A stretch of 64,000 nucleotides of DNA from Candidatus Saccharimonadales bacterium (GCA_035713075.1 DASTAD010000025.1:10568-74567), one strand, 5' to 3'. Shown: positions 1 to 64,000, numbered from the stretch's first letter. Program-made: numbers and translations. Notes: generated by a model not told the origin, from the letters alone.

Positions 1-558
1 AGCGACGGCTTCAAAGACTACACCGGCCTGGCTTAGACCGGCCTGTGGTCTTGCTCCGTCGCTATTCTCTATCATGACGGCGGTAACAGGCAGCTTGTTT
101 TGCGCCGGGGTTACCGGGAGGCCGCTTAATGTCGACGGCACGGTTGTGGGCACAGCCGGCTTAGGTTTGGCTTTGGTATGGATAACTGCGGCTTCGGCAA
201 CGGGCTTAGGACCGGAATGAGAAAGCACAAAGCCTGTGATGCCTCCGCACACCAGGACAATGATTAAAGTGGCTGCCCATTCTTTTTTGCCCGGAGGCCA
301 CTTCATTTTTAAGCGCTTCAGCCAATTTGCCTTCGGAACTTTTTTCCCTTCCCCGGGAGCTGGATTGTCTTTATTCTCCTCTTCATCTTCGGCTACATCG
401 TTATCCAAGGACAGTTCATCGATATCAAAATCAGCTTTAAGCGGACTATGACCGGCCGCGTCTGCTTGGTTTAGTGTTGCTTGTTTGTCTTTTATCTGGT
501 CAAGTTTACCCGGTTCTTCGCTGGTTCGCTTGACCGACGGCTGGAAGTCGTCAATCAT
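1..558 (-). CDS. DUF3048-like membrane-anchored protein (N-terminal part only; gene runs off the window start)
   Basis: Own translation of the minus strand from the ATG at 556-558 gives MIDDFQPSVKRTSEEPGKLDQ..., one TM segment (WAATLIIVLVCGGITGFVL), then PVTAVMIENSDGARPQAGLSQAGVVFEA, which resembles the conserved start of DUF3048 domains. The frame is open to position 1, so it is absent from the ORF track. Confidence 0.6.
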   Translation of the reverse strand, partial: MIDDFQPSVKRTSEEPGKLDQIKDKQATLNQADAAGHSPLKADFDIDELSLDNDVAEDEEENKDNPAPGEGKKVPKANWLKRLKMKWPPGKKEWAATLIIVLVCGGITGFVLSHSGPKPVAEAAVIHTKAKPKPAVPTTVPSTLSGLPVTPAQNKLPVTAVMIENSDGARPQAGLSQAGVVFEAVA

Positions 559-586
559 AAGCCTTATTATAACAAAGCTTATGGTA

Positions 587-2014
587 TTAAAGGGAATCGA
601 GTTGGCGCTTAATCCTTAACAGTGATCGTTCCTTGCCTAATACGTGCAACGTGTCGCTAAGTCCAGGACTCGCGGGCGCTTGAGTAGTAGCTATTCTAAT
701 AAGACTGAATAATACGGCTGGTTTTTGATTGGTGCTTACCAGCAGCTGATTCAGTCTCGAATTTAAATCATCTATTGAAAAGTCGGAAACGTTTAGACTG
801 GCTAAACTTACGGTTAAAAGGTTGATTAATTCATCCCGGCTAAGCTTCTTCAAATGTTTGTTATTTTTTATGAGTTCGGGCATGATCTGCGGTTCGACAA
901 AGAAAAACAAGCTCAATTCAGGAATTTCAGCTAAATATTTGAGCCTCTCCTGCAATAGGCTAAGGACCAGCCTCTTGTATGATGCTTCCGCGTCGGCGGC
1001 TTCTTCTGGCCAATACGAAGCTGCCAATTCGTACAGATCGTCGATAGTTTTCGACCTTATTAAAGTGCCGTTTATCCAGGTCAAGCGTTTTTCGTCAAAG
1101 AGAGCCCCGCTTTTCTGGACTTTATTAAGATCAAATTTTGCGATAAGTTCTTCCATCGTAAAAATTTCTTGTGTCGTTCCGTCGTTCCAGCCCAGCGTCG
1201 CGATGAAGCTTACCAACGCTTCCGGTAAGTAGCCGTCCCGAATATAATCCATAATATCTTTAGCGCCGTCGCGTTTACTAAGTTTCTTTTTCCCGTCCGG
1301 GCCTAGAACCAGAGGCAAGGTTGCTAGTAATGGCCTGGAGATGCCTAGCGCTTCATATAAGTTCAAATAGTTAGGAATGCTAGATAAGAACTCCTGGCCT
1401 CTAAGGACATGAGTAATTTCCATTTCTAAATCGTCTATAATGTGGGCGAAATTATATGTCGGATATCCATCTGATTTGATTAAGATAAAATCATCGATAG
1501 ATTCCGGTGAGCTTCGCAAGTCACCCATTACTACATCGTGCCATTCATAGGCCTTCGGTTCGGACTTGAAGCGCAGCGGCACCGTTCCGTCCCATTCGAT
1601 GGTCTTAAGCGGGCGGTGATTACGGAATAGGAAAGGTGTTTTATTCTGCTGATCCTGCTGGCGCAAAGTTTCCAATTCCTTGACAGAATAAGAATCGGCA
1701 TAAGCGCGGCCGGCTGCAATTAATTTACGGGCCCATTTATGATAAATCTCAAGTCGTTGGCTTTGGATATATGGCGAAAAGGGACCGCCTATATCAGGAC
1801 CTTCATCATGCTTTAGACCAAGTGTATTTAACGAAAGAATTAGATGTTCTTTAGCGCCTTCGACTTCCCTTTTCTTATCTGTATCTTCGAAACGCAGGAC
1901 AAATTTGCCGTCATCATGACGGGCGACTAAATATGCAAACAGGGCCGTTCTAATGCCTCCGACGTGCAAAAAACCGGTTGGGCTGGGTGCGAATCTCGTT
2001 CGAACGCTAGACAT
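587..2014 (-). CDS. gltX: glutamate--tRNA ligase
   Basis: 475 aa. Class I HIGH-type motif (PSPTGFLHVGG) and KMSKS-type motif (KKLSKR). Overall GluRS-like sequence. Confidence 0.95.
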   Translation of the reverse strand: MSSVRTRFAPSPTGFLHVGGIRTALFAYLVARHDDGKFVLRFEDTDKKREVEGAKEHLILSLNTLGLKHDEGPDIGGPFSPYIQSQRLEIYHKWARKLIAAGRAYADSYSVKELETLRQQDQQNKTPFLFRNHRPLKTIEWDGTVPLRFKSEPKAYEWHDVVMGDLRSSPESIDDFILIKSDGYPTYNFAHIIDDLEMEITHVLRGQEFLSSIPNYLNLYEALGISRPLLATLPLVLGPDGKKKLSKRDGAKDIMDYIRDGYLPEALVSFIATLGWNDGTTQEIFTMEELIAKFDLNKVQKSGALFDEKRLTWINGTLIRSKTIDDLYELAASYWPEEAADAEASYKRLVLSLLQERLKYLAEIPELSLFFFVEPQIMPELIKNNKHLKKLSRDELINLLTVSLASLNVSDFSIDDLNSRLNQLLVSTNQKPAVLFSLIRIATTQAPASPGLSDTLHVLGKERSLLRIKRQLDSL

Positions 2015-2063
2015 ACCCGTTAATTATATTGTAAAAAGCCCTACTTCTTAAATAAAAAAGTCT

Positions 2064-3050
2064 TTAAGTGCTGGTTGCCATTTGAAGCAGCTGATTAACG
2101 GACAGCACGCCGTTGGATTCGATGGTATACCATATGCCGTTATCGACCCAGGTAGCGTTATGATTTCCGAAAAAGTAAACTTTAAGCCCGTCGGCGTATT
2201 CTGTCTGATATTCCGGGAAAGAAGGATTTAAAAAGCTTGTCCTTAAAGCAGAGTCATTCCAGTTGGAAGCTTTTTGGATTATGTTATATGTCGCGCCGTT
2301 GCTTGGGTTGCGGAAACTAAGGCCTATATCGCCTTGGGTATAAGCTAATTGAGACAGGCTGTAACCTGAAGGCATGACTTTCGGGACCGAAGGTGTGAAG
2401 CCGGCTTTGGCTGAAGCCATCTGTAATTTAAAGCTCGTCATGTTATGACTCAATCCCACAGCCAGGATCAACACTAAAACCGCAGTCGCCGTCCATCTGA
2501 CGGCGATTTGCCTGCGCTTTTTTCTTGGCAGCTTAAGGGGAGGCTGTTCTATGACCGAAGCTCTTTCTATGGCCCTTTCAAATATATCCAGTGTAGGAGT
2601 TACGTGCTGATGCTGATTGACGGTTTCTCTAATCGTAGCGATTTGTCTGAGCTGTCCCCTATTATGCTGGTCAGCTGTGGTTGCAGATGAAGTGAAAGTT
2701 GATCCTGCGGTTTTTGCAAAATGATCGATATGCGGGCTCTTTTGATACTTATCGAGAACTCGCCCGCGTTTATTTACCATTTGCCGCCGCTGATTCCTAA
2801 CGATTGAACGTTCTAGAAGGTTGTCGGTCGCCGAAGAAACTCGTAGTTGGCGCTTGAGGGTCGGATTTGGTTTTTTAACCGATCTCCGCATCAGCGCCAC
2901 TGATTTGGAGGGGGTATGGGCGTGACTGAAGGCTGCTCTCATGCGCCCTGACTTTACTGATGTTGCCACTTCGTCCATCATTTTTCTGTTATAAGATTTT
3001 TGTTTAAGTAACCTTAATCCTATAGTAGACCCTCTTGTGCATTGATACAA
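2064..3050 (-). CDS. hypothetical membrane-anchored protein
   Basis: Basic N-terminal half, single TM (WTATAVLVLILAVGL) and a beta-rich C-terminal domain. No family recognised. The true start may be an internal Met. Confidence 0.4.
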   Translation of the reverse strand: MYQCTRGSTIGLRLLKQKSYNRKMMDEVATSVKSGRMRAAFSHAHTPSKSVALMRRSVKKPNPTLKRQLRVSSATDNLLERSIVRNQRRQMVNKRGRVLDKYQKSPHIDHFAKTAGSTFTSSATTADQHNRGQLRQIATIRETVNQHQHVTPTLDIFERAIERASVIEQPPLKLPRKKRRQIAVRWTATAVLVLILAVGLSHNMTSFKLQMASAKAGFTPSVPKVMPSGYSLSQLAYTQGDIGLSFRNPSNGATYNIIQKASNWNDSALRTSFLNPSFPEYQTEYADGLKVYFFGNHNATWVDNGIWYTIESNGVLSVNQLLQMATST

Positions 3051-3079
3051 GTATCTCCATACTATCTAGCTAGCGAATT

Positions 3080-4564
3080 ATGGACTATTTAGATAAAGGT
3101 AAAGAATTCAGGGAAAGAATATTGTTGTTTGTCGGCTATATTCTTATAGCTGTTGGAATTGTCACCGCGACGTTGATACTAGTTTATCAGGCATACGGTT
3201 TTGGTCTCGGTAAAAATGGATCAGTTATCCAGGATGGTCTTGTTTTCTTTTCCAGCCAGCCCAATCCCGCCAATATTTACATTAACGGCACGCTTCAGCC
3301 GCAGTCGACAAATGCTCGGATATTCTTGCCTTCAGGGATCTACGACATCAAACTCACCCGTAACGGCTATCAGGATTGGACAAGGTCGATAACTGTTGAT
3401 GGCGGCGCTGTCGAACATTTCGACTACCCTATGTTATTCCCTATAAAACTTACTACGACTCAGCTTAAATCCTACTCTTCTGCCCCAGGCTTAATGACCC
3501 AGAGTCCCGACAGACGGTGGTTGCTGGTCGAAAAGCCAGGCAGTATCACTGATTTCGACTTAATTGATTTGAGTACCCCGAACCAGCCTGTCACAACTGC
3601 TTTATCTATACCGTCGAATATTCTATCCAAAGCAACTTCAGCCGAATCCTGGAAACTGGACGCCTGGGCCGACGATAACCAGCATATCCTTTTGTCTCAT
3701 GAATTCGATGGTAAAAGCGAGTATATCCTGGTTGACCGTGCCGATCCGACGCAGTCCGTCAATCTCTCTAGCACTTTACCTATCGGCCAAGACCAGCTGA
3801 CATTAAATAATAAGAAGTACGATTCTTATTACGCATATAATCCATCTGACGATACTCTTAGTAGCGTTAGTCTTGGCGATACAAGCTTAAAGCCAGTCTT
3901 AAGCCATGTGCTAGCTTTCAAGTCTTACGGCGATAACACTGTCTTATATGTGACAAATAACGGGGCCGAATCTGGAAAAGTGCTGGTAAAAATAGACCAG
4001 GCTGGTACTCGTTATACTATACGAAGTTTGCCTGCCGGCACCGGTTATCTTGTGGATTTAACCACCTATAGCGGTACGCTTTACGTAGCTGTCGGCTCAA
4101 AATCAGATAATCGGGTATATATCTACCAGGATCCCGTCAGCTTTATAACTAGTAACCCCGGGCAAGGCTTAGCCCCCATCTGGGTATTAAACGTTCCCCA
4201 GCCTACCTATTTGAGTTTCTCGGCCAGCGCCCAGTTTATTATTGCCGAAAATGGTACCGATTATGCCTCTTACGATATTCAGAATAATCTCGGTTATCTA
4301 TATGACGATCCGACACGGCCGCTTGATCCACCCCAAGCCAATGTCAGCTGGATGGACGGCGACCGCGTGACGTATGTAAGTAATGGCAAAATCGTGGTTC
4401 AGGAATACGACAACAAGAACTTCCGGGCCTTAGTCCCGGCCTCGTCCGATTATTTGCCGGCATTCTCTACCAATTATAGATACCTGTACACCTTAACGTC
4501 TGACGGTTCGAGTGGGCAGTACGATCTTAATATGACGCCTTTGATGCTACCGGCTGACCTTTAA
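3080..4564 (+). CDS. PEGA-domain membrane-anchored protein
   Basis: N-terminal TM (LLFVGYILIAVGIVTATLILVY) followed by a PEGA-like segment (ANIYINGTLQPQSTNARIFLPSGIYDIKLTRNGYQDW). Confidence 0.6.
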   Translation: MDYLDKGKEFRERILLFVGYILIAVGIVTATLILVYQAYGFGLGKNGSVIQDGLVFFSSQPNPANIYINGTLQPQSTNARIFLPSGIYDIKLTRNGYQDWTRSITVDGGAVEHFDYPMLFPIKLTTTQLKSYSSAPGLMTQSPDRRWLLVEKPGSITDFDLIDLSTPNQPVTTALSIPSNILSKATSAESWKLDAWADDNQHILLSHEFDGKSEYILVDRADPTQSVNLSSTLPIGQDQLTLNNKKYDSYYAYNPSDDTLSSVSLGDTSLKPVLSHVLAFKSYGDNTVLYVTNNGAESGKVLVKIDQAGTRYTIRSLPAGTGYLVDLTTYSGTLYVAVGSKSDNRVYIYQDPVSFITSNPGQGLAPIWVLNVPQPTYLSFSASAQFIIAENGTDYASYDIQNNLGYLYDDPTRPLDPPQANVSWMDGDRVTYVSNGKIVVQEYDNKNFRALVPASSDYLPAFSTNYRYLYTLTSDGSSGQYDLNMTPLMLPADL

Positions 4565-5889
4565 CGCTTGAAAGCCAGTTTCCTATTATCGATCTTTCTG
4601 ATGCCGTAGAGGAAAAGCATCGCAATGACGGCCAAAGTAACTAGCTTGCCTGACAAAGTACCGATAAATTTACTCCACAATGACGGACCGTTCCCGGGCA
4701 GCTGACTCGGACTAGAGTTACCTGGGTTTATTGTCGGTGAAGCCGGGGCGGCAGTATCTTTTGATGGGTCGGGGCTAATTTGTTTACCGACCACGACCAG
4801 GCGGTTGATACTGGTGCCAGGCGGGTCGCAGGTTATTAAGGTCGCCGTCGCACTCTGACCGGCGACCGGTCCGAGGACGCTAACGTCGGTCGGCGCTACG
4901 ATCGACCTTTTAATCACCGTATAAACGTAGACCTTGTCATTATTGGTCAAATAGAATGTGTCGCCCGGTACGAGAGTATGGAGCAAGACGAAAGCGAATT
5001 TGTAACGACCTTGATTGAATATATTATTGCTGCTATGACCGAAAAAGGCAGCATTACCCAGCTGCCCCGGCATAACCGTTGTCGGATAATGGACCACTCC
5101 GTCTTGTAAATCATTTTCTATGACGTTTTCGTCGGTCGAAGTTTCGGAATAATTTACTGGAATCTCAACATTTATTTTGGGAATGATGACTTCGGGCGTG
5201 CTTGTCGGGGCTATGCCACTGCTGTTTATTATTATAGGAGTGTCGGCGCTTGCTCGACTGGGTTGGATAAAAGGCGCGATTATTACTTCGTTAAAGAAAC
5301 CGAAAAGGAAAATAAAAACTACCAGCGCGCCCATACTCAGGCCGAACATCAGTGACTGCAGGTGCTGCTTAGCTGACAGCTTTCCTCCAGCACGTACTTT
5401 CTCTTTGATCTTATTTTGGATTTCGGCTGGCTTTCGGTCATCTTTCAGCTTCTTTGCCGCCCGGTTCGGCCTAGCCGCCTGATGCTTTATCCTGGCGACA
5501 GTCTTAGGCTGTTTTATTTTCTCTTTGAGGGTAGTTGAGGAGCCTGGAGCAATTGACGATTGGCTATCGTAGAATTCCTGCCAAACCTCATATTTCTCGT
5601 TATCGGGTAAATTATTATAGTAGGAATTCCATTCAACCTGGATTGCCGCTAAGTCCTTGCCGGAGCGGCTAAGCTCAAACATAAATTGCTGATGTTTGCT
5701 TCTAGGACTTGCCTGAGTCGCTTCCGCCTCTTCTTTTTGGGTATCAGGCGCATCCTGGTAGATTGCTTCTACTTTCTGCCTGATTAAATCGGCGGCGCTG
5801 TTTTCCTGCGGATTAACTTCGAATGAGCCGGTAACTACTGCGGGCTGATCTTGATCGCCAGTCTGGTTATAGTAGGGATTGTCTGCCAT
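4561..5889 (-). CDS. sortase with long N-terminal extension
   Basis: TLITCDPPG matches the sortase TLxTC catalytic Cys motif. Upstream His motif FFGHSSN. TM segments lie before and after the catalytic domain. Confidence 0.8.
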   Translation of the reverse strand: MADNPYYNQTGDQDQPAVVTGSFEVNPQENSAADLIRQKVEAIYQDAPDTQKEEAEATQASPRSKHQQFMFELSRSGKDLAAIQVEWNSYYNNLPDNEKYEVWQEFYDSQSSIAPGSSTTLKEKIKQPKTVARIKHQAARPNRAAKKLKDDRKPAEIQNKIKEKVRAGGKLSAKQHLQSLMFGLSMGALVVFIFLFGFFNEVIIAPFIQPSRASADTPIIINSSGIAPTSTPEVIIPKINVEIPVNYSETSTDENVIENDLQDGVVHYPTTVMPGQLGNAAFFGHSSNNIFNQGRYKFAFVLLHTLVPGDTFYLTNNDKVYVYTVIKRSIVAPTDVSVLGPVAGQSATATLITCDPPGTSINRLVVVGKQISPDPSKDTAAPASPTINPGNSSPSQLPGNGPSLWSKFIGTLSGKLVTLAVIAMLFLYGIRKIDNRKLAFKR

Positions 5890-5985
5890 GGTGCTTGCCT
5901 TAAAGAATCCTAGATATTGTCAGTGGTAGTATAGTACAATTACCTCTTGTAGCCTATGAGATACGCTACTTAAGGTTAATCTGCC

Positions 5986-6073
5986 GGGCGAGTGGTGAAA
6001 TTGGTATACACGCTAGACTCAAAATCTGGTGAGCTTAACGCTCGTGAGGGTTCAAGTCCCTCCTCGCCCACCA
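5986..6073 (+). tRNA. tRNA-Leu (anticodon CAA), CCA encoded
   Basis: Acceptor GGGCGAG pairs with CTCGCCC. Anticodon stem CTAGA/TCTGG with loop CTCAAAA. Long variable arm. T-arm GAGGG-TTCAAGT-CCCTC. Terminal ACCA. Confidence 0.9.
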
Positions 6074-6125
6074 TACACGGCTATAAGCATAATTATATAA
6101 CAAAAAGCTCCAAATAGCAATACTT

Positions 6126-6920
6126 TTAGACTTTAGCGACCAGGGCGCTAGTGATTGCTTCAAAAGGCTTGGCGGGATTTTGCATAAGCCAGACGCAGGC
6201 GTGCGTAGCCGCTGTGATACTCCAACTTGAAAATTCTTCTTTTGTGTTTGTCGTAGAAAGCCTTCCCGATACGGCGACGAAATCGTTATTTAAATGCCTT
6301 ACTACTATAAATGCCGGATACGCCAGACTGAATTCATGCAGCTGGTCGACAAGTCGAAGTAAATCCATATCGGAGGTAAAAGCTTTCGGGAAACGGACCG
6401 TCGTTGCCAGCTTCTGCAGCTGAGTGAATTCAGCTGCTAAAAGCGTGTTGGGCCGTTCAAGTATTGACAGTGGAGTTTTTGTGAAATATGCAAGCCCGTC
6501 CTGCGCCAGCGTAACCGGCGCTGTGGATTTTGACAGAAATTTTTCCAGTAAAATAGCTGTCTCGGAATTATGCCCGAAATCACCGGCTAGAATAACCGAG
6601 TCCGCCCACGCGGCACTGTCAATAATTTCAGCTAAGGCTTTCATTGAAAAACTGCCGCTGGGTGTGCTTGGAACGAATTCGCCGGCTTCAAATACTTTGC
6701 CGACTGTCTTTCTTAAAACGTCCGGTAATAAAACGCGCACACTTCCGGCCCCGGCTTTGACGGCTTCGGCATAAGATTCAGCCGCTGCAGCGAAACCGTG
6801 AGCATTCCCGCCGATGATAAGCAGCTTCCCGGCTTGCGATTTCATTTGTGGCCTGCTCCAGATTAAATCCGGGAAAAGCGGTTCGTTTGCCGTTTGTTTA
6901 TTCCAATAATCTCTGTCCAT
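6126..6920 (-). CDS. divergent YjeF_C/NnrD-like carbohydrate-kinase-fold protein
   Basis: LLIIGGNAHGFAAAAESYAEAVKAGAGSVRVLLPD resembles the core of ADP-dependent NAD(P)HX dehydratases. It lacks the C-terminal GxGDxLxG motif present in the paralog at 44925-45797. Confidence 0.45.
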   Translation of the reverse strand: MDRDYWNKQTANEPLFPDLIWSRPQMKSQAGKLLIIGGNAHGFAAAAESYAEAVKAGAGSVRVLLPDVLRKTVGKVFEAGEFVPSTPSGSFSMKALAEIIDSAAWADSVILAGDFGHNSETAILLEKFLSKSTAPVTLAQDGLAYFTKTPLSILERPNTLLAAEFTQLQKLATTVRFPKAFTSDMDLLRLVDQLHEFSLAYPAFIVVRHLNNDFVAVSGRLSTTNTKEEFSSWSITAATHACVWLMQNPAKPFEAITSALVAKV

Positions 6921-6949
6921 AAGAGTAAAATAGCCTTAACTAGCCGGCT

Positions 6950-7681
6950 TCATAAAAGCTGCTTCAAAGTTTTTAAGGTATAGTTGCCATTTGCAGGTAT
7001 TAATTCGTAAATGACATTCTTTCTTTCGACGACTACCTGCCAGCTTTCCTTCGTAGCATGATCGAAAAGCTTTCTGGAAGGATTGAAAGCGATTGCTTTA
7101 TCCATCATTTCTAGAAGCGGTATGTCTCCTTCCGAGTCGCCAATTCCTATGCTTTTTCTCAAATCCGCGCCGTACTTTTTCAGCAGGCGATTGAGCAGCT
7201 CAGGTTTTTTGTTGATTGATAGATCTTTTTTTCCACTTAGCATGCCGTTAAGCGATTCGTAATTAGTCGCCCCGAAGTCAGTAAAGCCATAGTACTCGGC
7301 GACTAGCCGGACTATATACTCTGGCGAACCGGATATTGCGAACATCAGCCTGCCTTCTCTTTTGAAATTCTTAATCAGATCCCGCGTGAAGGTATAGGTT
7401 TGATCTTTATATGTATCGAATACCGTCTGGCAGGCTTCTTCGAAATTAGAGTCGGTTATACCGCTCAAAGCATCGTCAAAGACGTCTATCAGGCTCATTT
7501 CGTAGCGCTTGAAAGACTCGTCAAAGGATCTGTTCTTCCAGTTCATCCGGGCAGCTTGGACGGTTTTAAAAGAAAATGAATCTATCAGGCCCATTTTAAC
7601 CAGCTGGTCGGCCAGGGCGTGGTATAGCTGCCAGCGGATAAGGGTTCCGTCGATGTCGAAGACGGCAACTTGCGCCGCCAT
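6950..7681 (-). CDS. HAD-superfamily hydrolase (subfamily IB-like)
   Basis: Motif I VFDIDGTLI and C-terminal GIGDSEGDIPLL (motif IV). Confidence 0.75.
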   Translation of the reverse strand: MAAQVAVFDIDGTLIRWQLYHALADQLVKMGLIDSFSFKTVQAARMNWKNRSFDESFKRYEMSLIDVFDDALSGITDSNFEEACQTVFDTYKDQTYTFTRDLIKNFKREGRLMFAISGSPEYIVRLVAEYYGFTDFGATNYESLNGMLSGKKDLSINKKPELLNRLLKKYGADLRKSIGIGDSEGDIPLLEMMDKAIAFNPSRKLFDHATKESWQVVVERKNVIYELIPANGNYTLKTLKQLL

Positions 7682-8604
7682 TATATATTCCCCTTCAGTC
7701 TGGATATTAGAAGCTGCTGAATGTTTGCGGCTTCGTGGGCTTTACTATGACCGTTGATAGTCCATATTAGGCGTGAATTCGGAAGGCGCTGGTCGAGCTC
7801 GTATGCCGCTGATGGCGTGCAGACCATATCATAGCGCCCTTGTATCAGATATATAGGCATACTAAGCTTTTTGGCGTTCTTTAGGAGGTAATCGTTTGCC
7901 AGAAAAAAGCCATTCATTGAATAGTGTAATTCTATCAAGCCAGGCCCAGGATCAAAGTCTTCGTAAGGCGGTAGTCTATATGTTTTATCAAGGCTCAGTA
8001 GTGCCGCCTCGGCTTTGATAACCTCGTATACAGATCGTTTCTTAACTTCTTTGTTCCCTACCCTTACTTTTTCATAATGGTAAGCAATCGGGTCGTGTTT
8101 ATACTTTTCCGGTACGCCCGCGCATAGTTCTTCCCAAACCTCGGGAAATAATGTCCGCCACTGGCCTTTTTCTAGCCAATCTAGTTGAGCCCGCGTGGCT
8201 GTTAAGATACCATCCAGCACCATTCCCCCGACCCGATCCGGATTTGTAATACCATAAGCTAAAGCTAATGCCGATCCCCAAGAGCCACCGACTATGACAA
8301 CTTTTTTTATCGCTAAAGTATCAAGCACCGTGTCGATGTCGGCCACTAAGTCGCTTGTTGTATTAGTGGCAGTCTCTCCGGTAGGAGTGCTATTGCCGCT
8401 GCCGCGCTGGTCGATGAAAATGACACGGTTAGTCGAGGCGTCAAACCGCAGCTTGTCGGTGTCTTTGCAGCCGCTGCCGGGCCCACCGTGCAAGAAAAGG
8501 ATTGGAGTTTTTGCCGTACTATCGCCCCAATCTTGGACATAAATTTTATGCCCGTTACCTACATTAATATGACGTTCATTAAGTGTGTCTACATCCGCTG
8601 TCAT
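7681..8604 (-). CDS. pip: prolyl aminopeptidase (alpha/beta hydrolase)
   Basis: LFLHGGPGSG oxyanion motif typical of proline iminopeptidases and GGSWGS nucleophile elbow. 307 aa. Confidence 0.8.
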   Translation of the reverse strand: MTADVDTLNERHINVGNGHKIYVQDWGDSTAKTPILFLHGGPGSGCKDTDKLRFDASTNRVIFIDQRGSGNSTPTGETATNTTSDLVADIDTVLDTLAIKKVVIVGGSWGSALALAYGITNPDRVGGMVLDGILTATRAQLDWLEKGQWRTLFPEVWEELCAGVPEKYKHDPIAYHYEKVRVGNKEVKKRSVYEVIKAEAALLSLDKTYRLPPYEDFDPGPGLIELHYSMNGFFLANDYLLKNAKKLSMPIYLIQGRYDMVCTPSAAYELDQRLPNSRLIWTINGHSKAHEAANIQQLLISRLKGNI

Positions 8605-9401
8605 AAATCTAGTGTAACAGATATGGGACAGTGGTCTGAGCCTAGCACTTCGGGATGGATGTCGGCAGATTTTACTTTAGTCTTTATTGACGAAGCTACC
8701 ATCAGGTAATCGATCCTCCAGCCAACATTTCTAGCCCGGGCGTTGGCGAAATGCGACCACCAGGTGTAATGCCCGTTACCTTGATGATACATGCGGAAGC
8801 TGTCGATGAAACCCTGATCGATAAACGCCTGGAATCCGCTGATCTCTTCGCGGGTGAAGCCTTTCTTGCCTTTGTTGGCCTTCGGATTAGCCAAGTCATC
8901 CTCAGTATGCGCGACATTAATGTCACCGCCGAAAATGACTGGCTTTTGCTCATTCAATTTAGTCACGTATTCAAGAAATGCCGGATCCCACTGTTTGTAT
9001 TTCAAAGGTATCCGGCTTAAATCTTCTTTCGCATTCGGTGTATATACGCTTATCAGCCAGAATTTTTCATACTCGACCGCCATTACTCTGCCTTCTAAAT
9101 TCGGATCGCCGTAAATGTCACCTGTCAGATTATGATGTTCTATTACGTCCTTAGGAAAGCCGTTTATTACTTGTAGGGGAGCCAGTTTCGAGATTATTGC
9201 CGTACCGCTATAACCGGCTTTTTCAGCGGGATACCAGAAGGCGTCGTATCCATATAACGGTATATCTATCTGGTCGGGTTTAGCTTTTATCTCTTGAAGC
9301 AGTAATATGTCCGGCTTATGCTCATCGATAAATTTCGTCCATAGGCCTTTCTTATGGACAGCTCGAATGCCATTAACATTCCACGAATAGATTTTTATCA
9401 T
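8601..9401 (-). CDS. xth: exodeoxyribonuclease III
   Basis: N-terminal IYSWNVNGIRA, GDINVAH and C-terminal GSDHCPISV motifs of the ExoIII/APE1 family. Confidence 0.9.
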   Translation of the reverse strand: MIKIYSWNVNGIRAVHKKGLWTKFIDEHKPDILLLQEIKAKPDQIDIPLYGYDAFWYPAEKAGYSGTAIISKLAPLQVINGFPKDVIEHHNLTGDIYGDPNLEGRVMAVEYEKFWLISVYTPNAKEDLSRIPLKYKQWDPAFLEYVTKLNEQKPVIFGGDINVAHTEDDLANPKANKGKKGFTREEISGFQAFIDQGFIDSFRMYHQGNGHYTWWSHFANARARNVGWRIDYLMVASSIKTKVKSADIHPEVLGSDHCPISVTLDL

Positions 9402-9451
9402 TGGCTAAAGTATAGCCTTCGCTATGGCTATTTGCTAGACTGAAGAATTAG

Positions 9452-10168
9452 ATGCAGGAAAAATCTTATAAGAGAGTTTTATTAAAGCTATCGGGGGAGC
9501 AGCTGGCAGGCCAGTATGAATTCGGAGTTGATCCCGAGATCGCAGCTTTTTTAGCCAGAGAAGTCAAAAAAGCGACAGACGCAGGCTGCCAGGTGGTAAT
9601 GATAGTTGGAGGCGGCAATATGGTGCGCGGCGCCAGGATCGCCGGCCACGGAATCAGACGGGTGACCGCCGATCAGATGGGAATGTTAAGCGGGCTCATT
9701 AATTCGATAGCGCTGACAGACATTTTTGAGGATAACGGAGTCAAGACCCGGTGTCTAAGTAATATATACGCCCAGCAGGTAGCGGAGTCTTATTCGTACA
9801 GACTGGCAGAAAAGCACCTCCAAAAAGGCCGCGTCGCCATAATTGCGGGCGGTACGGCCAGGCCCTACGTCACGCATGATACGGCAGCTGTCAGCTTCGC
9901 TCTTGAGCTTGATTGCCAGGTAGTCTTAAAAGCTACTAAGTTTGACGGTGTTTACGATGCCGATCCGGCAGTTCATCCGACCGCTAAGAAGCTAGATGAA
10001 GTGTCCTTCCAAGATGCCGTGGAAGACAATGCCATCAGAGTTATGGATAAGGCTGCCATAGGGCTGGCGATGGAACAGAACAAACCGATTATCGTCTTTG
10101 ACGTAATGAGCGAGAATAACCTTTTGAAGATCGTTAAAGGCGAATCCGTCGGTACCTTGATCAGATAG
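9452..10168 (+). CDS. pyrH: UMP kinase
   Basis: KRVLLKLSGE and MIVGGGNMVRG motifs. 238 aa. Confidence 0.9.
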   Translation: MQEKSYKRVLLKLSGEQLAGQYEFGVDPEIAAFLAREVKKATDAGCQVVMIVGGGNMVRGARIAGHGIRRVTADQMGMLSGLINSIALTDIFEDNGVKTRCLSNIYAQQVAESYSYRLAEKHLQKGRVAIIAGGTARPYVTHDTAAVSFALELDCQVVLKATKFDGVYDADPAVHPTAKKLDEVSFQDAVEDNAIRVMDKAAIGLAMEQNKPIIVFDVMSENNLLKIVKGESVGTLIR

Positions 10169-12533
10169 ACAGATCCCCTACGTCTAATAGCAGATGTTCC
10201 CCGGGTTTTACTTGATTCCTTAAAATCTTCTGAGCTATGGTGTCCTCGACCGCCTTTTGAAGTGTGCGTCTCATGGGTCTGGCGCCTAGTCGCGGATCGT
10301 AGCCAACCCGTACTATCTTTTCTACTGCTTCTTTTGTTAGCGCCACCGATATATTCTGCTGCGATAACGTTAAGTTAATTTCCTTAAGCATAACGCCGAC
10401 GACCTGAGTCAGCTCCCCTTCGTTAAGCGGCCTGAATAAGACAACTTCATCAAACCGGTTAATAAGCTCCGGCTTGAAGGCGCCGGTCTTTATCAGCTCG
10501 TCCAGAAGCGCCGACTCTAAGGCTTCTAAGACTACGCCTTTCTCGACATTCTCGCGGATAGTTTGAGCTCCGGCGTTGGATGTAGCAATGATTATGGAAT
10601 CTTTAAATGACACCGCTCTTCCTGAAATGTCCGTTAATTGACCTTCGTCAAGCAGCTGAAGTAAAAGGTTAAGAATATTAGGGTGGGCCTTCTCAATTTC
10701 GTCGAGCAGGACGACGCTGAATGGTTGCTGACGCTCGGCCATTATTAGGCTTTTTGTCTCGTTACCTCCATCAGACAATAGCCGACTGACGTCTGATTCC
10801 TGCTGATACTCTGTCATATCTAGTCTTATCATGTTGCTTTCCGCGCCAAAATAAGTAGCGGCCAGCGATCTGGCCAGTTCGGTTTTACCGACCCCCGTCG
10901 GGCCCAGGAAAAGGAAGCTGCCAATTGGACGCCTGGGGTTTTTAACCCCGGCGCGGGCTCGCCGGAGTGAATTAGCCACGACGCTTACGGCATGGGTCTG
11001 ATTTATCATTCTCTCGTGAATTTTGTCTTCCAAGTTCAATAGCTCGTCTGCTTCTGCCGGGGCTGCGCTAGCAACTTTTACGCCTTTTGTTTGTTCGACC
11101 GCGTCCTGGACGCTTTTTGCCGAAACGACATTCTGGTTGCTGTGGGCAATTGATTGCTCGAGCAGCTTAGTCGCCTTTCCCGGAAAGGCTTCATCCTGGT
11201 CGTAGCGTTCGCTTAAATTGTAAGCTTCAGTTAATGCTTCGTAGGCTATGATGACATGGTTTTTGTTCTCAAGTGTCACGGCTGTGTCTTCCAGTACTTC
11301 CATGACCTGAGACCTGGGAAGCTCCTGCATAACGACGGGGGTGATAAGGCTGGCCAAAGTCTGGTTTGTCGCCTTTAGCCGCTCGTATCCATGAGGAGAC
11401 AGCGCTAAAATCATGGGCGTAGTTTTTGACTGTAAAATAGACTGAAGAATTTGGGAGGCGTTGAAAGCACCCGGCGCATCGTTCATGAAGCTTTCGGCGT
11501 CATCGAGAAACAATATAATATGACCTGCATGCGCCGCTTCATTAGCAAGACTTATCATGATATGTTCCAACTCGCCAGGCTGAGTTGCGAATGCGGTGAT
11601 GTCTGTTGCGTTAATGCTTACTATTTGATGATAAGCCAGTTCGCTGGATGTCTTGCCTTCGATTAACCTTTGAGCGAATGCGTAAACGCTGCTAGATTTG
11701 CCGATCCCTAAGGGACCGACTAAAGCTATAGTATTAGCATGATTATCAAAAGCGGCTTCCATGGCTTTAACTGAAGCGCTGTTTAAAAGCGATCCGAAGT
11801 GGGCGCCATGATCGGTGATCGAAAGCGTAACGTTTTGCCCGAATCGGTTCAGTAGCGGCGTGTAACCGAACGCCCAGTCTCTGCCAATACCCCCGTAAAA
11901 TCTTTTTTCGACGGAAGCATGCTCATGGATGTTACGCGCCAGCCAATTGCCGGTAGCGACTATCTCAGCCGGATCGGCTTTATAGCTGATAATTAGCTGC
12001 CTGATGCCAGCGGAGGCGTACAGCAAGCCGGTAATAACGTTGCCCAGTTCAATCTGTCTGCTGCCATTATGGTCGGCTATTTGGACGGCGTATTGCAGGG
12101 CCAGGTTTGCTTCGTCCGATGTACCCGCTTCGAGACTGACCTCAACTGCTCGCCTGTCAAGCAATAAGTGGTTAGTAATAAAAGCGGCCTGCCAGTGTTT
12201 ATTAAGCGACGCCCATAATTTTCCCGAAGTAATTTCGCTACCTGGCTGAAGCCGGCTAAGAACATCAACGCTAAGCCGTTGTGTAAGACCATCTTTTTTT
12301 ACCGGCAGAATACTAAGCTCTCGTTTCCACCAGACGGCCGGACAAAAAAGAATGGCTATCGGGGCCGCAACGAAACAAGCTAGCTTTATTCCAAGAAATA
12401 CAGCCGTAAATAATGAAAGAATCAGCAGCATAAGCGATAAGGAGATGAGAACAAGATAAGTGCTTTTGCCTAGCTTGGCGCCGATGCGGGCGAGATAAGC
12501 CCTTTCTGAATTCAACTCCAGGAGTTCGTTCAT
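10161..12533 (-). CDS. membrane-anchored Clp/Hsp100-family AAA+ ATPase (ClpC/ClpB-like, divergent first module)
   Basis: Two N-terminal TM helices, a Clp_N-like repeat, and the TPLLNRFGQNVT linker. D1 has Walker A GPLGIGKSS but Walker B ILFLDDAE. D2 is canonical (GPTGVGKTE, VVLLDEIEKAHP, GARPMRR). I prefer the start at ATG 12531-12533, which overlaps the upstream stop as ATGA. Confidence 0.8.
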   Translation of the reverse strand: MNELLELNSERAYLARIGAKLGKSTYLVLISLSLMLLILSLFTAVFLGIKLACFVAAPIAILFCPAVWWKRELSILPVKKDGLTQRLSVDVLSRLQPGSEITSGKLWASLNKHWQAAFITNHLLLDRRAVEVSLEAGTSDEANLALQYAVQIADHNGSRQIELGNVITGLLYASAGIRQLIISYKADPAEIVATGNWLARNIHEHASVEKRFYGGIGRDWAFGYTPLLNRFGQNVTLSITDHGAHFGSLLNSASVKAMEAAFDNHANTIALVGPLGIGKSSSVYAFAQRLIEGKTSSELAYHQIVSINATDITAFATQPGELEHIMISLANEAAHAGHIILFLDDAESFMNDAPGAFNASQILQSILQSKTTPMILALSPHGYERLKATNQTLASLITPVVMQELPRSQVMEVLEDTAVTLENKNHVIIAYEALTEAYNLSERYDQDEAFPGKATKLLEQSIAHSNQNVVSAKSVQDAVEQTKGVKVASAAPAEADELLNLEDKIHERMINQTHAVSVVANSLRRARAGVKNPRRPIGSFLFLGPTGVGKTELARSLAATYFGAESNMIRLDMTEYQQESDVSRLLSDGGNETKSLIMAERQQPFSVVLLDEIEKAHPNILNLLLQLLDEGQLTDISGRAVSFKDSIIIATSNAGAQTIRENVEKGVVLEALESALLDELIKTGAFKPELINRFDEVVLFRPLNEGELTQVVGVMLKEINLTLSQQNISVALTKEAVEKIVRVGYDPRLGARPMRRTLQKAVEDTIAQKILRNQVKPGEHLLLDVGDLSI

Positions 12534-12928
12534 AACACGATACCTAATATGATTAACACGACGGGCGCCGCCGGAATTACCGGCCACAGAAAGATTTCTA
12601 GTACTGTAATTATTAAGACGAAAGCGGCAACAAGCATTGCCGTAAACAAAACGATAAGTCTTACAAAAAAACCAACCGTCCTTGAAAAGAGATTGTCTAT
12701 CCAGGCGTGGAACTTATCCTCCAGCGATGCGCCGGGATAGCTGATGATTCTTCGCCACGGCGCAAAAATAGTTTTCACTAGCTGCGCGACAGAAAACATA
12801 CCCGATACTGCTTGCAGGCGACTGTTAAGAGATAAAGCTACGGCTTTCCAGCCTGGACCATACCACCAAGATAAGAAAGCTGTCATAAACATAAACATTA
12901 TTGTACCATTTCGCCTTCTCTGCTCCAT
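12530..12928 (-). CDS. small multi-TM membrane protein
   Basis: 132-aa hydrophobic ORF. Its TGA overlaps the ATG of the downstream Clp-like gene (ATGA). Confidence 0.5.
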   Translation of the reverse strand: MEQRRRNGTIMFMFMTAFLSWWYGPGWKAVALSLNSRLQAVSGMFSVAQLVKTIFAPWRRIISYPGASLEDKFHAWIDNLFSRTVGFFVRLIVLFTAMLVAAFVLIITVLEIFLWPVIPAAPVVLIILGIVL

Positions 12929-13037
12929 CTGTTAGTAACGCGACCCGTCACTTCCCTTATCTCATTTCTCGTTTACAATATTGCAACGCTGCGACACTTG
13001 AAATATATTCTTTCGAGGTAGATAGTATCGATATTGC

Positions 13038-13787
13038 ATGAGTGTATCTAGCGAAGTCATGAAGGAAGTGAGTGTAGTAGGTGGCGGAGTCCTTGGACTA
13101 TCGATTTTCCCGCGAGCTATCCGCGCCTGCATAATAGGCGTTCCTGAACAGCACTCGGCTTTTCGGGAGCACGCCAACCGGCCTTTAAATAAAGAGGGGG
13201 GCTTTTACGGGACGGTTGGAACCGGCAAGTATTTTAATTTTGGCTTACGTAGCTACAGGCTAGTTAGCGAGCAGTCAGTATTTACTAATTTGCCGGATAT
13301 GAATGTCACTCTTGGCCATGAACAGATAACCGTCAGCTCGATTGCCGAATGGGGAGTTCTAACGAATCCGCATACCGGCAAGATGGAAGACGAAGGCGGC
13401 TACCGCTTCGCTTATAATGTCCGTGATGAGGAGGCCTTAATTACTGGGGTGCTGGGTATTTGCGGTTCAGCCTTACGTAACGTCGTGATGGGCCGCTGTA
13501 AGGACGATCTTTACGGCACCGGAATCGACAATCCACGCGAAGCTACCGACGCGGAAGTATACCCGATGTTGGCACGTGAATGTAGCTTTGAGTTGTTTGA
13601 CAAATTCGGTGCCGAACTCAGGTCTATCAGTATCCTCCAATCGCCTGACGACATAGTCAGCCCGCTTAAAGTCATGGCCGGCAAGATTGCCGGAGCCAAA
13701 GCTTTCTCCATTACTTATGAACCTAATAACGATCACGCCAGACCGACAGCCCTTGATATAGAAAGTTTAGAGTTGATTACGACTTAA
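13038..13787 (+). CDS. hypothetical protein (weak SPFH/band-7-like resemblance)
   Basis: 249-aa ORF in an otherwise empty interval. No diagnostic motif recognised. Confidence 0.35.
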   Translation: MSVSSEVMKEVSVVGGGVLGLSIFPRAIRACIIGVPEQHSAFREHANRPLNKEGGFYGTVGTGKYFNFGLRSYRLVSEQSVFTNLPDMNVTLGHEQITVSSIAEWGVLTNPHTGKMEDEGGYRFAYNVRDEEALITGVLGICGSALRNVVMGRCKDDLYGTGIDNPREATDAEVYPMLARECSFELFDKFGAELRSISILQSPDDIVSPLKVMAGKIAGAKAFSITYEPNNDHARPTALDIESLELITT

Positions 13788-13799
13788 TGGCAGGAAAAA

Positions 13800-14240
13800 T
13801 TAAATTTTCCTAGGCGTGTCTGGGAAGCCTGTTTTTAGACATTCGCTAATTACTTTTTGCAGCTGAGGAGTGCGGAAAGCTAGATTGGGGAAAGAACCAG
13901 CGTACATCCACAGCGGTTCATGAGTGTTGAAATCCAGCCGGTTCATAAAAGCCTCTTCGGAGTTGTCTTGAACGGCGATATCCTTATCTTCCTTAGCCGC
14001 ACATAAAAAGATGTACTGTTCATTATATGGTTCAGGGTGTTCTTCTATGAATACTAACCTGGTAGAGGTTACTTCCAATCCGGTCTCTTCTTTTACTTCT
14101 CGGATAACAGCCTCTTCCGGGCTTTCGCCGTCGTTAATGCGTCCGCCAACTAAAGTAAAGTATTCATTGCCTTCTTTATGACGCCTCATTATTAGCAGCT
14201 TATCGTCTTGGAAAATTATTGCTCTAGCGGCCTTAGCCAT
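13800..14240 (-). CDS. NUDIX hydrolase
   Basis: Nudix box GGRINDGESPEEAVIREVKEETGLEV. Confidence 0.85.
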   Translation of the reverse strand: MAKAARAIIFQDDKLLIMRRHKEGNEYFTLVGGRINDGESPEEAVIREVKEETGLEVTSTRLVFIEEHPEPYNEQYIFLCAAKEDKDIAVQDNSEEAFMNRLDFNTHEPLWMYAGSFPNLAFRTPQLQKVISECLKTGFPDTPRKI

Positions 14241-14326
14241 GAATCCTCACTTTGTTATATTAAATTAAGTTTAGACCGCCAAGAAATGACGGTAAACTTC
14301 CGTAAAGGTAATATTATACCGACAAA

Positions 14327-14418
14327 TGGCGGAGGGAGAGGGATTCGAACCCTCGGTGCATATTGCTACACACACACGCTTTCCAAGCGTGCCAATTAAA
14401 CCGCTCTTGCATCCCTCC
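14327..14418 (-). tRNA. tRNA-Ser (anticodon GGA), CCA encoded
   Basis: The reverse complement reads GGAGGGATGCAAGAGCGG...CACGC-TTGGAAA-GCGTG...GAGGGTTCGAATCCCTCTCCCTCCGCCA. It has a long variable arm and a canonical T-arm. Confidence 0.9.
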
Positions 14419-14515
14419 AGGATGGCCTGCCAAATGCTCAATATTAGTATATCTCAAAATTACTACAAAAACATGTTGCAGTTCCTGCAAATAAGGAGTT
14501 AAACTTAATCAACCA

Positions 14516-15382
14516 ATGGCCTTAATAGAATTACAAGACGTCAGTAAACTGTACGGCTTCGGCGATGCGACTACCTTGGCGCTGGACGAAGTTTCGCTTA
14601 AGATTGAAAAAGGTGAATTCGTGGCCGTTATGGGTCCGAGCGGCTGCGGTAAAAGCACGCTAATGAATCTCATCGGCTTACTGGATCGTCCTTCACATGG
14701 CCAATACCGGCTAAGCGGAAAATCTGTTTCAAGACTGCGCCCTAATCAGGCGGCCAAGATAAGGCGAGATGATATAGGCTTTATTTTCCAGTTCTTTAAT
14801 CTTCTGCCTAAATTAAACGCTTTAGAAAATGTTGCATTGCCGCTTACGTATAAGGGTATGTCGGTTACCCGCCGACTTAAGACAGCCAGTTCGATGCTAG
14901 AAAGAGTCGGAATCCAGAGCCGAGAGTACTACTTGCCCAGCCAATTGAGCGGCGGTCAGTTGCAGTGCGTGGCTATCGCAAGAGCACTGGTTAACAATCC
15001 GAAAATAATTATCGCCGATGAGCCGACAGGTAATCTTGACAGCGCCAGTTCCAGATTGGTGATGGAGATCCTGGCGGATATTCATAAAATGGGTAACACA
15101 ATAATTTTCGTCACCCATAATCCCGAATTAACCCGGTATGCCAGCCGAGTAGTGTATATGCACGACGGCGGCATCGTCCATGACGAGCATACGACTATTG
15201 GCCGGGTAGCGACTACGGCTAGAAAAGTTCTTTATACGCTGCCTACGACAAGCGAAGAGGATGACCTAGCCGGAGTTTCCTTACTTATGAAAGCTTTGCC
15301 TAGCCGCAGCAGTGTTCCTGCGCCAAAGTCTAGCCGGACTTCTCGCCGTTCAAAACCTAAGACCAAGAAAGCCCGGGGTTAA
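14516..15382 (+). CDS. ABC transporter ATP-binding protein (MacB/LolD type) with basic Ser-rich C-terminal tail
   Basis: Walker A GPSGCGKST, signature LSGGQLQ, Walker B IIIADEPT. The final 60 aa or so are low complexity (SRSSVPAPKSSRTSRRSKPKTKKARG). Confidence 0.9.
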   Translation: MALIELQDVSKLYGFGDATTLALDEVSLKIEKGEFVAVMGPSGCGKSTLMNLIGLLDRPSHGQYRLSGKSVSRLRPNQAAKIRRDDIGFIFQFFNLLPKLNALENVALPLTYKGMSVTRRLKTASSMLERVGIQSREYYLPSQLSGGQLQCVAIARALVNNPKIIIADEPTGNLDSASSRLVMEILADIHKMGNTIIFVTHNPELTRYASRVVYMHDGGIVHDEHTTIGRVATTARKVLYTLPTTSEEDDLAGVSLLMKALPSRSSVPAPKSSRTSRRSKPKTKKARG

Positions 15383-15388
15383 TTATTC

Positions 15389-16618
15389 ATGCGGTTTTTA
15401 GCGACGGGACACATACGCGCCGGAATCGAATCCGTTAGAAGCAATAAAGCCAGAAGTTTCTGGACAATGGTAGGAATTGTGATCGGGGTTATGTCGGTCA
15501 TTACTATCGTCGCAATCGGCCAAGGTATAAAACAGCAGATTGGCGGCCAGATCCATAGTTTAGGCGCGAACATAATAACCGTTCGGACGGCTCAGCTGAA
15601 AGCCGGTTCTAATCCAGGTGCCTTCGGAGATCTGACCGGATTTAGCGTGACTGCACCTTTAACTCAAAAAGATATCAATACGGTTGAGAAGGCTCCGGCG
15701 GTGTCTGCAGTTGCGCCGTTGACTTTAGTGACAGGCAGTGCCAGCGGAGATAATGGAATATATAAACCGGCTTTTGTCATCGGTACCTCGCCTGACCTGC
15801 CCAGCCTGCTAAATCAATCCATCGCTTACGGCTCATTCTTTACCGGCAGCGACGTGGCGGGCAACGTCGCGGTTATCGGTCAGAACGTGGCTAACGCTAT
15901 GTTTAACGCCAACGTTCCTTTAGGACGAACTTTATACTTTCACGGACAAAGCTTCATAGTCCAAGGTATTTTCAATCAGTTCACCACTGATCCTCTGAGT
16001 CAGCAAGCCGATCTTAATAACGCCATCTTCATACCAGAGGATGTGGCTCAAAGCTTAACCAACAACACGGCGCCGACTTATGAAATATTCGCTCGAGCCG
16101 ATTCAGTCGCCGACACCAAACTCGCGGCCGACAACATCCGGAATTCTCTGATTTATTCCCATGGGGGAGCCGGTGGCTTCGCAGTTACAACAGCTAATCA
16201 AAACTTAGGTTCGAGTAACGGTATTCTAGACCTAATGACTAATCTAATAGCCGGGGTAGCTGCCATATCTTTGCTAGTTGCCGGGATTGGAATAATGAAT
16301 GTCATGCTGGTTTCGGTGTCAGAGCGAGTTAGGGAGATTGGTATCAGGAAGGCGGTTGGCGCAACCAATCGTCAGATTCTCGCCCAGTTTATGATTGAAT
16401 CGGGGTTTTTGAGCCTGTCCGGGGGCTTAATCGGCATAGCCTTGTCCTACGCGATCGTTTATTCAATTCGCGCCCTAACTGATTTAAAACCTGTAATATC
16501 AGTAGAAATTGTTGTGATAGCCGCCGGCGTCTCGTTACTTGTCGGTTTAATATTTGGCACTATTCCGGCTGTCAAAGCTTCGCGCAAGGACCCGATTGAA
16601 GCTTTAAGAGCTGAGTAG
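15389..16618 (+). CDS. ABC transporter permease (MacB/FtsX type)
   Basis: N-terminal TM, large extracytoplasmic domain and a C-terminal FtsX-like 3-TM bundle (REIGIRKAVGAT). It starts 7 nt after the ATPase gene. Confidence 0.85.
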   Translation: MRFLATGHIRAGIESVRSNKARSFWTMVGIVIGVMSVITIVAIGQGIKQQIGGQIHSLGANIITVRTAQLKAGSNPGAFGDLTGFSVTAPLTQKDINTVEKAPAVSAVAPLTLVTGSASGDNGIYKPAFVIGTSPDLPSLLNQSIAYGSFFTGSDVAGNVAVIGQNVANAMFNANVPLGRTLYFHGQSFIVQGIFNQFTTDPLSQQADLNNAIFIPEDVAQSLTNNTAPTYEIFARADSVADTKLAADNIRNSLIYSHGGAGGFAVTTANQNLGSSNGILDLMTNLIAGVAAISLLVAGIGIMNVMLVSVSERVREIGIRKAVGATNRQILAQFMIESGFLSLSGGLIGIALSYAIVYSIRALTDLKPVISVEIVVIAAGVSLLVGLIFGTIPAVKASRKDPIEALRAE

Positions 16619-17785
16619 CTACTCGGCACATTGCCCTGTGCTGACACCCTGGTAACTATTGCGGGCTTGAAGTATCTCCGAATGAACTTTCTGCATGGCC
16701 AGCGAATAGCCTACGTGGGCGTAAGAAGTTGACTGGGCGAAGACTACTCCCATTACACGGCCGCTTTCGCTTACCAAAGGCCCTCCGGAATTTCCTGGGA
16801 TGACATCGGCCTGTATTTCATAAACCTGACGGAGAGTCGCGCCGCTGCCATAAATGTTGTGCCCGGTAGCGTTAAACTCGGCTAATACAGCCGCCGGTCC
16901 GGCGCTAAATCCTCCCCCGCCCGGGTAACCTAAGACGGCTCCTGGCGTTCCGGGGTTTATCTGGTTAAGGTCTATCTTCAAGGCGCTTCCTGCCAAACCG
17001 CTGACCCGTAACACCGCGAAATCAAGGTTAGGATCGAAGTAGACTACTTTTCCAACGTGCCGGCCGTTGACGTCTTCTACGTAAGGAGTGGAGATACCGG
17101 CTACGACATGGGCATTGGTTGCTACTAAACCGTTACCAACGACGAATCCCGACCCCGCCACTAAACCGCCGCAGCCTAGCCCTTCTATCCGAACAACCGA
17201 GTCTTTATCGGCGTTCACGGCCGTCTGCAGGTCCCCCAGAGCCGGCAAATTAACATTGCCTCTGGGTATTGGCTCGCTACCTATGAATACATCCGGGAAG
17301 CCGTTCGGATCGATGAGTTTTCCTAAATCAGATATGACTCTAGGTGCTGACGGTAGGGCCTTATTCATGGCGGCGATGATATGTGATTTCTGAATGTCTC
17401 CTTTTAGACGCGTCGCTGGAAGACCGGAGATGACCGAGGCAATCAGCCAAATGCTCAAGAGTATAGTGACGGCCGTGAGCACAACGCCTAAAGTATTATC
17501 GATAGTGTTATATTTTGATCTCAGAGAGCGGTGTTTAAGCCGGAGCCCGGCGTACTCGCCTATAGACAATCCGATTAGGGCCAAGCCGAAAATAGTCAGT
17601 ATAGTCACGAAAGCCCTGCTTATTGGAGTATGGGCTAATTCAATCGTATATTTCTCCAGCACTCTACCGACGAGTAGGCCGCCAAAGAAGCCGATCGTCG
17701 CGCAGAATTGATGAACGAAACCGCTGCGCCAGTTTCTGATCGCGCCGGCAATAACAATTAATACGATTATTATGTCTATTAGCAT
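16619..17785 (-). CDS. CvpA-family membrane domain fused to trypsin-like serine protease (MarP-like)
   Basis: Four N-terminal TM helices. The protease part carries TNAHVV (His) and GNSGGPLV (Ser). Confidence 0.8.
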   Translation of the reverse strand: MLIDIIIVLIVIAGAIRNWRSGFVHQFCATIGFFGGLLVGRVLEKYTIELAHTPISRAFVTILTIFGLALIGLSIGEYAGLRLKHRSLRSKYNTIDNTLGVVLTAVTILLSIWLIASVISGLPATRLKGDIQKSHIIAAMNKALPSAPRVISDLGKLIDPNGFPDVFIGSEPIPRGNVNLPALGDLQTAVNADKDSVVRIEGLGCGGLVAGSGFVVGNGLVATNAHVVAGISTPYVEDVNGRHVGKVVYFDPNLDFAVLRVSGLAGSALKIDLNQINPGTPGAVLGYPGGGGFSAGPAAVLAEFNATGHNIYGSGATLRQVYEIQADVIPGNSGGPLVSESGRVMGVVFAQSTSYAHVGYSLAMQKVHSEILQARNSYQGVSTGQCAE

Positions 17786-17843
17786 CTTCTTTTTATGTGA
17801 TCTTTCAATTCCGCCACCTTAGCTTATAAGCGGGCTGGTTTCA

Positions 17844-19202
17844 TTAATTGTCATGTGGCCCTTTCGAACCGCTAGCATATATTTTAAGGTCTTCGCCGTT
17901 TTGATTCCAGGCATCAATTAACGGTTGCAGTACCTTCCACGTCGACATAACTTCCGCGGCAGACGCGAATAAGGATTGGTCTCCCCTTATGACGTCCATC
18001 AGCACTCTCTCGTAAGCGTCGACGTGCATGTAGTCTCTAAAAACCGTATCGTAGCGTAAATCTAACGCCTCATGAGTCATTTTGTCTTCTAACCCCGGTT
18101 CTTTAACGATAAGATCTAAGCTGATACCTTCATTGGGTTGTATCCGGAAGACCAAGTTATTTCTTCTTCTGACGCCCGGGGTTCTAAACTCAATCGTTAT
18201 ATCGGTGGTTTTCTCGTTCATCCCCTTGCCCGTTTCCAAAATCAGCTCTACTCCATCCCAACGTTCCGAAGAATGTCTAAGTCTGATTCTGCAGTATGTC
18301 TCGACAAAACTGTCCGGGTTAGAGACTTCTTCCTTATAGCTAGCGTATTGCCCCCTTAGCGCATCGGTAGTTGTTGCCGGCAATAAGCCTTCAAAAAATA
18401 CTTGTTTAGCCTGATGGATATCTTTGCTATCCATGTCTTCGGGTAAGTCCATAAGCGTAATTGATAGCAGTTGCATGAGGTGGCTCTGGATCAGGTCACG
18501 GAGAGCGCCTGTTTGTTCGTAAAAATTTGCTCTGCCTTCGATGCCTATAGATTCGAGGGCTCGGATATGGATGCTGCGGATATGTTCATGGTTCCATAAC
18601 GGTTTAAAGATCGGGTTATGCATCCTGAAAGCTAACAGGTTCTGAGCGGTTTCCTTCGCCAGATAATGATCGATGCGGTAAACTTGCTCTTCATTGAATC
18701 CCGTATTTATTGTTTCTATTAGTTTTGCGGCCGAGTCGACGTCGTAACCGAATGGTTTTTCAATTAGGATTTTCGAGCGGCTGTCATTGAGACCGACTTT
18801 AGCGAGTTGCTGGATTATCGGTCCGAAAGCCGTTGAAGGTACGGACATATAAAAGATCCGGTCTCTCTTCTTACCCTCGTCGCATTTTTCAAGCAGACTG
18901 ACTAGAAGTTGATAGTCCTCGTCGATGCTCGGGTCCAGTTTTATAGTTCGGAGAGAGTTTCTTATTAATTCTATTGTCGCTGGATCGCACTCTTTATCGG
19001 CAGCTAAAATACTGGCTTCGAAAGTATCTACAACTTCGTCGGTCGTCAGATCGTGCCTGCTGGTGCCGATAATCTTAGTGGCCGGGCTAATCGAACCGGT
19101 TCTTAGTAAATGGTAAAGAGCGGGCAGCAGCTTTCTCTTACTTAAGTCGCCTGTGATACCGAAGATTACTAGTATCGGGTCGTTAGCCTTTTCCTGGTTC
19201 AT
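17844..19202 (-). CDS. zwf: glucose-6-phosphate dehydrogenase
   Basis: IFGITGDLSKRKL dinucleotide-binding motif and RIDHYLAKE active-site signature. Confidence 0.92.
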   Translation of the reverse strand: MNQEKANDPILVIFGITGDLSKRKLLPALYHLLRTGSISPATKIIGTSRHDLTTDEVVDTFEASILAADKECDPATIELIRNSLRTIKLDPSIDEDYQLLVSLLEKCDEGKKRDRIFYMSVPSTAFGPIIQQLAKVGLNDSRSKILIEKPFGYDVDSAAKLIETINTGFNEEQVYRIDHYLAKETAQNLLAFRMHNPIFKPLWNHEHIRSIHIRALESIGIEGRANFYEQTGALRDLIQSHLMQLLSITLMDLPEDMDSKDIHQAKQVFFEGLLPATTTDALRGQYASYKEEVSNPDSFVETYCRIRLRHSSERWDGVELILETGKGMNEKTTDITIEFRTPGVRRRNNLVFRIQPNEGISLDLIVKEPGLEDKMTHEALDLRYDTVFRDYMHVDAYERVLMDVIRGDQSLFASAAEVMSTWKVLQPLIDAWNQNGEDLKIYASGSKGPHDN

Positions 19203-19217
19203 GAATACAGTTTAACA

Positions 19218-20513
19218 TCAGCGACGTAGGATAACCTGTGATCTGCCTGGTCCGACGCCTATCTTGGTTACCGGTAGGCCAAGTTCCCTTTCGAATAAGC
19301 CGACGAAGTCGATTGCTGCTTTAGGAAGTTCAGAGTATTCGTGGATATTGCTAATGTCACCGTCCCAGCTAGGAAGGTTAATATAGTTAGCCGAACATTT
19401 TTCCAGTGCCAGCGCCGAACTAGGTGCGGTCAATCTGACATCACCTTGGTAGTTGTAACTAGTCGCTACTTTTATTACCTTACCGTAGCGTGGAACGTGG
19501 TCCAGTTTCGACAGCGCAATTTCATCAACGCCGTTAAGCCTGGCGGCATTACGCAGTTCGACGATGTCCGGGTAACCGATTCGTCGGGGCCGTTTTGTCG
19601 TGGCTCCGAATTCACTGTCGGCTTTGCCGTACTCTCCTCTTATTTGGCTGGCTAATGCTTCCTCGTGAATCTCAGTCACGAAAGGACCTCCGCCAACGTG
19701 AGACTTAACCGATTTTGCTACACCAGTAGTTTTATTCAGATGTTTGGGCGAGACACCGAGGCCGTCGAGCAAGCCAATGACTGTCGTGCTTGAAGACGTT
19801 ACGGCCGGATACATGCCGTGATTAATATCCAGCCAGTAGGCTTGAGCCCCTTCAGCCAAGACGGCTTCACCAGCATCCAATCTTTGATTTATAACTTCAA
19901 CAGTGTCGGCAACATACGGTCTCAAGCCTTCTACGGCTTCCATCCAGTCGTCGACTTTTGCTTTTATATCGTTTAACGATAACTGTTGTTCTTTAGGCAG
20001 GCTGCCATTAAGCTGGGCCAAGCCTTGGCGGGCATGGTCGCTGAGAAGTTTAGGCTGCTCGATCATTTCAACTCTCAGTCCTTCTCTAAGGAACTTGTCC
20101 GCGGCGACGTATGCAATGCCGGATTTTGTAGATCCCTGAGCTTGATCACCTCCTTCCCTGAGCGCGTCTAAAATAACGTGGTGGGGAAAGACTAGGTGAG
20201 AGGAGTCGCTGATAAGCAAGTTGGAAGGGTCTACTTTTATGCCTGTCGCCCGGACGTTTTCGAGTTCAGCCTGCAGCCTTAAAGGATCAAGGTATACCCC
20301 GTTGCCGATGATGTTTAATTTGTCCGGGTAGGTAATGCCTGATGGTATTTGATGTAAGGCCAGCGGTTCAAGGTTGTCCGGTATGACGGTATGGCCGGCA
20401 TTGGCCCCGCCGTTGCCTCTGGCGATGACTTTGTAGTCTTTAGCGACTAGGTCCACGAACCTGCCCTTACCTTCATCGCCGCGTTGAAGTCCGACTACTA
20501 CGTCTAATGGCAT
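19218..20513 (-). CDS. purA: adenylosuccinate synthase
   Basis: GLQRGDEGKGRFVD P-loop and GNGGANAGHT motif. 431 aa. Confidence 0.92.
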   Translation of the reverse strand: MPLDVVVGLQRGDEGKGRFVDLVAKDYKVIARGNGGANAGHTVIPDNLEPLALHQIPSGITYPDKLNIIGNGVYLDPLRLQAELENVRATGIKVDPSNLLISDSSHLVFPHHVILDALREGGDQAQGSTKSGIAYVAADKFLREGLRVEMIEQPKLLSDHARQGLAQLNGSLPKEQQLSLNDIKAKVDDWMEAVEGLRPYVADTVEVINQRLDAGEAVLAEGAQAYWLDINHGMYPAVTSSSTTVIGLLDGLGVSPKHLNKTTGVAKSVKSHVGGGPFVTEIHEEALASQIRGEYGKADSEFGATTKRPRRIGYPDIVELRNAARLNGVDEIALSKLDHVPRYGKVIKVATSYNYQGDVRLTAPSSALALEKCSANYINLPSWDGDISNIHEYSELPKAAIDFVGLFERELGLPVTKIGVGPGRSQVILRR

Positions 20514-20568
20514 ATCTAGCTATAAAATAACCTAAGTCCACTGGCTATGGCAAGAATATCCTGTCTAA

Positions 20569-21516
20569 TTATATTTGATTTTGACCTTCGAACAGGGCTG
20601 AGACAGAGTTGCCGGTAGCGACGGCGTTGATGGCGTTCGCTAGCACTGCTCCAATCGATATTACTTCTATCTTGTCAGTAATGTCGTTAACTTCAATCGG
20701 GACGGTGTCGGTCACGATAATTTTCTCAAACGCGGATTCTTCTATTCGCTTAAGTGCCGGTCCGGATAATATTCCGTGAGTCGCAATACCGATTATACTT
20801 CCAGCCCCCTTCTCTTTCAGAAGATCGGCGGCGGCGCAAAATGTCCCGGCCGTATCGATCATATCGTCGACTAGAATGCACGTACGTCCGGCGACATCCC
20901 CGATTAAATGTTTAGCTTCGACGGTATTCTTTTTAAAAGTCGAGCGCGATTTATGGATAATTGCCATATCCGCGCCAACGATACTGCTGTAACGTTCAGC
21001 CAGCTTAACCCTGCCGGCATCTGGTGAAACGATGACGCAATCCTTATCCATCACCGACGCGATGTACTTACTGAACAGCGGCATGGCGATTAAATGATCA
21101 AAAGGCCCGTTAAAAAAGCCTTGGGTTTGTCCGGAATGCAAGTCGACGCTCATTATTCTATCGGCTCCGGCAATTGCCAGCATATCGACTAGCAGACGGG
21201 CTCCAATCGGCTCGCGCCCTGCCGATTTTCTGTCCTGGCGGGCATACGACAGTAGCGGACAGACGGCAGTAATGCTCCTGGCTGAAGCTCTTTTGGCGGC
21301 GTCGATCATCAGTAATTGTTCGAAGACGGACTTATGAACATCCGGAAAATGAGTCTGAATAATAAAAACATCGTTTCCTCGTAAAGATTCATGGAACCTG
21401 ACGCTGATTTCGCCGTTCATAAAATCTTCAGTTTCGACTTTACTTAAACTAATACCCAGATGTTCGGCAATATCCTCGGCCAGTTGAATATGGGTCCGTC
21501 CGCTAATTAGTTTCAT
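20569..21516 (-). CDS. prs: ribose-phosphate pyrophosphokinase
   Basis: DLHSGQTQGFF and the PRPP-binding loop ILVDDMIDTAGT. The ORF track starts at 21597. I prefer the internal Met (MKLISG...) at 21516, as usual for Prs, but the start is uncertain. Confidence 0.85.
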   Translation of the reverse strand: MKLISGRTHIQLAEDIAEHLGISLSKVETEDFMNGEISVRFHESLRGNDVFIIQTHFPDVHKSVFEQLLMIDAAKRASARSITAVCPLLSYARQDRKSAGREPIGARLLVDMLAIAGADRIMSVDLHSGQTQGFFNGPFDHLIAMPLFSKYIASVMDKDCVIVSPDAGRVKLAERYSSIVGADMAIIHKSRSTFKKNTVEAKHLIGDVAGRTCILVDDMIDTAGTFCAAADLLKEKGAGSIIGIATHGILSGPALKRIEESAFEKIIVTDTVPIEVNDITDKIEVISIGAVLANAINAVATGNSVSALFEGQNQI

Positions 21517-21678
21517 CTTGCCGCCCGTATCTATCGCCTTCATATAGATTAAGTTTATCATTAATGAAACAAGCCAATGTCGTGTTCGAAAAAGCATTTG
21601 ATCCCTGATACCTCATGCACTAAGCGTGTTATACTTGAGCTCAAATTCTTATTAAAATATTTCCGTATGGGGGTAAAA

Positions 21679-22611
21679 ATGAACATCATCTCCGTCAATC
21701 AGTTCACCGTTGAAATGCTCGAGTCTATATTTAAACGGACAGACGAAATGATTGCCCTGTCGCGAGAATCAACAGGTCGCAAGCAATTAGCTTCACGGCA
21801 TATGGAAAAGCAAATGTGCAGCATATTCTACGAGCCTTCGACCCGTACGCGGACAAGCTTCGAGACGGCGGCATTAAAGCTAGGCATGGGCGTAGTCAGT
21901 ACCGAGAACGCCCGCGAATTTTCCTCGGCAGCGAAAGGCGAGACCTTGGAAGATACCTTTCGCGTCTTAAACGGCTACGATTTCGATGTGATAGTTATGA
22001 GGCACCACCAGACGGGAGCAGCTGCTAAAGCCGCGGCTGTATCGAAAACACCTCTAATCAATGCCGGCGACGGTAAAGGCGAACATCCGACGCAGGCACT
22101 GCTTGATGCCTTTACTATCCGGCAGCGCTTCGGTCGCCTAAGTAATTTAAATATCGTAATGGGAGGGGACTTAGCTAACGGCAGAACGGTCAGGTCTTTA
22201 AGTCAGCTGCTGTCTCAGTTCAAAGGAAATCGACTAAGCTTTGTTTCTCAGCCACAGTTTCAAATCGGCCAAGACATTAAGTCTAGGCTAAAGCAATCAA
22301 ATCTTGACTTTCAAGAAACGGACAATGTTCAATCTGCGCTTAAAAATGCGGACGTCGTCTATTGGACAAGATTACAAAAGGAGCGTCTGGATGATAAAAC
22401 CAAGAATGTTACCGGCGGTTTTATAATAAACGAGGACTCGTTAAACTACATGAAAAAGGATGCCATAATCATGCATCCCCTGCCCCGCGTCGACGAGATA
22501 GCGCCAGCAGTCGATGACGATCCTCGGGCTTACTATTTCAAGCAAGCTGGAAACGGGCTGTATGTCAGGATGGCGCTGATAGACCTGCTGCTTTCAGGTC
22601 AGCTCGCCTAA
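21679..22611 (+). CDS. pyrB: aspartate carbamoyltransferase catalytic chain
   Basis: STRTRTSFE carbamoyl-phosphate motif, HPTQALLD and HPLPR. The ATG at 21679 is preceded by GGGGGT. The ORF-track start at 21577 would overlap prs. Confidence 0.9.
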   Translation: MNIISVNQFTVEMLESIFKRTDEMIALSRESTGRKQLASRHMEKQMCSIFYEPSTRTRTSFETAALKLGMGVVSTENAREFSSAAKGETLEDTFRVLNGYDFDVIVMRHHQTGAAAKAAAVSKTPLINAGDGKGEHPTQALLDAFTIRQRFGRLSNLNIVMGGDLANGRTVRSLSQLLSQFKGNRLSFVSQPQFQIGQDIKSRLKQSNLDFQETDNVQSALKNADVVYWTRLQKERLDDKTKNVTGGFIINEDSLNYMKKDAIIMHPLPRVDEIAPAVDDDPRAYYFKQAGNGLYVRMALIDLLLSGQLA

Positions 22612-22774
22612 AAAACCATCCTCATAGCTGAATATCACCTTCCGAGTCCGTCAATTCTGAACTTGTCTATTAAGCATAAGACGTATATATTGTTAATTAA
22701 TATAAGAAGCGGAGCTTTCTAAATTGTCTAACCTCGAGCCGGAGGTTTCGCTTTTATAATTATCAGGGGGATGA

Positions 22775-24271
22775 ATGCCGTACGTCGAAGAAGACTTTGA
22801 ACTTGGTTTAAAGGAAAAGTGCGGTGTGTTTGGGATTATCGGCAAAAAAGAGACGCTAGAAACGGGCCTGGAAGCGGCCCGTTTAACTTTTTATGGTCTT
22901 TGGGCGCTACAGCATAGAGGACAAGAAAGTTCTGGTATCGTCAGCAGTGACGGCGAGAATTTATATAAGCACGCGGCTCAAGGGCTGGTCGCTACCGTTT
23001 ACCGCGAAGAAGATCTGGAGCAGCTACCGGGCCATTTGGCTATCGGCCATAACCGGTACGCAACTTCAGGCGGTAATCATGACAAGTTTAACCAGCCGTT
23101 CGTTGATCGCAAGCATAATATAGCTCTGGCTCATAACGGCAACTTGCCCGACGTCAGCCGGCTTGCTGAATTTCTTCAAACTAGAAAAGTCGACTTAGAA
23201 GAAGAGAACGACTCGGCGATGATGCTGAAAGCTATAAGTTGTTATATGGATGACGGGCTGTCGTTAGAAAAAGCCATCGTTAAAGCCTGGCCGCTGTTCA
23301 CCGGCGCTTACTCCGTTGTTGTCATAGATAATAAGAGATTAATCGCATACCGCGACGCCTGCGGCATTCGCCCGCTGTCGATTGGCCAGATGGAAAACGG
23401 CTACGTAGTAGCCAGCGAGACCTGCGCCTTCGATACGGTAGGAGCTAAATTCCTAAGAGACGTTGAGCCCGGCGAGATGGTCATTATTGACGGTCTTGAA
23501 ATCGAATCACTTCAGGTCGCAGCCGGTAAACTGAAACTGGATATTTTTGAGTTTGTCTACTTCGCCCGGCCCGACAGCCTTCTGGCAGGCCAGCGGGTAG
23601 ACCTCGTGCGCCAAGAATTTGGCCGGCAAATGGCGCGCGAGTTCCCGGTCGAAGCCGATGTTATCGTGCCTGTCCCCGATTCGGCGGTGCCGGCGGCTAT
23701 CGGCTACTCTCAGGCCAGCGGTATTCCTTTTGAAATGGCTTTGATAAAAAACCGCTATATCCATCGAACATTTATCCGGCCGACGGCTCAACTGCGGGAG
23801 CGCGACTTGAAAATGAAGTTAAACCCGGTAGTTGAGCTTATAAAAGACAAGAAAGTCGTGCTCGTCGACGATTCGATTGTCCGCGGGACGACGATGAAAC
23901 ACTTGGTAGCGATGCTGAAGGAAACAGGCGCCAGTGAAGTCCACTTGCTTATTACTTCCCCGCCCGTCAGGCATCCTGATTTTTACGGTATCAACACCCC
24001 TAAGCAAACCGAACTTCTAGCGGCTAACATGTCAGTGCCAGAAATGCGTGATTACGTCGGAGCGACTTCGCTCCACTTTTTGTCTTTCGACGGTATGGTA
24101 AAAGCCACCGGCATGCGTGAAAGTGACTTTAACACCTCCTGTTTTAGCGGCCACTACCCTATCGCTATCGGCGCTCGGATGGAAGAGATTAAAATCTTAT
24201 TGCCAGGAGAAAAGTTAAACATGGTTTTAGCGGACGAAAAGACGCTAGTTTCTAATAATCTAGCGGCATAA
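22775..24271 (+). CDS. purF: amidophosphoribosyltransferase
   Basis: Ntn nucleophile context KCGVFGI after a short propeptide. PRTase loop VVLVDDSIVRGTT. Confidence 0.92.
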   Translation: MPYVEEDFELGLKEKCGVFGIIGKKETLETGLEAARLTFYGLWALQHRGQESSGIVSSDGENLYKHAAQGLVATVYREEDLEQLPGHLAIGHNRYATSGGNHDKFNQPFVDRKHNIALAHNGNLPDVSRLAEFLQTRKVDLEEENDSAMMLKAISCYMDDGLSLEKAIVKAWPLFTGAYSVVVIDNKRLIAYRDACGIRPLSIGQMENGYVVASETCAFDTVGAKFLRDVEPGEMVIIDGLEIESLQVAAGKLKLDIFEFVYFARPDSLLAGQRVDLVRQEFGRQMAREFPVEADVIVPVPDSAVPAAIGYSQASGIPFEMALIKNRYIHRTFIRPTAQLRERDLKMKLNPVVELIKDKKVVLVDDSIVRGTTMKHLVAMLKETGASEVHLLITSPPVRHPDFYGINTPKQTELLAANMSVPEMRDYVGATSLHFLSFDGMVKATGMRESDFNTSCFSGHYPIAIGARMEEIKILLPGEKLNMVLADEKTLVSNNLAA

Positions 24272-24425
24272 TTAACTCTACTAAAGGCGCCCTAGAAGTT
24301 ATTGTCTCAAGCTAGTTAGACTTAAGTATAGATAGCTGCGGACGTCTTGGCGCTTGGACGACGGTATTTCGGGGATGTTGCCCGCCAACCATATAATAGA
24401 AGTAAGACTTAAACGAGGAGGAAAA

Positions 24426-25157
24426 ATGGGAGAGACAGTAAAGTTAGCGGCAGAAGAAGAATTCGAAGCTTATTTAGCGCGCCCGGAAGGAACGCCTAAG
24501 GGAGCTATAATAGTCATCCATGAAGTCTGGGGGTTGAACGACCACACCAAAGATATAGCTGAGCGGCTGACAAAACAAGGATACCTGGCGCTGGCGCCAG
24601 ACCTATTAAGTTCCTCACTGGATATTAAGGGTATTCGTCAGCTGCAAGAAGATTTATTTGACGCCGAAAAAAGAAATTCAGCCCAGCCTAAGCTGCGGGA
24701 ACTAATGGCTCCTATACAAAGTCCGGCTTTTGCCGCTAAGACACTTACCAGCCTAAAAGAATGTTTCGATTATTTATACGCCATGCCCGACTGCCACGAG
24801 ACAGTTTTTGTCATGGGTTATTGCTTCGGCGGTACATATAGCTTTAGTCTGGCGATTGAGGAACCGCTGCTAAAAGGCGCGGTAGCTTACTATGGCCTTG
24901 CCGACCAGGAAGTGGCGCAACTAGCTGATATAAAATGTCCCGTACAAGCCTTTTATGGCGAAAAAGATGAGAGACTCATCAGCGGGCTAGACGATCTCAA
25001 GCGGCGAATGTCCGAAGCTAAAGTGGATTTTTCGGTTAAGGTTTATCCCGACTGTGGCCACGCTTTCTTTAATGACACTAACGAATTTGCCTACAATCGA
25101 CAAGCGGCTGAAGATTCTTGGCGGATAACCCTTGAGTTTCTCGCCGCCAATTCCTAG
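24426..25157 (+). CDS. dienelactone hydrolase family protein
   Basis: IVIHEVWGLN, nucleophile elbow GYCFGG and C-terminal CGHAF. The ATG at 24426 follows a GAGGAGG Shine-Dalgarno. Confidence 0.8.
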   Translation: MGETVKLAAEEEFEAYLARPEGTPKGAIIVIHEVWGLNDHTKDIAERLTKQGYLALAPDLLSSSLDIKGIRQLQEDLFDAEKRNSAQPKLRELMAPIQSPAFAAKTLTSLKECFDYLYAMPDCHETVFVMGYCFGGTYSFSLAIEEPLLKGAVAYYGLADQEVAQLADIKCPVQAFYGEKDERLISGLDDLKRRMSEAKVDFSVKVYPDCGHAFFNDTNEFAYNRQAAEDSWRITLEFLAANS

Positions 25158-25281
25158 CCCTCGCTGAATATCTATAAGGTTTAAGCTTCCTGGGGATAGT
25201 CTTTCGTTTCCAGATAAGTTGTTTGACAATAAATAAAGACTAGGAGATGATGAGGATATCACTTAATGGAGGTGCGATATC

Positions 25282-25824
25282 ATGAGTTCGGCAAGTGTCA
25301 CAAGAGACAATTGGTGGGCATTGGTACTGGGTGGAGTAGTTACTTTAATATTCGGCGTAGCGGCTGTATTTTGGCCTGGTTTGACAATGACGACCCTGCT
25401 TTACCTCTTCAGCGCTTACGTGCTGATAAGCGGGGTTTTGGACGTAACCGCCGGCCTTAGTAATGTCGGCGTCGCAGACACCTGGTTTCTTCCAATCGTA
25501 CTGGGCGCCTTTGAAATCGGCGTGGGCGTATATCTGCTTCGGCATCCCGGCGTAAAATTCGAGACTTTCATACTGCTAATCGGCTTTACGCTCATAGCCA
25601 GAGGCGTCATCGAGGCAGCCAGCTCTTACTTTGCTCCTATTGTGGCAGCAAAGGCTAGGGCTCTTAATTACCTCAGCGGTTTAGGCGCTCTGGTTGCTGG
25701 AATAGTTATTCTATTCGCGAAACATTCCGGCGGAGTCAGCTTTGTCTGGATCCTTGGTCTTTACGCAATTGTGGTCGGTACGCTGCAGCTTTCGGCTGTC
25801 AGTGAACGTATCGCGGTTCGTTAA
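25282..25824 (+). CDS. HdeD/DUF308-family membrane protein
   Basis: 180 aa with six hydrophobic segments in the repeated DUF308 pattern. Confidence 0.55.
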   Translation: MSSASVTRDNWWALVLGGVVTLIFGVAAVFWPGLTMTTLLYLFSAYVLISGVLDVTAGLSNVGVADTWFLPIVLGAFEIGVGVYLLRHPGVKFETFILLIGFTLIARGVIEAASSYFAPIVAAKARALNYLSGLGALVAGIVILFAKHSGGVSFVWILGLYAIVVGTLQLSAVSERIAVR

Positions 25825-25847
25825 GCATCCAAGTATTGTAAGCTTAT

Positions 25848-25875
25848 AAAGCTCCTGGGTTTTCAGGAGCTTTTT
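25848..25875. terminator. bidirectional rho-independent terminator hairpin between convergent genes
   Basis: AAAGCTCCTG-GGTTTT-CAGGAGCTTT is a 10-bp perfect stem followed by a T-run. It sits between the stops at 25824 (+) and 25886 (-). Confidence 0.75.
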
Positions 25876-25885
25876 ATGTAACTAA

Positions 25886-27001
25886 TCAGTAACGCAATTT
25901 AGCCAGCACCGGCTCGCTGTTTGGCATTTCGCTGGGCATAAAATTAAAGACCATACCGCGCATTTTCCAGACATTATACGCCAGTTGGCTTAAAACACTG
26001 TTAAGACGTGGTTCAAAGAACGTGATTCTCGGCAATGGCAGTAAACTGTCCTGGACATTATCGGTTGTTTCGAGGCTCATTTTCGTAAATAATTTGTCTA
26101 TCCGCCCGAGCTTAGAGGCTTCGAGAATTTCCTCCTCGGTACTAGCGGTTCTTTCTGGAGCCGACTTTTCTAATTGGAGGTACTCTTCCGCCGCGGATTT
26201 ATGTTCAGGCAAAACGATCTCATTGTGGACGATGATGCTTACCTTTTCAAAGAGATCTCTAAGATGACTTTTATCGTAGCCGTTAGTTACGCTATTCTTT
26301 AGAATATTAGGATATTTTGAGAGTTCCCGAAATTCAGCCACTTCTTTTTCGGTTCCGGCTAAAATAAGCGGCAGCTTCTTATCGGCTTTATCGATAAGTA
26401 TTTTATCTATTATTTTAAAAAACCTCGACGGATAACCTGTAGTTCTGGCGTAGGGGCTGTTTTCATGCGACGTATGAGCAAATGAGCTGGCATTTTCCTG
26501 CTGCATTACGGCATCTTTGTAGCTGGCTGGTAGAAAAATGCCCGTTTCCCTTAAGCCGTACAAGTCTCCTAGCAACAGCTTTGGATTATGTTCCGCTAGT
26601 TCTAAAACGTAAAACTGATGGGAGTCGCTTATTACACCTAATAGCGGCGCCAGATGGAATCCCTTATCGATAGACATATATTCTTCGGTATTAATGGGCA
26701 GGTGATACATATTAATATCTTCGTTTGCGCCGCAGACTAATAGGCCAGGCGTTTGTTCCTTCCAAAAATTTAAGTCGTCATGGTGTTCGTTAATGACGGC
26801 CTCAAGGTGATCCGCCAAATTGTAGTTTCGCCTCGCCTTAAGCTCCTCGATTGCCTTATGGGCGATATTCTTGAACCTTATTTGGTTTTCGCTGATGTGC
26901 GGCGGCGAAGCCGAGGTGTGCATCGGAATATACATAGTTACGGCCAAATCTGTCTGGGTCGTTAACAGCCTGCGTAAGTTAGCCATATTTAATTTTTCCA
27001 T
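25886..27001 (-). CDS. eRF1-like baeRF-family protein (bacterial archaeo-eukaryotic release-factor-like)
   Basis: The N-terminal VTMYIPMHTSASPPHISENQIRFKNIAHKAIEEL resembles the conserved opening (SIYMPTH...QNPIRFKNLL) that I recall for baeRF families. Assignment is from memory only. Confidence 0.45.
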   Translation of the reverse strand: MEKLNMANLRRLLTTQTDLAVTMYIPMHTSASPPHISENQIRFKNIAHKAIEELKARRNYNLADHLEAVINEHHDDLNFWKEQTPGLLVCGANEDINMYHLPINTEEYMSIDKGFHLAPLLGVISDSHQFYVLELAEHNPKLLLGDLYGLRETGIFLPASYKDAVMQQENASSFAHTSHENSPYARTTGYPSRFFKIIDKILIDKADKKLPLILAGTEKEVAEFRELSKYPNILKNSVTNGYDKSHLRDLFEKVSIIVHNEIVLPEHKSAAEEYLQLEKSAPERTASTEEEILEASKLGRIDKLFTKMSLETTDNVQDSLLPLPRITFFEPRLNSVLSQLAYNVWKMRGMVFNFMPSEMPNSEPVLAKLRY

Positions 27002-27118
27002 ATTTTCCTCCTTTAAGAAGTACTACACGGCTTTAATAGCCATGTATCTATCGATTCTGACTTGTCAGGAGGTGTCGCTGAAAGCTGAAATTTTACACGG
27101 TCTGGAGTAAAAGTGTTT

Positions 27119-27544
27119 TCATGCCGATGCCGCCAGCTCGCGGCGCAGCAGTTTAAGCAAGTGGTCAGGCTCGAGCTGGGATTTGAGCATAAACTTATGC
27201 GCGCCAAGTTTTAAGGCTTCTTCGATTTCGCTGCCAATAGACATGTTGCTTAAAAGAATTACCCGCGGCCTCTTAGCCATTTTAATTTTTGAAAAGACTC
27301 TCAGGAATCCAATCCCGTCCAATATCGGCATCATTATATCTAGCAGTATCAGATCATAATTTGAACTCTTGCACCGTTCGACTCCTTCGCGCCCATTGCA
27401 GGCGATATCGACATGGAAGCCATGTCGTTCGAGAATGATGATGTATGAATCGCTAAGAATTTTTTCGTCTTCGACTATCAGAATGTTGTAGCCTTTTCCA
27501 TGGCTAGTGCTGTCCTTAGATTTTTTCCCGCTAGTCGTCTGCAT
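27119..27544 (-). CDS. stand-alone response-regulator receiver domain
   Basis: ILIVEDE, phospho-acceptor context LILLDIMMP, conserved Lys in FMLKS, and no output domain. The ATG at 27544 follows a GGAG SD. Confidence 0.8.
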   Translation of the reverse strand: MQTTSGKKSKDSTSHGKGYNILIVEDEKILSDSYIIILERHGFHVDIACNGREGVERCKSSNYDLILLDIMMPILDGIGFLRVFSKIKMAKRPRVILLSNMSIGSEIEEALKLGAHKFMLKSQLEPDHLLKLLRRELAASA

Positions 27545-27702
27545 TTTTTCTCCGCCGTGCGTCCAGGTGATGGGCGCAATGCCTATCATTTGTCTTGACG
27601 CAGCTTATTTTATCTAAGCATCATACATAAAAGCATAAATGTAATAAAGTAAGTTATTTAACACTTTTTGACACTCATATACCCTTTACGAACAAATCTA
27701 GT

Positions 27703-28467
27703 ATGCTTATATGGATGAAGAATGTCCGCCTGCATCTTATCATTCCGTTGTTTGCTTTTTTGCTGCTGATTGATATAGGCGTTAATTCCAATGACCATTA
27801 CTCCGCCTACCGCGTCGACGTTTCCTGGCCGAACTGCGCCAAACGCCTAGTTAATTTTAATTCAGGAATAATAGGCGTTACCGGAGGACTCGACTTTCAT
27901 CCTAACAAATGCCTGGCCCAAGAAACCGGCAGCCTGCTGAGCTATCAGCTTTATGAAAATACCGGTTATCCCGGACCTCATATCAAGCAGTTTTACCAAC
28001 GAACGCCGATCCATTGCCGACCGGGAAACTTAAACTGCGAAGCTTATAATTACGGATATAATTCTTCTTTATACGCTATCCGACAGGCTTCTCTTAGTAA
28101 TGCACATTCAACAGTTTGGTGGCTCGATGTCGAGACAGAAAACAGTTGGTCGGCATATCCGAGCGTAAATGTTGATGACCTAAAGGGCGCGGCCCAAGCG
28201 ATTGAAGACAATATTTTTCTGGCGAAAGTCGGTTTTTATTCCTACCCCGATCAGTGGAAGGCTATTACTGGAAGTTGGAAAAACGCCTATCCCGCTTGGG
28301 TTGCTACGGGCACCTCTAATATCGGGTCGGCTTTTAAAGCCTGTACCCTACCCGCATTCAACGACGGCCGAGTAGTGCTCAGTCAGTTCACGATGGGGCT
28401 GGATATAAATATATCGTGCCTACAGCCTCAAACCTCATTAAAGATATATCAAAACCAGCTGGATTAA
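27703..28467 (+). CDS. secreted hypothetical protein (possible DUF1906/GH25-like fold)
   Basis: N-terminal signal-like segment LHLIIPLFAFLLLIDIGV. VDVSWPNC and WWLDVE motifs are reminiscent of GH25/DUF1906 barrels. Weak. Confidence 0.3.
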   Translation: MLIWMKNVRLHLIIPLFAFLLLIDIGVNSNDHYSAYRVDVSWPNCAKRLVNFNSGIIGVTGGLDFHPNKCLAQETGSLLSYQLYENTGYPGPHIKQFYQRTPIHCRPGNLNCEAYNYGYNSSLYAIRQASLSNAHSTVWWLDVETENSWSAYPSVNVDDLKGAAQAIEDNIFLAKVGFYSYPDQWKAITGSWKNAYPAWVATGTSNIGSAFKACTLPAFNDGRVVLSQFTMGLDINISCLQPQTSLKIYQNQLD

Positions 28468-28484
28468 ATTATAATAACTTCGAT

Positions 28485-29183
28485 ATGGAAACAGTAAATA
28501 AACAAAACCTCGCCGATAACAGAGACCATCAAGACGACGACTATCCAAGGAGCTATATCTTTGGACTAATCGTCGGCATAATATTATTCCTGCCCGCCTT
28601 ATATATCGCCTCCAAGCACAATCTCAGCGGGCTGCAGTTATCGATCTTCCGGGACCTCAATAATTTGTCGGACACTTTTAAATATCCGGCTCTGATACTG
28701 ACTGAGGGGTTAGGGGCGGCCTACCCGATTATTATCTGCGTCTTAGTGCCGCTCTTAATTAAGCGTTACCGTTTAGCGTGGCGATTTTTTGCAACTGCCG
28801 GAGGGGCCGGAGTTGTTATGGAGATCGCAAAGAAAATAGCCAAGGAACCCAGACCGGCCGCACTGCTTCACGGAAATCTGCATGTCAGGGCAGTTGAGAC
28901 AGGACTAAACAGCTTCCCTTCCGGCCATGAAACTATAGCGACTGCCTTAGCCCTGACCTTATGGATAATACTTCCGCGGAAGTGGCGCTGGCTGTCAATC
29001 CTGTGGATTATAATTGTCGGTCTGTCGAGGATTTATGTTGGTGATCATACGCCCGATGACATAATTGGCGGGTTTGCCGTCGGCCTTATAAGCGTCTGTG
29101 TCGTCAGATTATTGCCACCAAAAATAGCCAGGGTTTTCAGATTGGACGACGATAAGTCTTCCCTGCTTGATAAAGGTTTTTAA
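28485..29183 (+). CDS. PAP2-family phosphatase
   Basis: The three PAP2 motifs are KEPRP, PSGH and SRIYVGDHTPDD. Multi-TM. The ATG at 28485 avoids overlap with the upstream gene. Confidence 0.8.
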   Translation: METVNKQNLADNRDHQDDDYPRSYIFGLIVGIILFLPALYIASKHNLSGLQLSIFRDLNNLSDTFKYPALILTEGLGAAYPIIICVLVPLLIKRYRLAWRFFATAGGAGVVMEIAKKIAKEPRPAALLHGNLHVRAVETGLNSFPSGHETIATALALTLWIILPRKWRWLSILWIIIVGLSRIYVGDHTPDDIIGGFAVGLISVCVVRLLPPKIARVFRLDDDKSSLLDKGF

Positions 29184-29345
29184 GTATTTTACATCTTATA
29201 AGTCGTTGCGGCAGTGTAAATAAATAGATTGCCCTTTGCTCAAATAGGGGTATATGTTGGCCTTGTAGATTAAGAGTAAGCTATGGAAAAAGGTATAAAC
29301 TGGTCATTGAAATAATATGGGCTAAAAACAGGAGGGTGATAAGGA

Positions 29346-29714
29346 ATGGAAAGATTATCGCAGTCACGGATAGCTAGTTCGCTGTTAATTCTCTTGGGGG
29401 CCTGGCTGGTTTTATCGCCGGCAGCCTTATCTTATAGCGGCGCGGCGCTTGTAAGCATATTAGGAGTCGGAGCTTTAGTAGGATTATCCGGCCTCTTACA
29501 AATGTTCTGGGAAAGTAGCTTGCCGAGCTGGACAGCTAGCGTACTGGCAATTTATCTTTTTATTGCGGCTTTCATTTACAGGCTCGGTAATCTTGAGTCC
29601 TGGAATATGGCGGCTGCTGGTGTGGTTATTTTCTTAATAGCCACATGGGACGGAGTAGAAATAGGAGAATTTCACCGCCAGCATAATTTAGGGCCTAAAA
29701 TATCAGCTCGTTAG
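29346..29714 (+). CDS. small 4-TM membrane protein (SPW-repeat-like)
   Basis: 122 aa, four hydrophobic segments, strong SD (GGAGGGTGA) upstream. Confidence 0.35.
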   Translation: MERLSQSRIASSLLILLGAWLVLSPAALSYSGAALVSILGVGALVGLSGLLQMFWESSLPSWTASVLAIYLFIAAFIYRLGNLESWNMAAAGVVIFLIATWDGVEIGEFHRQHNLGPKISAR

Positions 29715-30107
29715 CTCGAGAAGCTGCTTATATGTTAGTAATGACTGTATGTTTGTAACCTCGCGCATTCGTCTGTCGTTAGAGTACCACAGTTCAAAGA
29801 TTAGAGTACCGAATGGCGGGACGCTGCAGGCAGCGGCAACGACCTGTCGCCTGAAAGAAAAATTTAAGCTGGGACTTAGCATAATAACCGCCGTCACATA
29901 AAACAGAAAAAGTACTCCGTGGACATGACCGGCTAACTGCACTGCTATGTCATTGCCAGGGGTAATATATTTAGAAATTATTATACCCGTTATTAACAGC
30001 GTCCATCCGATAGCCTCGGCTATGGCTGCGATATTGAACAGCATAAAAGCCTCTTCCCTCGTGAAAGGGCGAAAGTATTTATATTGAGTAAAAATCCTTT
30101 CTATCAT
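29703..30107 (-). CDS. DUF3817-family membrane protein
   Basis: FRPFTREEAFML...ISKYI...GHVHGVLFLFY matches the DUF3817 pattern. Confidence 0.55.
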   Translation of the reverse strand: MIERIFTQYKYFRPFTREEAFMLFNIAAIAEAIGWTLLITGIIISKYITPGNDIAVQLAGHVHGVLFLFYVTAVIMLSPSLNFSFRRQVVAAACSVPPFGTLIFELWYSNDRRMREVTNIQSLLTYKQLLELTS

Positions 30108-30532
30108 CCGTTTGCAGGGGGTGAACTTAAGTAGCCGGCGGCGATCAGGATAATAAACAGAAAAATAAACAATCCCACGGGATTTAATACTATCTTGCCA
30201 AGGATTTGTTGACCGATATCCGCCATGCCGGAAGTTGATGACTCATTAGTTGATTGAGCCTTGGGAGAAGTTTGAGAAGCCTTGTAGCGAGAGTCCGGGC
30301 TAGAAGGTGTTTTACGGCTCCTTTGGCTAACTTTTCTGAGGCTGCTATTATATTCAAAACGTTTCTGAGGGTCCGATAACACGGAATAGGCCTTATTTAT
30401 TACCACCATTTTCCCGGCGTCGCCGTTTCTGTCGGGGTGGTACTTCTTAGCCAGCTCTTTATAGCGAGCTTTTATGTCGCTGCTGGAAGCCGTAGCTTCA
30501 AGCCCAAGAATCTTATAATGGTTAGCTGGCAT
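30104..30532 (-). CDS. J-domain protein with C-terminal TM anchor
   Basis: HYKILGLEATASSSDIKARYKELAKKYHPDRN carries the HPD motif. There is a C-terminal hydrophobic helix. Confidence 0.8.
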   Translation of the reverse strand: MPANHYKILGLEATASSSDIKARYKELAKKYHPDRNGDAGKMVVINKAYSVLSDPQKRFEYNSSLRKVSQRSRKTPSSPDSRYKASQTSPKAQSTNESSTSGMADIGQQILGKIVLNPVGLFIFLFIILIAAGYLSSPPANG

Positions 30533-30608
30533 CTTTTGCTGTTATTAACTTGTGTATTACTTGAGCTATTTTATCTTAGTTTGGAAGATATTGTTAATAT
30601 TAGGATTT

Positions 30609-31757
30609 TCAGCCGCCAATGTAGCCGCCGGCATATTGGAAGAGGAAATAAGTCCAGGAAATTGCAAAGAGAGCGACTACAACGGTGTAATAAACCTGCT
30701 TCCTGGCCAGAGTCCAGCCGTAGATCATAAGCGGTATCGGGAATGCCATCAGGACATAGCGGTTAAAGCCGCCGAACTGCTTGCCAACGATTGGTATCAA
30801 TAAGAACAAAAACGAATAAATGGACAGGCTTTTGCGCCTATTCCACCAATAAATTATGGCTGCAATAAGAAGACCGATAAAAATGACGTTATAAAAGTCC
30901 ATGGTATTAAAAAAACTGCCCAGTCCGTTCGAGACAAGCCAGCCGTGTTTTTTCTGCTCAGTTATAAACGCGAAAGGCTTCTGGAATTTATGAAGAAGAT
31001 AATACATAAAGCCGAGTAAGCCAAGCGCGCCGATAACGATTGAAAGAATAATCTTACTTAACTTTACTCTCTCTTCGATTAGGATTATTGCTACAAGCAA
31101 TACGACGAAGGCGCTTGTAATATGGGTGGCCGTACAGAACGCCAGCAGTATTGCTGACACCAGCCACTGTTTTTTGAGGGCGTAGTAGATCGCCCCGAGC
31201 GCTAGCGCGGCGAAAAGCGATTCCGTATAGGTGGCGAGGAAAAATACGGCAGTTGGAAAAAGCAGGAGCAATAGGACGCCTTGAAATAAGTCTTCCGAAC
31301 TATCGACTTGGAATAGCTGCTTAAGTATCTTCATATAAAAGAAAATTGCAACGCAAACGCCGATCCAAGAAATAACCAACCCGCTGATTAGCCAAGAAGG
31401 TATGAGCTGGTGAAAAAGACGGATTAGTAGAGGATATAGCGGAAAGAAATTGGTACTGCCGGCTGAAGTATAACCCTGCTTAGCGATATGAATATAGTTC
31501 GGACCGTCCCAGTTAGACATGAAGCTAAGCTTATTGCCAGGCTCGCCGATATAGTGAGCTATCGGCGCCGGGTTCGGCAGCATAATCTTATTGTTATACC
31601 AGCCAAGGCCGACTCCTAAAACAATGAAGCTAACACCGACCGCCAGCGCCAACGTCCATTGCCTTCGGCAGATTACACTTATAAGGCGTTTTACTAAGCT
31701 GGTTATAAAGACTTTAACTGACTGAAAGCTGGATATATCAGTTGGCGCCGGGTTCAT
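30609..31757 (-). CDS. GT-C type membrane glycosyl/mannosyltransferase-like protein (PIG-V/DUF2029-like)
   Basis: More than 9 TM segments. SNWDGPNYIHIAKQGY resembles the conserved loop of PIG-V-like mannosyltransferases. Confidence 0.45.
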   Translation of the reverse strand: MNPAPTDISSFQSVKVFITSLVKRLISVICRRQWTLALAVGVSFIVLGVGLGWYNNKIMLPNPAPIAHYIGEPGNKLSFMSNWDGPNYIHIAKQGYTSAGSTNFFPLYPLLIRLFHQLIPSWLISGLVISWIGVCVAIFFYMKILKQLFQVDSSEDLFQGVLLLLLFPTAVFFLATYTESLFAALALGAIYYALKKQWLVSAILLAFCTATHITSAFVVLLVAIILIEERVKLSKIILSIVIGALGLLGFMYYLLHKFQKPFAFITEQKKHGWLVSNGLGSFFNTMDFYNVIFIGLLIAAIIYWWNRRKSLSIYSFLFLLIPIVGKQFGGFNRYVLMAFPIPLMIYGWTLARKQVYYTVVVALFAISWTYFLFQYAGGYIGG

Positions 31758-32679
31758 TGGCGACAGACCTGGTTAATTTGAAACGATTAGGCACTATTTT
31801 GTTAATCACGGCGTTCTTTGAATGCAGGCTGCTGATAAGCAGATAGACGCCAATAGCCATCAGAAAGACGAGGTAGACGGACCGGTCTATAATGTTCGCC
31901 ACAACGATGCTGTTGCTGCTGATATGGTGTAGCTTCTCGGTTGAGAGGAGGAAGGATTCGCGTATCCCTATGGCGCCAGGGGTCAGGGCGACGAAGAGGG
32001 CCAGATTAGCCGCTCCGGTGTATGTAATAATTTGATCGATAGCGATATGGTGGTTGCCATTATGCAGTTCTATGCCATAAATTACTGCCTGGATGACAGA
32101 TTGCATGACTGTAGCAAGTACGAGATAGATAATATTGGCTGGACTTAGATTTAGTTCGCTGCGTTTAACTTTCGAGTAACTTAGGTAAAGATAAATGGCT
32201 AAAGCGATGGCGCAGACCATAATGAGAGTTGAAAGGACAGTAAGTTTCCAGGATTTGCTACCGAGCACCAGCATTATGATGCCGATGGAGCCATAGAAGA
32301 CATAGTAAAGGAGAGTTACGGCGATAAAATTCTTAACCTTAAGCTTATGCTTCTTGTATAAGTAGGCTCCCCTGATCGCTGGTCCGCTTTGACCGGGAAG
32401 GAAGAAATTAGCCAGTAGAGTGTAAGAATTTAAGGCCGCGTTCTCCTGGTTATCGAGTCGCTTAGAACATATGCGCAGCGTAGCGTCTAGAATAACCACC
32501 AGTATGCCTATCATCAGCACATACATTAAAAAAACAGAGATAACGACTTGAGGAGAAGTATGCATAAGCCGCGCTATTACGCTGCGGTGCGCCTTGAGAT
32601 ATATGCTGCATGCTAAGATTGTAGCTAGCGGCATAATAACGGCTACATATAACTTAAACTTTTTATTTACCATATCCAC
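31738..32679 (-). CDS. UPF0104 / lysyl-PG-synthase-TM-region-like (flippase-like) membrane protein
   Basis: Polytopic. FFLPGQSGPAIRGAYL and LTPGAIGIRE motifs. Confidence 0.45.
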   Translation of the reverse strand: MDMVNKKFKLYVAVIMPLATILACSIYLKAHRSVIARLMHTSPQVVISVFLMYVLMIGILVVILDATLRICSKRLDNQENAALNSYTLLANFFLPGQSGPAIRGAYLYKKHKLKVKNFIAVTLLYYVFYGSIGIIMLVLGSKSWKLTVLSTLIMVCAIALAIYLYLSYSKVKRSELNLSPANIIYLVLATVMQSVIQAVIYGIELHNGNHHIAIDQIITYTGAANLALFVALTPGAIGIRESFLLSTEKLHHISSNSIVVANIIDRSVYLVFLMAIGVYLLISSLHSKNAVINKIVPNRFKLTRSVANEPGAN

Positions 32680-32770
32680 TAATTATACTAACTTATTTTA
32701 CAGGGTTAATAAGCATTTACAAAAAAATACAGTTTGTCTACAGGTCCAAACTTAATTGTAAAGTGAGGCT

Positions 32771-34303
32771 ATGAAAGTAAAGATAATTAACAGCTTCTTA
32801 AGGATCATTGATTCAAGTAGGTTTTTTAAAGCGATAATGGCGTTATTCGCCGTCGAATCCGCTTGGATCGCCTGTTCCGCCGTCTATCCGCAGGCTTTTG
32901 ACGAGGATTTTCACTTGGGCTTAATCCGGATATATGCCAGGCATTTATCGCCTTTCTTGAGTCAACAGCCAGCCGGGTCAGCGCGCTACGGCGCGGTCGC
33001 GCAGGACCCTTCTTACCTGTTCCATTATCTGATGAGCTTTCCCTACCGCCTGGTGGCGCTTTTAACTAATGATCAAACTTTACAGATAGTCAGTCTGCGC
33101 ATTGTCGACATTATTCTATTCGGCGGCGGGTTAATACTGTTTAAAAAGCTGCTAATGCGCGCCGGAGTAAGTCGCCGGCTTGTAAATGTCTCGCTCCTGA
33201 TCTTCATTTTGATACCAATTGTTCCTCAGTTGGCCGGCCAGATAAATTACGATGATTTGTTATTCCTGATGGTGCCTTTATCCTGCCTTATAGCCTTCGA
33301 TTGCCTCGACGGCTTGAAAAAAAAGATTATTCCCTACCGGTCTTTATTTTTACTCCTGAGTGTCTGTTTGCTTGCTAGCTTAGTTACCTACGCTTTCCTG
33401 CCAGTTTACTTAGCCGAAATCTTATTCCTGATCGGGTTTGCCGCCATTAAATTTTGGCGACATCAATTACCGCTTAAGAATATAGCAGCTCGAAATTTAA
33501 AGGCCAGTTTAACACTACCAAATGTCATCATTGCCCTATTGTTTCTTTTAAGTTCGATTTTGTTCCTCCAGCGATACGGGTTAAATCTAATTCACTATCA
33601 TTCGATAAATCCCGATTGCGCGAAAATACTGAGCGTAAAAGAGTGCAGCCAGTATAAACCCTGGTATTACGATTACACTAACCGTCAAACTGTCAAAAGC
33701 AAGGGCGTCCATGTCTCCCGAAATCTCATTTATTATTTGGGCCAATGGATTTACTGGATGTGGTTCAGGTTATTCTTCGCCGTCAACGGACCCCGCAGCA
33801 GTTTCCGCAATTACCCTCCCCTGCCGCTGCCGGCACTGGGGGCCATTTTACTGACTCTAGGTTCAGCTTACGCCTTAATTAGATACTGGCGAAAGGTATT
33901 AGTGGACAGGTCGTATAATCAGCTTTTGCTGCTTATATTCGCCTTGTATGCGGGTTCGCTATTTATTAAAGGTTTCGTAACCTATACCCATACATCGGTG
34001 CGTGAAAACATGAACGGTCGGTATCTGTTAGCCGTTCTGCCGCTTTTAATACCCGCACTTGTCAGCGCATCCCAGCTAGCACTATCGCGAAAAGAAAAGC
34101 TAAGGCAGTATCTGATGCTTTTTATAGTCGTCATGTTCCTGGAAGGAGGCGGTACGCTGACTTTCATAGTTCGGAGCAATAAATCCTGGGATTGGCACAG
34201 TCCGACCGTCGTGCGCGCTAATAACGCCGCCCGCGACGTCACTCACTACTTAATCATCAAAGGCAGTAAATATTACTCAGGAAAGATGTGGTTCTTCGAT
34301 TAA
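32771..34303 (+). CDS. large polytopic membrane protein, probable GT-C (ArnT/PMT-like) glycosyltransferase
   Basis: 510 aa, more than 10 TM segments, early acidic loop (PQAFDEDFHL), located in a glycosylation neighbourhood. Confidence 0.35.
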   Translation: MKVKIINSFLRIIDSSRFFKAIMALFAVESAWIACSAVYPQAFDEDFHLGLIRIYARHLSPFLSQQPAGSARYGAVAQDPSYLFHYLMSFPYRLVALLTNDQTLQIVSLRIVDIILFGGGLILFKKLLMRAGVSRRLVNVSLLIFILIPIVPQLAGQINYDDLLFLMVPLSCLIAFDCLDGLKKKIIPYRSLFLLLSVCLLASLVTYAFLPVYLAEILFLIGFAAIKFWRHQLPLKNIAARNLKASLTLPNVIIALLFLLSSILFLQRYGLNLIHYHSINPDCAKILSVKECSQYKPWYYDYTNRQTVKSKGVHVSRNLIYYLGQWIYWMWFRLFFAVNGPRSSFRNYPPLPLPALGAILLTLGSAYALIRYWRKVLVDRSYNQLLLLIFALYAGSLFIKGFVTYTHTSVRENMNGRYLLAVLPLLIPALVSASQLALSRKEKLRQYLMLFIVVMFLEGGGTLTFIVRSNKSWDWHSPTVVRANNAARDVTHYLIIKGSKYYSGKMWFFD

Positions 34304-34313
34304 TATTGACGAT

Positions 34314-35291
34314 CTAACTGTCTTCTTCCAAATTGACTAACCGTTCATGATAGCGGTTACGCCTTCCCTCCTCGAGTACGTCTTCTATCAGCGATCTGTT
34401 GACGCTAATTAGATTCGCCACTATCCCTAGAGTAAAGGATAAGAAGGAAGCGTTTAAAAGGACAGTCCCGATAATTAAAGACTGAAGAAAATGAGCGCTT
34501 GATTTGTCATGCTCGACATAAGCCTTATAAACATAATGGACGAATGGTATCAGGCCGCCGATGAACAAAATGACGCTAATGCTCAAAAAGACCATGTAGG
34601 GTTTATACATAGCAAATGAATTGATTAAGGCGACGGCTGACTTTCTGACGTGTTCCCAGTTAGATTTAAACAAGCGAGACTCGCGGGTCTTAGGATTAGT
34701 GTTGATCTTAATCGTCCGGATAGACATCCGTTTGTAATTCGCTTGCAATGTCGTTTCCATGGCGAAATTAAACCGGCCGATTAAATTCATCTTGATAGCC
34801 GCTTCCGAAGTATATGCCCTAAAACCGCTGGTGCTATCAGGCAGATTGGTCTCAGCTGCCGCGTTCATGACTTTTGTGCCGAATTGTTGCAGATATTTCT
34901 TAGTTCTAGAAAAATGCTTAATCTTGTGCACTTGCCTATCGGCGATGACGGTATCGGCTTGACCATCAAGGATCGGCTGGATGAGATCGGGAATTTTTTC
35001 CTGGGGGTACTGATTATCTCCGTCTGTCAGCACTAAGATGTCCGCTCCTAGCTCGAGAGCTCCTTGAATTCCATCGCGCAAGGAATAGGCCAGTCCCCTG
35101 TTTCGGGCGTGGTGGATAAAGTGTCTGACCCCTAGATTCTTGGCGACTTCGACTGTGTCGTCGCTGCAGCCGTCATCTATAATCAGAACCTCTATGGAAT
35201 CAATGCCCTTTATTTTTTTAGGAATTTTAGATAGGACTAAAGGCAAGGTTGCCTCTTCGTTTAAGCAAGGTATCATGACGACGAGTTTCAT
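34314..35291 (-). CDS. family 2 glycosyltransferase (polyprenyl-phosphate sugar synthase-like) with C-terminal TM pair
   Basis: VVMIPCLNEE, IIDDGCSDDT and the TDGDNQY (DxD) motif. Two C-terminal TM helices. Confidence 0.8.
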   Translation of the reverse strand: MKLVVMIPCLNEEATLPLVLSKIPKKIKGIDSIEVLIIDDGCSDDTVEVAKNLGVRHFIHHARNRGLAYSLRDGIQGALELGADILVLTDGDNQYPQEKIPDLIQPILDGQADTVIADRQVHKIKHFSRTKKYLQQFGTKVMNAAAETNLPDSTSGFRAYTSEAAIKMNLIGRFNFAMETTLQANYKRMSIRTIKINTNPKTRESRLFKSNWEHVRKSAVALINSFAMYKPYMVFLSISVILFIGGLIPFVHYVYKAYVEHDKSSAHFLQSLIIGTVLLNASFLSFTLGIVANLISVNRSLIEDVLEEGRRNRYHERLVNLEEDS

Positions 35292-35392
35292 TATGTCTCC
35301 CTAAATCAATACTTCACTTTACTAGCATATTATTGTAATTAAGCTGAAATGTCATTAGTTCAAGCCGATTTTACCAGCCAGAACAGTTCTGT

Positions 35393-36334
35393 TTAGAGCT
35401 CTTCTAATTTTTGCAGCTGTACCGAACCGCGGGCAACGTAAATGTATGCTCCGGCTATGACGATCAGCAGCAGGTAAATGATAATCAGCAGGAAGTTAAG
35501 GTGAAATTTGACAAGTGTCGTAGATATCGATTGCAAGCTCCTGAGCAGCATCGTAATCAGGATCGTCCCGGATATGCCGATAGCGAAGGTTTTGATGCCA
35601 TTTTTGTAGATTATGCCTTTTACGTTGTTCCTGAATACGAAGAGGTTGTAGACCGCTTGAATCCCGAGGAACCAATAGCATAGCCGGGGAATAAGCACCG
35701 TCAGTGTAATCAGCCAATCCGGCTCATAATATGTGGCTACGGCTACACCGTCGGCAGGATAGCGGCGCGACGGATCGTGGAGCGCAAGCATGACGTAAAA
35801 AGAGGCGTAAGCGATGAACAGTAAGATTATGGGCAATGAGGCGCTGAATTTGGTATCGGAAATGACTTTTAATAATCTCTGGGATCCCAGATAAATCAGG
35901 TAAAATCCGACAAGCAGAAGCAGCAGATCGATATATACTTGAAGTCTTACCAGGCTTGCGGTAGAGGCCGGATGGCCAGTGTAGTATTGCTTAAAAAAGT
36001 TAGTCATAACTGACGATATAGGCAGCCATAACACAAGCAAGAATAAACCTTGCGATAAGGTAAAGAAGCCCTGTCCGTCTTTCTCGCCTCTAATTTTAGT
36101 GGCGTAATCGCGAAGCCTGAGAAAACCATAAAACGCTATTAGCCAAATAACGACGTAGGGAATTTCAATCGTCAGTAGCAATAATTTCAGATGGCCAGCG
36201 GTTATGTGATACAGGTGCAGCGTGCTTGGGTTAGGCGGGACGACGAGTGATTGGTAGAGATAAGCAACAATAAGAAGCAGATAAATTAAACTTATTCGGT
36301 TATGTTGCCTGAAGAGTTGCCAGATATTTTTCAT
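35393..36334 (-). CDS. polytopic membrane protein of unknown function
   Basis: 313 aa with 8 TM segments or more. Contains one copy of the 39-bp repeat (codons for LYHITAGHLKLL). Confidence 0.5.
   Translation of the reverse strand: MKNIWQLFRQHNRISLIYLLLIVAYLYQSLVVPPNPSTLHLYHITAGHLKLLLLTIEIPYVVIWLIAFYGFLRLRDYATKIRGEKDGQGFFTLSQGLFLLVLWLPISSVMTNFFKQYYTGHPASTASLVRLQVYIDLLLLLVGFYLIYLGSQRLLKVISDTKFSASLPIILLFIAYASFYVMLALHDPSRRYPADGVAVATYYEPDWLITLTVLIPRLCYWFLGIQAVYNLFVFRNNVKGIIYKNGIKTFAIGISGTILITMLLRSLQSISTTLVKFHLNFLLIIIYLLLIVIAGAYIYVARGSVQLQKLEEL
36178..36216. repeat. 39-bp perfect inverted-repeat copy A (partner at 55739-55777)
   Basis: The reverse complement of 36178-36216 is ACCTGTATCACATAACCGCTGGCCATCTGAAATTATTGC, identical to the plus strand at 55739-55777. 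Confidence 0.9.
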
Positions 36335-36422
36335 TGCTAGGCCAAATTAAGCCGCTCCCTGCGTCGTATTAGATATGTAAGTAAATATTCTAATACAACC
36401 GGTGATTTAAATCTACGCCGCT

Positions 36423-36818
36423 TTAAACTGTAGGCAGTTGACTTAAAATTAAATGCCTTTGGCGAGGTCCATCGAGTTCTACCAAAACGATACGCTGCCA
36501 GGCCCCTAGATCAAAGTCAGAATTTTTAAATGGCAAGCTAAGCGACGCTCCTAAGATAAAAGACCATAGGTGGTCCGGAAAATGCTCCGGTTGATGAGGG
36601 TGCCTCCATTTTAGCTGAGGGGTTAATTTCTCAATTGCAGCGAGATAATCTGCGTCAGTTCCGGGGTCCATATCGGCTATAGCGACCGCGGCAGTCGTAT
36701 GCTTAATAAAAACATGGGCTATGCCGTCGCCGGATAATTGGCGGGAAAGCAGATCGGTTATATCAATGACCTGCCTTTTTTTAGTTGTCGAAACAGTTAT
36801 TTCCATGTCTGCCATCAT
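36423..36818 (-). CDS. yjbQ: YjbQ/UPF0047 family protein (secondary thiamine-phosphate synthase)
   Basis: VFIKHTTAAVAIADMDPG and HPHQPEHFPDHL motifs of UPF0047. Confidence 0.8.
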   Translation of the reverse strand: MMADMEITVSTTKKRQVIDITDLLSRQLSGDGIAHVFIKHTTAAVAIADMDPGTDADYLAAIEKLTPQLKWRHPHQPEHFPDHLWSFILGASLSLPFKNSDFDLGAWQRIVLVELDGPRQRHLILSQLPTV

Positions 36819-36952
36819 GAACGTTTAATCAGGGAAACTCAGCGTCAAATCCCACACCTGTCATTAAAATTATTACTGAAGTCTTTCCTTTAAAGGAACT
36901 ATTATCTCTCATAGATGAGGATATTTACTAAGTAAAACAATGGGAGTGCTAG

Positions 36953-37222
36953 ATGGTTAAAAAATGGTCGGGGGATGTTACTCAAAATAGCGACGCCTTG
37001 GATTTGGAGGAAGGCGTCTTTACTCTAAATGACCCCCGCCAGATCGCCAGGTCTTTGAAATACTCAGCCGAAGTCAGCAAGCGCAGGAAAACCGATCCCT
37101 TTCGCTCGGCCATGTCGATGCTTAATTTTTACATAAACCGCGGCGGAGATAATATACCCGCCTCCCAGCTTAGAATCTTAAATCAAGCTAAGGTTGAACT
37201 AAGGAAAGAGTTTGGTCGATAA
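36953..37222 (+). CDS. DUF3175 domain protein
   Basis: SDALDLEEGVF...DPRQIARSLKYSAEVSKRRKTDPFRSAMSMLNFYINRGG matches the DUF3175 pattern. Confidence 0.75.
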   Translation: MVKKWSGDVTQNSDALDLEEGVFTLNDPRQIARSLKYSAEVSKRRKTDPFRSAMSMLNFYINRGGDNIPASQLRILNQAKVELRKEFGR

Positions 37223-37338
37223 GGCCAGATAATCACTTAAGCCTTTAACATATTAGGCGGGTGGTATCAATTAGAAAACCGTATACAAAAAATAAGGGTT
37301 GTCTTATATAATGTGGCGACATATAAAGAGGCAAAAAA

Positions 37339-38535
37339 TTGGAACATAAAACCGTTTCTACGACGACGAAATCACTGAAGGTGCGCCATGAACGCGCCAT
37401 GGTCGAACTGGAGCGTTATAAGATTCTCGTCGATACCATTGAAGACTACGCTATTTTTTTTATCGACCCTGTAGGCTATATCATGTCATGGAACCGGGGA
37501 GCCCAGAAGACCAAAGGCTATACCGAAGACGAGATAATCGGCGAGCATTTTTCGAAATTTTATCTTGAAGATGACGTGATCGCTAAAAAGCCCGAGCGTG
37601 AACTTGAGCTGGCGCTGAAAATGGGACGGGTAGAGGATGAGGATTGGCGGGTTCGTAAAGACGGATCGACATTCTGGGCGAATGTCGTCATTACTGCCCT
37701 CTATGACTCCAACCATAACCATATTGGTTTCGCGAAAGTGACCCGTGACTTAACTGAGAGGAAAATCCATGAGGACGCCCTCAGAAAAGCCAATACCCAG
37801 CTGGTGTCTCAGCAGCAAGAACTGGAGCGACTAAACGTTTCGAAAGACGAATTCATTTCTCTCGCCTCGCATCAGCTGAGGACCCCCTCGACAGCGATAA
37901 AGCAACTTCTTGGCATGCTGAAGGAAGGTTTCTACGGCGAAATACCCGACGATATTCAAACTGTTATCACAAAGGCCTATACAAGCAATGAGAGGCTCAT
38001 AAACACCGTTAACAGCCTGCTTAGAGTTGCTCAACTCGATGCCGGTAAGGTGATACTGAAGAAAGTGCCAGTCAATATGGGCCAGTTGCTTCACGATATC
38101 TACGAGGAACAAGCTGATACTATTAAAAGCCGTAACCAGGAATTTAAATTATCCTTGCCGGTTAAGCAGACCGTCCATATGGAAGCCGATTACGATAACC
38201 TCCGTATGGCAATCAGCAATCTGCTAGACAATGCCACTAAGTACACGTCCGAAGGCGGCAAAATAGTCGTATCATTAAAGCGGGAAGCTAAAAAAATAAC
38301 TATCTGCGTGCAGGATAACGGCGTGGGCATAAAAAAACAGGACATCAATAAGTTGTTTGAAAAGTTTGTCCGCATACCTAATGAACTTTCGCAAAAAGTT
38401 GGCGGCAGCGGATTAGGTCTCTATTGGGTAAGAAAGATTATCGAGCTTCATGGCGGCAAAATTAAAGTCGCTTCCGATAAAAAGAACGGAACCCAGTTCA
38501 CGATTATCTTTCCTGTTGACAGTTCCTATGCGTAG
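37339..38535 (+). CDS. PAS-domain sensor histidine kinase (cytoplasmic)
   Basis: PAS region (GYIMSWNRGAQKTKGYTEDEIIG), H-box SHQLRTP, N-box LLDNATKYT, G-boxes DNGVGI and GSGLGL. TTG start after AAAGAGG. Confidence 0.88.
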   Translation: MEHKTVSTTTKSLKVRHERAMVELERYKILVDTIEDYAIFFIDPVGYIMSWNRGAQKTKGYTEDEIIGEHFSKFYLEDDVIAKKPERELELALKMGRVEDEDWRVRKDGSTFWANVVITALYDSNHNHIGFAKVTRDLTERKIHEDALRKANTQLVSQQQELERLNVSKDEFISLASHQLRTPSTAIKQLLGMLKEGFYGEIPDDIQTVITKAYTSNERLINTVNSLLRVAQLDAGKVILKKVPVNMGQLLHDIYEEQADTIKSRNQEFKLSLPVKQTVHMEADYDNLRMAISNLLDNATKYTSEGGKIVVSLKREAKKITICVQDNGVGIKKQDINKLFEKFVRIPNELSQKVGGSGLGLYWVRKIIELHGGKIKVASDKKNGTQFTIIFPVDSSYA

Positions 38536-38902
38536 GATACTGGTCGTCGAGGATGACGACCTACTTAGAGAAAGCTACAAGATAATATTGTCATCTGGGC
38601 CCTATTTCGTCGAAACGGCCGAAAACGGAAAAGTTGGACTTCAAAGATATAAGCAGAACAATTATGACTTAGTGCTTTTAGATATCATGATGCCGGTGAT
38701 GGGAGGAGTCGAATTTTTAAAAAGCGTAGCTTCCCTACCGCGGAAGTCAAAAATAATCTTGCTGACTAACCTGTCTGACGGACCGGAAGTTGAAGCCGCC
38801 CTTAAAGCCGGCGCCGTGGGACATCTCTTAAAAGCTGATATTTCTCCGAAACAGCTGATAAGTAAAGTGCGTTACGAAGTTGAAGCAACCCGATATGATT
38901 AG
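38528..38902 (+). CDS. stand-alone response-regulator receiver domain
   Basis: MRRILVVEDDD, LVLLDIMMP, and no output domain. The ATG at 38528 overlaps the kinase stop by 8 nt. Paralogous to 27119-27544. Confidence 0.85.
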   Translation: MRRILVVEDDDLLRESYKIILSSGPYFVETAENGKVGLQRYKQNNYDLVLLDIMMPVMGGVEFLKSVASLPRKSKIILLTNLSDGPEVEAALKAGAVGHLLKADISPKQLISKVRYEVEATRYD

Positions 38903-39062
38903 GGTCCTTATAATAAATTTAAGTGGTATCAATCGCCCTTAGAGGCCTCAAAAGAATATCCTCACCACTGTTAAACAGCAGTAAAAGTTAAATTCTTCAT
39001 AGTGAAATCTAAGCGTTACCCATATTCTTAGGGTTACAGTAAACAAGGAGGCACATAACAGT

Positions 39063-39329
39063 ATGAGCATAATAGTATTTTTAATCCTAGGTGGAATCGT
39101 CGGCTGGATAGCTGCCAGGATAATGGGACGAAACGAGGGAATTTTAGCTAGTATAGTTATTGGTATTATCGGATCATTTATCGGTAGCTTTATCGCCAGG
39201 TTATTTACCAACGGTACATCCTACCTGTCGCTGAACTGGAGCGGAATTCTTTGGTCTCTAATCGGGGCGGTTATACTGGTGGCGATTATGAACGCCTTCT
39301 CGCACCCCCGGCACCATCACGTACAGTAA
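39063..39329 (+). CDS. GlsB/YeaQ/YmgE (transglycosylase-associated) family stress membrane protein
   Basis: 88 aa. ILGGIVGWIAARIMG and GIIGSFIGSFI repeats. Strong SD (AAGGAGG). Confidence 0.75.
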   Translation: MSIIVFLILGGIVGWIAARIMGRNEGILASIVIGIIGSFIGSFIARLFTNGTSYLSLNWSGILWSLIGAVILVAIMNAFSHPRHHHVQ

Positions 39330-39355
39330 TTAAGTTTTTAGGGTCTAGAATAAAG

Positions 39356-39385
39356 ACCGCGTCTAACCGATAGGCGCGGTTTTTC
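39356..39385 (+). terminator. rho-independent terminator
   Basis: ACCGCGTCT-AACCGAT-AGGCGCGGT is a 9-bp stem (one G-U) followed by TTTT, 27 nt after the stop at 39329. Confidence 0.65.
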
Positions 39386-39446
39386 ATATATGTACTCTTA
39401 ATGGAAATCAGCCCTTATCGGTAAAGCGCGCAAGAATTAATTCTTT

Positions 39447-41168
39447 TTAATCAGCGTCTACTGGCGCCGGTTCAAGCGGCTTATCCCCATGCATATATTT
39501 ACCTCCGCGCATCCAGGAAGCGACGGCGGCGACTAAGCAAGCGACTATGGCGAAGCTAAGGACGACGATTAAGCCGTGCTTAAATGGCTGCCCTATCATC
39601 TGAGGAAAGTATTCCTTGGAGGTTAATTTAGAGCTGGCAGTGGGACTCAGTTTACTCAGCACGTTAGGGCCGAGCAGTGTTTTAAGCGGGTTGTAACCTA
39701 AGAAGGCGGCGAAAAGATAGCTGATTGCCGGCAAGTGCGATAGCTTCCCGGCCAGTGCCGCAGAGACGCCGTTCGTTGTCAGACCGTGATAAATGCTTGC
39801 CGGAACAGTAGCCGTCAAGCCGATGATCATGAGGCTAAAGAAAATACCTATCGATAACGGCATCCCGACATTCATGAATGTCGCCCGCATACCCGAGGCT
39901 ACGCCGCGGTTTTCCGCCGGCACGGAATTCATTATCCCGGCCGTATTTGGCGAAGAGAACAATCCGAAAGCCATTCCGTTAAGCAGCAGGATGCCCGCGA
40001 AGGGTAAATACGGGAAATTGACTGGCAGCAGCATCATCAGCCCAAAGCTCAAGGCCGCTAGAATCATGCCGCCGGTGGCGAAAGGACGGGCGCCGTACTT
40101 ATCCGATAGATATCCTGATATTGGCCCGGCTATAAGGAAACCGATGGTTGTCGGTAGCATATATATCCCCGCCCATAACGGCGTGTTAGAAAAGGCGTAA
40201 CCATGAAGAGGCAGCCATATTCCTTGGAGCCACATTATCAGCATGAACTGTAATCCTCCCCTGCCCATAGCTGCGGTCAGCCCAGCTATATTTCCGGCGG
40301 TGAAGGCTCTGATGCGAAACAGACTAAGGGCGAACATCGGCTCCTTAACTTTGCTTTCGATAAACACGAATAATCCGAGAATTAGGAGACCGGCGACTAT
40401 CAGTTCGATCACCATCGGATTTGCCCATCCCATTGCCGATGAACCATATGGCCTAATGCCGTAAGTGATGCCGATCAGTAAAGATCCTAAACCGACGGCG
40501 AAAGTTATATTGCCCAGCCAATCGATCTTGGCTTTATGGAACTTATCTATTTCCTGGAGGGCTATAACCGACCATATCGTCCCAATTATCCCTATAGGGA
40601 CGTTGAATAAGAAGACCCAGCGCCAAGAGAACTGCGCCAGGAAACCGCCGACGAGTATGCCGACGAACGACCCGGCTAAGGCCGCTATCTGATTTATTCC
40701 TAGTGCCATGCCCCGTTGATCTGAGGGAAATGCGTCAGTTAAGATGGCCGCCGAGTTGGCCATTAACATCGCTCCGCCTATAGCCTGGATCATGCGCGAG
40801 AAGATAATCTCCAGTGCCCCGCTCGTGCCATGGCTCCAAGTCGCGGCCGCCGCCAGGGCCCCTAGAGTGAAGATAATGAAACCGAGGTTGTACATTTTTA
40901 CTCTGCCGAACATATCCCCTAACCTGCCTAAGGAAACGACGAATATGGCGGTCACCAGCATGTAACCTAAGAGTATCCATAACAGATAGATAAAGCTGCC
41001 GGGGCTGAGTGGATTTATTCGTATGCCGCGGAAAATGACTGGCAGCGCTATTATCAGGCTGGTGGCGTTCAGGGCGGCCATCAGTATTCCCAAGGTTGTA
41101 TTGGATAGGGCAATCCATTTGTAATGGGGACTCTGTTTATAGGTGTGATTAAGAATTTTTTGAAACAT
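39447..41168 (-). CDS. MFS transporter, DHA2 (EmrB/QacA-like, 14-TM)
   Basis: 573 aa, about 14 TM segments, motif A-like GRLGDMFGRVKMY. Confidence 0.85.
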   Translation of the reverse strand: MFQKILNHTYKQSPHYKWIALSNTTLGILMAALNATSLIIALPVIFRGIRINPLSPGSFIYLLWILLGYMLVTAIFVVSLGRLGDMFGRVKMYNLGFIIFTLGALAAAATWSHGTSGALEIIFSRMIQAIGGAMLMANSAAILTDAFPSDQRGMALGINQIAALAGSFVGILVGGFLAQFSWRWVFLFNVPIGIIGTIWSVIALQEIDKFHKAKIDWLGNITFAVGLGSLLIGITYGIRPYGSSAMGWANPMVIELIVAGLLILGLFVFIESKVKEPMFALSLFRIRAFTAGNIAGLTAAMGRGGLQFMLIMWLQGIWLPLHGYAFSNTPLWAGIYMLPTTIGFLIAGPISGYLSDKYGARPFATGGMILAALSFGLMMLLPVNFPYLPFAGILLLNGMAFGLFSSPNTAGIMNSVPAENRGVASGMRATFMNVGMPLSIGIFFSLMIIGLTATVPASIYHGLTTNGVSAALAGKLSHLPAISYLFAAFLGYNPLKTLLGPNVLSKLSPTASSKLTSKEYFPQMIGQPFKHGLIVVLSFAIVACLVAAVASWMRGGKYMHGDKPLEPAPVDAD

Positions 41169-41758
41169 TACTTCGCCTTTTCTATTTTATCCGGCTGGTT
41201 GCCTCCCTCCCCCGCGCTAATCCATTGGCTAGAGTTCAAAACCGCCGCTTGGCGGGGAAAAACGCGGCTGATGAGAAGTTCATGTACTTGCTGGTCGAAA
41301 TCGACGCATAAGTCTTCCAGAACACTCAATTTAAAATCTTTGTCTGCCGCCTCGCGGACAGTCGATAAGACGACTCCACTTGTTGCTATGCCGCAAAGAA
41401 CTAAGTTGGTTATACCGTTTGATCTTAAGATCATCTCCAGATCACTGCCGCTAAACGCGCTCACGCGCTTTTTTTGTATCAAGATGTCATTGTCTGTCAG
41501 CGACAACATCGGCATTGGATTAATCAAGGCGTCGTCCTGGGAAGAGGCTTTTATTGCCGAAAAAGACTTGTTTGTCAGATTGATTTCTGGCATGCCTTTT
41601 CGAAAGCCAACGACAATATAAATAACCTTAATCTCATTTTTATGAGCGTAGTCAACGGCTTGACTGACTCTTTTTAAATACTCGTCTTGATTGTCGATTC
41701 GCTGGACGATCGACGGCTGGACGTCCTTAACCAGCAATGCGCTTTTTTCTTGGCTCAT
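41168..41758 (-). CDS. isochorismatase-family cysteine hydrolase
   Basis: ALLVKDVQ and the nucleophile context LVLCGIATSGVVLSTVREA. Confidence 0.8.
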   Translation of the reverse strand: MSQEKSALLVKDVQPSIVQRIDNQDEYLKRVSQAVDYAHKNEIKVIYIVVGFRKGMPEINLTNKSFSAIKASSQDDALINPMPMLSLTDNDILIQKKRVSAFSGSDLEMILRSNGITNLVLCGIATSGVVLSTVREAADKDFKLSVLEDLCVDFDQQVHELLISRVFPRQAAVLNSSQWISAGEGGNQPDKIEKAK

Positions 41759-41891
41759 TGATATTAGCTTTTTCTCCTTAGCTATATATTATATAGCATC
41801 TTCATGGCGTATTTAACTCAAATACGCTAACCCTTCAAGGTAGGATTATTTATAAGCGGTTTATAGTCTTTTGCTTTATCATGAATGTTAT

Positions 41892-43229
41892 ATGAAATAT
41901 GCCGATAGGGTGCTTACGGAATTGCAGGAACGTTACAAGAGCGAACCGGAGTTTTTACAGGCGGCCGAAGGCGTGTTAGCTTCGATCGGCGACTACGTTG
42001 AAGACCATAGCGATATCGAGAAATACGGTATATTAGATAGACTTGTTGAGCCCGACCGGATCTTAACTTTCCGGGTGACCTGGATAGACGGCGCCGGCAA
42101 AGCCCAGACAAACCGCGGCTACCGCGTGCAATTTTCCAATGCAATCGGACCCTATAAGGGCGGACTGAGGTTTCATCCGACCGTCAATCAAAGCATCTTG
42201 AAGTTCCTCGGCTTTGAACAGATATTTAAGAACAGTTTGACGGGTCTATGGCTGGGCGGCGCCAAAGGCGGTTCCGACTTTGACCCTAAAGGTAAATCTG
42301 ACGCCGAAGTAATGAGCTTTTGCGAATCATTCATGACGGAATTATTTAATTATATCGGTCCCGATACCGACGTTCCGGCTGGCGATATCGGTGTCGGAGA
42401 ACGAGAGATAGGCTACCTTTATGGCTGGTATAAGAAGTTGGCGAACCAGTTTCATGGATCCTTAACTGGAAAAGGAGCGGATTGGGGAGGCAGCAGTCTT
42501 CGCCCTCAAGCAACTGGCTACGGCCTGATTTATTTCGTCGAAGCGATGCTCCAAGAAATGAATCAAAAATTAGAAGGTAAGAAAATTATTATTTCCGGCT
42601 CCGGCAATGTCTCCCAATACGCCGCCGAAAAGGCGGTCGAACAAGGCGCTAAAGTTATTACCCTCAGCGACTCCGACGGTTATATTTTAGATAGCGAAGG
42701 ACTGAATGAAGAGAAACTCCAGTTCGTCAAAGAGCTAAAGAACATCCGCCGGGGGCGCATCAGCGAGTATGCTAATAAGTATAAGAGCGCTAAATTTTTC
42801 AAAGACCAGAAGCCGTGGAGCGAAGAAGCCGATATCTATCTCCCCTGCGCTACGCAAAATGAAATTGACGGCGACCAGGCAAAGAAGATAGCCGGCAGTA
42901 GGCCTATCTTAGTAGCCGAAGGCGCAAACATGCCGACAACGCCGCAGGCTGTAAGAGTCTTTAAGCAAGCGGAGATCCTGCACGCTCCAGACAAAGCCAG
43001 TAACGCCGGTGGCGTGGCTGTATCGGGACTGGAAATGAGTCAAAATATGGCTAATCTGGCCTGGGAAAAGGAAGACGTCGACAAGCGGCTACATAAGATT
43101 ATGAACGAAATCCATGATAAATGCGTCAAATACGGCCAGGCCGGCGGAAATATAGATTATATAAAAGGCGCCGATATAGCGGGTTTTGCCCGCGTGGCCG
43201 ATGCGATGTTATCGCAAGGCGTTTGGTAA
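41892..43229 (+). CDS. gdhA: NADP-specific glutamate dehydrogenase
   Basis: YKGGLRFHP and the catalytic Lys region GGAKGGSDFDPKGKS. Rossmann segment ISGSGNVSQY. Confidence 0.92.
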   Translation: MKYADRVLTELQERYKSEPEFLQAAEGVLASIGDYVEDHSDIEKYGILDRLVEPDRILTFRVTWIDGAGKAQTNRGYRVQFSNAIGPYKGGLRFHPTVNQSILKFLGFEQIFKNSLTGLWLGGAKGGSDFDPKGKSDAEVMSFCESFMTELFNYIGPDTDVPAGDIGVGEREIGYLYGWYKKLANQFHGSLTGKGADWGGSSLRPQATGYGLIYFVEAMLQEMNQKLEGKKIIISGSGNVSQYAAEKAVEQGAKVITLSDSDGYILDSEGLNEEKLQFVKELKNIRRGRISEYANKYKSAKFFKDQKPWSEEADIYLPCATQNEIDGDQAKKIAGSRPILVAEGANMPTTPQAVRVFKQAEILHAPDKASNAGGVAVSGLEMSQNMANLAWEKEDVDKRLHKIMNEIHDKCVKYGQAGGNIDYIKGADIAGFARVADAMLSQGVW

Positions 43230-43401
43230 AAGCAAGTCAAAAAAGAATCGGTAATACAATAAAGCGCTGTCAGTCACCGCATTTTTTAGTTGAGTCATTT
43301 CGGCGCGTAAATAATTCCGCACTATTTACTGATGGCTTTAAAGTGGTATTTTATTAAGTGATATCCTAACAATTTAATAGTAATAAAAGGAACTTGCAAA
43401 G

Positions 43402-44598
43402 ATGTATAAGACTGCCCTGGACAAGATTCTTCGCAAAATCAGAAACGGTGCCATAAAAGTGACGTATTGGGACGGTACGGAACAAACTTATGGCGTTGGC
43501 GAGCCGCTGGTGCACGTCACCATAAAAGATAAAAAAGCGGTCCGGGCAATGCTAACTAACCTGTCATTAGGCTTCGGCGAATGTTACATGAACGGCCTGA
43601 TTGACGTTGACGGCCCGATTGACCAAATAAATCGTTTAGCGACTGAGAATAAACCGACGGCCAAAATGTTCCAGAAGCTGCGCTGGGTCAAAGCCAAGAA
43701 CATCAACGTTCAACAGAATCAACGCAAGCAAGTCTCGCACCACTATGATATAGGCAATGATTTCTATCATATGTGGCTGGACAAGTCGATGACTTACAGT
43801 TGTGCTTATTTTCGCAAACCAAGTGACAGCTTAGAGCAGGCTCAAGCCCAGAAAGTTGACCATTTGCTGCGCAAGCTTCAACTTAATAAAGGCGATTCGA
43901 TGCTGGATATCGGTTCCGGGTGGGGCACGCTGCTAATCCAGGCAGCCAAGAACTACGGCGTCACCGGCTTAGGCATCACGCTCAGCCATAACCAGCAAAA
44001 GCACTCGACTCAAGCTGCTAAAGCCGCCGGCGTCGATAAGCTGGTTAAGTTCGAGCTGATTAATTACCAGGAGCTCGCGAAACGGGACGTAAAATTCGAC
44101 CGCATAATCTCTGTCGGAATGTACGAGCATGTCGGCCGTAATAATCACGGCGATTATTTTAAAGCCGTCGATAAGATGTTAAAAGACAAAGGTATTTCTG
44201 TCCTCCATTCAATAACCCATACCCACGAAACCGCTCAGGACCCATGGATAGACAAATACATCTTCCCGGGAGGATATATTCCTAGCGTTAGGGAAACAAT
44301 TCACCGGATGCCGACTCATAATTTCCAGTTAATAGATTATGAGAATCTGAGGATACATTATTCTATGACCTTAGACGAATGGTTAAGGCGATTCGAAGAG
44401 CACAAAGATAAAGTACTCAAGATGTACGACGAAAAGTTTTACAGGATGTGGCGGATGTACCTTGGCAGCGCTTCGGCGGCCTTCCGTTACGGCGATATTA
44501 ACTTGTCCCAGTTCGTTTTTACAAAAGGTAATAATAACGACTTGCCACTGACTCGGGAGCATTTATACCTCACGAGTTCGGGTAAGCCATTAGCATAG
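43402..44598 (+). CDS. cfa: cyclopropane-fatty-acyl-phospholipid synthase family methyltransferase
   Basis: HYDIGNDFY and the SAM motif MLDIGSGWGTL. Overall CFA-synthase layout. Confidence 0.88.
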   Translation: MYKTALDKILRKIRNGAIKVTYWDGTEQTYGVGEPLVHVTIKDKKAVRAMLTNLSLGFGECYMNGLIDVDGPIDQINRLATENKPTAKMFQKLRWVKAKNINVQQNQRKQVSHHYDIGNDFYHMWLDKSMTYSCAYFRKPSDSLEQAQAQKVDHLLRKLQLNKGDSMLDIGSGWGTLLIQAAKNYGVTGLGITLSHNQQKHSTQAAKAAGVDKLVKFELINYQELAKRDVKFDRIISVGMYEHVGRNNHGDYFKAVDKMLKDKGISVLHSITHTHETAQDPWIDKYIFPGGYIPSVRETIHRMPTHNFQLIDYENLRIHYSMTLDEWLRRFEEHKDKVLKMYDEKFYRMWRMYLGSASAAFRYGDINLSQFVFTKGNNNDLPLTREHLYLTSSGKPLA

Positions 44599-44607
44599 GA
44601 GAAAAAC

Positions 44608-44928
44608 ATGGTCCATCTATATATTTATTGTTTCGTATCCGGTCTGCTGGCCGCAAACGGCGTGCCGCATTTCGTTCAGGGTATTTCCGGCAATGAGCAT
44701 ATGACGCCATTCGGCAAGCCTTCGTCGGCCCTAGTTAACGTGATTTGGGGTTTAGTTAACCTCTTCGTCGGCGGTATACTGCTTCATTTAGCCCATCCGC
44801 ACGCTCACGAGCTTAGGGCATTCGTCATGTTCAGTTTAGGCGCGCTTGTTATAAGCGTTATTCTTGCGACCTTCTGGTCACAGCATCCGCAGTATAATAG
44901 CCCCTCTAAAATCCGACTAAAAACTTAA
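44608..44928 (+). CDS. small 3-TM membrane protein
   Basis: 106-aa hydrophobic ORF that starts 10 nt after cfa. Confidence 0.45.
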   Translation: MVHLYIYCFVSGLLAANGVPHFVQGISGNEHMTPFGKPSSALVNVIWGLVNLFVGGILLHLAHPHAHELRAFVMFSLGALVISVILATFWSQHPQYNSPSKIRLKT

Positions 44929-45797
44929 GCTTTAGTTCCCGGCTTCTGCTGGGTAGCAATTTGTTTAAAGGCGCTTGTCAGGTGAGTGATAATGTCACTG
45001 GCAATAAGAAAAGGTTGAGTTAACTGTTCGGTGGCCAGATCTCCTGCCAGGCCATGGATATACACTGCCGCCTGCGCGGCTTCATAGGGCTTAAGACCTT
45101 GCGCTAAAAAAGACCCGATAATACCGCTTAAGACATCGCCGCTGCCGGCTGTCGCCATCCCGGGATTGCCCGTATCGTTTCTGCAAGCCGCTTTACCTTG
45201 TTGATTGATGTAGGTACGTCGGCCCTTAAGAACCAGAGTAACTTTGTTGATTGAAGCAAAGTTAGCGGCAATCTTATTTATTTCATTTCTTTGACTAGGT
45301 AAATCAGTCCCGACCAGGCGCTTGAACTCACCTTCGTGGGGAGTAAGTATAATCTTTTTAGTCGCGTTTAATACGGTCAAGTTTGTAGCTAGCAGACTTA
45401 ATGCGCCGCCGTCGACAACCATCGGCACCAGGCAGCTACCGATCAAGTGGTCGAAGATTAACCGCGACTGCGGATCTGGCTTCATGCCCGGCCCTATAAC
45501 AACCGCGCTGACTTTTCGTACTGATATGAAATCGGCGATACTGTCGGCGGCTGTTTGAGGGTTCTTTGGCAGCGGTAGTGTCATGATTTCCGGCGGCGTA
45601 AGTAAAGAATGGCTGTCACTTGAAGTATCGAGTGCTATGGTAACTAAGCCGGCCCCTGATCGAAGCGCGGCAATAGCCGATAAGATTTGCGCTCCCCTCA
45701 TGCCGGACGAACCACCAATTATCAGCACGTGACCGTAGTCGTACTTATGGCTATCTGCCTTCCGGAAGAGAATTTTATTAAATAAGCTTAAATCCAT
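44925..45797 (-). CDS. nnrD: ADP-dependent NAD(P)H-hydrate dehydratase
   Basis: KYDYGHVLIIGGS, and GSGDVLSGIIG matches the family GxGDxLxG motif. Confidence 0.88.
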   Translation of the reverse strand: MDLSLFNKILFRKADSHKYDYGHVLIIGGSSGMRGAQILSAIAALRSGAGLVTIALDTSSDSHSLLTPPEIMTLPLPKNPQTAADSIADFISVRKVSAVVIGPGMKPDPQSRLIFDHLIGSCLVPMVVDGGALSLLATNLTVLNATKKIILTPHEGEFKRLVGTDLPSQRNEINKIAANFASINKVTLVLKGRRTYINQQGKAACRNDTGNPGMATAGSGDVLSGIIGSFLAQGLKPYEAAQAAVYIHGLAGDLATEQLTQPFLIASDIITHLTSAFKQIATQQKPGTKA

Positions 45798-45927
45798 TAT
45801 ATTAAACTCGGGTGACTATCAGATTCTATATTGAAGTCCGCTGGCGTTTATCGCAGTCAAAATAGATACTTTTAAAGGCTAGTAGTTAGTAGACAAAAAT
45901 CCCATATACCAGCCAGCGGGAGCTAGT

Positions 45928-46971
45928 TTAGCGTCTTCGCCTGGAAGCGGATAGATCAGGATTGTCCCAGCCAAAATCCGTCGATTTAACGTTCGTGCCA
46001 GGAGGAACTATCTCGTCTATCTTATCTAGCAGTTCGTCTGGCAAACGAATATGCGCCGCCTCTAACTGCGAGGTCAGTTGTTCCATCGTTCTCGGCCCTA
46101 TAATCGCCGAACTAACGGCTGGATGCCGGATAGTAAAAGCTACCGCCATCGTCGGTAAAGACAGATCATAGTCACTCGCAAGTTTAAGCAGTGAGTCGGC
46201 AGCTTCAAGCTTGGCCCTATTGCCCGCGATATTCATATCGAACATTTCCGGTCGTCTTTGGCTTCGACTGCTGATTGGAGCTTTTTCTCCTTTCTTCCAC
46301 TTTCCGGAAAGCCAACCGCCTGCCAGCGGACTCCAGATAATCGCGCCCATGCCGTAACGTTTGATAGTCGGAAGGACATCAGCCTCAATCGCCCGCGACA
46401 TAATTGAATAAGGCGGCTGTTCGCAGACGAACCTTTCCCTTCCCCTTTGCTGGGCGACCCACTGGCCTTCGACTATTCGTGAAGCCGGAAAAGTCGACGA
46501 ACCGATAGCCCGAACCTTGCCCATCCGGATTAAGTCGCTCAAGGCGCCTAAGGTTTCGTCGATGTCGGTGTCTTCCTCCGGCCGATGTATCTGGTAAAGA
46601 TCAATCCAGTCCGTTTGTAGCCGTCTGAGGCTGTTATCTACCTCTTGCATGATCCATCTTCTCGAATTCCCCCGGGCGTTCGGGTCGTCGCCCATGGCTC
46701 CATGCACCTTGGTTGCTAGTATGACGTTTTGCCGCTTACCGCCCTTTAAGGCTTTACCGACTATTTCTTCAGATTCTCCTGAAGAATAGACGTCAGCCGT
46801 ATCGACGAAATTAATACCTTCGTCGATTGCCCGATGAATTATTTTAATTGAATCGTCGTGGTCCTCGTTACCCCATTTCCCAAACATCATTGCGCCTAAG
46901 CATAGCGCGCTGACTTTTATGCCGGTTTTTCCAAGCGTCCTTAGCGGCATATCTGTTTGCGTTCTGGACAT
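45928..46971 (-). CDS. aldo/keto reductase
   Basis: LCLGAMMFG, FVDTADVYSSGESE, and the IGPRTMEQL C-terminal motif. Confidence 0.88.
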   Translation of the reverse strand: MSRTQTDMPLRTLGKTGIKVSALCLGAMMFGKWGNEDHDDSIKIIHRAIDEGINFVDTADVYSSGESEEIVGKALKGGKRQNVILATKVHGAMGDDPNARGNSRRWIMQEVDNSLRRLQTDWIDLYQIHRPEEDTDIDETLGALSDLIRMGKVRAIGSSTFPASRIVEGQWVAQQRGRERFVCEQPPYSIMSRAIEADVLPTIKRYGMGAIIWSPLAGGWLSGKWKKGEKAPISSRSQRRPEMFDMNIAGNRAKLEAADSLLKLASDYDLSLPTMAVAFTIRHPAVSSAIIGPRTMEQLTSQLEAAHIRLPDELLDKIDEIVPPGTNVKSTDFGWDNPDLSASRRRR

Positions 46972-47267
46972 AGCCCTCCTTACTTACAATTACAAAAATC
47001 TGTTTGCTTTCTGCGTTAAAGGTTACTGAAAATATTTTAAGTCCTCAACCTATTAGATAACTGAATGAAACTATAAAATGTGCATCGGGCTTTTCTAGGA
47101 TCTCTTTTTAAAGGCTAGTCTTAATGGAGCATTAAGAAAAGAGCCGCGTTCGGTAACGGAGAATAATAATAGCAACTACCCTGTCTGATCCTTGCAAATA
47201 CAAAGAAAAGTAGTAGAATAAGTTTATTAATACTGTTCCACAATACGGAACGGTGAAGGAAGAGAAT

Positions 47268-48260
47268 ATGAGCCATGAACGATTAGGTGATCTTATTACA
47301 AATAACCGGGCAGCAGTAGCTGCAAGCGTTGCGGTCCTGGCACTTGGAGCAGGGGCAACTCTTAGAACCAATACCGCCAAAGCCGACACTGTAACCGACA
47401 CGCCGGCAGAGTGCATGGCCGACGGGTTGTATTCGCTTACTGGTGGCATGATGCAAATTGATTCAACAGGCACAATTACTCAGCTGGAAGTAGCTGGAGC
47501 GGCATTGCCAGCGGATTGTGACGGACAAGTCTGGCGCACTGTCACTGTCGAGCAGCTTGCCGGCACAGATCCACAAAACCTATCTCCCAATACAAATTCG
47601 TATGATGTTTTTGATGGCAATGGCGCCTTTGATAACACGATCAACGCGCAGATGATTAACCCTTACGCCTGCGGAACTTATTACCAACAAGAAACTACTT
47701 TTTCGGTAACTACTGTCAGTCCTAATGCAGGTTTAGCGCCAGAAAGTAAGACCTACTTGAGTACAGAGTCTGAGCAGAATTGCCAACCGGCAACCACTGG
47801 CAGCGGAAGCGGTGCACCTAGTGGCAGCGGTTCGGGAACTACTGTATCGCCACAGCCGAGCGAGGCTCAGAAAATAAAGAGCTGTGAGATTGACGCCGTA
47901 GATAGCGTCCGCTACATCTCGATGCAGTATCTTAAGCCGGCACATCATCAGTACAAACGGGTCAGACAAATTGTTAAAGCCGACGCTTTACCGAAGTCCT
48001 GCGATAATCTTGTTCAGAGGAAAATAGAAGTCCAAGCCAGATTAGGCCGAAAGGGTCACGTTAAACCTGATAGTCGTTACGAGACACTTGATACCCGCGA
48101 TGGAAAGATTTACGAATACATCAATCAAACACTAAAGCACGCCTGGAGAAGCGGCGAGAAAACCCAGCAGGCAGTAAAAGTTATTGCTACTCCTATGAAG
48201 GCTTATGACGGCTACGGCGTTAAGCCTATGACTAAACAGTACTTCACTAAAGCCGCCTAA
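47268..48260 (+). CDS. secreted two-domain hypothetical protein with Gly/Ser linker
   Basis: Signal/anchor AAVAASVAVLALGAGA. Central TGSGSGAPSGSGSGTT linker. A duplicated Cys-containing motif (ALPADCDGQVWRTVTVEQ and ALPKSCDNLVQRKIEVQ). The ATG at 47268 follows GAAGGAAGAG. Confidence 0.55.
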   Translation: MSHERLGDLITNNRAAVAASVAVLALGAGATLRTNTAKADTVTDTPAECMADGLYSLTGGMMQIDSTGTITQLEVAGAALPADCDGQVWRTVTVEQLAGTDPQNLSPNTNSYDVFDGNGAFDNTINAQMINPYACGTYYQQETTFSVTTVSPNAGLAPESKTYLSTESEQNCQPATTGSGSGAPSGSGSGTTVSPQPSEAQKIKSCEIDAVDSVRYISMQYLKPAHHQYKRVRQIVKADALPKSCDNLVQRKIEVQARLGRKGHVKPDSRYETLDTRDGKIYEYINQTLKHAWRSGEKTQQAVKVIATPMKAYDGYGVKPMTKQYFTKAA

Positions 48261-48631
48261 GTTTTAGTAGCACATTTAGAGACTTGGACGCTAGAAATGT
48301 GCGGAGTGTATTCGGATTAATTTAAAATAGCTTCATGCATATGCGGCATCAATGCTATAGGGCGTTAATTAGGAATCGCTATTTTACTTCAGGACGGTTG
48401 TATGGGTTGACTACATTCAATTAAAGCGGCGGACTGGTAACCGGCTGCTTGGCGGCTAAATGTCTGGCTTTTCCTAGTAGAGTACGGTTATACAGTTATC
48501 TTTCTGCGCCACTAGCATTAGCTGTACAGCCTTTGAAATCAGTTATGATCTTAAGATAAGCCCCGCAAGTTTTTAAGAACGTTGCCCCGTTAGAAGAAAA
48601 AACAAGCCCATTAACTAAATCAGTTTTTATA

Positions 48632-49309
48632 TTACCCGTCGGTAAAATGATATCGGAAGCTATAGTGGCCGATGCTCCCAGGCTGCCAATTTTTAGATGA
48701 TTGGTATAATCCTTTCAAAAAATTTTGTTTTTGTAGATCATTGAGACTTTGGTTATTCTTATGCACTTCGCAGAGAGCTAATGTACCAAGCCATAAGGAC
48801 GTGTTCAGCCGGTGTTGATCTTCTACTTTAGCCATTTCAGAATCGACCTCGAGCACAACTTTATAAGATTTCGGAAAAAGAATCGGAAAAAGGCTAGTCA
48901 GTTTATTTTTCTTCTTTTTATTTAGCATTATTGATATAGGCTGGTTAAGCCCGGCAGCGCTTGCTCCATCTACTAGCTTTAAATAGTTAGCATCAACTGT
49001 TGCCGGCTTTTCGAATGGAGCTAGTGGGCCCGAACTTAATATAGGAACCAAAATGCCAGTTTCTTCTAGCTCAGTCGATTTTCCATATTCTGTTTCGCAG
49101 ATCAGTTCCACCTGCCGTGAAGGTGGTGACGTGATTCTTAGTTTTCGGATCCTATTGATAATGTAATTATGAATATTATATTTACGATTTGCTAACTTCC
49201 ATCTGACATTGTTAAAGTTCATATTAGAAATTTCAAACTCATGATTATCTCTTACCTGCCAACCGGATGTATTAATAGCATCGATGAAACTACTTGATTC
49301 TTGTGGCAA
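48632..49309 (-). CDS. island orphan protein (225 aa)
   Basis: ORF only. TTG start is uncertain (the next Met is at 49222). No recognisable motif. AT-rich. Confidence 0.4.
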   Translation of the reverse strand: MPQESSSFIDAINTSGWQVRDNHEFEISNMNFNNVRWKLANRKYNIHNYIINRIRKLRITSPPSRQVELICETEYGKSTELEETGILVPILSSGPLAPFEKPATVDANYLKLVDGASAAGLNQPISIMLNKKKKNKLTSLFPILFPKSYKVVLEVDSEMAKVEDQHRLNTSLWLGTLALCEVHKNNQSLNDLQKQNFLKGLYQSSKNWQPGSIGHYSFRYHFTDG

Positions 49310-49475
49310 TTCCTAAATTTCGTAAGGTAGTTGTTGGGAGGGCATAGGGGATATATTTATCCTGTCACCTCGGTTGAAATCTTGCATAGCACATTCATAG
49401 CAAGTATGGCTTTACCAGAAGTTATAGTTGCAACTTCAGCTTGGGTCAGCCAAGAATAGCAGAACAAAATCTTAT

Positions 49476-49506
49476 GGTCCCTCCCTTAGTGGGCGACCTT
49501 TGCAAC
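49476..49506 (-). promoter_or_regulatory. island intergenic motif, copy 1
   Basis: Gene-strand reading is GTTGCAAAGGTCGCCCACTAAGGGAGGGACC. It lies just downstream of the terminator of the preceding unit and about 170 nt upstream of the 225-aa ORF. Confidence 0.7.
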
Positions 49507-49552
49507 ATTAATGAAGAAGTGCCATATTGTAAGTTTTTATTAGTTCCGAATT

Positions 49553-49574
49553 AAAAAGCCCGGCAAAGCCGAGC
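49553..49574 (-). terminator. rho-independent terminator of the Gly-rich peptide gene
   Basis: Gene-strand GCTCGGC-TTT-GCCGGGC-TTTTT is a 7-bp stem (one G-U), 23 nt after the stop at 49597. Confidence 0.7.
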
Positions 49575-49596
49575 TCTTTAGTGTTTTATTAAGACC

Positions 49597-49917
49597 TTAA
49601 TTTGGTAGCGTACAGTCCCCAGAAACAGCTGAGTTATTATAACCAGCTGCACCAGTGCCAGCGGGCACCCCGCCACCTATGCTACGTGCAGTACCATCAG
49701 TACCAAGAGTACCAAAATTACCGTTTGTGTTCGCAAAGGCACCGTGACAATATCCGCTCGAGCTTGTGGGCCCGTAATATTGGTTCACACCTGCTGCAAA
49801 AGTAGCGCCACTTGCGCCGGCCACAATAGTTGCTGTTGCAATAACTCCATATATGTATTTCTTTGTATTAGTTTTAATCTTTTCAACACCAGTTTCTACT
49901 TTATAAATGTAGTTCAC
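49597..49917 (-). CDS. small secreted Gly-rich two-Cys peptide (bacteriocin-like)
   Basis: The SD AAGGAGG sits 5 nt upstream of the GTG at 49917. Signal-like KKYIYGVIATATIVAGASGATFA-AG. The mature part is about 63 aa, Gly/Ser/Thr/Asn-rich, with Cys near both ends. Confidence 0.6.
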   Translation of the reverse strand: MNYIYKVETGVEKIKTNTKKYIYGVIATATIVAGASGATFAAGVNQYYGPTSSSGYCHGAFANTNGNFGTLGTDGTARSIGGGVPAGTGAAGYNNSAVSGDCTLPN

Positions 49918-49982
49918 GGACACCTCCTTGGTTAGTATTTAATATTATAATCCTCTGCGTCAAATATAGTATGTACTCATTA

Positions 49983-50020
49983 TGCTTATGCTTGCTCCAC
50001 CTAGTGGACGTACTTCGAAC
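49983..50020 (-). promoter_or_regulatory. island intergenic motif, copy 2 (extended)
   Basis: Gene-strand reading is GTTCGAAGTACGTCCACTAGGTGGAGCAAGCATAAGCA. It shares an extra 13 nt (GCAAGCATAAGCA) with copy 3. Confidence 0.8.
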
Positions 50021-50028
50021 TTTTGTGA

Positions 50029-50280
50029 TTACTCCCTATGTTCAATCAACCCTTGTTTAAGGGACTCAAACGCCTCATTCTTAAGGTCTTGCCCGACTTT
50101 TTGTTTTGCGGCCCATTGTTCTGGTGTAACATCAGCTTCTGTAATTCTGTCGGGAAAATGCTCGAGTGTTTTTTCATCAAGCTCAAACATACATGCAGCT
50201 AGACGCCCCACTTCCTCGGGCGTCAATGGCTCTTCACCTACCGGTAACGCCTCGTCAGGCAATGGCCCTTCATATTGCAT
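50029..50280 (-). CDS. island small acidic protein (83 aa)
   Basis: ORF with ATG start, no SD, highly acidic (PDEALPVGEEPLTPEEV...). No family recognised. Confidence 0.45.
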   Translation of the reverse strand: MQYEGPLPDEALPVGEEPLTPEEVGRLAACMFELDEKTLEHFPDRITEADVTPEQWAAKQKVGQDLKNEAFESLKQGLIEHRE

Positions 50281-50315
50281 AGATCTAAAATATCAAAAAA
50301 GCACTAAATACAAAT

Positions 50316-50355
50316 TGCTTATGCTTGCATCCCTCTAGTTGACGTTCTTTGCAAC
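50316..50355 (-). promoter_or_regulatory. island intergenic motif, copy 3 (extended)
   Basis: Gene-strand reading is GTTGCAAAGAACGTCAACTAGAGGGATGCAAGCATAAGCA. Its distal edge is 75 nt upstream of the ATG at 50280. Confidence 0.8.
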
Positions 50356-50362
50356 TATAATA

Positions 50363-52657
50363 CTAATCGAGTTCGATCTTAGAATAATATATTTCAAGTG
50401 GTGGTTTAGATGGATCGTAATTTTCTCTTACATAAGTAGAGTTCCTTTGTTTACCAGTTGGGTCAAGTGTTTTAAGCCTTTCGCTTTCCTTGGCCAAATC
50501 TCTCATTTGTTCCTCAAGGCAATACCTAGCTTGCTCCTCACTAAACACGAATTTTTTGCCATCAGTTTCTCGTATCCTTAAATAAGCGTAATGCCCCATG
50601 TTGGCCGATTTACCATTTTCATCATTAATAAGGCCTTCGGAAGTATCAATTTCGTTAGCGCATGACCACTCTTTTACCAATTTGAGTATAAGATTTTCAT
50701 AGTAACCTTTCATGGTAGGTATTCCGAAGCTCATCGGGCCACTGTCAGTAATATAAAAATCGCGATCAAGCTTTAGCTCAACGATACCATCGTCTAAATA
50801 AAATGACGATATAATGCGGTTTTGTGTTGGGTCGTAGCGTAAGTTCACGGATTCCAAGCCTGTTTCTTTAAGATTCTTCGGCATAACAAACTTTAACGAC
50901 CGGCGCCCTAGAAAACGTTTTTGCTCTTCTCTAATAGTTTGCCTCAAATGGTTGTTTGCTTCATCCATATCTTTACTGATAGCTTCTGCGGTGTCAAAAG
51001 AAGAGCTCGGGGTGCTATTATCGCGGGATATATGCCTTGCATAATTAATTAACAACAATTGCAAAGGGGTATGAGTTTTTATATCCGTTGCTATACAAGG
51101 CCTATAAATAGTGATGCCGTCTACATAAACCTTTTCACCCAAAGGTTTATAAACTAGATGCATCCTGCCTGTTTTTTCAAAGCTACTGATCCCTAGCTCA
51201 TTAGCCATTAGTGCAACTCCCAATATCTCAGCAGTGAGACCGCCAGCTCGCTCTTGCATTTCTTCAGCCTCATTTTTTGGAGTAGGCCACTGCTTAGTCG
51301 GGAAATAAATATCTACAGCGAGGGTAGGGCTAAGAGGTAAAGACAGACCGTCAACACCTCCTTTTAGATGCCTTGAATCGGCACCGGCGGCACTTTCTAT
51401 TATTTGCATAGCTGCCATCACGCTATACGCATAAGGTGCAAAATGTTGCATGCGCTTGTGAAATAGCTCCGATTTAAGCGATAACGCTTCTAGCTCATCT
51501 GGCATCTGAATTTGCCCGAACTCAAGCTGGTCACCTTCTATATGACTTATAATTACCGGGTCGAAAGCCATTAGCCCTCTTTCACTTTTCTCAGCCAGAT
51601 CTAGCAGCAACTTATGAGTAGGCCCATAGATCCTACTGCTGCCATGTCTTTCTTGATGCAGTCTTGTAATTGCATCTTTTTCTTTTTGTGTACTCTCAAA
51701 ACCGATACCAGTAATATACTGGTTTAAATTATCAAATATTGTCTTTGTCTGCGCTGCATCAACAGCAGCTTGCAAATCGTTGTTTCCGTAGAACGATGAG
51801 TCAACTTCTTTCATGACTGCGTATATATAAGTAGACGACATATACGGCTCAACTAAAGAGGCTATCCGTACAATCTTACTCAATGCCGGCTGATTATCAA
51901 GTAGCTCAAATGAGGCACGGGCTAGATTATTATGGATTGCTCCGAAATTAGGTATATTATACCTAGTTGAAAAAATACTCTTTAAAATCGCTTCGAAATT
52001 TGGAGCACTGGGCTGGCCTTGAACGGATCCTTCAATTATTGCAGCAAAATTATTTGGGTTAGCCGTAACTGCCCCACCATGCTTTTCTGCATAATTGGCG
52101 CTACTTAAGAAAATTTCATCCGCTAGCTCAGCGTCGTCGCAAAGCCTGGAAGTAATAAAATCCAATAGGTCTGCTCGAAGTACTACATGTTTATCGCCAG
52201 TAACATCACTGAAGTCCGTAAATTGTCTGGCGAACTGGCGTTTAGCTAGATGCTCTTGGTGTTCACGTTTCGACCGTTTTTTGGTTGTAATTTTGCCTAG
52301 GTCAACTTGATACTGCTCGTAGTCTTTAGCGTATTTTATTCTAACTTTTCTGCGTAGCTGTTGTTCCGGTGTAAGTATGATGGGCTGCTCGGGTACGTTT
52401 GGCTCAATGAGATTTTCATCTTTACTGTCGGCCTCATCAGATACATCGGCTTTTTGCTCAGCAAGTTGGATTAATTGTCTTGCCAAAACTCCAATTTGCT
52501 CCTGAGTTCGAGTAGATTCGGCATATTCAGGCTGCAACTTAAACTCTTCCTCATACCACGAACGAATATGGGGATCTGGTTCAGCAGCTAAATCTTGACT
52601 AAACTCATTTAAAAACTCGTGCGACTCACCGACGTTCACAAAATAAAAATAACACAT
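50363..52657 (-). CDS. island large orphan protein (764 aa)
   Basis: Uninterrupted 2.3-kb ORF. Acidic coiled N-terminal region. No P-loop, polymerase, nuclease or HTH motif that I can recognise. It starts 13 nt after the 84-aa ORF. Confidence 0.6.
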   Translation of the reverse strand: MCYFYFVNVGESHEFLNEFSQDLAAEPDPHIRSWYEEEFKLQPEYAESTRTQEQIGVLARQLIQLAEQKADVSDEADSKDENLIEPNVPEQPIILTPEQQLRRKVRIKYAKDYEQYQVDLGKITTKKRSKREHQEHLAKRQFARQFTDFSDVTGDKHVVLRADLLDFITSRLCDDAELADEIFLSSANYAEKHGGAVTANPNNFAAIIEGSVQGQPSAPNFEAILKSIFSTRYNIPNFGAIHNNLARASFELLDNQPALSKIVRIASLVEPYMSSTYIYAVMKEVDSSFYGNNDLQAAVDAAQTKTIFDNLNQYITGIGFESTQKEKDAITRLHQERHGSSRIYGPTHKLLLDLAEKSERGLMAFDPVIISHIEGDQLEFGQIQMPDELEALSLKSELFHKRMQHFAPYAYSVMAAMQIIESAAGADSRHLKGGVDGLSLPLSPTLAVDIYFPTKQWPTPKNEAEEMQERAGGLTAEILGVALMANELGISSFEKTGRMHLVYKPLGEKVYVDGITIYRPCIATDIKTHTPLQLLLINYARHISRDNSTPSSSFDTAEAISKDMDEANNHLRQTIREEQKRFLGRRSLKFVMPKNLKETGLESVNLRYDPTQNRIISSFYLDDGIVELKLDRDFYITDSGPMSFGIPTMKGYYENLILKLVKEWSCANEIDTSEGLINDENGKSANMGHYAYLRIRETDGKKFVFSEEQARYCLEEQMRDLAKESERLKTLDPTGKQRNSTYVRENYDPSKPPLEIYYSKIELD

Positions 52658-52669
52658 TTAGTGCTAAAG

Positions 52670-52924
52670 TCAATACTTTTTAAACTGGCAGTCACTAAGT
52701 TCGCCTATGGGCTCGTATTGATAAAGTCGCTGAACGTCAACTTCTGACAGGTTAAGCTGCTCGTCTCTTATAATCCTCGCTAAGTTAGAGGTGTAGTCTA
52801 TCCAATCTTTATCATCCGGTATCTTAAAAGCATCTTCAACACGCCATTCTGATATTGGCTCATATGGACCGTGTATTACGGGCATAGACCCGGTAAAGTC
52901 AGGAGGGGTAGTTGTTTCTCCCAT
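52670..52924 (-). CDS. island small acidic protein (84 aa)
   Basis: ATG start with no SD. The hexamer AATAAT lies 7 nt upstream of the ATG. Confidence 0.45.
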   Translation of the reverse strand: MGETTTPPDFTGSMPVIHGPYEPISEWRVEDAFKIPDDKDWIDYTSNLARIIRDEQLNLSEVDVQRLYQYEPIGELSDCQFKKY

Positions 52925-53185
52925 AATACTTATTATTCTGCACCATCTGAAGATAGATGCAAGGGCAAGTTAGCTAGAACCGACCAGAAAGGCCAGAGTT
53001 AAAGAGAAACTTCTTGCGAGGCGGATCTGTATCTATTAGATATATGAAATTTGCTCTGGCAGTAGCCCAGAATGTATTCAAAACACGTAAATTAATGGGA
53101 GGATAGAAAATAGCAAACCAAACTACTTATATAGATAAAAATATAAGGGTTGGAAGTGAGCTGAAACAGGCTCAGCGTTCTATTT

Positions 53186-53212
53186 GGGTCCCCTATTGGA
53201 CGCACTTCGTAC
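53186..53212 (-). promoter_or_regulatory. island intergenic motif, copy 4
   Basis: Gene-strand reading is GTACGAAGTGCGTCCAATAGGGGACCC. It lies immediately after the stop of the 151-aa ORF and about 260 nt upstream of the 84-aa ORF. Confidence 0.7.
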
Positions 53213-53667
53213 TAGTTGGTGGGTTTCTTGGGATGATTCAACCGATCTAAATGATGTACAAGTATTGTTGCGGGATGCGGCTGATCAGTTAACGCGCTGT
53301 TAATAATGCGGCGCCGGTCTTCCGTTATATCAAGCATATTGTGCAGGAAAATGTCTCGGGAATCATCGGTTGGTAGCTTGTCATGACATATAGCCATTAC
53401 CTCCCTGCCAAATTCAGTTACTCTGATCATAGTGGCTGCTGACTCATCCCCAGGATTTCTAGCTAATTTTAGTGAGCTGCTTTCATGGTCAGCGTAATTG
53501 ACAAGCCCGTAGGCTTCCAATAATGCTGCGGTACCGAAAGGCTGGACGCCAAGATTCACTCTAGCCTGCTCGTCAGGTACACTTGCCAGGAACCCGAGCC
53601 GTAGTATGACATCATAAGGCAATGAAGCCGCAACCTGTTCAGGTGACGAATCTTCGTAATTTGACAT
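53212..53667 (-). CDS. island 151-aa protein, possible winged-helix DNA-binding fold
   Basis: I prefer the ATG at 53667 (MSNYEDSS...), because the ORF-track TTG start at 53754 would read through motif copy 5. LLEAYGLVNY...ATMIRVTEFGREVM resembles the MarR-type helix-wing pattern. Weak. Confidence 0.45.
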   Translation of the reverse strand: MSNYEDSSPEQVAASLPYDVILRLGFLASVPDEQARVNLGVQPFGTAALLEAYGLVNYADHESSSLKLARNPGDESAATMIRVTEFGREVMAICHDKLPTDDSRDIFLHNMLDITEDRRRIINSALTDQPHPATILVHHLDRLNHPKKPTN

Positions 53668-53713
53668 AACTGAAATTATACTATATGAGCTGAGAATCAA
53701 AAGTGTATATGGT

Positions 53714-53743
53714 GGGCTCCCCTTAGGGGACGTACTTCGCAAC
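53714..53743 (-). promoter_or_regulatory. island intergenic motif, copy 5
   Basis: Gene-strand reading is GTTGCGAAGTACGTCCCCTAAGGGGAGCCC. Its distal edge is 76 nt upstream of the ATG at 53667. Confidence 0.8.
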
Positions 53744-53802
53744 TTTGAAGACAAGATTGAATGCCTAGTCGTATTTAAATTCCTTAATAAATTTGCGCTT
53801 CC

Positions 53803-54561
53803 CTATATGTAGGACCTTTGACGCAAGTCGTTCTTTCGTTTGAGTGATGCGAACGCTTTTACTAGCATTTTCGTGTCAACGGGCTGAGTTTCTTCGCCGT
53901 TGTCTATGCCATCATCTACAGCATCGGCGATCACTCCCTCGATGGCCACTTTTAAGTCGGCCCCAGTTAAGCCATCGGAAACTGCAACCAGTTCTGAGAC
54001 ATCAATACCATTGAACACCGGTACCTCTGCTCTATTGGTAAAATACTTCACCCATTTTGTAATAATTTCGGCTCTACCCTCTGTGCCTGGCGGACTAACT
54101 TCCATCACTTCGTTAAAGCGGCCAGAGCGTATTACGGCTGCATCTACATTAACTGCGTCATTTGTTGCCCCAAGGATTAGGCAGTTAGGGTAATAGTCAT
54201 TCAACGCTGTCAAAAATTCGCTCGTCATTTTGCGCTCCCAAGTCATCATGTGCATACCGCCCCTAGAAGCTGCCAGCCCTTCAAGTTCATCAATTAGCAG
54301 GACGACATTATGTTTTTCACCGAGAACCTTGAGCAAATCAAATAATCCAGCAATGTTCTTCTCGGCCTCGCCTGCCCACATACTTTCAATATCGCTAACT
54401 TTGGCTGACAAATAAATGTCTCCTACCTCATGTGCAGCAGCATCAGCCAACATTGTTTTACCACATCCTGGCGGCCCAATTAGTAGTCCTGTTAACTTGG
54501 GTGAAATCCCAGCTTGCAAGTACCGCTCAGGATATTTTGCTCGCTTTACAAGTCTTTGCAT
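53803..54561 (-). CDS. AAA+ ATPase module (classic clade, Cdc48/FtsH-like), 3' part of a frameshifted gene
   Basis: Walker A GPPGCGKT, Walker B VLLIDELE, sensor-1 region ILGATN, arginine finger region VIRSGRF. Confidence 0.85.
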   Translation of the reverse strand: MQRLVKRAKYPERYLQAGISPKLTGLLIGPPGCGKTMLADAAAHEVGDIYLSAKVSDIESMWAGEAEKNIAGLFDLLKVLGEKHNVVLLIDELEGLAASRGGMHMMTWERKMTSEFLTALNDYYPNCLILGATNDAVNVDAAVIRSGRFNEVMEVSPPGTEGRAEIITKWVKYFTNRAEVPVFNGIDVSELVAVSDGLTGADLKVAIEGVIADAVDDGIDNGEETQPVDTKMLVKAFASLKRKNDLRQRSYI

Positions 54562-55679
54562 CTGCTTTTTTCATCAGACAGCCCACCCACCATATCGAAT
54601 GTTATTTCAGGGACTGGCTGTACAGTCTGCAGGAACAACTCTCGTTGCCTATTATCATTTACTTCTTGGGGCACTTCTTTATGTTTATCCTTATCCTTAT
54701 CGAGGTATTCGTCTTTTAGGTCTTCGCCTTCGTGCTGATTAGCGCGGGGATGAAATATCATTTCCGGCAATGGTTCATCAAGCCATGTTCTATTGAGATT
54801 TTCAAGTATTTGAGGAAAACTGCGCTGCAATAGAGCTAACTGCATATTAAGCCTATCTTCCAGTGTTTTCCTCCGAACTTCGGTTTGAACGACAGATTCT
54901 TTATCGTCCTTTTCAACAGGCAGGCCCTTAAATCCAAACTTTATTAAGTAAGTAAGCCCTGCTAATTCTGTGGTTAGGACTTCATCCTCTGCTTCCCCTG
55001 CCCAGTACGTTCCAACTCCGCCGTCTTCGCGAGCAAAGTGCCTAGGTTCGCGAGCGCCACCAGTTGGATCTAAGTCCTCAACCACATATTTGATACCAGC
55101 TAATTTTGCAATCCCAGTAGAACCACCTATGAAAGCTGATGGTTTAAACGCGACTGCTGCAACCATATGAGATGCCGCAGTGTATGGGTCTGATTCAATT
55201 GAGATTTGCAAGCGCTCCATAGCGCTATGTTCATAAGGCTCAAAAGCCTTGACTGCGGACCATCTATTTTTTGGTGACCTGCCTCTGTGCCTAGTTTGTG
55301 AGGGCTTTGCCATCCCTTCGATAAAATCATCCCTGTCCTCGAACTCTATGCGAAGCGCAGTATTATAAACGTGCTCTTGTAGCTTTGCTTGAACGGCCGG
55401 ATCGCTGAGGTCGGGTAATTCTTCTTCCTCACCTGCTAGCTGTAACAAGACACTTATTGTTTCAACTGAATCCTCTCGCCTTTTGGCGGCTTCCCTAAGA
55501 GCCGTGGGTACGCTAAGTGCGCCAAGATGGTGAACAATGCCGATGACTTCCTCGTATAAGGCATGCTCAGCTTCTTCTAGCTCGTGATCCTCGGCTTCAA
55601 TGTCTGATCTTGTGTCTGGAAATTCCTCGGGAGTGTCGCTCATTCCCATAGTATCGCTAAGACTACATGATTTTTGCAA
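54546..55679 (-). CDS. N-terminal unknown domain of the same AAA+ protein, 5' part of a frameshifted gene
   Basis: It ends in ITFDMVGGLSDEK, the conserved pre-Walker-A element of classic AAA+ modules. The likely start is the ATG at 55649 (MGMSDTPEEF), not the TTG at 55679. Confidence 0.7.
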   Translation of the reverse strand: MQKSCSLSDTMGMSDTPEEFPDTRSDIEAEDHELEEAEHALYEEVIGIVHHLGALSVPTALREAAKRREDSVETISVLLQLAGEEEELPDLSDPAVQAKLQEHVYNTALRIEFEDRDDFIEGMAKPSQTRHRGRSPKNRWSAVKAFEPYEHSAMERLQISIESDPYTAASHMVAAVAFKPSAFIGGSTGIAKLAGIKYVVEDLDPTGGAREPRHFAREDGGVGTYWAGEAEDEVLTTELAGLTYLIKFGFKGLPVEKDDKESVVQTEVRRKTLEDRLNMQLALLQRSFPQILENLNRTWLDEPLPEMIFHPRANQHEGEDLKDEYLDKDKDKHKEVPQEVNDNRQRELFLQTVQPVPEITFDMVGGLSDEKSRCKDL

Positions 55680-55738
55680 GCATTAGCGAAATAAATATAA
55701 TAATTGTGTAGTATAATTTCGCCGTATGGACCACGCTT

Positions 55739-55777
55739 ACCTGTATCACATAACCGCTGGCCATCTGAAATTATTGC
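55739..55777. repeat. 39-bp perfect inverted-repeat copy B (partner at 36178-36216)
   Basis: ACCTGTATCACATAACCGCTGGCCATCTGAAATTATTGC. An extra CACGCT match lies just outside after a short mismatch/indel. Confidence 0.9.
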
Positions 55778-55995
55778 GGATCAATATCGAACAAGTCGAG
55801 GATGATTACTACGGAACGGCGTCTCACCTGTTATTACTAGCAAAGCAGTTTCCTAAGCTATTCGAGAAGGCTGATCTTGAGCAAAAAAGGTCTTTAATCA
55901 ACATGATACTTTCGAACTTGGTACTAGATGGCAAATTACTTCGGTGGGAACTAAAAAAGCCATTCGATACGATGGCTTTTTATGGCAAAAATGGA
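55778..55995 (+). pseudogene. C-terminal remnant of a large serine recombinase
   Basis: DDYYGTASHLLLLAKQFPKLFEKADLEQKRSLINMILSNLVLDGKLLRWELKKPFDTMAF resembles the C-terminal tail of CPR large serine recombinases (from memory). The catalytic, recombinase and zinc-ribbon domains are absent. ORF 55726-56040 begins inside the 39-bp repeat and runs on into the antisense of tRNA-Asn. Confidence 0.5.
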
Positions 55996-55998
55996 AAT

Positions 55999-56073
55999 TG
56001 GCTCCGGGGACTGGATTCGAACCAGCGACCTAGTGGTTAACAGCCACCCGCTCTACCGCTGAGCTACCCCGGA
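55999..56073 (-). tRNA. tRNA-Asn (anticodon GTT), CCA encoded
   Basis: The reverse complement is TCCGGGGTAGCTCAGCGGTAGAGCGGGTGGCTGTTAACCACTAGGTCGCTGGTTCGAATCCAGTCCCCGGAGCCA, a canonical cloverleaf with anticodon loop CTGTTAA. Confidence 0.92.
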
Positions 56074-56127
56074 ATATTGTAAGAACTTGTTTATTCTAAC
56101 TAGTCTTTAACAGATTGTAAATGTTAA

Positions 56128-56595
56128 TTAATAGCCTGTACGTTTAATTTCAGTGGCCGCTCTGCGTGCGTCATCCCTGGCTTTCAAAGCGTGTCGCTTG
56201 TCGTATAGCTTCTTGCCTTTACCTAAAGATATGCGTAGTTTAATGTATTTCCCGCGTGTTAACATCTCTAAAGGTACAATTGTCCGGCCTTGTTGCTTAG
56301 CTGCCTGTAGTGCTTCAATTTCCTTCCGTTTTGCCAGAAGTTTACGGGCACGGGTTTTATCAGTATCTGTAATTCGTATACCGCTGTCTCCAGTAATGTT
56401 GGCGTTGATCAGATATAGCTCGTTATTTTTGATAGTGACGTAGGCTCCCCTAAGTTGGCCGTGTCCCAGGCGTAGGCTTTTAGCTTCGGCGCCAGTTAGT
56501 TCTAAGCCAACAATAAGTGAATCCTCTAGCACGTAATCATGCCGGGCTTGACGGTTGGTTATTGTACCTGCTGCTTTCTTTCTTTTCTTAGCCAT
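56128..56595 (-). CDS. smpB: SsrA-binding protein
   Basis: ITNRQARHDYVLED..., GLELTGAEAKSLR, and a basic C-terminal tail. 155 aa. Confidence 0.92.
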   Translation of the reverse strand: MAKKRKKAAGTITNRQARHDYVLEDSLIVGLELTGAEAKSLRLGHGQLRGAYVTIKNNELYLINANITGDSGIRITDTDKTRARKLLAKRKEIEALQAAKQQGRTIVPLEMLTRGKYIKLRISLGKGKKLYDKRHALKARDDARRAATEIKRTGY

Positions 56596-56641
56596 AATTT
56601 TAAGTATGAACTATCAGTAAGCGTAGACGCTAGTTTTTACC

Positions 56642-57745
56642 TTATTGCTTGTCTGAACTAAACTCCTTTTTAGCAACGTTCCAGAGGCTGGGGTCATGAA
56701 GAATCACTTTTCTATAGTACCAATACTCTGCGCCCCACATTTCTATTTGCTTCATACCTGTCGCTTTGCCGAAAGCGAACCGGTTCATTAACCTGCTTGC
56801 GTTAATGGATTTATTTTGCTCAGTTAGACTTGTCTGCGTTATGGTCTGTCCATGTGGCGGCCAAGCCTCGGCTTGCAGCTCATCTATCATCATGTCGCGG
56901 TGAAGGAATATCTTCTGCCAGCCAGCTAGAAAAGCGTAATACCAAGCCGGAAACGGATATTCTAAGTAGCGGTGGGTAACTCCAGCGTCCCAGACTCTTT
57001 TATATACCGAGATGCCGTATTCGTCTGGCTTAGGGGCGCCGTCAGGAAAACCGATTGCATTATTGCTGCGCCCGACGACTACCGGATGTGCCGGATCTAG
57101 TTTCTTGATTAAATTATATTCGCTAACCAGTCGGCTTCGGGAATCGTTAGTACAATTGCCAAAACCTTGTAGAAAATATTCGTTTTCCAGCTGGTATTTT
57201 TCTAGAGCCGGTGAATTCTTATAGCGATTTATTACAGCGCTCATAAATTGTAGTAGCTGAGGTTCCCATTGACTCTCAGGCGCTGAGGTATTAACCCAGG
57301 TCGGCGCGTGACACTCGGGCCATCTAGGCTGACGAAGCCCGAGAGTCAGTATCACGGAAGCGTGGGCTTTAACGGCTTTTTGGAATTCCCAGTCGAGTTG
57401 AGAAAAATCGTATTTGCCGGGGGATGGTTCCAAGTCGCTCCAGTAGCTGACTAGTCGGAACTGCTTAACGCCAATACTCGTCAGGGCGTCCATAGTATTC
57501 TGCGGATCAAGGCCTAAACTCTGAGCGTAATCGGGTATAAAGCTGACGCCTAGCTGCAGCGGTATATGCGCTTCACTCCTTATGTACCACTCACCAATGC
57601 CAAAGATGCCTAGACTAACTATTAAAAGTAGCAAGAATACTATTGAGATGATTTTATGCCAGATACTCTTTGACCAGTATCTATATGACATTAGCCTTAA
57701 GGTTTTTAACAGTTTTAAAATGTAGGATGAATTAAGTTTTGGCAT
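56642..57745 (-). CDS. membrane-anchored TIM-barrel glycoside hydrolase (GH5/GH42-like)
   Basis: N-terminal TM. FRLVSYWSDLEPSPGKYDFSQLD and the acid/base-like QLENEYF motif. Confidence 0.55.
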   Translation of the reverse strand: MPKLNSSYILKLLKTLRLMSYRYWSKSIWHKIISIVFLLLLIVSLGIFGIGEWYIRSEAHIPLQLGVSFIPDYAQSLGLDPQNTMDALTSIGVKQFRLVSYWSDLEPSPGKYDFSQLDWEFQKAVKAHASVILTLGLRQPRWPECHAPTWVNTSAPESQWEPQLLQFMSAVINRYKNSPALEKYQLENEYFLQGFGNCTNDSRSRLVSEYNLIKKLDPAHPVVVGRSNNAIGFPDGAPKPDEYGISVYKRVWDAGVTHRYLEYPFPAWYYAFLAGWQKIFLHRDMMIDELQAEAWPPHGQTITQTSLTEQNKSINASRLMNRFAFGKATGMKQIEMWGAEYWYYRKVILHDPSLWNVAKKEFSSDKQ

Positions 57746-57765
57746 ATAATGTAGGTAAAGATCTG

Positions 57766-58608
57766 ATGAACATTAGTTTAGTCATCCCAGTATACAACGA
57801 AGAAGAGCAGCTAGCCGCTTGTCTCGATGCTATAAATAAGCAAACCTTTTTTCCTTATGAAGTCATAGTGGTCGACAATAACTCAGTCGATAATACCTGT
57901 CACATTGCTGAGAAATATGACTTTGTCACCTTAATAAAGGAAAAGCGGCAGGGGGTAGTGCACGCGAGAAACAAGGGCTTTGACCGGGCTACTGGCGACG
58001 TTATCGCTAGGATAGACGCCGACACGATTTTACCTACCGACTGGCTATCTAACGTAAAAGATATCTTTTTTGACCCTAAGATTGATGCAGTTTCCGGAGT
58101 GGCTCATTATTACGGAGTGGCAGCCGGTGATGCTATCAACGCCGTCGATTTGTTCTTCCGTCGGCGTTTAAGCCGGACGTTGAAGGACACGATGTATTTA
58201 TGGGGGGCAAATATGGCAATAAGGACCGGCGCTTATAAAAGCTTAAAGTCAGAACTTTGCTCTCAGGGAAATATGCATGAAGATTTCGACTTGGCGATTC
58301 ATCTTATGGATCGGGGCTGCAACGTCGTCTTTGACGAAAGACTTCACGCGTCGGTATCATCCAGGCGAATCGATAGTAATTTCATCAGTTTTATGAAGTA
58401 TGTCCTCATTAGCCCCAGCACATTTAGCCAGCATGGCAAAAACGTTAAACTTCAGATGTACCCGGTAGTTCTATTCTGCGCTCTGATGTACCTACCGGGC
58501 AGCTTACTCCATAAAGGCTACGATGAAGATACCGGCAAGTTCAACTTAATGAGAATCTTCAGCCAAGGCGCCGCCGCCCGAATCGATCCGACGGCTAATG
58601 TCGCTTAG
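57766..58608 (+). CDS. family 2 glycosyltransferase
   Basis: ISLVIPVYNEE, VVDNNSVDNT and ARIDADT (DxD-like). ATG at 57766. Confidence 0.8.
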   Translation: MNISLVIPVYNEEEQLAACLDAINKQTFFPYEVIVVDNNSVDNTCHIAEKYDFVTLIKEKRQGVVHARNKGFDRATGDVIARIDADTILPTDWLSNVKDIFFDPKIDAVSGVAHYYGVAAGDAINAVDLFFRRRLSRTLKDTMYLWGANMAIRTGAYKSLKSELCSQGNMHEDFDLAIHLMDRGCNVVFDERLHASVSSRRIDSNFISFMKYVLISPSTFSQHGKNVKLQMYPVVLFCALMYLPGSLLHKGYDEDTGKFNLMRIFSQGAAARIDPTANVA

Positions 58609-59122
58609 GCTTGATTCCTAATTTTTCAGTTAATATCTTTTCGTCAGTGTTGGTGCCGTCAATGATAATTGGCTCTTCTTCTGCGCTTGGCTCTTCTAGT
58701 TTTGTAGCTATCGAGTCAAACTGCTGTTCTGACATTATGACGTCGTAAAGGTTGCGGCACTCATGGGCAAAGACGGCGCGTTCCTTAGATAACTTAAGCG
58801 GAGTCTTGACCCACACGAGTACTGTTTTAGCGTTATTGCACTCGGCAATTTCGCGCAGTTTATCTCGATCGGCTTTATGATTAAAATTAGTGTCAAAAAC
58901 CACGCTTTTGCCTTGGCTTAGAAGATAATCCGTGGCGGCGTTTAATTTTTCGTAGAGTTCGTCGCTTTCGGCTTTAGAGTGCCTTGGCTTCGGGAAAAGC
59001 TTGTGTCGCTCGACGTCGGCCCAGATATGTTTGGCGTCGGTATTATCGACTATATATTTAGAAATTGTCGTTTTCCCCGCCCCGGGATATCCAACGAATA
59101 AGTATAAACGCGGTTGATGCAT
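58595..59122 (-). CDS. P-loop kinase-like ATP-binding protein
   Basis: Walker A GYPGAGKTT near the N-terminus. 175 aa, small-molecule/zeta-like kinase size. Confidence 0.55.
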   Translation of the reverse strand: MHQPRLYLFVGYPGAGKTTISKYIVDNTDAKHIWADVERHKLFPKPRHSKAESDELYEKLNAATDYLLSQGKSVVFDTNFNHKADRDKLREIAECNNAKTVLVWVKTPLKLSKERAVFAHECRNLYDVIMSEQQFDSIATKLEEPSAEEEPIIIDGTNTDEKILTEKLGIKPKRH

Positions 59123-59175
59123 GCCTTTTAGTTTAGCAAATGAAAAATGGCAAGAGTTCAGGCATAACTTGCCGA

Positions 59176-59745
59176 TTAGAAATCTATGCCTTTATTAGCG
59201 AGAAACTTATCGTCAAAGTGGTGCTTAATCTTATGCATGTCGGTGGCGATATCGATATGTTTGAGAAGACTTTCCGGAAAATCCCGCCCAGTCAGACATA
59301 GCGATGTCTTAGCGGCTTTATTAACGATCAGAGACTTAAGTTGTTCTTTTGTAATTAAGCCGTCTTTTACGGCGTTATTTATTTCATCACAGATGACTAA
59401 GTCGTAGTCGCCGCTGCTAGCGCAAGTCATGGCTTGCTTAAAAGTATCGGCAGCCGCTTGTCGGTGCATTTCTTCGGAGACATTGGTTTCTGACAGGTCG
59501 CCGGCCTTATAAAAGCCTTTGCCGCCTTTATAGAAGTAAAGCCTATCTTTATAAATCGGCATTATGTCGCGGATAAAAACATGCTCGCCGACTCCCCAGT
59601 ATTTGATGAACTGGATAAACGCGACGTTCATCCGGTTGCCTAAGGCACGGCATAGTAGTCCAAGAGAAGCTGAAGTCTTGCCCTTGCCTTCTCCGGTATA
59701 GACAATGACTACGGATTCCTTGTTCTTATAATCTTCAAAACCCAT
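59176..59745 (-). CDS. cob(I)yrinic acid a,c-diamide adenosyltransferase family protein (CobO/BtuR-like)
   Basis: VIVYTGEGKGKTSASLGL P-loop, FIQFIK, and DLVICDEINNAV. Confidence 0.8.
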   Translation of the reverse strand: MGFEDYKNKESVVIVYTGEGKGKTSASLGLLCRALGNRMNVAFIQFIKYWGVGEHVFIRDIMPIYKDRLYFYKGGKGFYKAGDLSETNVSEEMHRQAAADTFKQAMTCASSGDYDLVICDEINNAVKDGLITKEQLKSLIVNKAAKTSLCLTGRDFPESLLKHIDIATDMHKIKHHFDDKFLANKGIDF

Positions 59746-59792
59746 ATAGCTATATCTTATTACAATAAAATAATTGTAATAGTCGGTCTTAC

Positions 59793-60047
59793 CTAGTTTA
59801 CGAGCTGAAGCTTTTTAAGCGAAGCGTCGATCTTCGGGCGGTCAAAACCTAAAATGATATCGCCTCCCATATCGATGACTGGAATTCCCCGCTGGCCCGA
59901 TTTTTCTATCGCTTCCATGCCGGCTTTAGGATCAGTATCTATATCGATATAGTGGTATTTGATACCTTTATCGTCGAGGTACCTTTTAGCCATGTGGCAA
60001 AAGCCGCACCACTCCGCCCCGTAAATGATTATTTGATTATCTGACAT
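59793..60047 (-). CDS. glutaredoxin-like protein (NrdH/YruB type)
   Basis: IIIYGAEWCGFCHMAKRYL carries a CxxC redox motif. 84 aa. Confidence 0.8.
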   Translation of the reverse strand: MSDNQIIIYGAEWCGFCHMAKRYLDDKGIKYHYIDIDTDPKAGMEAIEKSGQRGIPVIDMGGDIILGFDRPKIDASLKKLQLVN

Positions 60048-60157
60048 ATATCCAGTTTATCACTATACTTTTTAAAGTAAAAGCTCTTTTATTAGTCGGC
60101 TTTAAGGAGTTAGCAGCCTTGCGTGACAATACTCACATTTGTTATAGTAAATAAGAA

Positions 60158-60484
60158 ATGACTAAGACGACAGCGTCAGATATGGCGCCCTCGCCGGAAA
60201 TTAAGGAAAAGACTCCAGTTCCAGAGGGTGGAAATAATCAGTCACTCATGTTGTTCATGAGTGCCGTATTAGATTTGAGCTGGAGAATGGCCATTGTCGT
60301 GCTTCTCCCGATCATCGGCGGTTTTGAGCTCGACAAGCACCTCGGCACATCGCCGAGTTTCACGATTTTAGGCTTCATTTTAGCTATGGCGGGAACATTC
60401 GTCGTGCTTAAGCAAATGCTGGCCGATTATGGCGATAAATCAGTAATTAATTCTTCAGTAAGTAATACTAAGGACAAGAAATGA
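60158..60484 (+). CDS. atpZ: AtpZ/AtpI-like F0F1-ATPase accessory membrane protein
   Basis: Two TM helices (WRMAIVVLLPIIGGFELDK, FTILGFILAMAGTFVVL), directly upstream of and overlapping atpB. Confidence 0.6.
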   Translation: MTKTTASDMAPSPEIKEKTPVPEGGNNQSLMLFMSAVLDLSWRMAIVVLLPIIGGFELDKHLGTSPSFTILGFILAMAGTFVVLKQMLADYGDKSVINSSVSNTKDKK

Positions 60485-61320
60485 CCGAAGTTCTAATACA
60501 ATTTGCGTCTTCCGTGCCAGAGATACATATAGCGCCGCAAACCGTTTTCACTATCGGGGGGGTCAATATAACCAACTCTATCTTATTCGGTTGGATAAGC
60601 CTGGTTATTATGATCGTTTTGTTTATCTGGGTAGCCCGAAAGATTACGGTCAAGCCTAGTAGCGGCATTATCCAGTACGTCGAAGTCATCGCGGAGTTTA
60701 TGTCGGGAACAATTGAAGGCGCTTTCGAAGATAAAGCGCGGGCTCAGAAATATGTACTTTATTTCATGACCATGTTCTTCTTTATTTTAGTCAATAACCT
60801 GTTGGGCTTAATACCTGGAGTCGGTGATCCGATCACGTCTCACGGCGCGCCGCTATTCAGGCCGTTTACGGCGGACTTTAACTCGACTCTGGCTATGGCG
60901 GTACTGACTATGGGGCTTGTATATTTCAGTTCAATAAGAGAGCTAGGGGTTAAGGGTTACCTGAAGCACTTCTTTGTCGGCAGTCTCAAAAACCCCTTGT
61001 ACTTATTTATCGGGCTGATTGAGATAATCACCGACTTGACAAGGGTCGTAAGTCTTTCCCTCCGTCTTTTCTTAAACATAGCCATTGTAGAAATCATCAT
61101 CGTGGTGTTTGCTTGGCTCGGGCATATAATCGCCCCGATTTCGGCTATGCCATTTTTCTTCATGGATCTGTTTGATGATCTGCTCCAGGCATATATCTTT
61201 GTTCTTCTCGGGACCATGTATATTGCCATAGCCGTCAACCACGCTTCCGAGAACCATGAAGAAGATTTATTGACCGAAGGAAGCATTCCTGAAACAATGG
61301 AGGCGAAAACCGGCATGTGA
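60481..61320 (+). CDS. atpB: F-type ATP synthase subunit a
   Basis: Polytopic. The essential Arg region VSLSLRLFLNIAIVE. Operon position. Confidence 0.88.
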   Translation: MTEVLIQFASSVPEIHIAPQTVFTIGGVNITNSILFGWISLVIMIVLFIWVARKITVKPSSGIIQYVEVIAEFMSGTIEGAFEDKARAQKYVLYFMTMFFFILVNNLLGLIPGVGDPITSHGAPLFRPFTADFNSTLAMAVLTMGLVYFSSIRELGVKGYLKHFFVGSLKNPLYLFIGLIEIITDLTRVVSLSLRLFLNIAIVEIIIVVFAWLGHIIAPISAMPFFFMDLFDDLLQAYIFVLLGTMYIAIAVNHASENHEEDLLTEGSIPETMEAKTGM

Positions 61321-61384
61321 TAAGTAAGGCCGGATTAAAGTTTGTTTTATTTAAAGCAGTTAAAGTAATAAGGAGCAATTAATA

Positions 61385-61630
61385 ATGATCGGATTTGCAG
61401 ACATAGCGCAAGTGACCAGCAGTGTAAACATTGCTAAAGGAATAATGATTGGTGGCGGTTTTATAGGACCTTGTATCGGCATGGGCATAATCGGCGGCGG
61501 ATACTTGCAGGCTACGGGCCGTAATCCTGAAGCTAAACTTTTAGGACAGGCTTTAGTCTTCGTGGCTCTGGTTGAGCTTTACGCCCTCCTCGCCTTTGCA
61601 TCAACGTTCTTCATGCTTACAAGTAAATAA
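61385..61630 (+). CDS. atpE: F-type ATP synthase subunit c
   Basis: 81-aa hairpin protein with GRNPEA loop and a carboxylate helix (FVALVELYALLAF). Confidence 0.88.
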   Translation: MIGFADIAQVTSSVNIAKGIMIGGGFIGPCIGMGIIGGGYLQATGRNPEAKLLGQALVFVALVELYALLAFASTFFMLTSK

Positions 61631-61649
61631 TTTAAATAACGTCTAGGTA

Positions 61650-62183
61650 ATGCTTAATTTACTATCACAATTCGCAAGCAGCTCATCGGGGGGCATCGGC
61701 GCCCTTGGCTTAAATGCGCAGTCATTTGTTATACAGCTGTTAACTTTCATAATCGCTCTTCTGATCCTGAGGAAATGGGCGTTTAAACCCATTCTTAAAG
61801 TTATGGATGAGAGGCGTGAGACTATTGAACAAGGCGTCAAACTTGGCGAGGAAATGAAGAAAGAAAAGGCGGATTTCGAAGCCGAGGTTGAAAAACAACT
61901 TCATGATGCCAGGCAGAAGGCCGATGAAATCCTTGCTAACGCCAATGACGCGGCTAGGGAAACAATTAAGGAATCGGAAGACACGGCTAAAGAAAAGGCC
62001 GCCAATATCCTGAAGGCCGCTGAAGAGCGCATAACTCAAGAAACTGCTATTGCCCGCCAGAACCTTGAATCGGAGCTTGTCGGCCTGATCGCTGACGTCA
62101 CCGAAGCGGTCCTGGAAGAAAAAGTCGATCAGACAAAGGACTCAGAACTTATTAAGCGGACGCTTAAGGAAGTCCAAGGATGA
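61650..62183 (+). CDS. atpF: F-type ATP synthase subunit b
   Basis: N-terminal TM followed by a long charged helix. Operon position. Confidence 0.85.
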   Translation: MLNLLSQFASSSSGGIGALGLNAQSFVIQLLTFIIALLILRKWAFKPILKVMDERRETIEQGVKLGEEMKKEKADFEAEVEKQLHDARQKADEILANANDAARETIKESEDTAKEKAANILKAAEERITQETAIARQNLESELVGLIADVTEAVLEEKVDQTKDSELIKRTLKEVQG

Positions 62184-62584
62184 AAACGTCCAGGGTAAAA
62201 GTAGCTGGTTTTATAGCCGACCGTACTTTAAGCGGCGGTATAAACGACAAGCTTGCGCGTGAGGTTGCCGCCTATCTTTTAGTTAACAATCGGGTCAGTG
62301 ATCTTGATTCTATCCTTCGCGACGTCCAACAAGACTGGGCTGACAATGGTTATGTTGAAGTTGTCGCAACCAGTTCTCACCCTTTTACCGATGAAGTTAG
62401 AATGCTGATTGAAAACGAAGTAAAACGCGTCTATCCTTCCGCCAAGACGATTATTATCTCGCCAGTATACGATCAAGAAATTATCGGCGGCGTTAGACTC
62501 AACTTCGCTTCAAGGCAGTTGGATTTAACAATCAAGACAAAGCTTAATAAGTTTAGACAATTAGCGGCAGAAAGAAAGGGATAG
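62180..62584 (+). CDS. atpH: F-type ATP synthase subunit delta (short form, 134 aa)
   Basis: C-terminal [25 protein letters not shown] matches the OSCP/delta C-terminus. Operon position. Confidence 0.75.
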
Positions 62585-62585
62585 A

Positions 62586-64000
62586 ATGAGCGAATTATCG
62601 ATTGCAGAATTATCAGAGGATATCAGATCGGCGATTGCCGAGCTTAAAGAGCGCCCTGAGATTGAGAGCGTGGGTGTGGTCACCAGGGTTGGCGACGGTA
62701 TTGCCTGGGTTTACGGGTTAAGCGCCGCCGGCTATAGCGAAATGATTGAAATCGACGGGCTAAGCGGGCAGAAAATAACCGCTTTCGCCCTTAACCTTGG
62801 CGAAGACGAAATCGGCGCCGTAATTCTGGGGGACGACTCTCAGATCAAGGCAGGAGCTAAAGTCCGGCTGACCGGTAAAGTTCTTGAAGTTCCAGTCGGT
62901 CCTGAACTTATCGGGCGTGTTGTCGACCCGTTAGGAAATCCGCTGGACGGCGGCGCACCTATCAACGCTAAGCAAACCTATCGGGTTGAGCGGACTGCAC
63001 CTGGGGTATTGGAGCGAAAACATGTCCATGAGCCGCTCATGACTGGTATTACTGCAATCGACTCGATGATACCAATCGGACGCGGTCAACGAGAACTTAT
63101 TATCGGTGACCGGCAGACCGGTAAAACCGCTATCGCAGTTGACACTATGGTTAACCAGGCCCGTCAAAAGAGCGGCGTTATTAACGTCTATGTCGCTATC
63201 GGTCAGAAGCTATCCAAGATATCCGCCTTGCGGGAGCGTCTCAAGCGCGAAGGTGTGTTGGATCAAACCATAATTGTGGCTACCGGACCGTCTGACCCGG
63301 CCGCTATGCTATACTTGGCTCCTTATTCAGGGTGCGCTATGGGTGAATATTTCAGGGATAATAAACAGCACGCGCTGATTATCTATGACGACCTGTCTAA
63401 GCACGCCGTTGCCTACCGTCAAATGTCTTTGCTGCTGCGGCGACCGCCTGGACGCGAGGCTTACCCGGGTGATGTTTTTTATTTGCACTCCAGGCTCCTG
63501 GAACGTGCAGCTAAGCTTTCCGATGACTTAGGCGCCGGTTCTTTGACTGCCCTGCCTATCATCGAAACCCAGGCAGGAGATATTAGCGCCTACATTCCGA
63601 CGAACGTCATTTCTATTACTGACGGTCAGATCTTCCTTGAGACAAACTTGTTTTACCAAGGCATGCGTCCGGCGATTTCCGTGGGACTTTCTGTCTCGCG
63701 CGTAGGTGGCGATGCCCAGACTAAGGCTATCAAATCAGTTGGTAGCGGCATTAAGTTAGGCTTGGCGCAGTTTAGGGAGCTCGCGGCATTCAGTCAGTTC
63801 TCTACCGACCTGGATCCGGAAACCCGTCACACTATTGAGCGAGGCCAACGGCTGACAGAACTGCTTAAGCAGCCGCAGTATTCACCGTATGCCATATGGG
63901 AGATGTACGCCGTTCTTTACGCCGCTACTAACGGCGCCTTTGACGGTGTTCCCGTAGAAAAAGTTAAGCTGGCCCAGGAGGCTTTGCTCCGCGAGCTTAA
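62586..64000 (+). CDS. atpA: F-type ATP synthase subunit alpha (5' part; runs off window end)
   Basis: Own translation from the ATG at 62586 gives [20 protein letters not shown]... P-loop [13 protein letters not shown] near 63110-63150. The frame is open to the window end, so it is absent from the ORF track. Confidence 0.9.

Follow-up and report, generated by a model that had tools for sequence, protein, structure and literature searches.

A 39-nt segment inside the remnant of a large serine recombinase (LSR) gene in a Candidatus Saccharimonadales MAG is an inverted copy of part of a membrane-protein gene 19.5 kb away. This copy is probably a recent, strain-specific mutational scar, left by a microhomology-mediated template switch or by break repair with a templated filler. 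The patch takes the place of LSR codons 7-405 (about 1.2 kb), and the donor gene remains intact. The following features of the window, that is, the whole 64,000-nt stretch of DNA that was analysed, are referred to throughout.

35393..36334, minus strand: intact 313-aa multi-pass membrane-protein gene, the patch donor; no Pfam family
36178..36216, minus strand: donor copy of the 39-mer, membrane-protein codons H40-L53; identical 39-mer in strain 2 (contig L006)
48400..55725, mostly minus strand: low-GC island cargo, with genes of 225, 108, 764, 84 and 180 aa and others
55673..55718, plus strand: promoter-like elements upstream of the kept LSR start, TTTGCA-17-TATAAT
55726..55743, plus strand: kept LSR start, ATG and codons 2-6 (MDHAYL); nearest intact homologues read MKAYLLARVS
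55732..55743, plus strand: apparent left-junction (imperfect) microhomology, island CACGCT-T-ACCTG versus donor CACGCT-GC-ACCTG
55739..55777, plus strand: derived copy of the 39-mer, probable templated filler bridging the internal LSR deletion
55778..56040, plus strand: kept LSR 3' end, codons 406-492, the C-terminal tail past the coiled coil
55999..56073, minus strand: tRNA-Asn(GTT), target of integration; the LSR ORF runs antisense over its 3' 42 nt
56128..56595, minus strand: smpB, chromosomal flank of the integration site; adjoins tRNA-Asn in relatives also

Results

Two coding sequences share a unique inverted repeat

The arms of the repeat, 36178-36216 and 55739-55777, are 39 nt long, 100% complementary (39/39) and 19,522 nt apart. 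The perfect inverted repeat reported in the earlier note is therefore real, and it is the only one of its sort in the window: with up to 3 mismatches allowed the 39-mer occurs there in two copies only, and all remaining inverted repeats reach at most 34 nt and at most 86% complementarity. Shuffling the sequence 100 times produced 0 matches, with an expectation of 0, in agreement with the earlier judgement that a chance match of this length is negligible. Each copy lies in frame and encodes LYHITAGHLKLL, as had been described; the in-frame state of the patch has a chance of 1/3 and says nothing for or against selection. As for the further CACGCT match said to flank the repeat, the hexamer is present at both loci, but its spacing to the repeat differs by one base (GC at the donor, T on the island).

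The island copy interrupts a recombinase remnant

The ORF at 55726-56040 (104 aa) is what remains of a 492-aa LSR. Homology to recombinases resumes at R18 of the ORF, equivalent to R406 of the 492-aa homologues, so that identity to the membrane-protein gene ends at 55777/55778 precisely where recombinase homology begins (codon CGG), as first noticed. Relatives read ...AAT AAG/CGT ATT AAT ATC GAA CAA across this position and the window ...TTA TTG/CGG ATC AAT ATC GAA CAA. At the other end, the window starts ATG GAC CAC GCT TAC CTG, compared with ATG AAA GCT TAC CTT in L115 and ATG AAA GCA TAC CTG in L103. The proposed loss of about 400 aa is thus confirmed as the absence of codons 7-405, but the gene has not just lost its 5' end: the ATG and codons 2-6 are kept on the left side of the patch. 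The kept start lies behind the promoter-like elements listed above and a second TATAAT 7 nt ahead of the ATG, and similar start-proximal TATAAT boxes occur in several intact LSR genes.

A profile search with the LSR tail retrieved 3458 relatives, the full-length ones about 495-520 aa long, and the match falls on C-terminal residues ~355-500 of full-length LSRs. Domain scans of six relatives (P0034, P0037, P0038, P0041, P0026 and P0025) returned Resolvase, Recombinase and Zn_ribbon_recom, with only the latter ones in those cut N-terminally; Recombinase and zinc beta-ribbon domains were found in P0034, P0037, P0038 and P0041. The C-terminal part of the remnant matches other remnants with E-values from 1e-36 to 1e-14, and the nearest intact LSR is 79% identical in the tail. 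Pfam gave no match in the 104-aa ORF, in which resolvase catalytic, Recombinase and zinc-ribbon domains are all absent; the element is therefore immobilised. Judged by its sequence, the ORF is an in-frame chimeric pseudogene and not a functional LSR.

The earlier note proposed a search for intact homologues of the recombinase and a look at the equivalent position, and both are now available. Intact 492-aa LSR genes overlap tRNA-Asn in the identical manner in L092, L093, L096, L098 and L103, and the intact LSR of L092 occupies the same tRNA-Asn-smpB chromosomal site. In the window the LSR stop codon TAA sits within the tRNA-Asn anticodon loop. The island cargo includes an IetA-like AAA ATPase (252 aa) and a 377-aa gene. 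Its left border, defined as the point where identity to strain 2 falls from 99-100% to about 79%, yielded no tRNA-derived repeat. The 39-mer was also considered as an attL/attR pair and rejected: the repeat is inverted, not direct, and one arm lies 12 kb outside the island in a host gene while the other lies inside the recombinase ORF.

A separate observation concerns the recombinases themselves, which belong to a widespread LSR family whose ORF runs antisense through the tRNA CCA end and stops in the anticodon loop. This tRNA-reading family is a more general by-product of the analysis and may merit separate study.

The reads contain the repeat, and a sister strain lacks the patch

The window derives from a MAG built from short reads, which lends some weight to the reading that the island copy is an assembly artefact, arising where a shared k-mer made a contig or reads chimeric, with only the membrane-gene copy real. 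Run SRR25158217, from which the window comes, was also assembled by Logan at k=31, and that assembly served as an independent check. Its contigs are 99.99-100% identical to the window (one mismatch, in L087) and break off within each copy after k-1 = 30 nt: L003 ends at 55768 and L087 starts at 36187. Because k=31 contigs break exactly 30 nt into each copy, as they would at a true repeat, the reads contain the repeat. The left junction, ...CACGCTT/ACCTG..., is present in the Logan assembly as well, while the right junction (55777/55778), ...TTATTGC/GGATCAATATC, comes from the MAG assembly alone, a point that favours the artefact. The 104-aa ORF is likewise absent from protein collections, but so, in a control, are the products of genes cut by contig ends. 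Since the patch lies between two unrelated flanks, an artefact would need two false joins 39 nt apart; moreover, both junctions are in frame at sensible apparent microhomologies, and the kept gene ends are collinear with intact homologues. As regards the left junction and the existence of the repeat, the artefact suspected earlier is thus largely refuted, and we consider it improbable overall.

Strain 2 (run SRR33230254) is 99.76-99.91% identical to the window. Its contig L006 passes unbroken through the membrane-gene 39-mer, and its assembly graph therefore holds no second copy. With the two copies in the window 100% identical and the second copy missing from the sister strain, the patch is, on the evidence of these sequences, recent and strain-specific.

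The patch was copied from the membrane-protein gene

The segment that supplied the patch aligns with homologous residues in 13 members of the membrane-protein family, and because it is conserved across that family the direction of copying was from the membrane-protein gene to the island. The donor locus has not changed: the gene is intact at 313 aa, the 39-mer is identical in strain 2, and the neighbours on both sides are the same genes in the relative L001 (70% identity). At least 34 nt of the patch (55744-55777, or to 55775) are donor-derived beyond ambiguity.

Microhomology appears to mark both junctions (ACCTG and an imperfect CACGCT at the left one, C or GC at the right one), as reconstructed from homologues at most 79% identical and not from a direct ancestor. 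Within the left junction, GCTTACCTG also matches the A-Y-L codons in the start region of intact LSRs. Alternatively, the CACGCT flank could belong to a 47-nt copy later mutated (GC to T).

We propose that an element with a 492-aa LSR, integrated at tRNA-Asn beside smpB, lost codons 7-405 in one event. A DNA 3' end, arising from a break or a stalled fork, would have halted at ...ATGGACCACGCTTACCTG, LSR codon 6, and paired with the near-identical CACGCTGCACCTG on the membrane-gene coding strand, 19.5 kb off and in the opposite orientation. Extension of ~34 nt along the membrane-gene template would have been followed by return to the LSR gene at codon 405/406 via a 1-2-nt match (C or GC), giving the in-frame 104-aa ORF with a filler of 34-39 nt. 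The donor gene, only read and not cut, would therefore still be intact. As for enzymology, either a template switch during replication or synthesis-dependent end joining may have been responsible.

The same end product, a deletion with a short distant insert in either orientation, would arise if end joining had closed a double-strand break in the LSR gene and taken up a free 39-47-nt membrane-gene fragment (for example of degradation or Okazaki type), with no template switch. The CACGCT flank could then belong to a captured 47-nt fragment that mutated afterwards. But the insert appears to begin at one LSR microhomology, GCTTACCTG, and to finish at another, C or GC at codon 405/406; microhomology at insert ends is predicted by annealing-primed synthesis, not by blunt capture; the intact donor locus also speaks against a captured fragment. 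Capture is accordingly an unlikely origin. Of the recombination scar suggested in the earlier note, the illegitimate event survives, given the internal LSR deletion, the membrane-gene filler and the apparent junction microhomology. The recombinase-mediated version does not: no change is seen in the source gene, and the junctions lie within the LSR coding sequence instead of at an att site.

The repeat shows little sign of function

A 19.5-kb segment that inverts between the two arms was a further suggestion. RecA or an unlinked invertase would flip the segment, swapping the membrane-protein promoter and N-terminus (MDHAY followed by residues 41-313) and fusing the first 52 residues to the LSR tail; an inversion polymorphism would appear as the linkages TATGGACCACGCTT-R-TACTGACG and CACGCTGC-R-GGATCAAT. 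The perfect inverted repeat that flanks the segment, in frame in both ORFs, and the promoter-like site upstream of the island copy suit such a switch, and a repeat of 39 bp is near the minimal length for homologous recombination. Against it, no invertase lies in or beside the segment, and among the genes between 36 and 56 kb the sole recombinase match is the remnant, which has no catalytic domain. Unlike known invertons, the segment holds housekeeping genes (gdhA, cfa, an MFS transporter and a two-component pair). The MAG contig is unbroken at the repeat, and strain 2 lacks the second arm. The membrane-gene arm was seen in the assembled orientation only, whether in the MAG, strain 2 (L006) or the relative L001: L006 and L001 both join the N-terminal flank of the gene to the gene body as in the window, a comparison for which the island arm has no counterpart. 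Finally, the island arm is fully accounted for as deletion filler. Working inversion sites are thus very unlikely. A rare RecA-driven inversion across the 39 bp is nevertheless conceivable and, as a speculative extension, the in-frame repeat could now be a low-frequency RecA-dependent inversion switch; if so, inversion would give the membrane protein a new promoter and N-terminus.

The idea of a target-gene mimic found no support. Such a 39-mer would work as a decoy RNA, as an antisense regulator, as an immunity tag resembling a spacer or as a pseudo-attachment site, and what speaks for it is perfect identity with a host gene and a nearby promoter-like site, nothing else. The adjacent promoter would yield sense RNA, not antisense; a CRISPR repeat, a cas gene and a reverse transcriptase are all absent nearby; and serine-recombinase att sites have no more than a central dinucleotide in common, while the att of this element lies at the tRNA end. 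A similar patch was present in none of 30 related LSR loci, nor in the Logan relatives L002 and L091. We regard a functional mimic as hardly credible. Two related candidates were rejected separately. The island proteins contain no RT domain and the repeats are 100% identical, without adenine-specific differences, which excludes a diversity-generating retroelement. As for a CRISPR spacer, there is no repeat array around 55739-55777 and, except for the IetA-like ATPase, no cas or defence match.

Discussion

Filler DNA is known from microhomology-mediated deletion junctions attributed to FoSTeS/MMBIR and synthesis-dependent MMEJ (PMC6902434; reviewed in PMC12426944), and a 'microhomeology' signature has been described for human PLP1 rearrangements (PMC6902434). 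As in these cases, the deletion here is bridged by a short inverted stretch identical to a sequence elsewhere, the donor is intact, and both switch points seem to carry short perfect or imperfect microhomologies. The well-studied cases are eukaryotic, those of the Pol theta type usually copying within about 100 bp, whereas the present one is in a Saccharimonadales (CPR) bacterium of reduced genome, with the donor 19.5 kb away; fillers copied from such a distance are documented mainly in eukaryotes. In our literature search we found no natural bacterial example of such long-range templated filler.

For bacteria, template-switch mutagenesis at quasipalindromes and inverted repeats is described by the Ripley model. 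There too, a short imperfect match lets a nascent strand move to a template of opposite polarity, from which it copies a stretch before returning, and a perfect inverted repeat results. Classical cases correct a quasipalindrome that is already present and act over tens to hundreds of bases, while this one spans 19.5 kb and includes a 1.2-kb deletion. Whether the scar is a record of MMBIR/TMEJ-like template switching in CPR/Saccharimonadales, primed by microhomology, inverted and over a long range (19.5 kb), and caught within about 0.2% divergence of a sister strain without the patch, we judge to be an evenly balanced question.

Invertons and shufflons, in which an invertase drives DNA inversion between inverted repeats (PMC7672463), share with the present case a perfect inverted-repeat pair within coding sequences and in frame. 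They differ from it in that here there is no invertase, both orientations are not seen, 19.5 kb of housekeeping genes lie between the arms, and one arm is absent in the sister strain. Among large serine recombinases (phage and ICE integrases with Resolvase, Recombinase and Zn_ribbon_recom domains and a coiled coil), the remnant is recognised by its tail, 55778-56040, homologous to residues 406-492, and it shares the start-codon region and the tRNA-Asn site with intact LSR elements; compared with functional LSRs, all its catalytic and DNA-binding domains are deleted.

The scar is tidy but ordinary, and by itself it opens no new biological question. It calls for caution in annotation: the 104-aa ORF is a pseudogene chimera, and the 39-bp identity should not be taken for a regulatory or a mobile repeat. 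The scar also provides a clean, dated example of an integrative element fixed in a genome once its recombinase gene was gutted in a single event, and indicates that scars left by templated-filler repair can be recognised in an ultra-small CPR genome, for which the repertoire of repair functions is little known.

The 39-nt repeat and its two genes

Reverse-complementing 36178-36216 gives exactly the plus-strand sequence of 55739-55777, ACCTGTATCACATAACCGCTGGCCATCTGAAATTATTGC, in agreement with the perfect 39-nt inverted repeat reported in the earlier note. With up to 3 mismatches allowed, these are the only two copies in the window; 100 dinucleotide-preserving shuffles gave 0 matches, and the remaining inverted repeats across the 64 kb are at most 34 nt long and at most 86% complementary. 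The exact 30-mer core had 0 matches in both genome_contigs and metagenome_contigs, and neither the 104-aa ORF nor the 313-aa membrane protein had a record in exact-product look-ups. Both copies are indeed read in frame, giving the same LYHITAGHLKLL in the 313-aa and 104-aa ORFs. Chance alone predicts such an outcome one time in three, and selection therefore need not be invoked. The flanking CACGCT match is present but offset by one base (donor CACGCT-GC-ACCTG versus island CACGCT-T-ACCTG).

Features of the two arms, the segment between them and the adjoining tRNA locus
35393-36334, minus strand: donor ORF, 313 aa, housing one arm
Between the arms: UPF0047/YjbQ protein; DUF3175 protein
Between the arms: PAS histidine kinase; response regulator
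Between the arms: MFS transporter; isochorismatase
Between the arms: gdhA; cyclopropane-fatty-acid synthase
Between the arms: NAD(P)HX dehydratase; aldo-keto reductase
About 48.4-55.7 kb: low-GC island, ORFs mostly without a family
49487-49512, 49994-50025, 50336-50361, 53186-53217 and 53716-53749: intergenic island motif copies
55673-55701: promoter-like boxes TTTGCA-17-TATAAT, upstream of the remnant ATG
55713-55718: second TATAAT, upstream of the remnant ATG
55726-56040, plus strand: recipient ORF, 104 aa, housing the other arm
55999-56073, minus strand: tRNA-Asn(GTT), right of the island
Beyond tRNA-Asn, right of the island: smpB

The recombinase remnant and its intact relatives

From R18 onward the 104-aa ORF matches a family of large serine recombinases (LSRs; profile search, 3458 hits at E <= 0.001), aligning with C-terminal residues about 355-500 of full-length members of ~495-520 aa. 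In the six members scanned, the domains are Resolvase, Recombinase and Zn_ribbon_recom, with just the latter ones present in those that are N-terminally cut. A metagenome scan recovered intact 492-aa LSR genes of identical geometry on relatives' contigs L092, L093, L096, L098 and L103, the ORF running antisense into tRNA-Asn with a 42-nt overlap and a stop in the anticodon loop.

The closest intact genes begin MKAYLLARVS, encoded by ATG AAA GCT TAC CTT TTG GCA CGA in L115 and ATG AAA GCA TAC CTG ATC GCA CGA in L103; the window reads ATG GAC CAC GCT TAC CTG and then enters the 39-mer patch (TAT CAC ...). Homology picks up again at the counterpart of R406 (of 492), where relatives read ...CAG AAT AAG / CGT ATT AAT ATC GAA CAA and the window ...AAA TTA TTG / CGG ATC AAT ATC GAA CAA. 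Because the retained start matches intact LSR starts and the tail resumes at R406, the deletion is internal, with codons 1-6 and 406-492 kept, codons 7-405 (~1.2 kb) lost and the 39-mer bridging the gap. The residue count fits (6 + 11 + 87 = 104), and the roughly 400 recombinase residues first noted as missing correspond to codons 7-405 of the intact 492-aa genes.

Intact homologues, which the earlier note proposed to look for, include one at this chromosomal site. The L092 LSR, whose tail is 79% identical to the window remnant, is followed by tRNA-Asn, smpB and then the flanking genes of window 56.6-59.8 kb. Since gene order and flanking genes match, the same chromosomal site is occupied in L092 by an element with an intact recombinase and unrelated cargo. 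LSR remnants of differing lengths also lie beside tRNA-Asn in other lineages (L002, 145 aa; L091, 74 aa).

Several intact homologues likewise have a TATAAT box close 5' of the start. Within 90 nt upstream of the start, the intact genes of L092, L098, L103, L104, L106 and L115 share a conserved inverted repeat, GGGCGGTTGTG...(about 35 nt)...CCACAACCGTCC, just 5' of a Shine-Dalgarno-like site and the ATG, which could be a regulatory hairpin or binding site; it is absent from the window and from L094/L096/L113-type genes, which have the TATAAT box instead.

In this large family of CPR recombinases, ORFs cross a tRNA gene's encoded CCA end in antisense, where TGG supplies the W of a conserved 'NWL'; those overlapping tRNA-Asn end at an anticodon-loop TAA (window 55990-56040; L092, L093, L096, L098, L103, about 6220-6264; proteins P0034, P0037 and others). 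Because homologues diverge directly past 'NWL' (L094, L104-L106, P0004-P0006), the integration target seems to provide the last ~11 residues, which excision would then alter. A brief look through the literature turned up no account of such read-through. A crossover at 56046/7, at first suggested by contig breaks inside the tRNA, was abandoned because the homologues diverge just past 'NWL', at the tRNA CCA end.

The membrane-protein gene as donor

An NCBI entry of a Candidatus Saccharimonadales MAG (locus tag VFN51_02945) matches the 313-aa membrane protein at 100% identity; the protein belongs to a family of 14 members found, with no Pfam match. All 13 of 13 homologues align across the repeat segment (for example, window LHLYHITAGHLKLLLLTIEIPYV versus LHLYHLTSSSFKLLILSIEIPYV in P0012, 70% identity). 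The gene is intact, and the gene-order comparison called for earlier gave the same neighbours on both sides in the relative L001. The membrane gene is thus the donor, and the island copy is derived.

Both entrances into the repeat are present in the reads

An independent assembly was available as Logan contigs (k=31) of run SRR25158217, which match the window at 99.99-100% identity, with one mismatch in L087. Contig L003 (51725-55768) includes the left junction and ends exactly 30 nt (k-1) inside the island copy, and L087 (36187-47163) begins exactly 30 nt into the membrane-gene copy. Breaks k-1 into a sequence are how a de Bruijn graph behaves at a true repeat; because the contigs stop k-1 nt inside each copy, both entrances into the 39-mer are present in the reads. 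The assembly artefact raised earlier would need two false joins, 39 nt apart, and is contradicted at the left junction by L003; the right junction, ...GAAATTATTGC / GGATCAATATCG, is seen in the MAG assembly only. A search of the protein collection for contig-cut partial products of the right junction found none, and a positive control, the known partial product of L006, was likewise absent.

Run SRR33230254 contains a sister strain, 99.76-99.91% identical to the window. The 39-mer occurs unchanged in the membrane gene on this strain's contig L006, which passes straight through it unbroken, so the strain's graph has no second copy. These data bear on the proposal that the 19.5-kb segment flips between the arms. 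The inverted state would link TATGGACCACGCTT+39-mer+TACTGACGATTG and CCAAGCACGCTGC+39-mer+GGATCAATATCG, but the membrane-gene arm occurs in the assembled linkage only, in the MAG, L006 and L001. With no invertase found, ordinary chromosomal genes, including housekeeping genes, in the segment and a sister strain without the second arm, an inversion switch is not supported; a rare RecA-mediated inversion across the 39 bp is possible.

The island and its surroundings

Sister-strain contig L090 (run SRR33230254; compared over window 47600-49198) is 99-100% identical to the window until about 47.6 kb, then mosaic (83-99%) inside a 335-aa secreted-protein gene, and falls to ~79% from about 48.4 kb, which indicates a diverged island allele. 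The island and its left neighbour form a region that is prone to recombination and varied in its alleles, in strains that are otherwise almost identical. The patch itself is strain-specific and recent, consistent with the 100% identity of its two copies.

No intact sister element with matching cargo was found, viral contigs held no relatives of the island's 377-aa or 764-aa proteins, and a tRNA-Asn-derived direct repeat, sought at 46.9-50.5 kb as a left att scar, gave nothing convincing. One island ORF is an AAA ATPase of 252 aa moderately similar to IetA, of the IetAS defence system. It overlaps the 377-aa ORF by 16 nt (53803-55679, minus strand). The 377-aa protein has only two homologues, both distant and fused to an AAA domain, and these single proteins (P0172, 624 aa; P0173, 654 aa) are also the sole homologues of the pair, which may be a split or frameshifted gene. 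A 26-32-nt motif (consensus roughly CCTAGTGGACGTACTTCGCAACTTTG) occurs in five intergenic copies upstream of minus-strand island genes and probably serves as a promoter or operator specific to the island.

In both runs a Logan contig (L004, L005) ends at 56047/56048, within tRNA-Asn on the 5' side of its anticodon stem, which may reflect tRNA sequence common to other genomes in the samples or population heterogeneity at the site. In two other Saccharibacteria genomes (L008, L009; compared at window 10165 and 56131), smpB leads directly into homologues of window 10165 to 590, tRNA-Leu among them, with the intervening 46 kb (10.2 to 56.1 kb) placed elsewhere in those genomes. The tRNA-Asn/smpB site is therefore a genus-level synteny breakpoint; that rearrangement is unrelated to the 39-mer. 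Readings of the repeat as an att pair, DGR, CRISPR or RNA mimic each lacked a defining feature; a small-RNA reading was likewise rejected, and the target-gene mimic suggested previously found no support.

A probable templated patch across the deletion

At the left junction, the kept LSR codons GCT TAC CTG end in ACCTG, the repeat's first five bases; further upstream CACGCT is common to the donor across a one-base bulge, so that recipient end CACGCTTACCTG and donor CACGCTGCACCTG share 11 matching positions. Judged from homologues rather than a direct ancestor, this would be an imperfect microhomology. On the right, the repeat's final 1-2 bases (C or GC) are also supplied by the inferred ancestral AAG CGG. 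Because both repeat ends are shared with these microhomologies, the unambiguously copied stretch would be about 34 nt. The model supposes a pre-deletion LSR start ATGGACCACGCTTACCTG, with ...AAG CGG ATC AAT at codons 405-408.

The junction pairs a deletion with a short insert, in inverted orientation, that is identical to distant sequence; the donor is intact, and both switch points show apparent microhomology. Because these five features together form its signature, a microhomology-primed template switch is, with good confidence, the probable origin of the patch. Such a switch could be FoSTeS/MMBIR-like, made as the DNA replicated, or could belong to the repair of a break by synthesis-dependent end joining. 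As a result, the element can no longer excise. End joining that captured a free fragment would yield the same product but does not predict the microhomologies. Of the origins offered in the earlier note, a scar of illegitimate recombination fits best with an LSR deletion bridged by filler, with probable microhomologies at both junctions.

Rearrangement junctions with templated fillers and imperfect microhomology are well established, chiefly from eukaryotes (PMC6902434, PMC12426944). The patch is of the same kind, but its host is an unusual organism and the distance spanned is unusually long. At roughly even chances, the locus may naturally record template-switch repair acting over a long range in a CPR bacterium, and the new repeat might also play a secondary part in inversion.

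Follow-up and report, generated by a model that had tools for sequence, protein, structure and literature searches.

We conclude that the 7.7-kb block adjoining the tRNA-Asn gene in a 64,000-nucleotide stretch of Saccharimonadales DNA (henceforth the window) is probably the leftover of small mobile elements that insert at the tRNA-Asn end by means of a large serine recombinase (LSR). It is a variant of a known island type, closest to the tycheposon and SCC islands. Specifically, it would be the immobilised rest of at least one small integrative element, and more likely of several. An integrated element with a decayed integrase at the 3' end of tRNA-Asn had been proposed in the original prediction, and full-length LSR homologues at the same locus in relatives bear this out.

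The block (48261-55998) has a GC content of 42.5% compared with 46.6% in the rest of the window, and all other segments of equal length have at least 44.1% (409 windows; mean 46.6, sd 1.3). Tetranucleotide distance reaches its maximum over 48-53 kb (z = 2.9-3.4). The GC contrast is modest and uneven, at 41% in 48.3-52.7 kb and 46% in the gene for an AAA+ ATPase. Third-position GC (GC3) is more even: all eight island ORFs lie between 0.32 and 0.44, while 15 of the 18 flanking ORFs have values of at least 0.48 (flank figure 0.52 +/- 0.04), the three exceptions being smpB (0.40), ORF 36423-36818 (0.42) and the secreted-protein gene (0.46). Hand counts of GC made earlier were reproduced (35.0, 40.0 and 38.3% inside; 45.0 and 56.7% outside), and windowed GC together with tetranucleotide usage set the island apart, with the lowest GC among same-size windows. 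The block thus deviates in GC, tetranucleotide usage (z up to 3.4) and GC3, as is characteristic of tRNA-anchored islands. Every island ORF lies on the minus strand, as had been predicted, and searches of Pfam, NCBIfam, PHROGs and PADLOC matched the AAA module alone, in agreement with the claim that no other known family is represented. Long spacers of about 290-370 bp had also been described; three spacers do measure at least 287 bp, but the actual range is 12 to 371 bp.

The tRNA-Asn(GTT) gene (55999..56073, minus strand; ARAGORN, Rfam tRNA 70.5 bits) is the putative integration target. Its 3' end (...CCCCGGAGCCA) points toward the island, as originally read, and its 3' 30 nt are identical in two related loci (L095 and L104) where an intact LSR adjoins the tRNA. 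Against this end lies a C-terminal LSR remnant (55778..56040, plus strand), recognised by homology to the L095 LSR and comprising approximately the last 87 codons of a ~495-aa protein. The remnant is 72% identical to residues 395-492 (98 aa) of the L095 LSR (E 2e-40), in which Pfam detects the domains Resolvase, Recombinase and Zn_ribbon_recom, and its final 14 codons and stop are antisense to the tRNA-Asn 3' end (NWLRGLDSNQRPSG followed by the stop). In the family alignment of LSR tails, homology begins at INIEQVEDDYYG. Precisely where the remnant breaks off sits a 47-nt copy (39 nt exact; 55732..55777, plus strand; blastn) of the reverse complement of 36178-36224, a segment inside an intact membrane-protein gene. 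The ORF originally called a C-terminal serine-recombinase fragment holds a genuine remnant, but its first 18 codons are not recombinase sequence and instead reproduce a piece of a gene lying at a distance of 19.5 kb. No LSR catalytic domain was found anywhere in the window (tblastn with the full L095 LSR matched residues 395-492 only), no Pfam match was obtained for ORF 55726-56040, and homologues of the Rep, HTH or LSR N-terminal regions were absent from the window. Judged by its sequence, the recombinase gene here is a remnant and not a functional LSR, having C-terminal homology to the family and no N-terminal resolvase domain with its active-site serine. A tRNA 3' end with an adjoining integrase remnant is the junction expected of a tRNA-anchored island, and the LSR/tRNA 3'-end junction also occurs in 12 other retrieved loci.

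Intact versions of the element were found in relatives. L095 and L104 carry an intact LSR at the same locus, in the order LSR, tRNA-Asn, smpB, GH, GT2, cobO, grx, atpB. Intact elements measure 5-9 kb and consist of the LSR gene (~495 aa), which reads into the tRNA-Asn 3' end, an adjoining gene for a Rep (G2P-type) or HTH_36 protein, a cargo region of 3-7 kb that varies and lies on the tRNA strand, and a distal end formed by a ~45-nt site (TTGCGAAGTACGTCCACTAG-GGGAGCCA). In L095, L104 and L011 synteny on the smpB side is common to all, with wholly different genes past tRNA-Asn, i.e., the differing content characteristic of tRNA-anchored islands. The synteny comparison thus confirmed that content beyond tRNA-Asn varies, but yielded neither an empty site nor the left end: no empty site was found in a close relative, the nearest genomes having only 65-67% SmpB identity, and the left end is not fixed by synteny because the left flanks of these genomes differ. 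Stacked and decayed elements were also found. L108 is a tandem array in which tRNA-Asn with a 34-aa LSR remnant is followed by 9 kb and then by the motif, which is joined to the 3' end of a second LSR, this one intact; L111, L112 and L122 are similar. L092 corresponds to the L095 element (AAA_13 97% identical) minus LSR codons 1-350, the HTH gene and two adjacent genes, having decayed in the same manner as the window element. The element family was found here in Saccharimonadales-type contigs only.

That the block is instead a prophage remnant has next to no probability. LSRs are common as phage integrases, and a weak phage-database match corresponds to the C-terminus of a 522-aa phage LSR, but PHROGs gave no structural, packaging or lysis match in the island (the AAA module alone matched), the intact relatives are only 5-9 kb long with Rep or HTH genes, and searches of IMG/VR turned up no copy of the LSR tail or of the motif.

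Five att-like copies of the ~45-nt motif lie in the island spacers, all on the minus strand, as do all genes described below. Nearest the tRNA is a gene (53803..55679; ORFs, Pfam AAA E 2e-25) for a ~625-aa protein with a ~370-aa unknown N-domain and one classic-clade AAA+ module, and copy 1 (TTCAAAGTTGCGAAGTACGTCCCCTAAGGGGAGCC; 53695..53754; repeat search, pattern searches, nhmmer E 7e-12) lies 54 nt past its stop codon. The next module holds one gene, for a 151-aa acidic orphan (53212..53667; also annotated by NCBI as 151 aa) without family matches in Pfam, NCBIfam, PHROGs or PADLOC; counted from a TTG at 53754, as first listed, the ORF would have 180 aa, but the ATG at 53667 is the most likely start. 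Copy 2 (53164..53215; nhmmer E 1.3e-4 for the whole set, 1e-7 for the spacer alone) overlaps the stop codon of this gene. The gene for an 84-aa acidic orphan (pI 4.3; 52670..52924) is located 12 nt upstream of that for a 764-aa protein of an uncharacterised family (50363..52657; recognised from homologues, no Pfam domain), and copy 3 (50307..50369; nhmmer E 4.5e-9) begins 2 nt past the 764-aa stop codon; in another locus, L003, the motif likewise stands 3 nt past the stop codon of a 56% identical homologue. An 83-aa acidic orphan (pI 4.4; 50029..50280) occupies a one-gene module of ~340 bp, with copy 4 (49975..50032; nhmmer E 1.5e-8) beginning 2 nt past its stop codon. There follows a predicted secreted Gly-rich peptide of 108 aa (49597..49923; ORFs and direct reading of the sequence), with AAGGAGG upstream of its GTG start and no family matches; the most degenerate copy, copy 5 (49467..49516; nhmmer E 3.6e-6), lies 84 nt past its stop. 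Beyond this last recognisable scar is the gene for a 225-aa basic orphan (48632..49309), whose GC of 38% is the lowest in the block. Because no motif was found in 47900-48700, the island's left end can be placed only within 48261-48631.

The motif is confined to the island, with no copy in the remaining 56 kb of the window, and none of 100 shuffles reached the observed count in pattern searches. It was also absent from the 77 retrieved loci titled as other phyla. Conversely, in all eight assessable loci (i.e., those with a full-length LSR adjoining the tRNA and at least 5 kb of upstream sequence) it was present on the tRNA strand 5.1-9.2 kb from the tRNA (E <= 1e-5). Its last hexamer is GAGCCA in 6/6 Asn elements and CTGCCA in 3/3 Trp elements, while the remainder is constant between the two. 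Because the last hexamer follows the 3' end of the target tRNA, we read the motif copies as attachment-site scars, a putative function inferred from position and covariation; five copies in the window and one at the distal end of 8/8 intact elements provide the repeated attachment sites characteristic of a tRNA-anchored island. Likeness of the motif to the tRNA 3' half is weak when taken alone (the alignment score is equalled or exceeded in 109 of 2000 shuffles). It is extremely unlikely that the block is native chromosome that evolves fast, the motif being a terminator or operator specific to the lineage and the recombinase fragment an unrelated relic. Such a role would fit the many copies located just past stop codons and 37-90 nt before the next gene. 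However, RNAalifold on 20 copies predicts no pairs, conservation being that of the primary sequence, and Rfam gives no match; moreover, the terminal hexamer tracks the tRNA targeted by the adjacent LSR, in L108 the motif is fused to an LSR 3' end and precedes no gene that it could regulate, and the composition of the block is deviant.

The cargo had been put forward as a candidate for an undescribed system. That its genes make up a single new defence, toxin or secretion system centred on the AAA+ ATPase and the 764-aa protein is, in our view, very improbable. The genes are co-oriented, the cargo of sister elements is defence-like in appearance (AAA_13, DUF2130, CdiA_C), and the AAA module matches phrog_3757 (E 1.4e-34) and, best within PADLOC, the IetA models (E 1.4e-27). 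The module contains the Walker A, Walker B, sensor 1, arginine fingers and aromatic pore loop of the classic clade (GPPGCGKT, LLIDELE, GATN, RSGRF and MWAG; Pfam AAA E 2.4e-25), and the protein would have been an unfoldase, acting as a single ring that threads its substrates and having an N-terminal recognition domain of its own. The gene, originally described as one AAA+ ATPase with a 370-aa N-domain, is broken by a -1 frameshift at an A6 run (54566-54571), upstream of the AAA module, which splits it into two overlapping ORFs (54546-55679 and 53803-54561). Inserting one A at the run restores a 625-aa ORF; two homologues with the same fusion, P0007 (624 aa) and P0008 (654 aa), are uninterrupted in the alignment and have contexts different from each other, and an identical frameshift is present in Logan contig L091. 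With respect to IetAS (the IetA AAA+ ATPase and the IetS protease), the alignment covers the generic ATPase core alone (profile positions 103-321 of 374) and the N-domain shows no relationship, NCBIfam IteA_antiphage gives 77.8 bits where the cut-off lies at 510, and no protease domain that could represent the serine protease IetS was found in the island proteins (Pfam, PADLOC, NCBIfam).

The 764-aa protein belongs to a family of ~80 clusters from contigs with Saccharimonadia-like gene content. Relatives of known context stand alone, between sbcB and uvrA in two genomes and within another motif-bounded array in a third, and none is beside the AAA+ protein. It remains an orphan by structure: its AF2 model (mean pLDDT 69) gave no Foldseek match below E 0.07 in PDB or BFVD, a PDB profile search gave none, and ten relatives had no Pfam domain (a single sub-threshold match in one). 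Relatives of the 764-aa and AAA+ proteins were never found together in the retrieved loci, none of the small island proteins recurs in any retrieved locus, and no combination of island proteins co-occurs. Since scars place the genes in different modules, and since the mobility module has been lost and the AAA+ gene carries a frameshift, we regard the cargo as independent, lineage-restricted accessory genes rather than one machine.

We propose that the LSR would join an element site (recombinase gene end, core and motif) to the tRNA 3' terminus, the two sharing only the core TTGGCTCC / GGAGCCAA. Such an insertion would keep the tRNA intact, fuse the LSR C-terminus to the antisense tRNA and leave the motif as a distal scar, with newer insertions pushing earlier elements outward. 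In the window, the integration and replication module would have been deleted except for the last ~87 LSR codons, and the five degraded scars would delimit the modules [remnant + AAA+ gene], [151 aa], [84 aa + 764 aa], [83 aa] and [108 aa], followed by the 225-aa gene with no scar after it. Three observations go against successive insertion of whole elements: the older window scars are not followed by LSR C-terminal remnants, unlike those in L108 and L112; modules of 340-530 bp are far below the size of any intact element seen; and two window scars have the same 12 nt after the core, resembling the native tRNA flank, which is at odds with strict serial insertion, as this predicts such a flank at the oldest scar alone.

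In SCC/SCCmec, LSRs insert elements of 20-60 kb at the 3' end of one conserved gene (rlmH) using the CcrAB recombinase pair; tandem composites are bounded by repeated integration-site sequences, and recombinase-less pseudo-elements are common. The target here is a tRNA and not rlmH, and the elements are 5-9 kb long with a single LSR, window modules being as small as 340 bp. Tycheposons and related tRNA-targeted elements of Prochlorococcus are small and tRNA-inserted, and combine a site-specific integrase with a cargo module and, in many cases, a replication gene; successive insertions push older elements deeper into the island, and degenerate remnants (fragmented integrases, partial tRNA copies) build a variable island; an LSR was found in 27 of 937 elements (bioRxiv 10.1101/2020.12.28.424599). 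The organisation described there is shared (tRNA insertion, integrase, replication gene, cargo, stacked remnants). By contrast, the host here is a CPR bacterium (Saccharimonadales), every element seen has an LSR, crossover would occur at the very tRNA 3' terminus with the LSR ORF ending within the tRNA, and the scar is an element-borne ~45-nt arm with ~8 nt in common with the tRNA rather than a partial tRNA copy.

Alternatively, the block may be an LSR-serviced gene-cassette array whose modules are captured, excised or shuffled in trans by the recombinase of a resident or visiting element, which we consider unlikely. The small modules (down to 340-530 bp), the missing LSR remnants between older ones, and sites located 2 nt past the stop in two copies and overlapping it in a third all point in this direction. 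So does L003, a separate, independent array with four motif sites 3-20 nt past the stops of co-oriented genes, one of them past the 764-aa homologue. Several copies have an identical 12 nt beyond the core (AAGCATAAGCAC), and TTGACA-like hexamers can be read directly after several L003 sites. On the other hand, promoter-like matches are no more frequent in the island than expected by chance, no cassette except the 764-aa gene was found in two arrays or orders, no circular or empty-site junctions were seen, L003 has no tRNA or LSR of this family within 10 kb, the window sites are degenerate with a dead local recombinase, and, to our knowledge, LSRs are not known to recombine two identical scar-type sites. 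Integron arrays are similar in having co-oriented one-gene units of mostly unknown function, conserved recombination-type site ends and an adjacent recombinase gene. However, the recombinase here is a serine enzyme and the integron IntI a tyrosine one (Pfam finds no tyrosine recombinase domain in the island), the site lacks an attC-like folded structure (no hairpin by RNAalifold), the array is tRNA-anchored, and the cassette role is putative. If the cassette reading were true, the 45-nt sites would be no passive scars but the working recombination sites of a serine-recombinase gene-capture platform in Saccharibacteria. Recombinases acting in trans would then insert, remove and swap single-gene cassettes, each with an LSR site at its end, both at tRNA-Asn and at sites already present. 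This would amount to an integron-like system that works with another family of enzymes, and its hosts would belong to a phylum whose genomes are tiny and for which few ways of acquiring genes are known.

The island, a low-GC block of orphan genes at 48261-55998, has a GC content of 42.5% compared with 46.6% in the rest of the window, which is lower than in every one of 409 non-overlapping windows of the same size (minimum 44.1%). Tetranucleotide outliers were confined to the block in a window scan (z up to 3.4). The compositional deviation expected by the original prediction was thus confirmed, and its five GC hand counts of 60-nt lines were reproduced exactly. The dip is deepest at 48.3-52.7 kb (41%) and the AAA+ gene has a backbone-like GC content of 46%, while third-position GC is low in every island ORF, the AAA+ gene included (0.32-0.44 vs. 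0.52 +/- 0.04). A second, wider stretch at 26001-39000 has slightly low GC (about 43-45%) and a normal tetranucleotide distance.

The gene layout also agreed with expectation: tRNA-Asn(GTT) was placed at 55999-56073 with its 3' end facing the block, ORF calls put all island ORFs on the minus strand, and the AAA+ module alone matched a known family in four profile libraries. A repeat search of the window additionally revealed a direct repeat of about 30 nt, which pattern searches and nhmmer extended to five minus-strand copies of a motif (consensus: AAAGTTGCGAAGTACGTCCACTAGGGGGAGCCA), all within island spacers and none in the remaining 56 kb of the window. These copies, or scars, divide the island into six units. 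In minus-strand order starting at the tRNA, the remnant of a large serine recombinase (LSR), a 47-nt copied sequence and a frameshifted AAA+ gene precede scar 1 (53695-53754); a 151-aa gene precedes scar 2 (53164-53215); 84-aa and 764-aa genes precede scar 3 (50307-50369); an 83-aa gene precedes scar 4 (49975-50032); a gene for a 108-aa secreted peptide precedes scar 5 (49467-49516); and a 225-aa gene forms the sixth unit, with no scar detected beyond it. The motif starts 2 nt past a stop codon in two copies and overlaps one in another.

That a decayed serine recombinase lies at the tRNA was established through full-length homologues. Comparisons of the remnant with PDB and phage records gave matches too weak to stand alone, and its identity was settled through metagenome loci. 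Specifically, residues 19-104 of the remnant ORF retrieved only short relatives (74-145 aa), several of which end in NWLRGLDSNQRPSG; a metagenome scan with their alignment then yielded 30 loci, in many of which the same tail closes an open frame of about 490-510 aa starting KAYLLARVSTDDQ. The proteins of L095 and L104, two relatives of the window locus, carry the Pfam domains Resolvase, Recombinase and Zn_ribbon_recom. Against the L095 LSR, the window aligns with residues 395-492 (72% identity, E 2e-40) and with nothing upstream of them. In loci with this tRNA junction, the window included, the last 14 LSR codons and the stop are the antisense of the tRNA 3' end; TGG-CTC, encoding W-L, is the reverse complement of GAG-CCA. 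A scan of IMG/VR gave no match to the LSR tail or to the motif. Relatives of the LSR end within the 3' end of tRNA-Gln, tRNA-Trp, tRNA-Asp or tRNA-Gly in L103, L110, L115, L120 and L121, and right beside the 3' end of such a tRNA in L123 and L124.

The first 18 codons of the ORF at 55726-56040 are not recombinase. Positions 55732-55777 and 36178-36224 are inverted duplicates of 47 nt, with 39 nt matching exactly: the former copies the latter in reverse complement, and the latter lies inside an intact gene for a 313-aa multi-pass membrane protein. The copy falls precisely where the LSR remnant is broken off and gives the spurious ORF its start. Logan contigs L001 and L002, from two samples and with identical smpB, end inside tRNA-Asn (window 56047-56048), and the Logan island contig L091 ends at 55768, inside the 47-nt repeat; these ends fit graph branching, in those samples, at sequence common to strains or elements.

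We then compared the locus across relatives. L095 (a 368-kb contig) and L104 (445 kb) share the far-side order of the window (tRNA-Asn, smpB, GH-like, GT2, cobO, grx, atpB), with SmpB 66-67% identical to that of the window, and both have an intact recombinase at tRNA-Asn. The two carry cargo related neither to that of the window nor to each other's: HTH_36, DUF805, AAA_13, DUF2130 and then CdiA_C in L095, and G2P-type Rep, GIY-YIG, G5 and an SDH-type protease in L104 (Pfam). In L011, where the synteny is shared, the tRNA is followed by Fic, methyltransferase and NUDIX-like genes (by reading translations), and there is no recombinase. Given this unrelated content past tRNA-Asn, we consider the site a turnover hotspot. 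The proposed synteny comparison held on the smpB side, with shared order and differing content, but placed neither an empty site nor the left end of the island: a search via smpB returned only three Saccharibacteria loci (52-65% identity) with unrelated left flanks, and contigs with identical smpB end inside the tRNA.

Across the element family the conserved LSR-adjacent gene is either Rep or HTH_36 with a 173-aa protein, none of which occurs in the window. How such a mobility module is lost can be seen by comparing L092 (932-3890) with L095 (3968-10297), which hold the same element (AAA_13 97% identical, DUF2130 91%). In L092 a deletion has removed LSR codons 1-350, the HTH_36 gene, the 173-aa gene and DUF805, leaving a 140-aa LSR remnant at tRNA-Asn directly beside the cargo. 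This is the same kind of decay as in the window, at an early stage.

The distribution of the motif points to it being the distal attachment site of the element, a reading drawn from sequence comparison. It was found in 14 further loci (L003 and 13 from the recombinase-tail scan) and in none of 77 loci recorded as other phyla. All eight assessable loci, i.e., those with a full-length LSR abutting a tRNA and enough upstream DNA (L095, L098, L101, L102, L104, L105, L110 and L115), carry a copy at a distance of 5.1-9.2 kb from the tRNA and on its strand. The last hexamer of the motif is GAGCCA in six of six tRNA-Asn elements, where the tRNA ends in ...GGAGCCA, and CTGCCA in all three copies from tRNA-Trp elements, where the tRNA ends in ...CCCTGCCA. 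The hexamer thus tracks the target tRNA while the motif body stays constant, as a short crossover core common to the sites of element and host would predict. Where an LSR tail has no tRNA after it, the reverse complement of the motif follows in the same register, most clearly in L108 and more weakly in L107, L109, L112, L117 and L119 (L109 and L112 by eye only).

We found this sharing between motif and tRNA convincing for the terminal core only and did not rely on any T-arm likeness; a tRNA mimic was rejected, as the alignment to the tRNA 3' half was marginal (109 of 2000 shuffles reached its score; p about 0.05). An RNA role was likewise discarded (no consensus fold, no Rfam family), as was a sixth scar suspected to the left of the 225-aa gene (CGTACTCTACTAGGAAAAGCCA near 48.48 kb), which was seen by eye and unsupported by nhmmer. 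From these comparisons, the predicted attP would consist of about the last 30 nt of the LSR gene, TTGGCTCC and the motif, and the predicted attB of the tRNA-Asn 3' end and its flank.

A tandem array is seen at tRNA-Asn in L108 (8819-19330). Its proximal 9-kb element at the tRNA keeps only a 34-aa LSR remnant, and in its distal element the LSR is intact and runs at its 3' end into the motif rather than into a tRNA; with tRNA-Asn and the remnant 9 kb beyond, the two form a tandem pair. In L111, L112 and L122, tRNA-Asn lies 0.2-2 kb past an older LSR remnant. The window scars are more degenerate than the copies in other genomes. Several observations misfit simple serial insertion: no recombinase tails follow the older window scars; three window modules (with the 83-aa, 108-aa or 151-aa gene) span just 340-530 bp each; and two window scars share 12 nt past the core (AAGCATAAGCAC) with copies in L102 and L107, a sequence that in L102 looks like native tRNA flank. 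Moreover, L003 (8700-13170) has four motif copies placed 3-20 nt past the stop codons of genes that share one orientation (methyltransferase; 122-aa gene; RHH, PIN and a 764-aa homologue; 234-aa gene), with no tRNA and no LSR of this family within 10 kb. We therefore keep in view a cassette-type mechanism, i.e., site-by-site exchange or insertion into old scars, while judging it improbable. TTGACA-like hexamers are readable just past three of the four L003 sites.

Turning to the cargo, the original prediction of an AAA+ ATPase with a 370-aa N-domain was correct as to the AAA+ module, in which Walker A, Walker B, sensor 1, arginine fingers and a W-A-G pore loop are intact (read from the translation), but not as to a single intact ORF, as the gene consists of two overlapping ORFs. 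Alignment with the uninterrupted homologues P0007 (624 aa) and P0008 (654 aa) places the break between GGLSDEK and RLVKRAKYPE, and one A added to the A6 run at 54566-54571 (T6 on the plus strand) restores a 625-aa frame. L091 (SRR25158217), which matches the window at 100%, has the same frameshift. Programmed frameshifting was rejected because the zero-frame GAA AAA AGC is no tandem-slippage heptamer, and we thus treat the frameshift as a mutation; low-level slippage at the A6 run may occur. The module scores against the IetA and phrog_3757 models; identity with IetA was dismissed (curated IteA score 77.8 bits vs. a threshold of 510; protease partner absent). Two homologues of the fusion occur in other contexts: in L006, P0008 lies directly before tRNA-Pro (11993-12068) near a tRNA gene cluster and so may also be island cargo, and in L008 the homologue is followed by a Peptidase_S24 gene.

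An exhaustive search assigned 83 clusters to the family of the 764-aa protein (50363-52657) at E <= 0.001, about 30 of them full length, the rest sharing only the C-terminal ~190 residues. Residues ~540-760 form a domain with the motifs TSEG, NMGH and RNSTYVRE that recurs in several dozen clusters whose proteins otherwise differ and mostly measure 540-990 aa (P0045-P0095); 10 relatives tested had no Pfam domain, and there was no PDB match. The whole protein had no match in a PDB profile search. Structure comparison gave no usable match for it (AF2 model, pLDDT 69; only generic helical repeats by Foldseek against PDB and BFVD, TM <= 0.15) or for the AAA+ N-domain (pLDDT 55; no credible match in a fold search). 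An exact-protein look-up left the 764-aa and secreted proteins unmatched. The 764-aa protein is identical to the NCBI entry with locus tag VFN51_03030; the remaining island proteins are VFN51_03015 to 03050. Four of the five small proteins have entries solely from this MAG or from a Logan contig and cluster singly or with one other sequence; the 108-aa peptide has no exact-sequence record, and no small protein occurs in any retrieved locus.

Homologues of the 764-aa protein stand alone between sbcB and uvrA in L004 and L005, behind an RHH-PIN pair in the L003 motif array, and on short contigs in L009 and L010; no member of known context occurs together with the AAA+ protein. With proteins that do not co-occur in the retrieved loci and a frameshifted AAA+ gene, we found no support for the cargo being one system. 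The proposed undescribed system is thus not confirmed, while the island is, together with its boundary at the tRNA and the decayed serine recombinase. Its genes are stranded cargo, one of them already a pseudogene.

Among known systems, the closest LSR-based analogue is the SCC composite islands. The closest described analogue is the tycheposons of Prochlorococcus, integrative elements that target tRNA genes and often carry replication genes plus cargo modules; in these, partial tRNAs separate successive insertions, islands are built up from degenerate remnants, and an LSR is used by 27 of 937 elements (bioRxiv 10.1101/2020.12.28.424599). The Saccharimonadales elements differ in host phylum, in relying exclusively on an LSR with an ORF that terminates within the tRNA, in the very small modules of the window, and in a crossover at the outermost 3' end of the tRNA, which leaves an element-borne arm as the scar and not a partial tRNA. 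Little has been described of the mobile elements that Saccharibacteria and other CPR bacteria carry, and full-text searches of the literature gave no account of such elements among the papers listed.

For the window, the analysis removes a candidate 'new system'. More broadly, it delineates a family of elements, 5-9 kb long and equipped with an LSR and a Rep or HTH gene, whose attachment sites can be read from sequence: the tRNA 3' terminus in the host, and the LSR gene end with a 45-nt arm in the element. It marks the tRNA-Asn beside smpB as a gene-turnover hotspot in these reduced genomes, and the L092/L095 pair illustrates cargo fixed through loss of the mobility module. The value lies mostly in the cassette-like arrays and in the readable pair of LSR and attachment site of Saccharibacteria, a candidate tool for site-specific integration in these bacteria.
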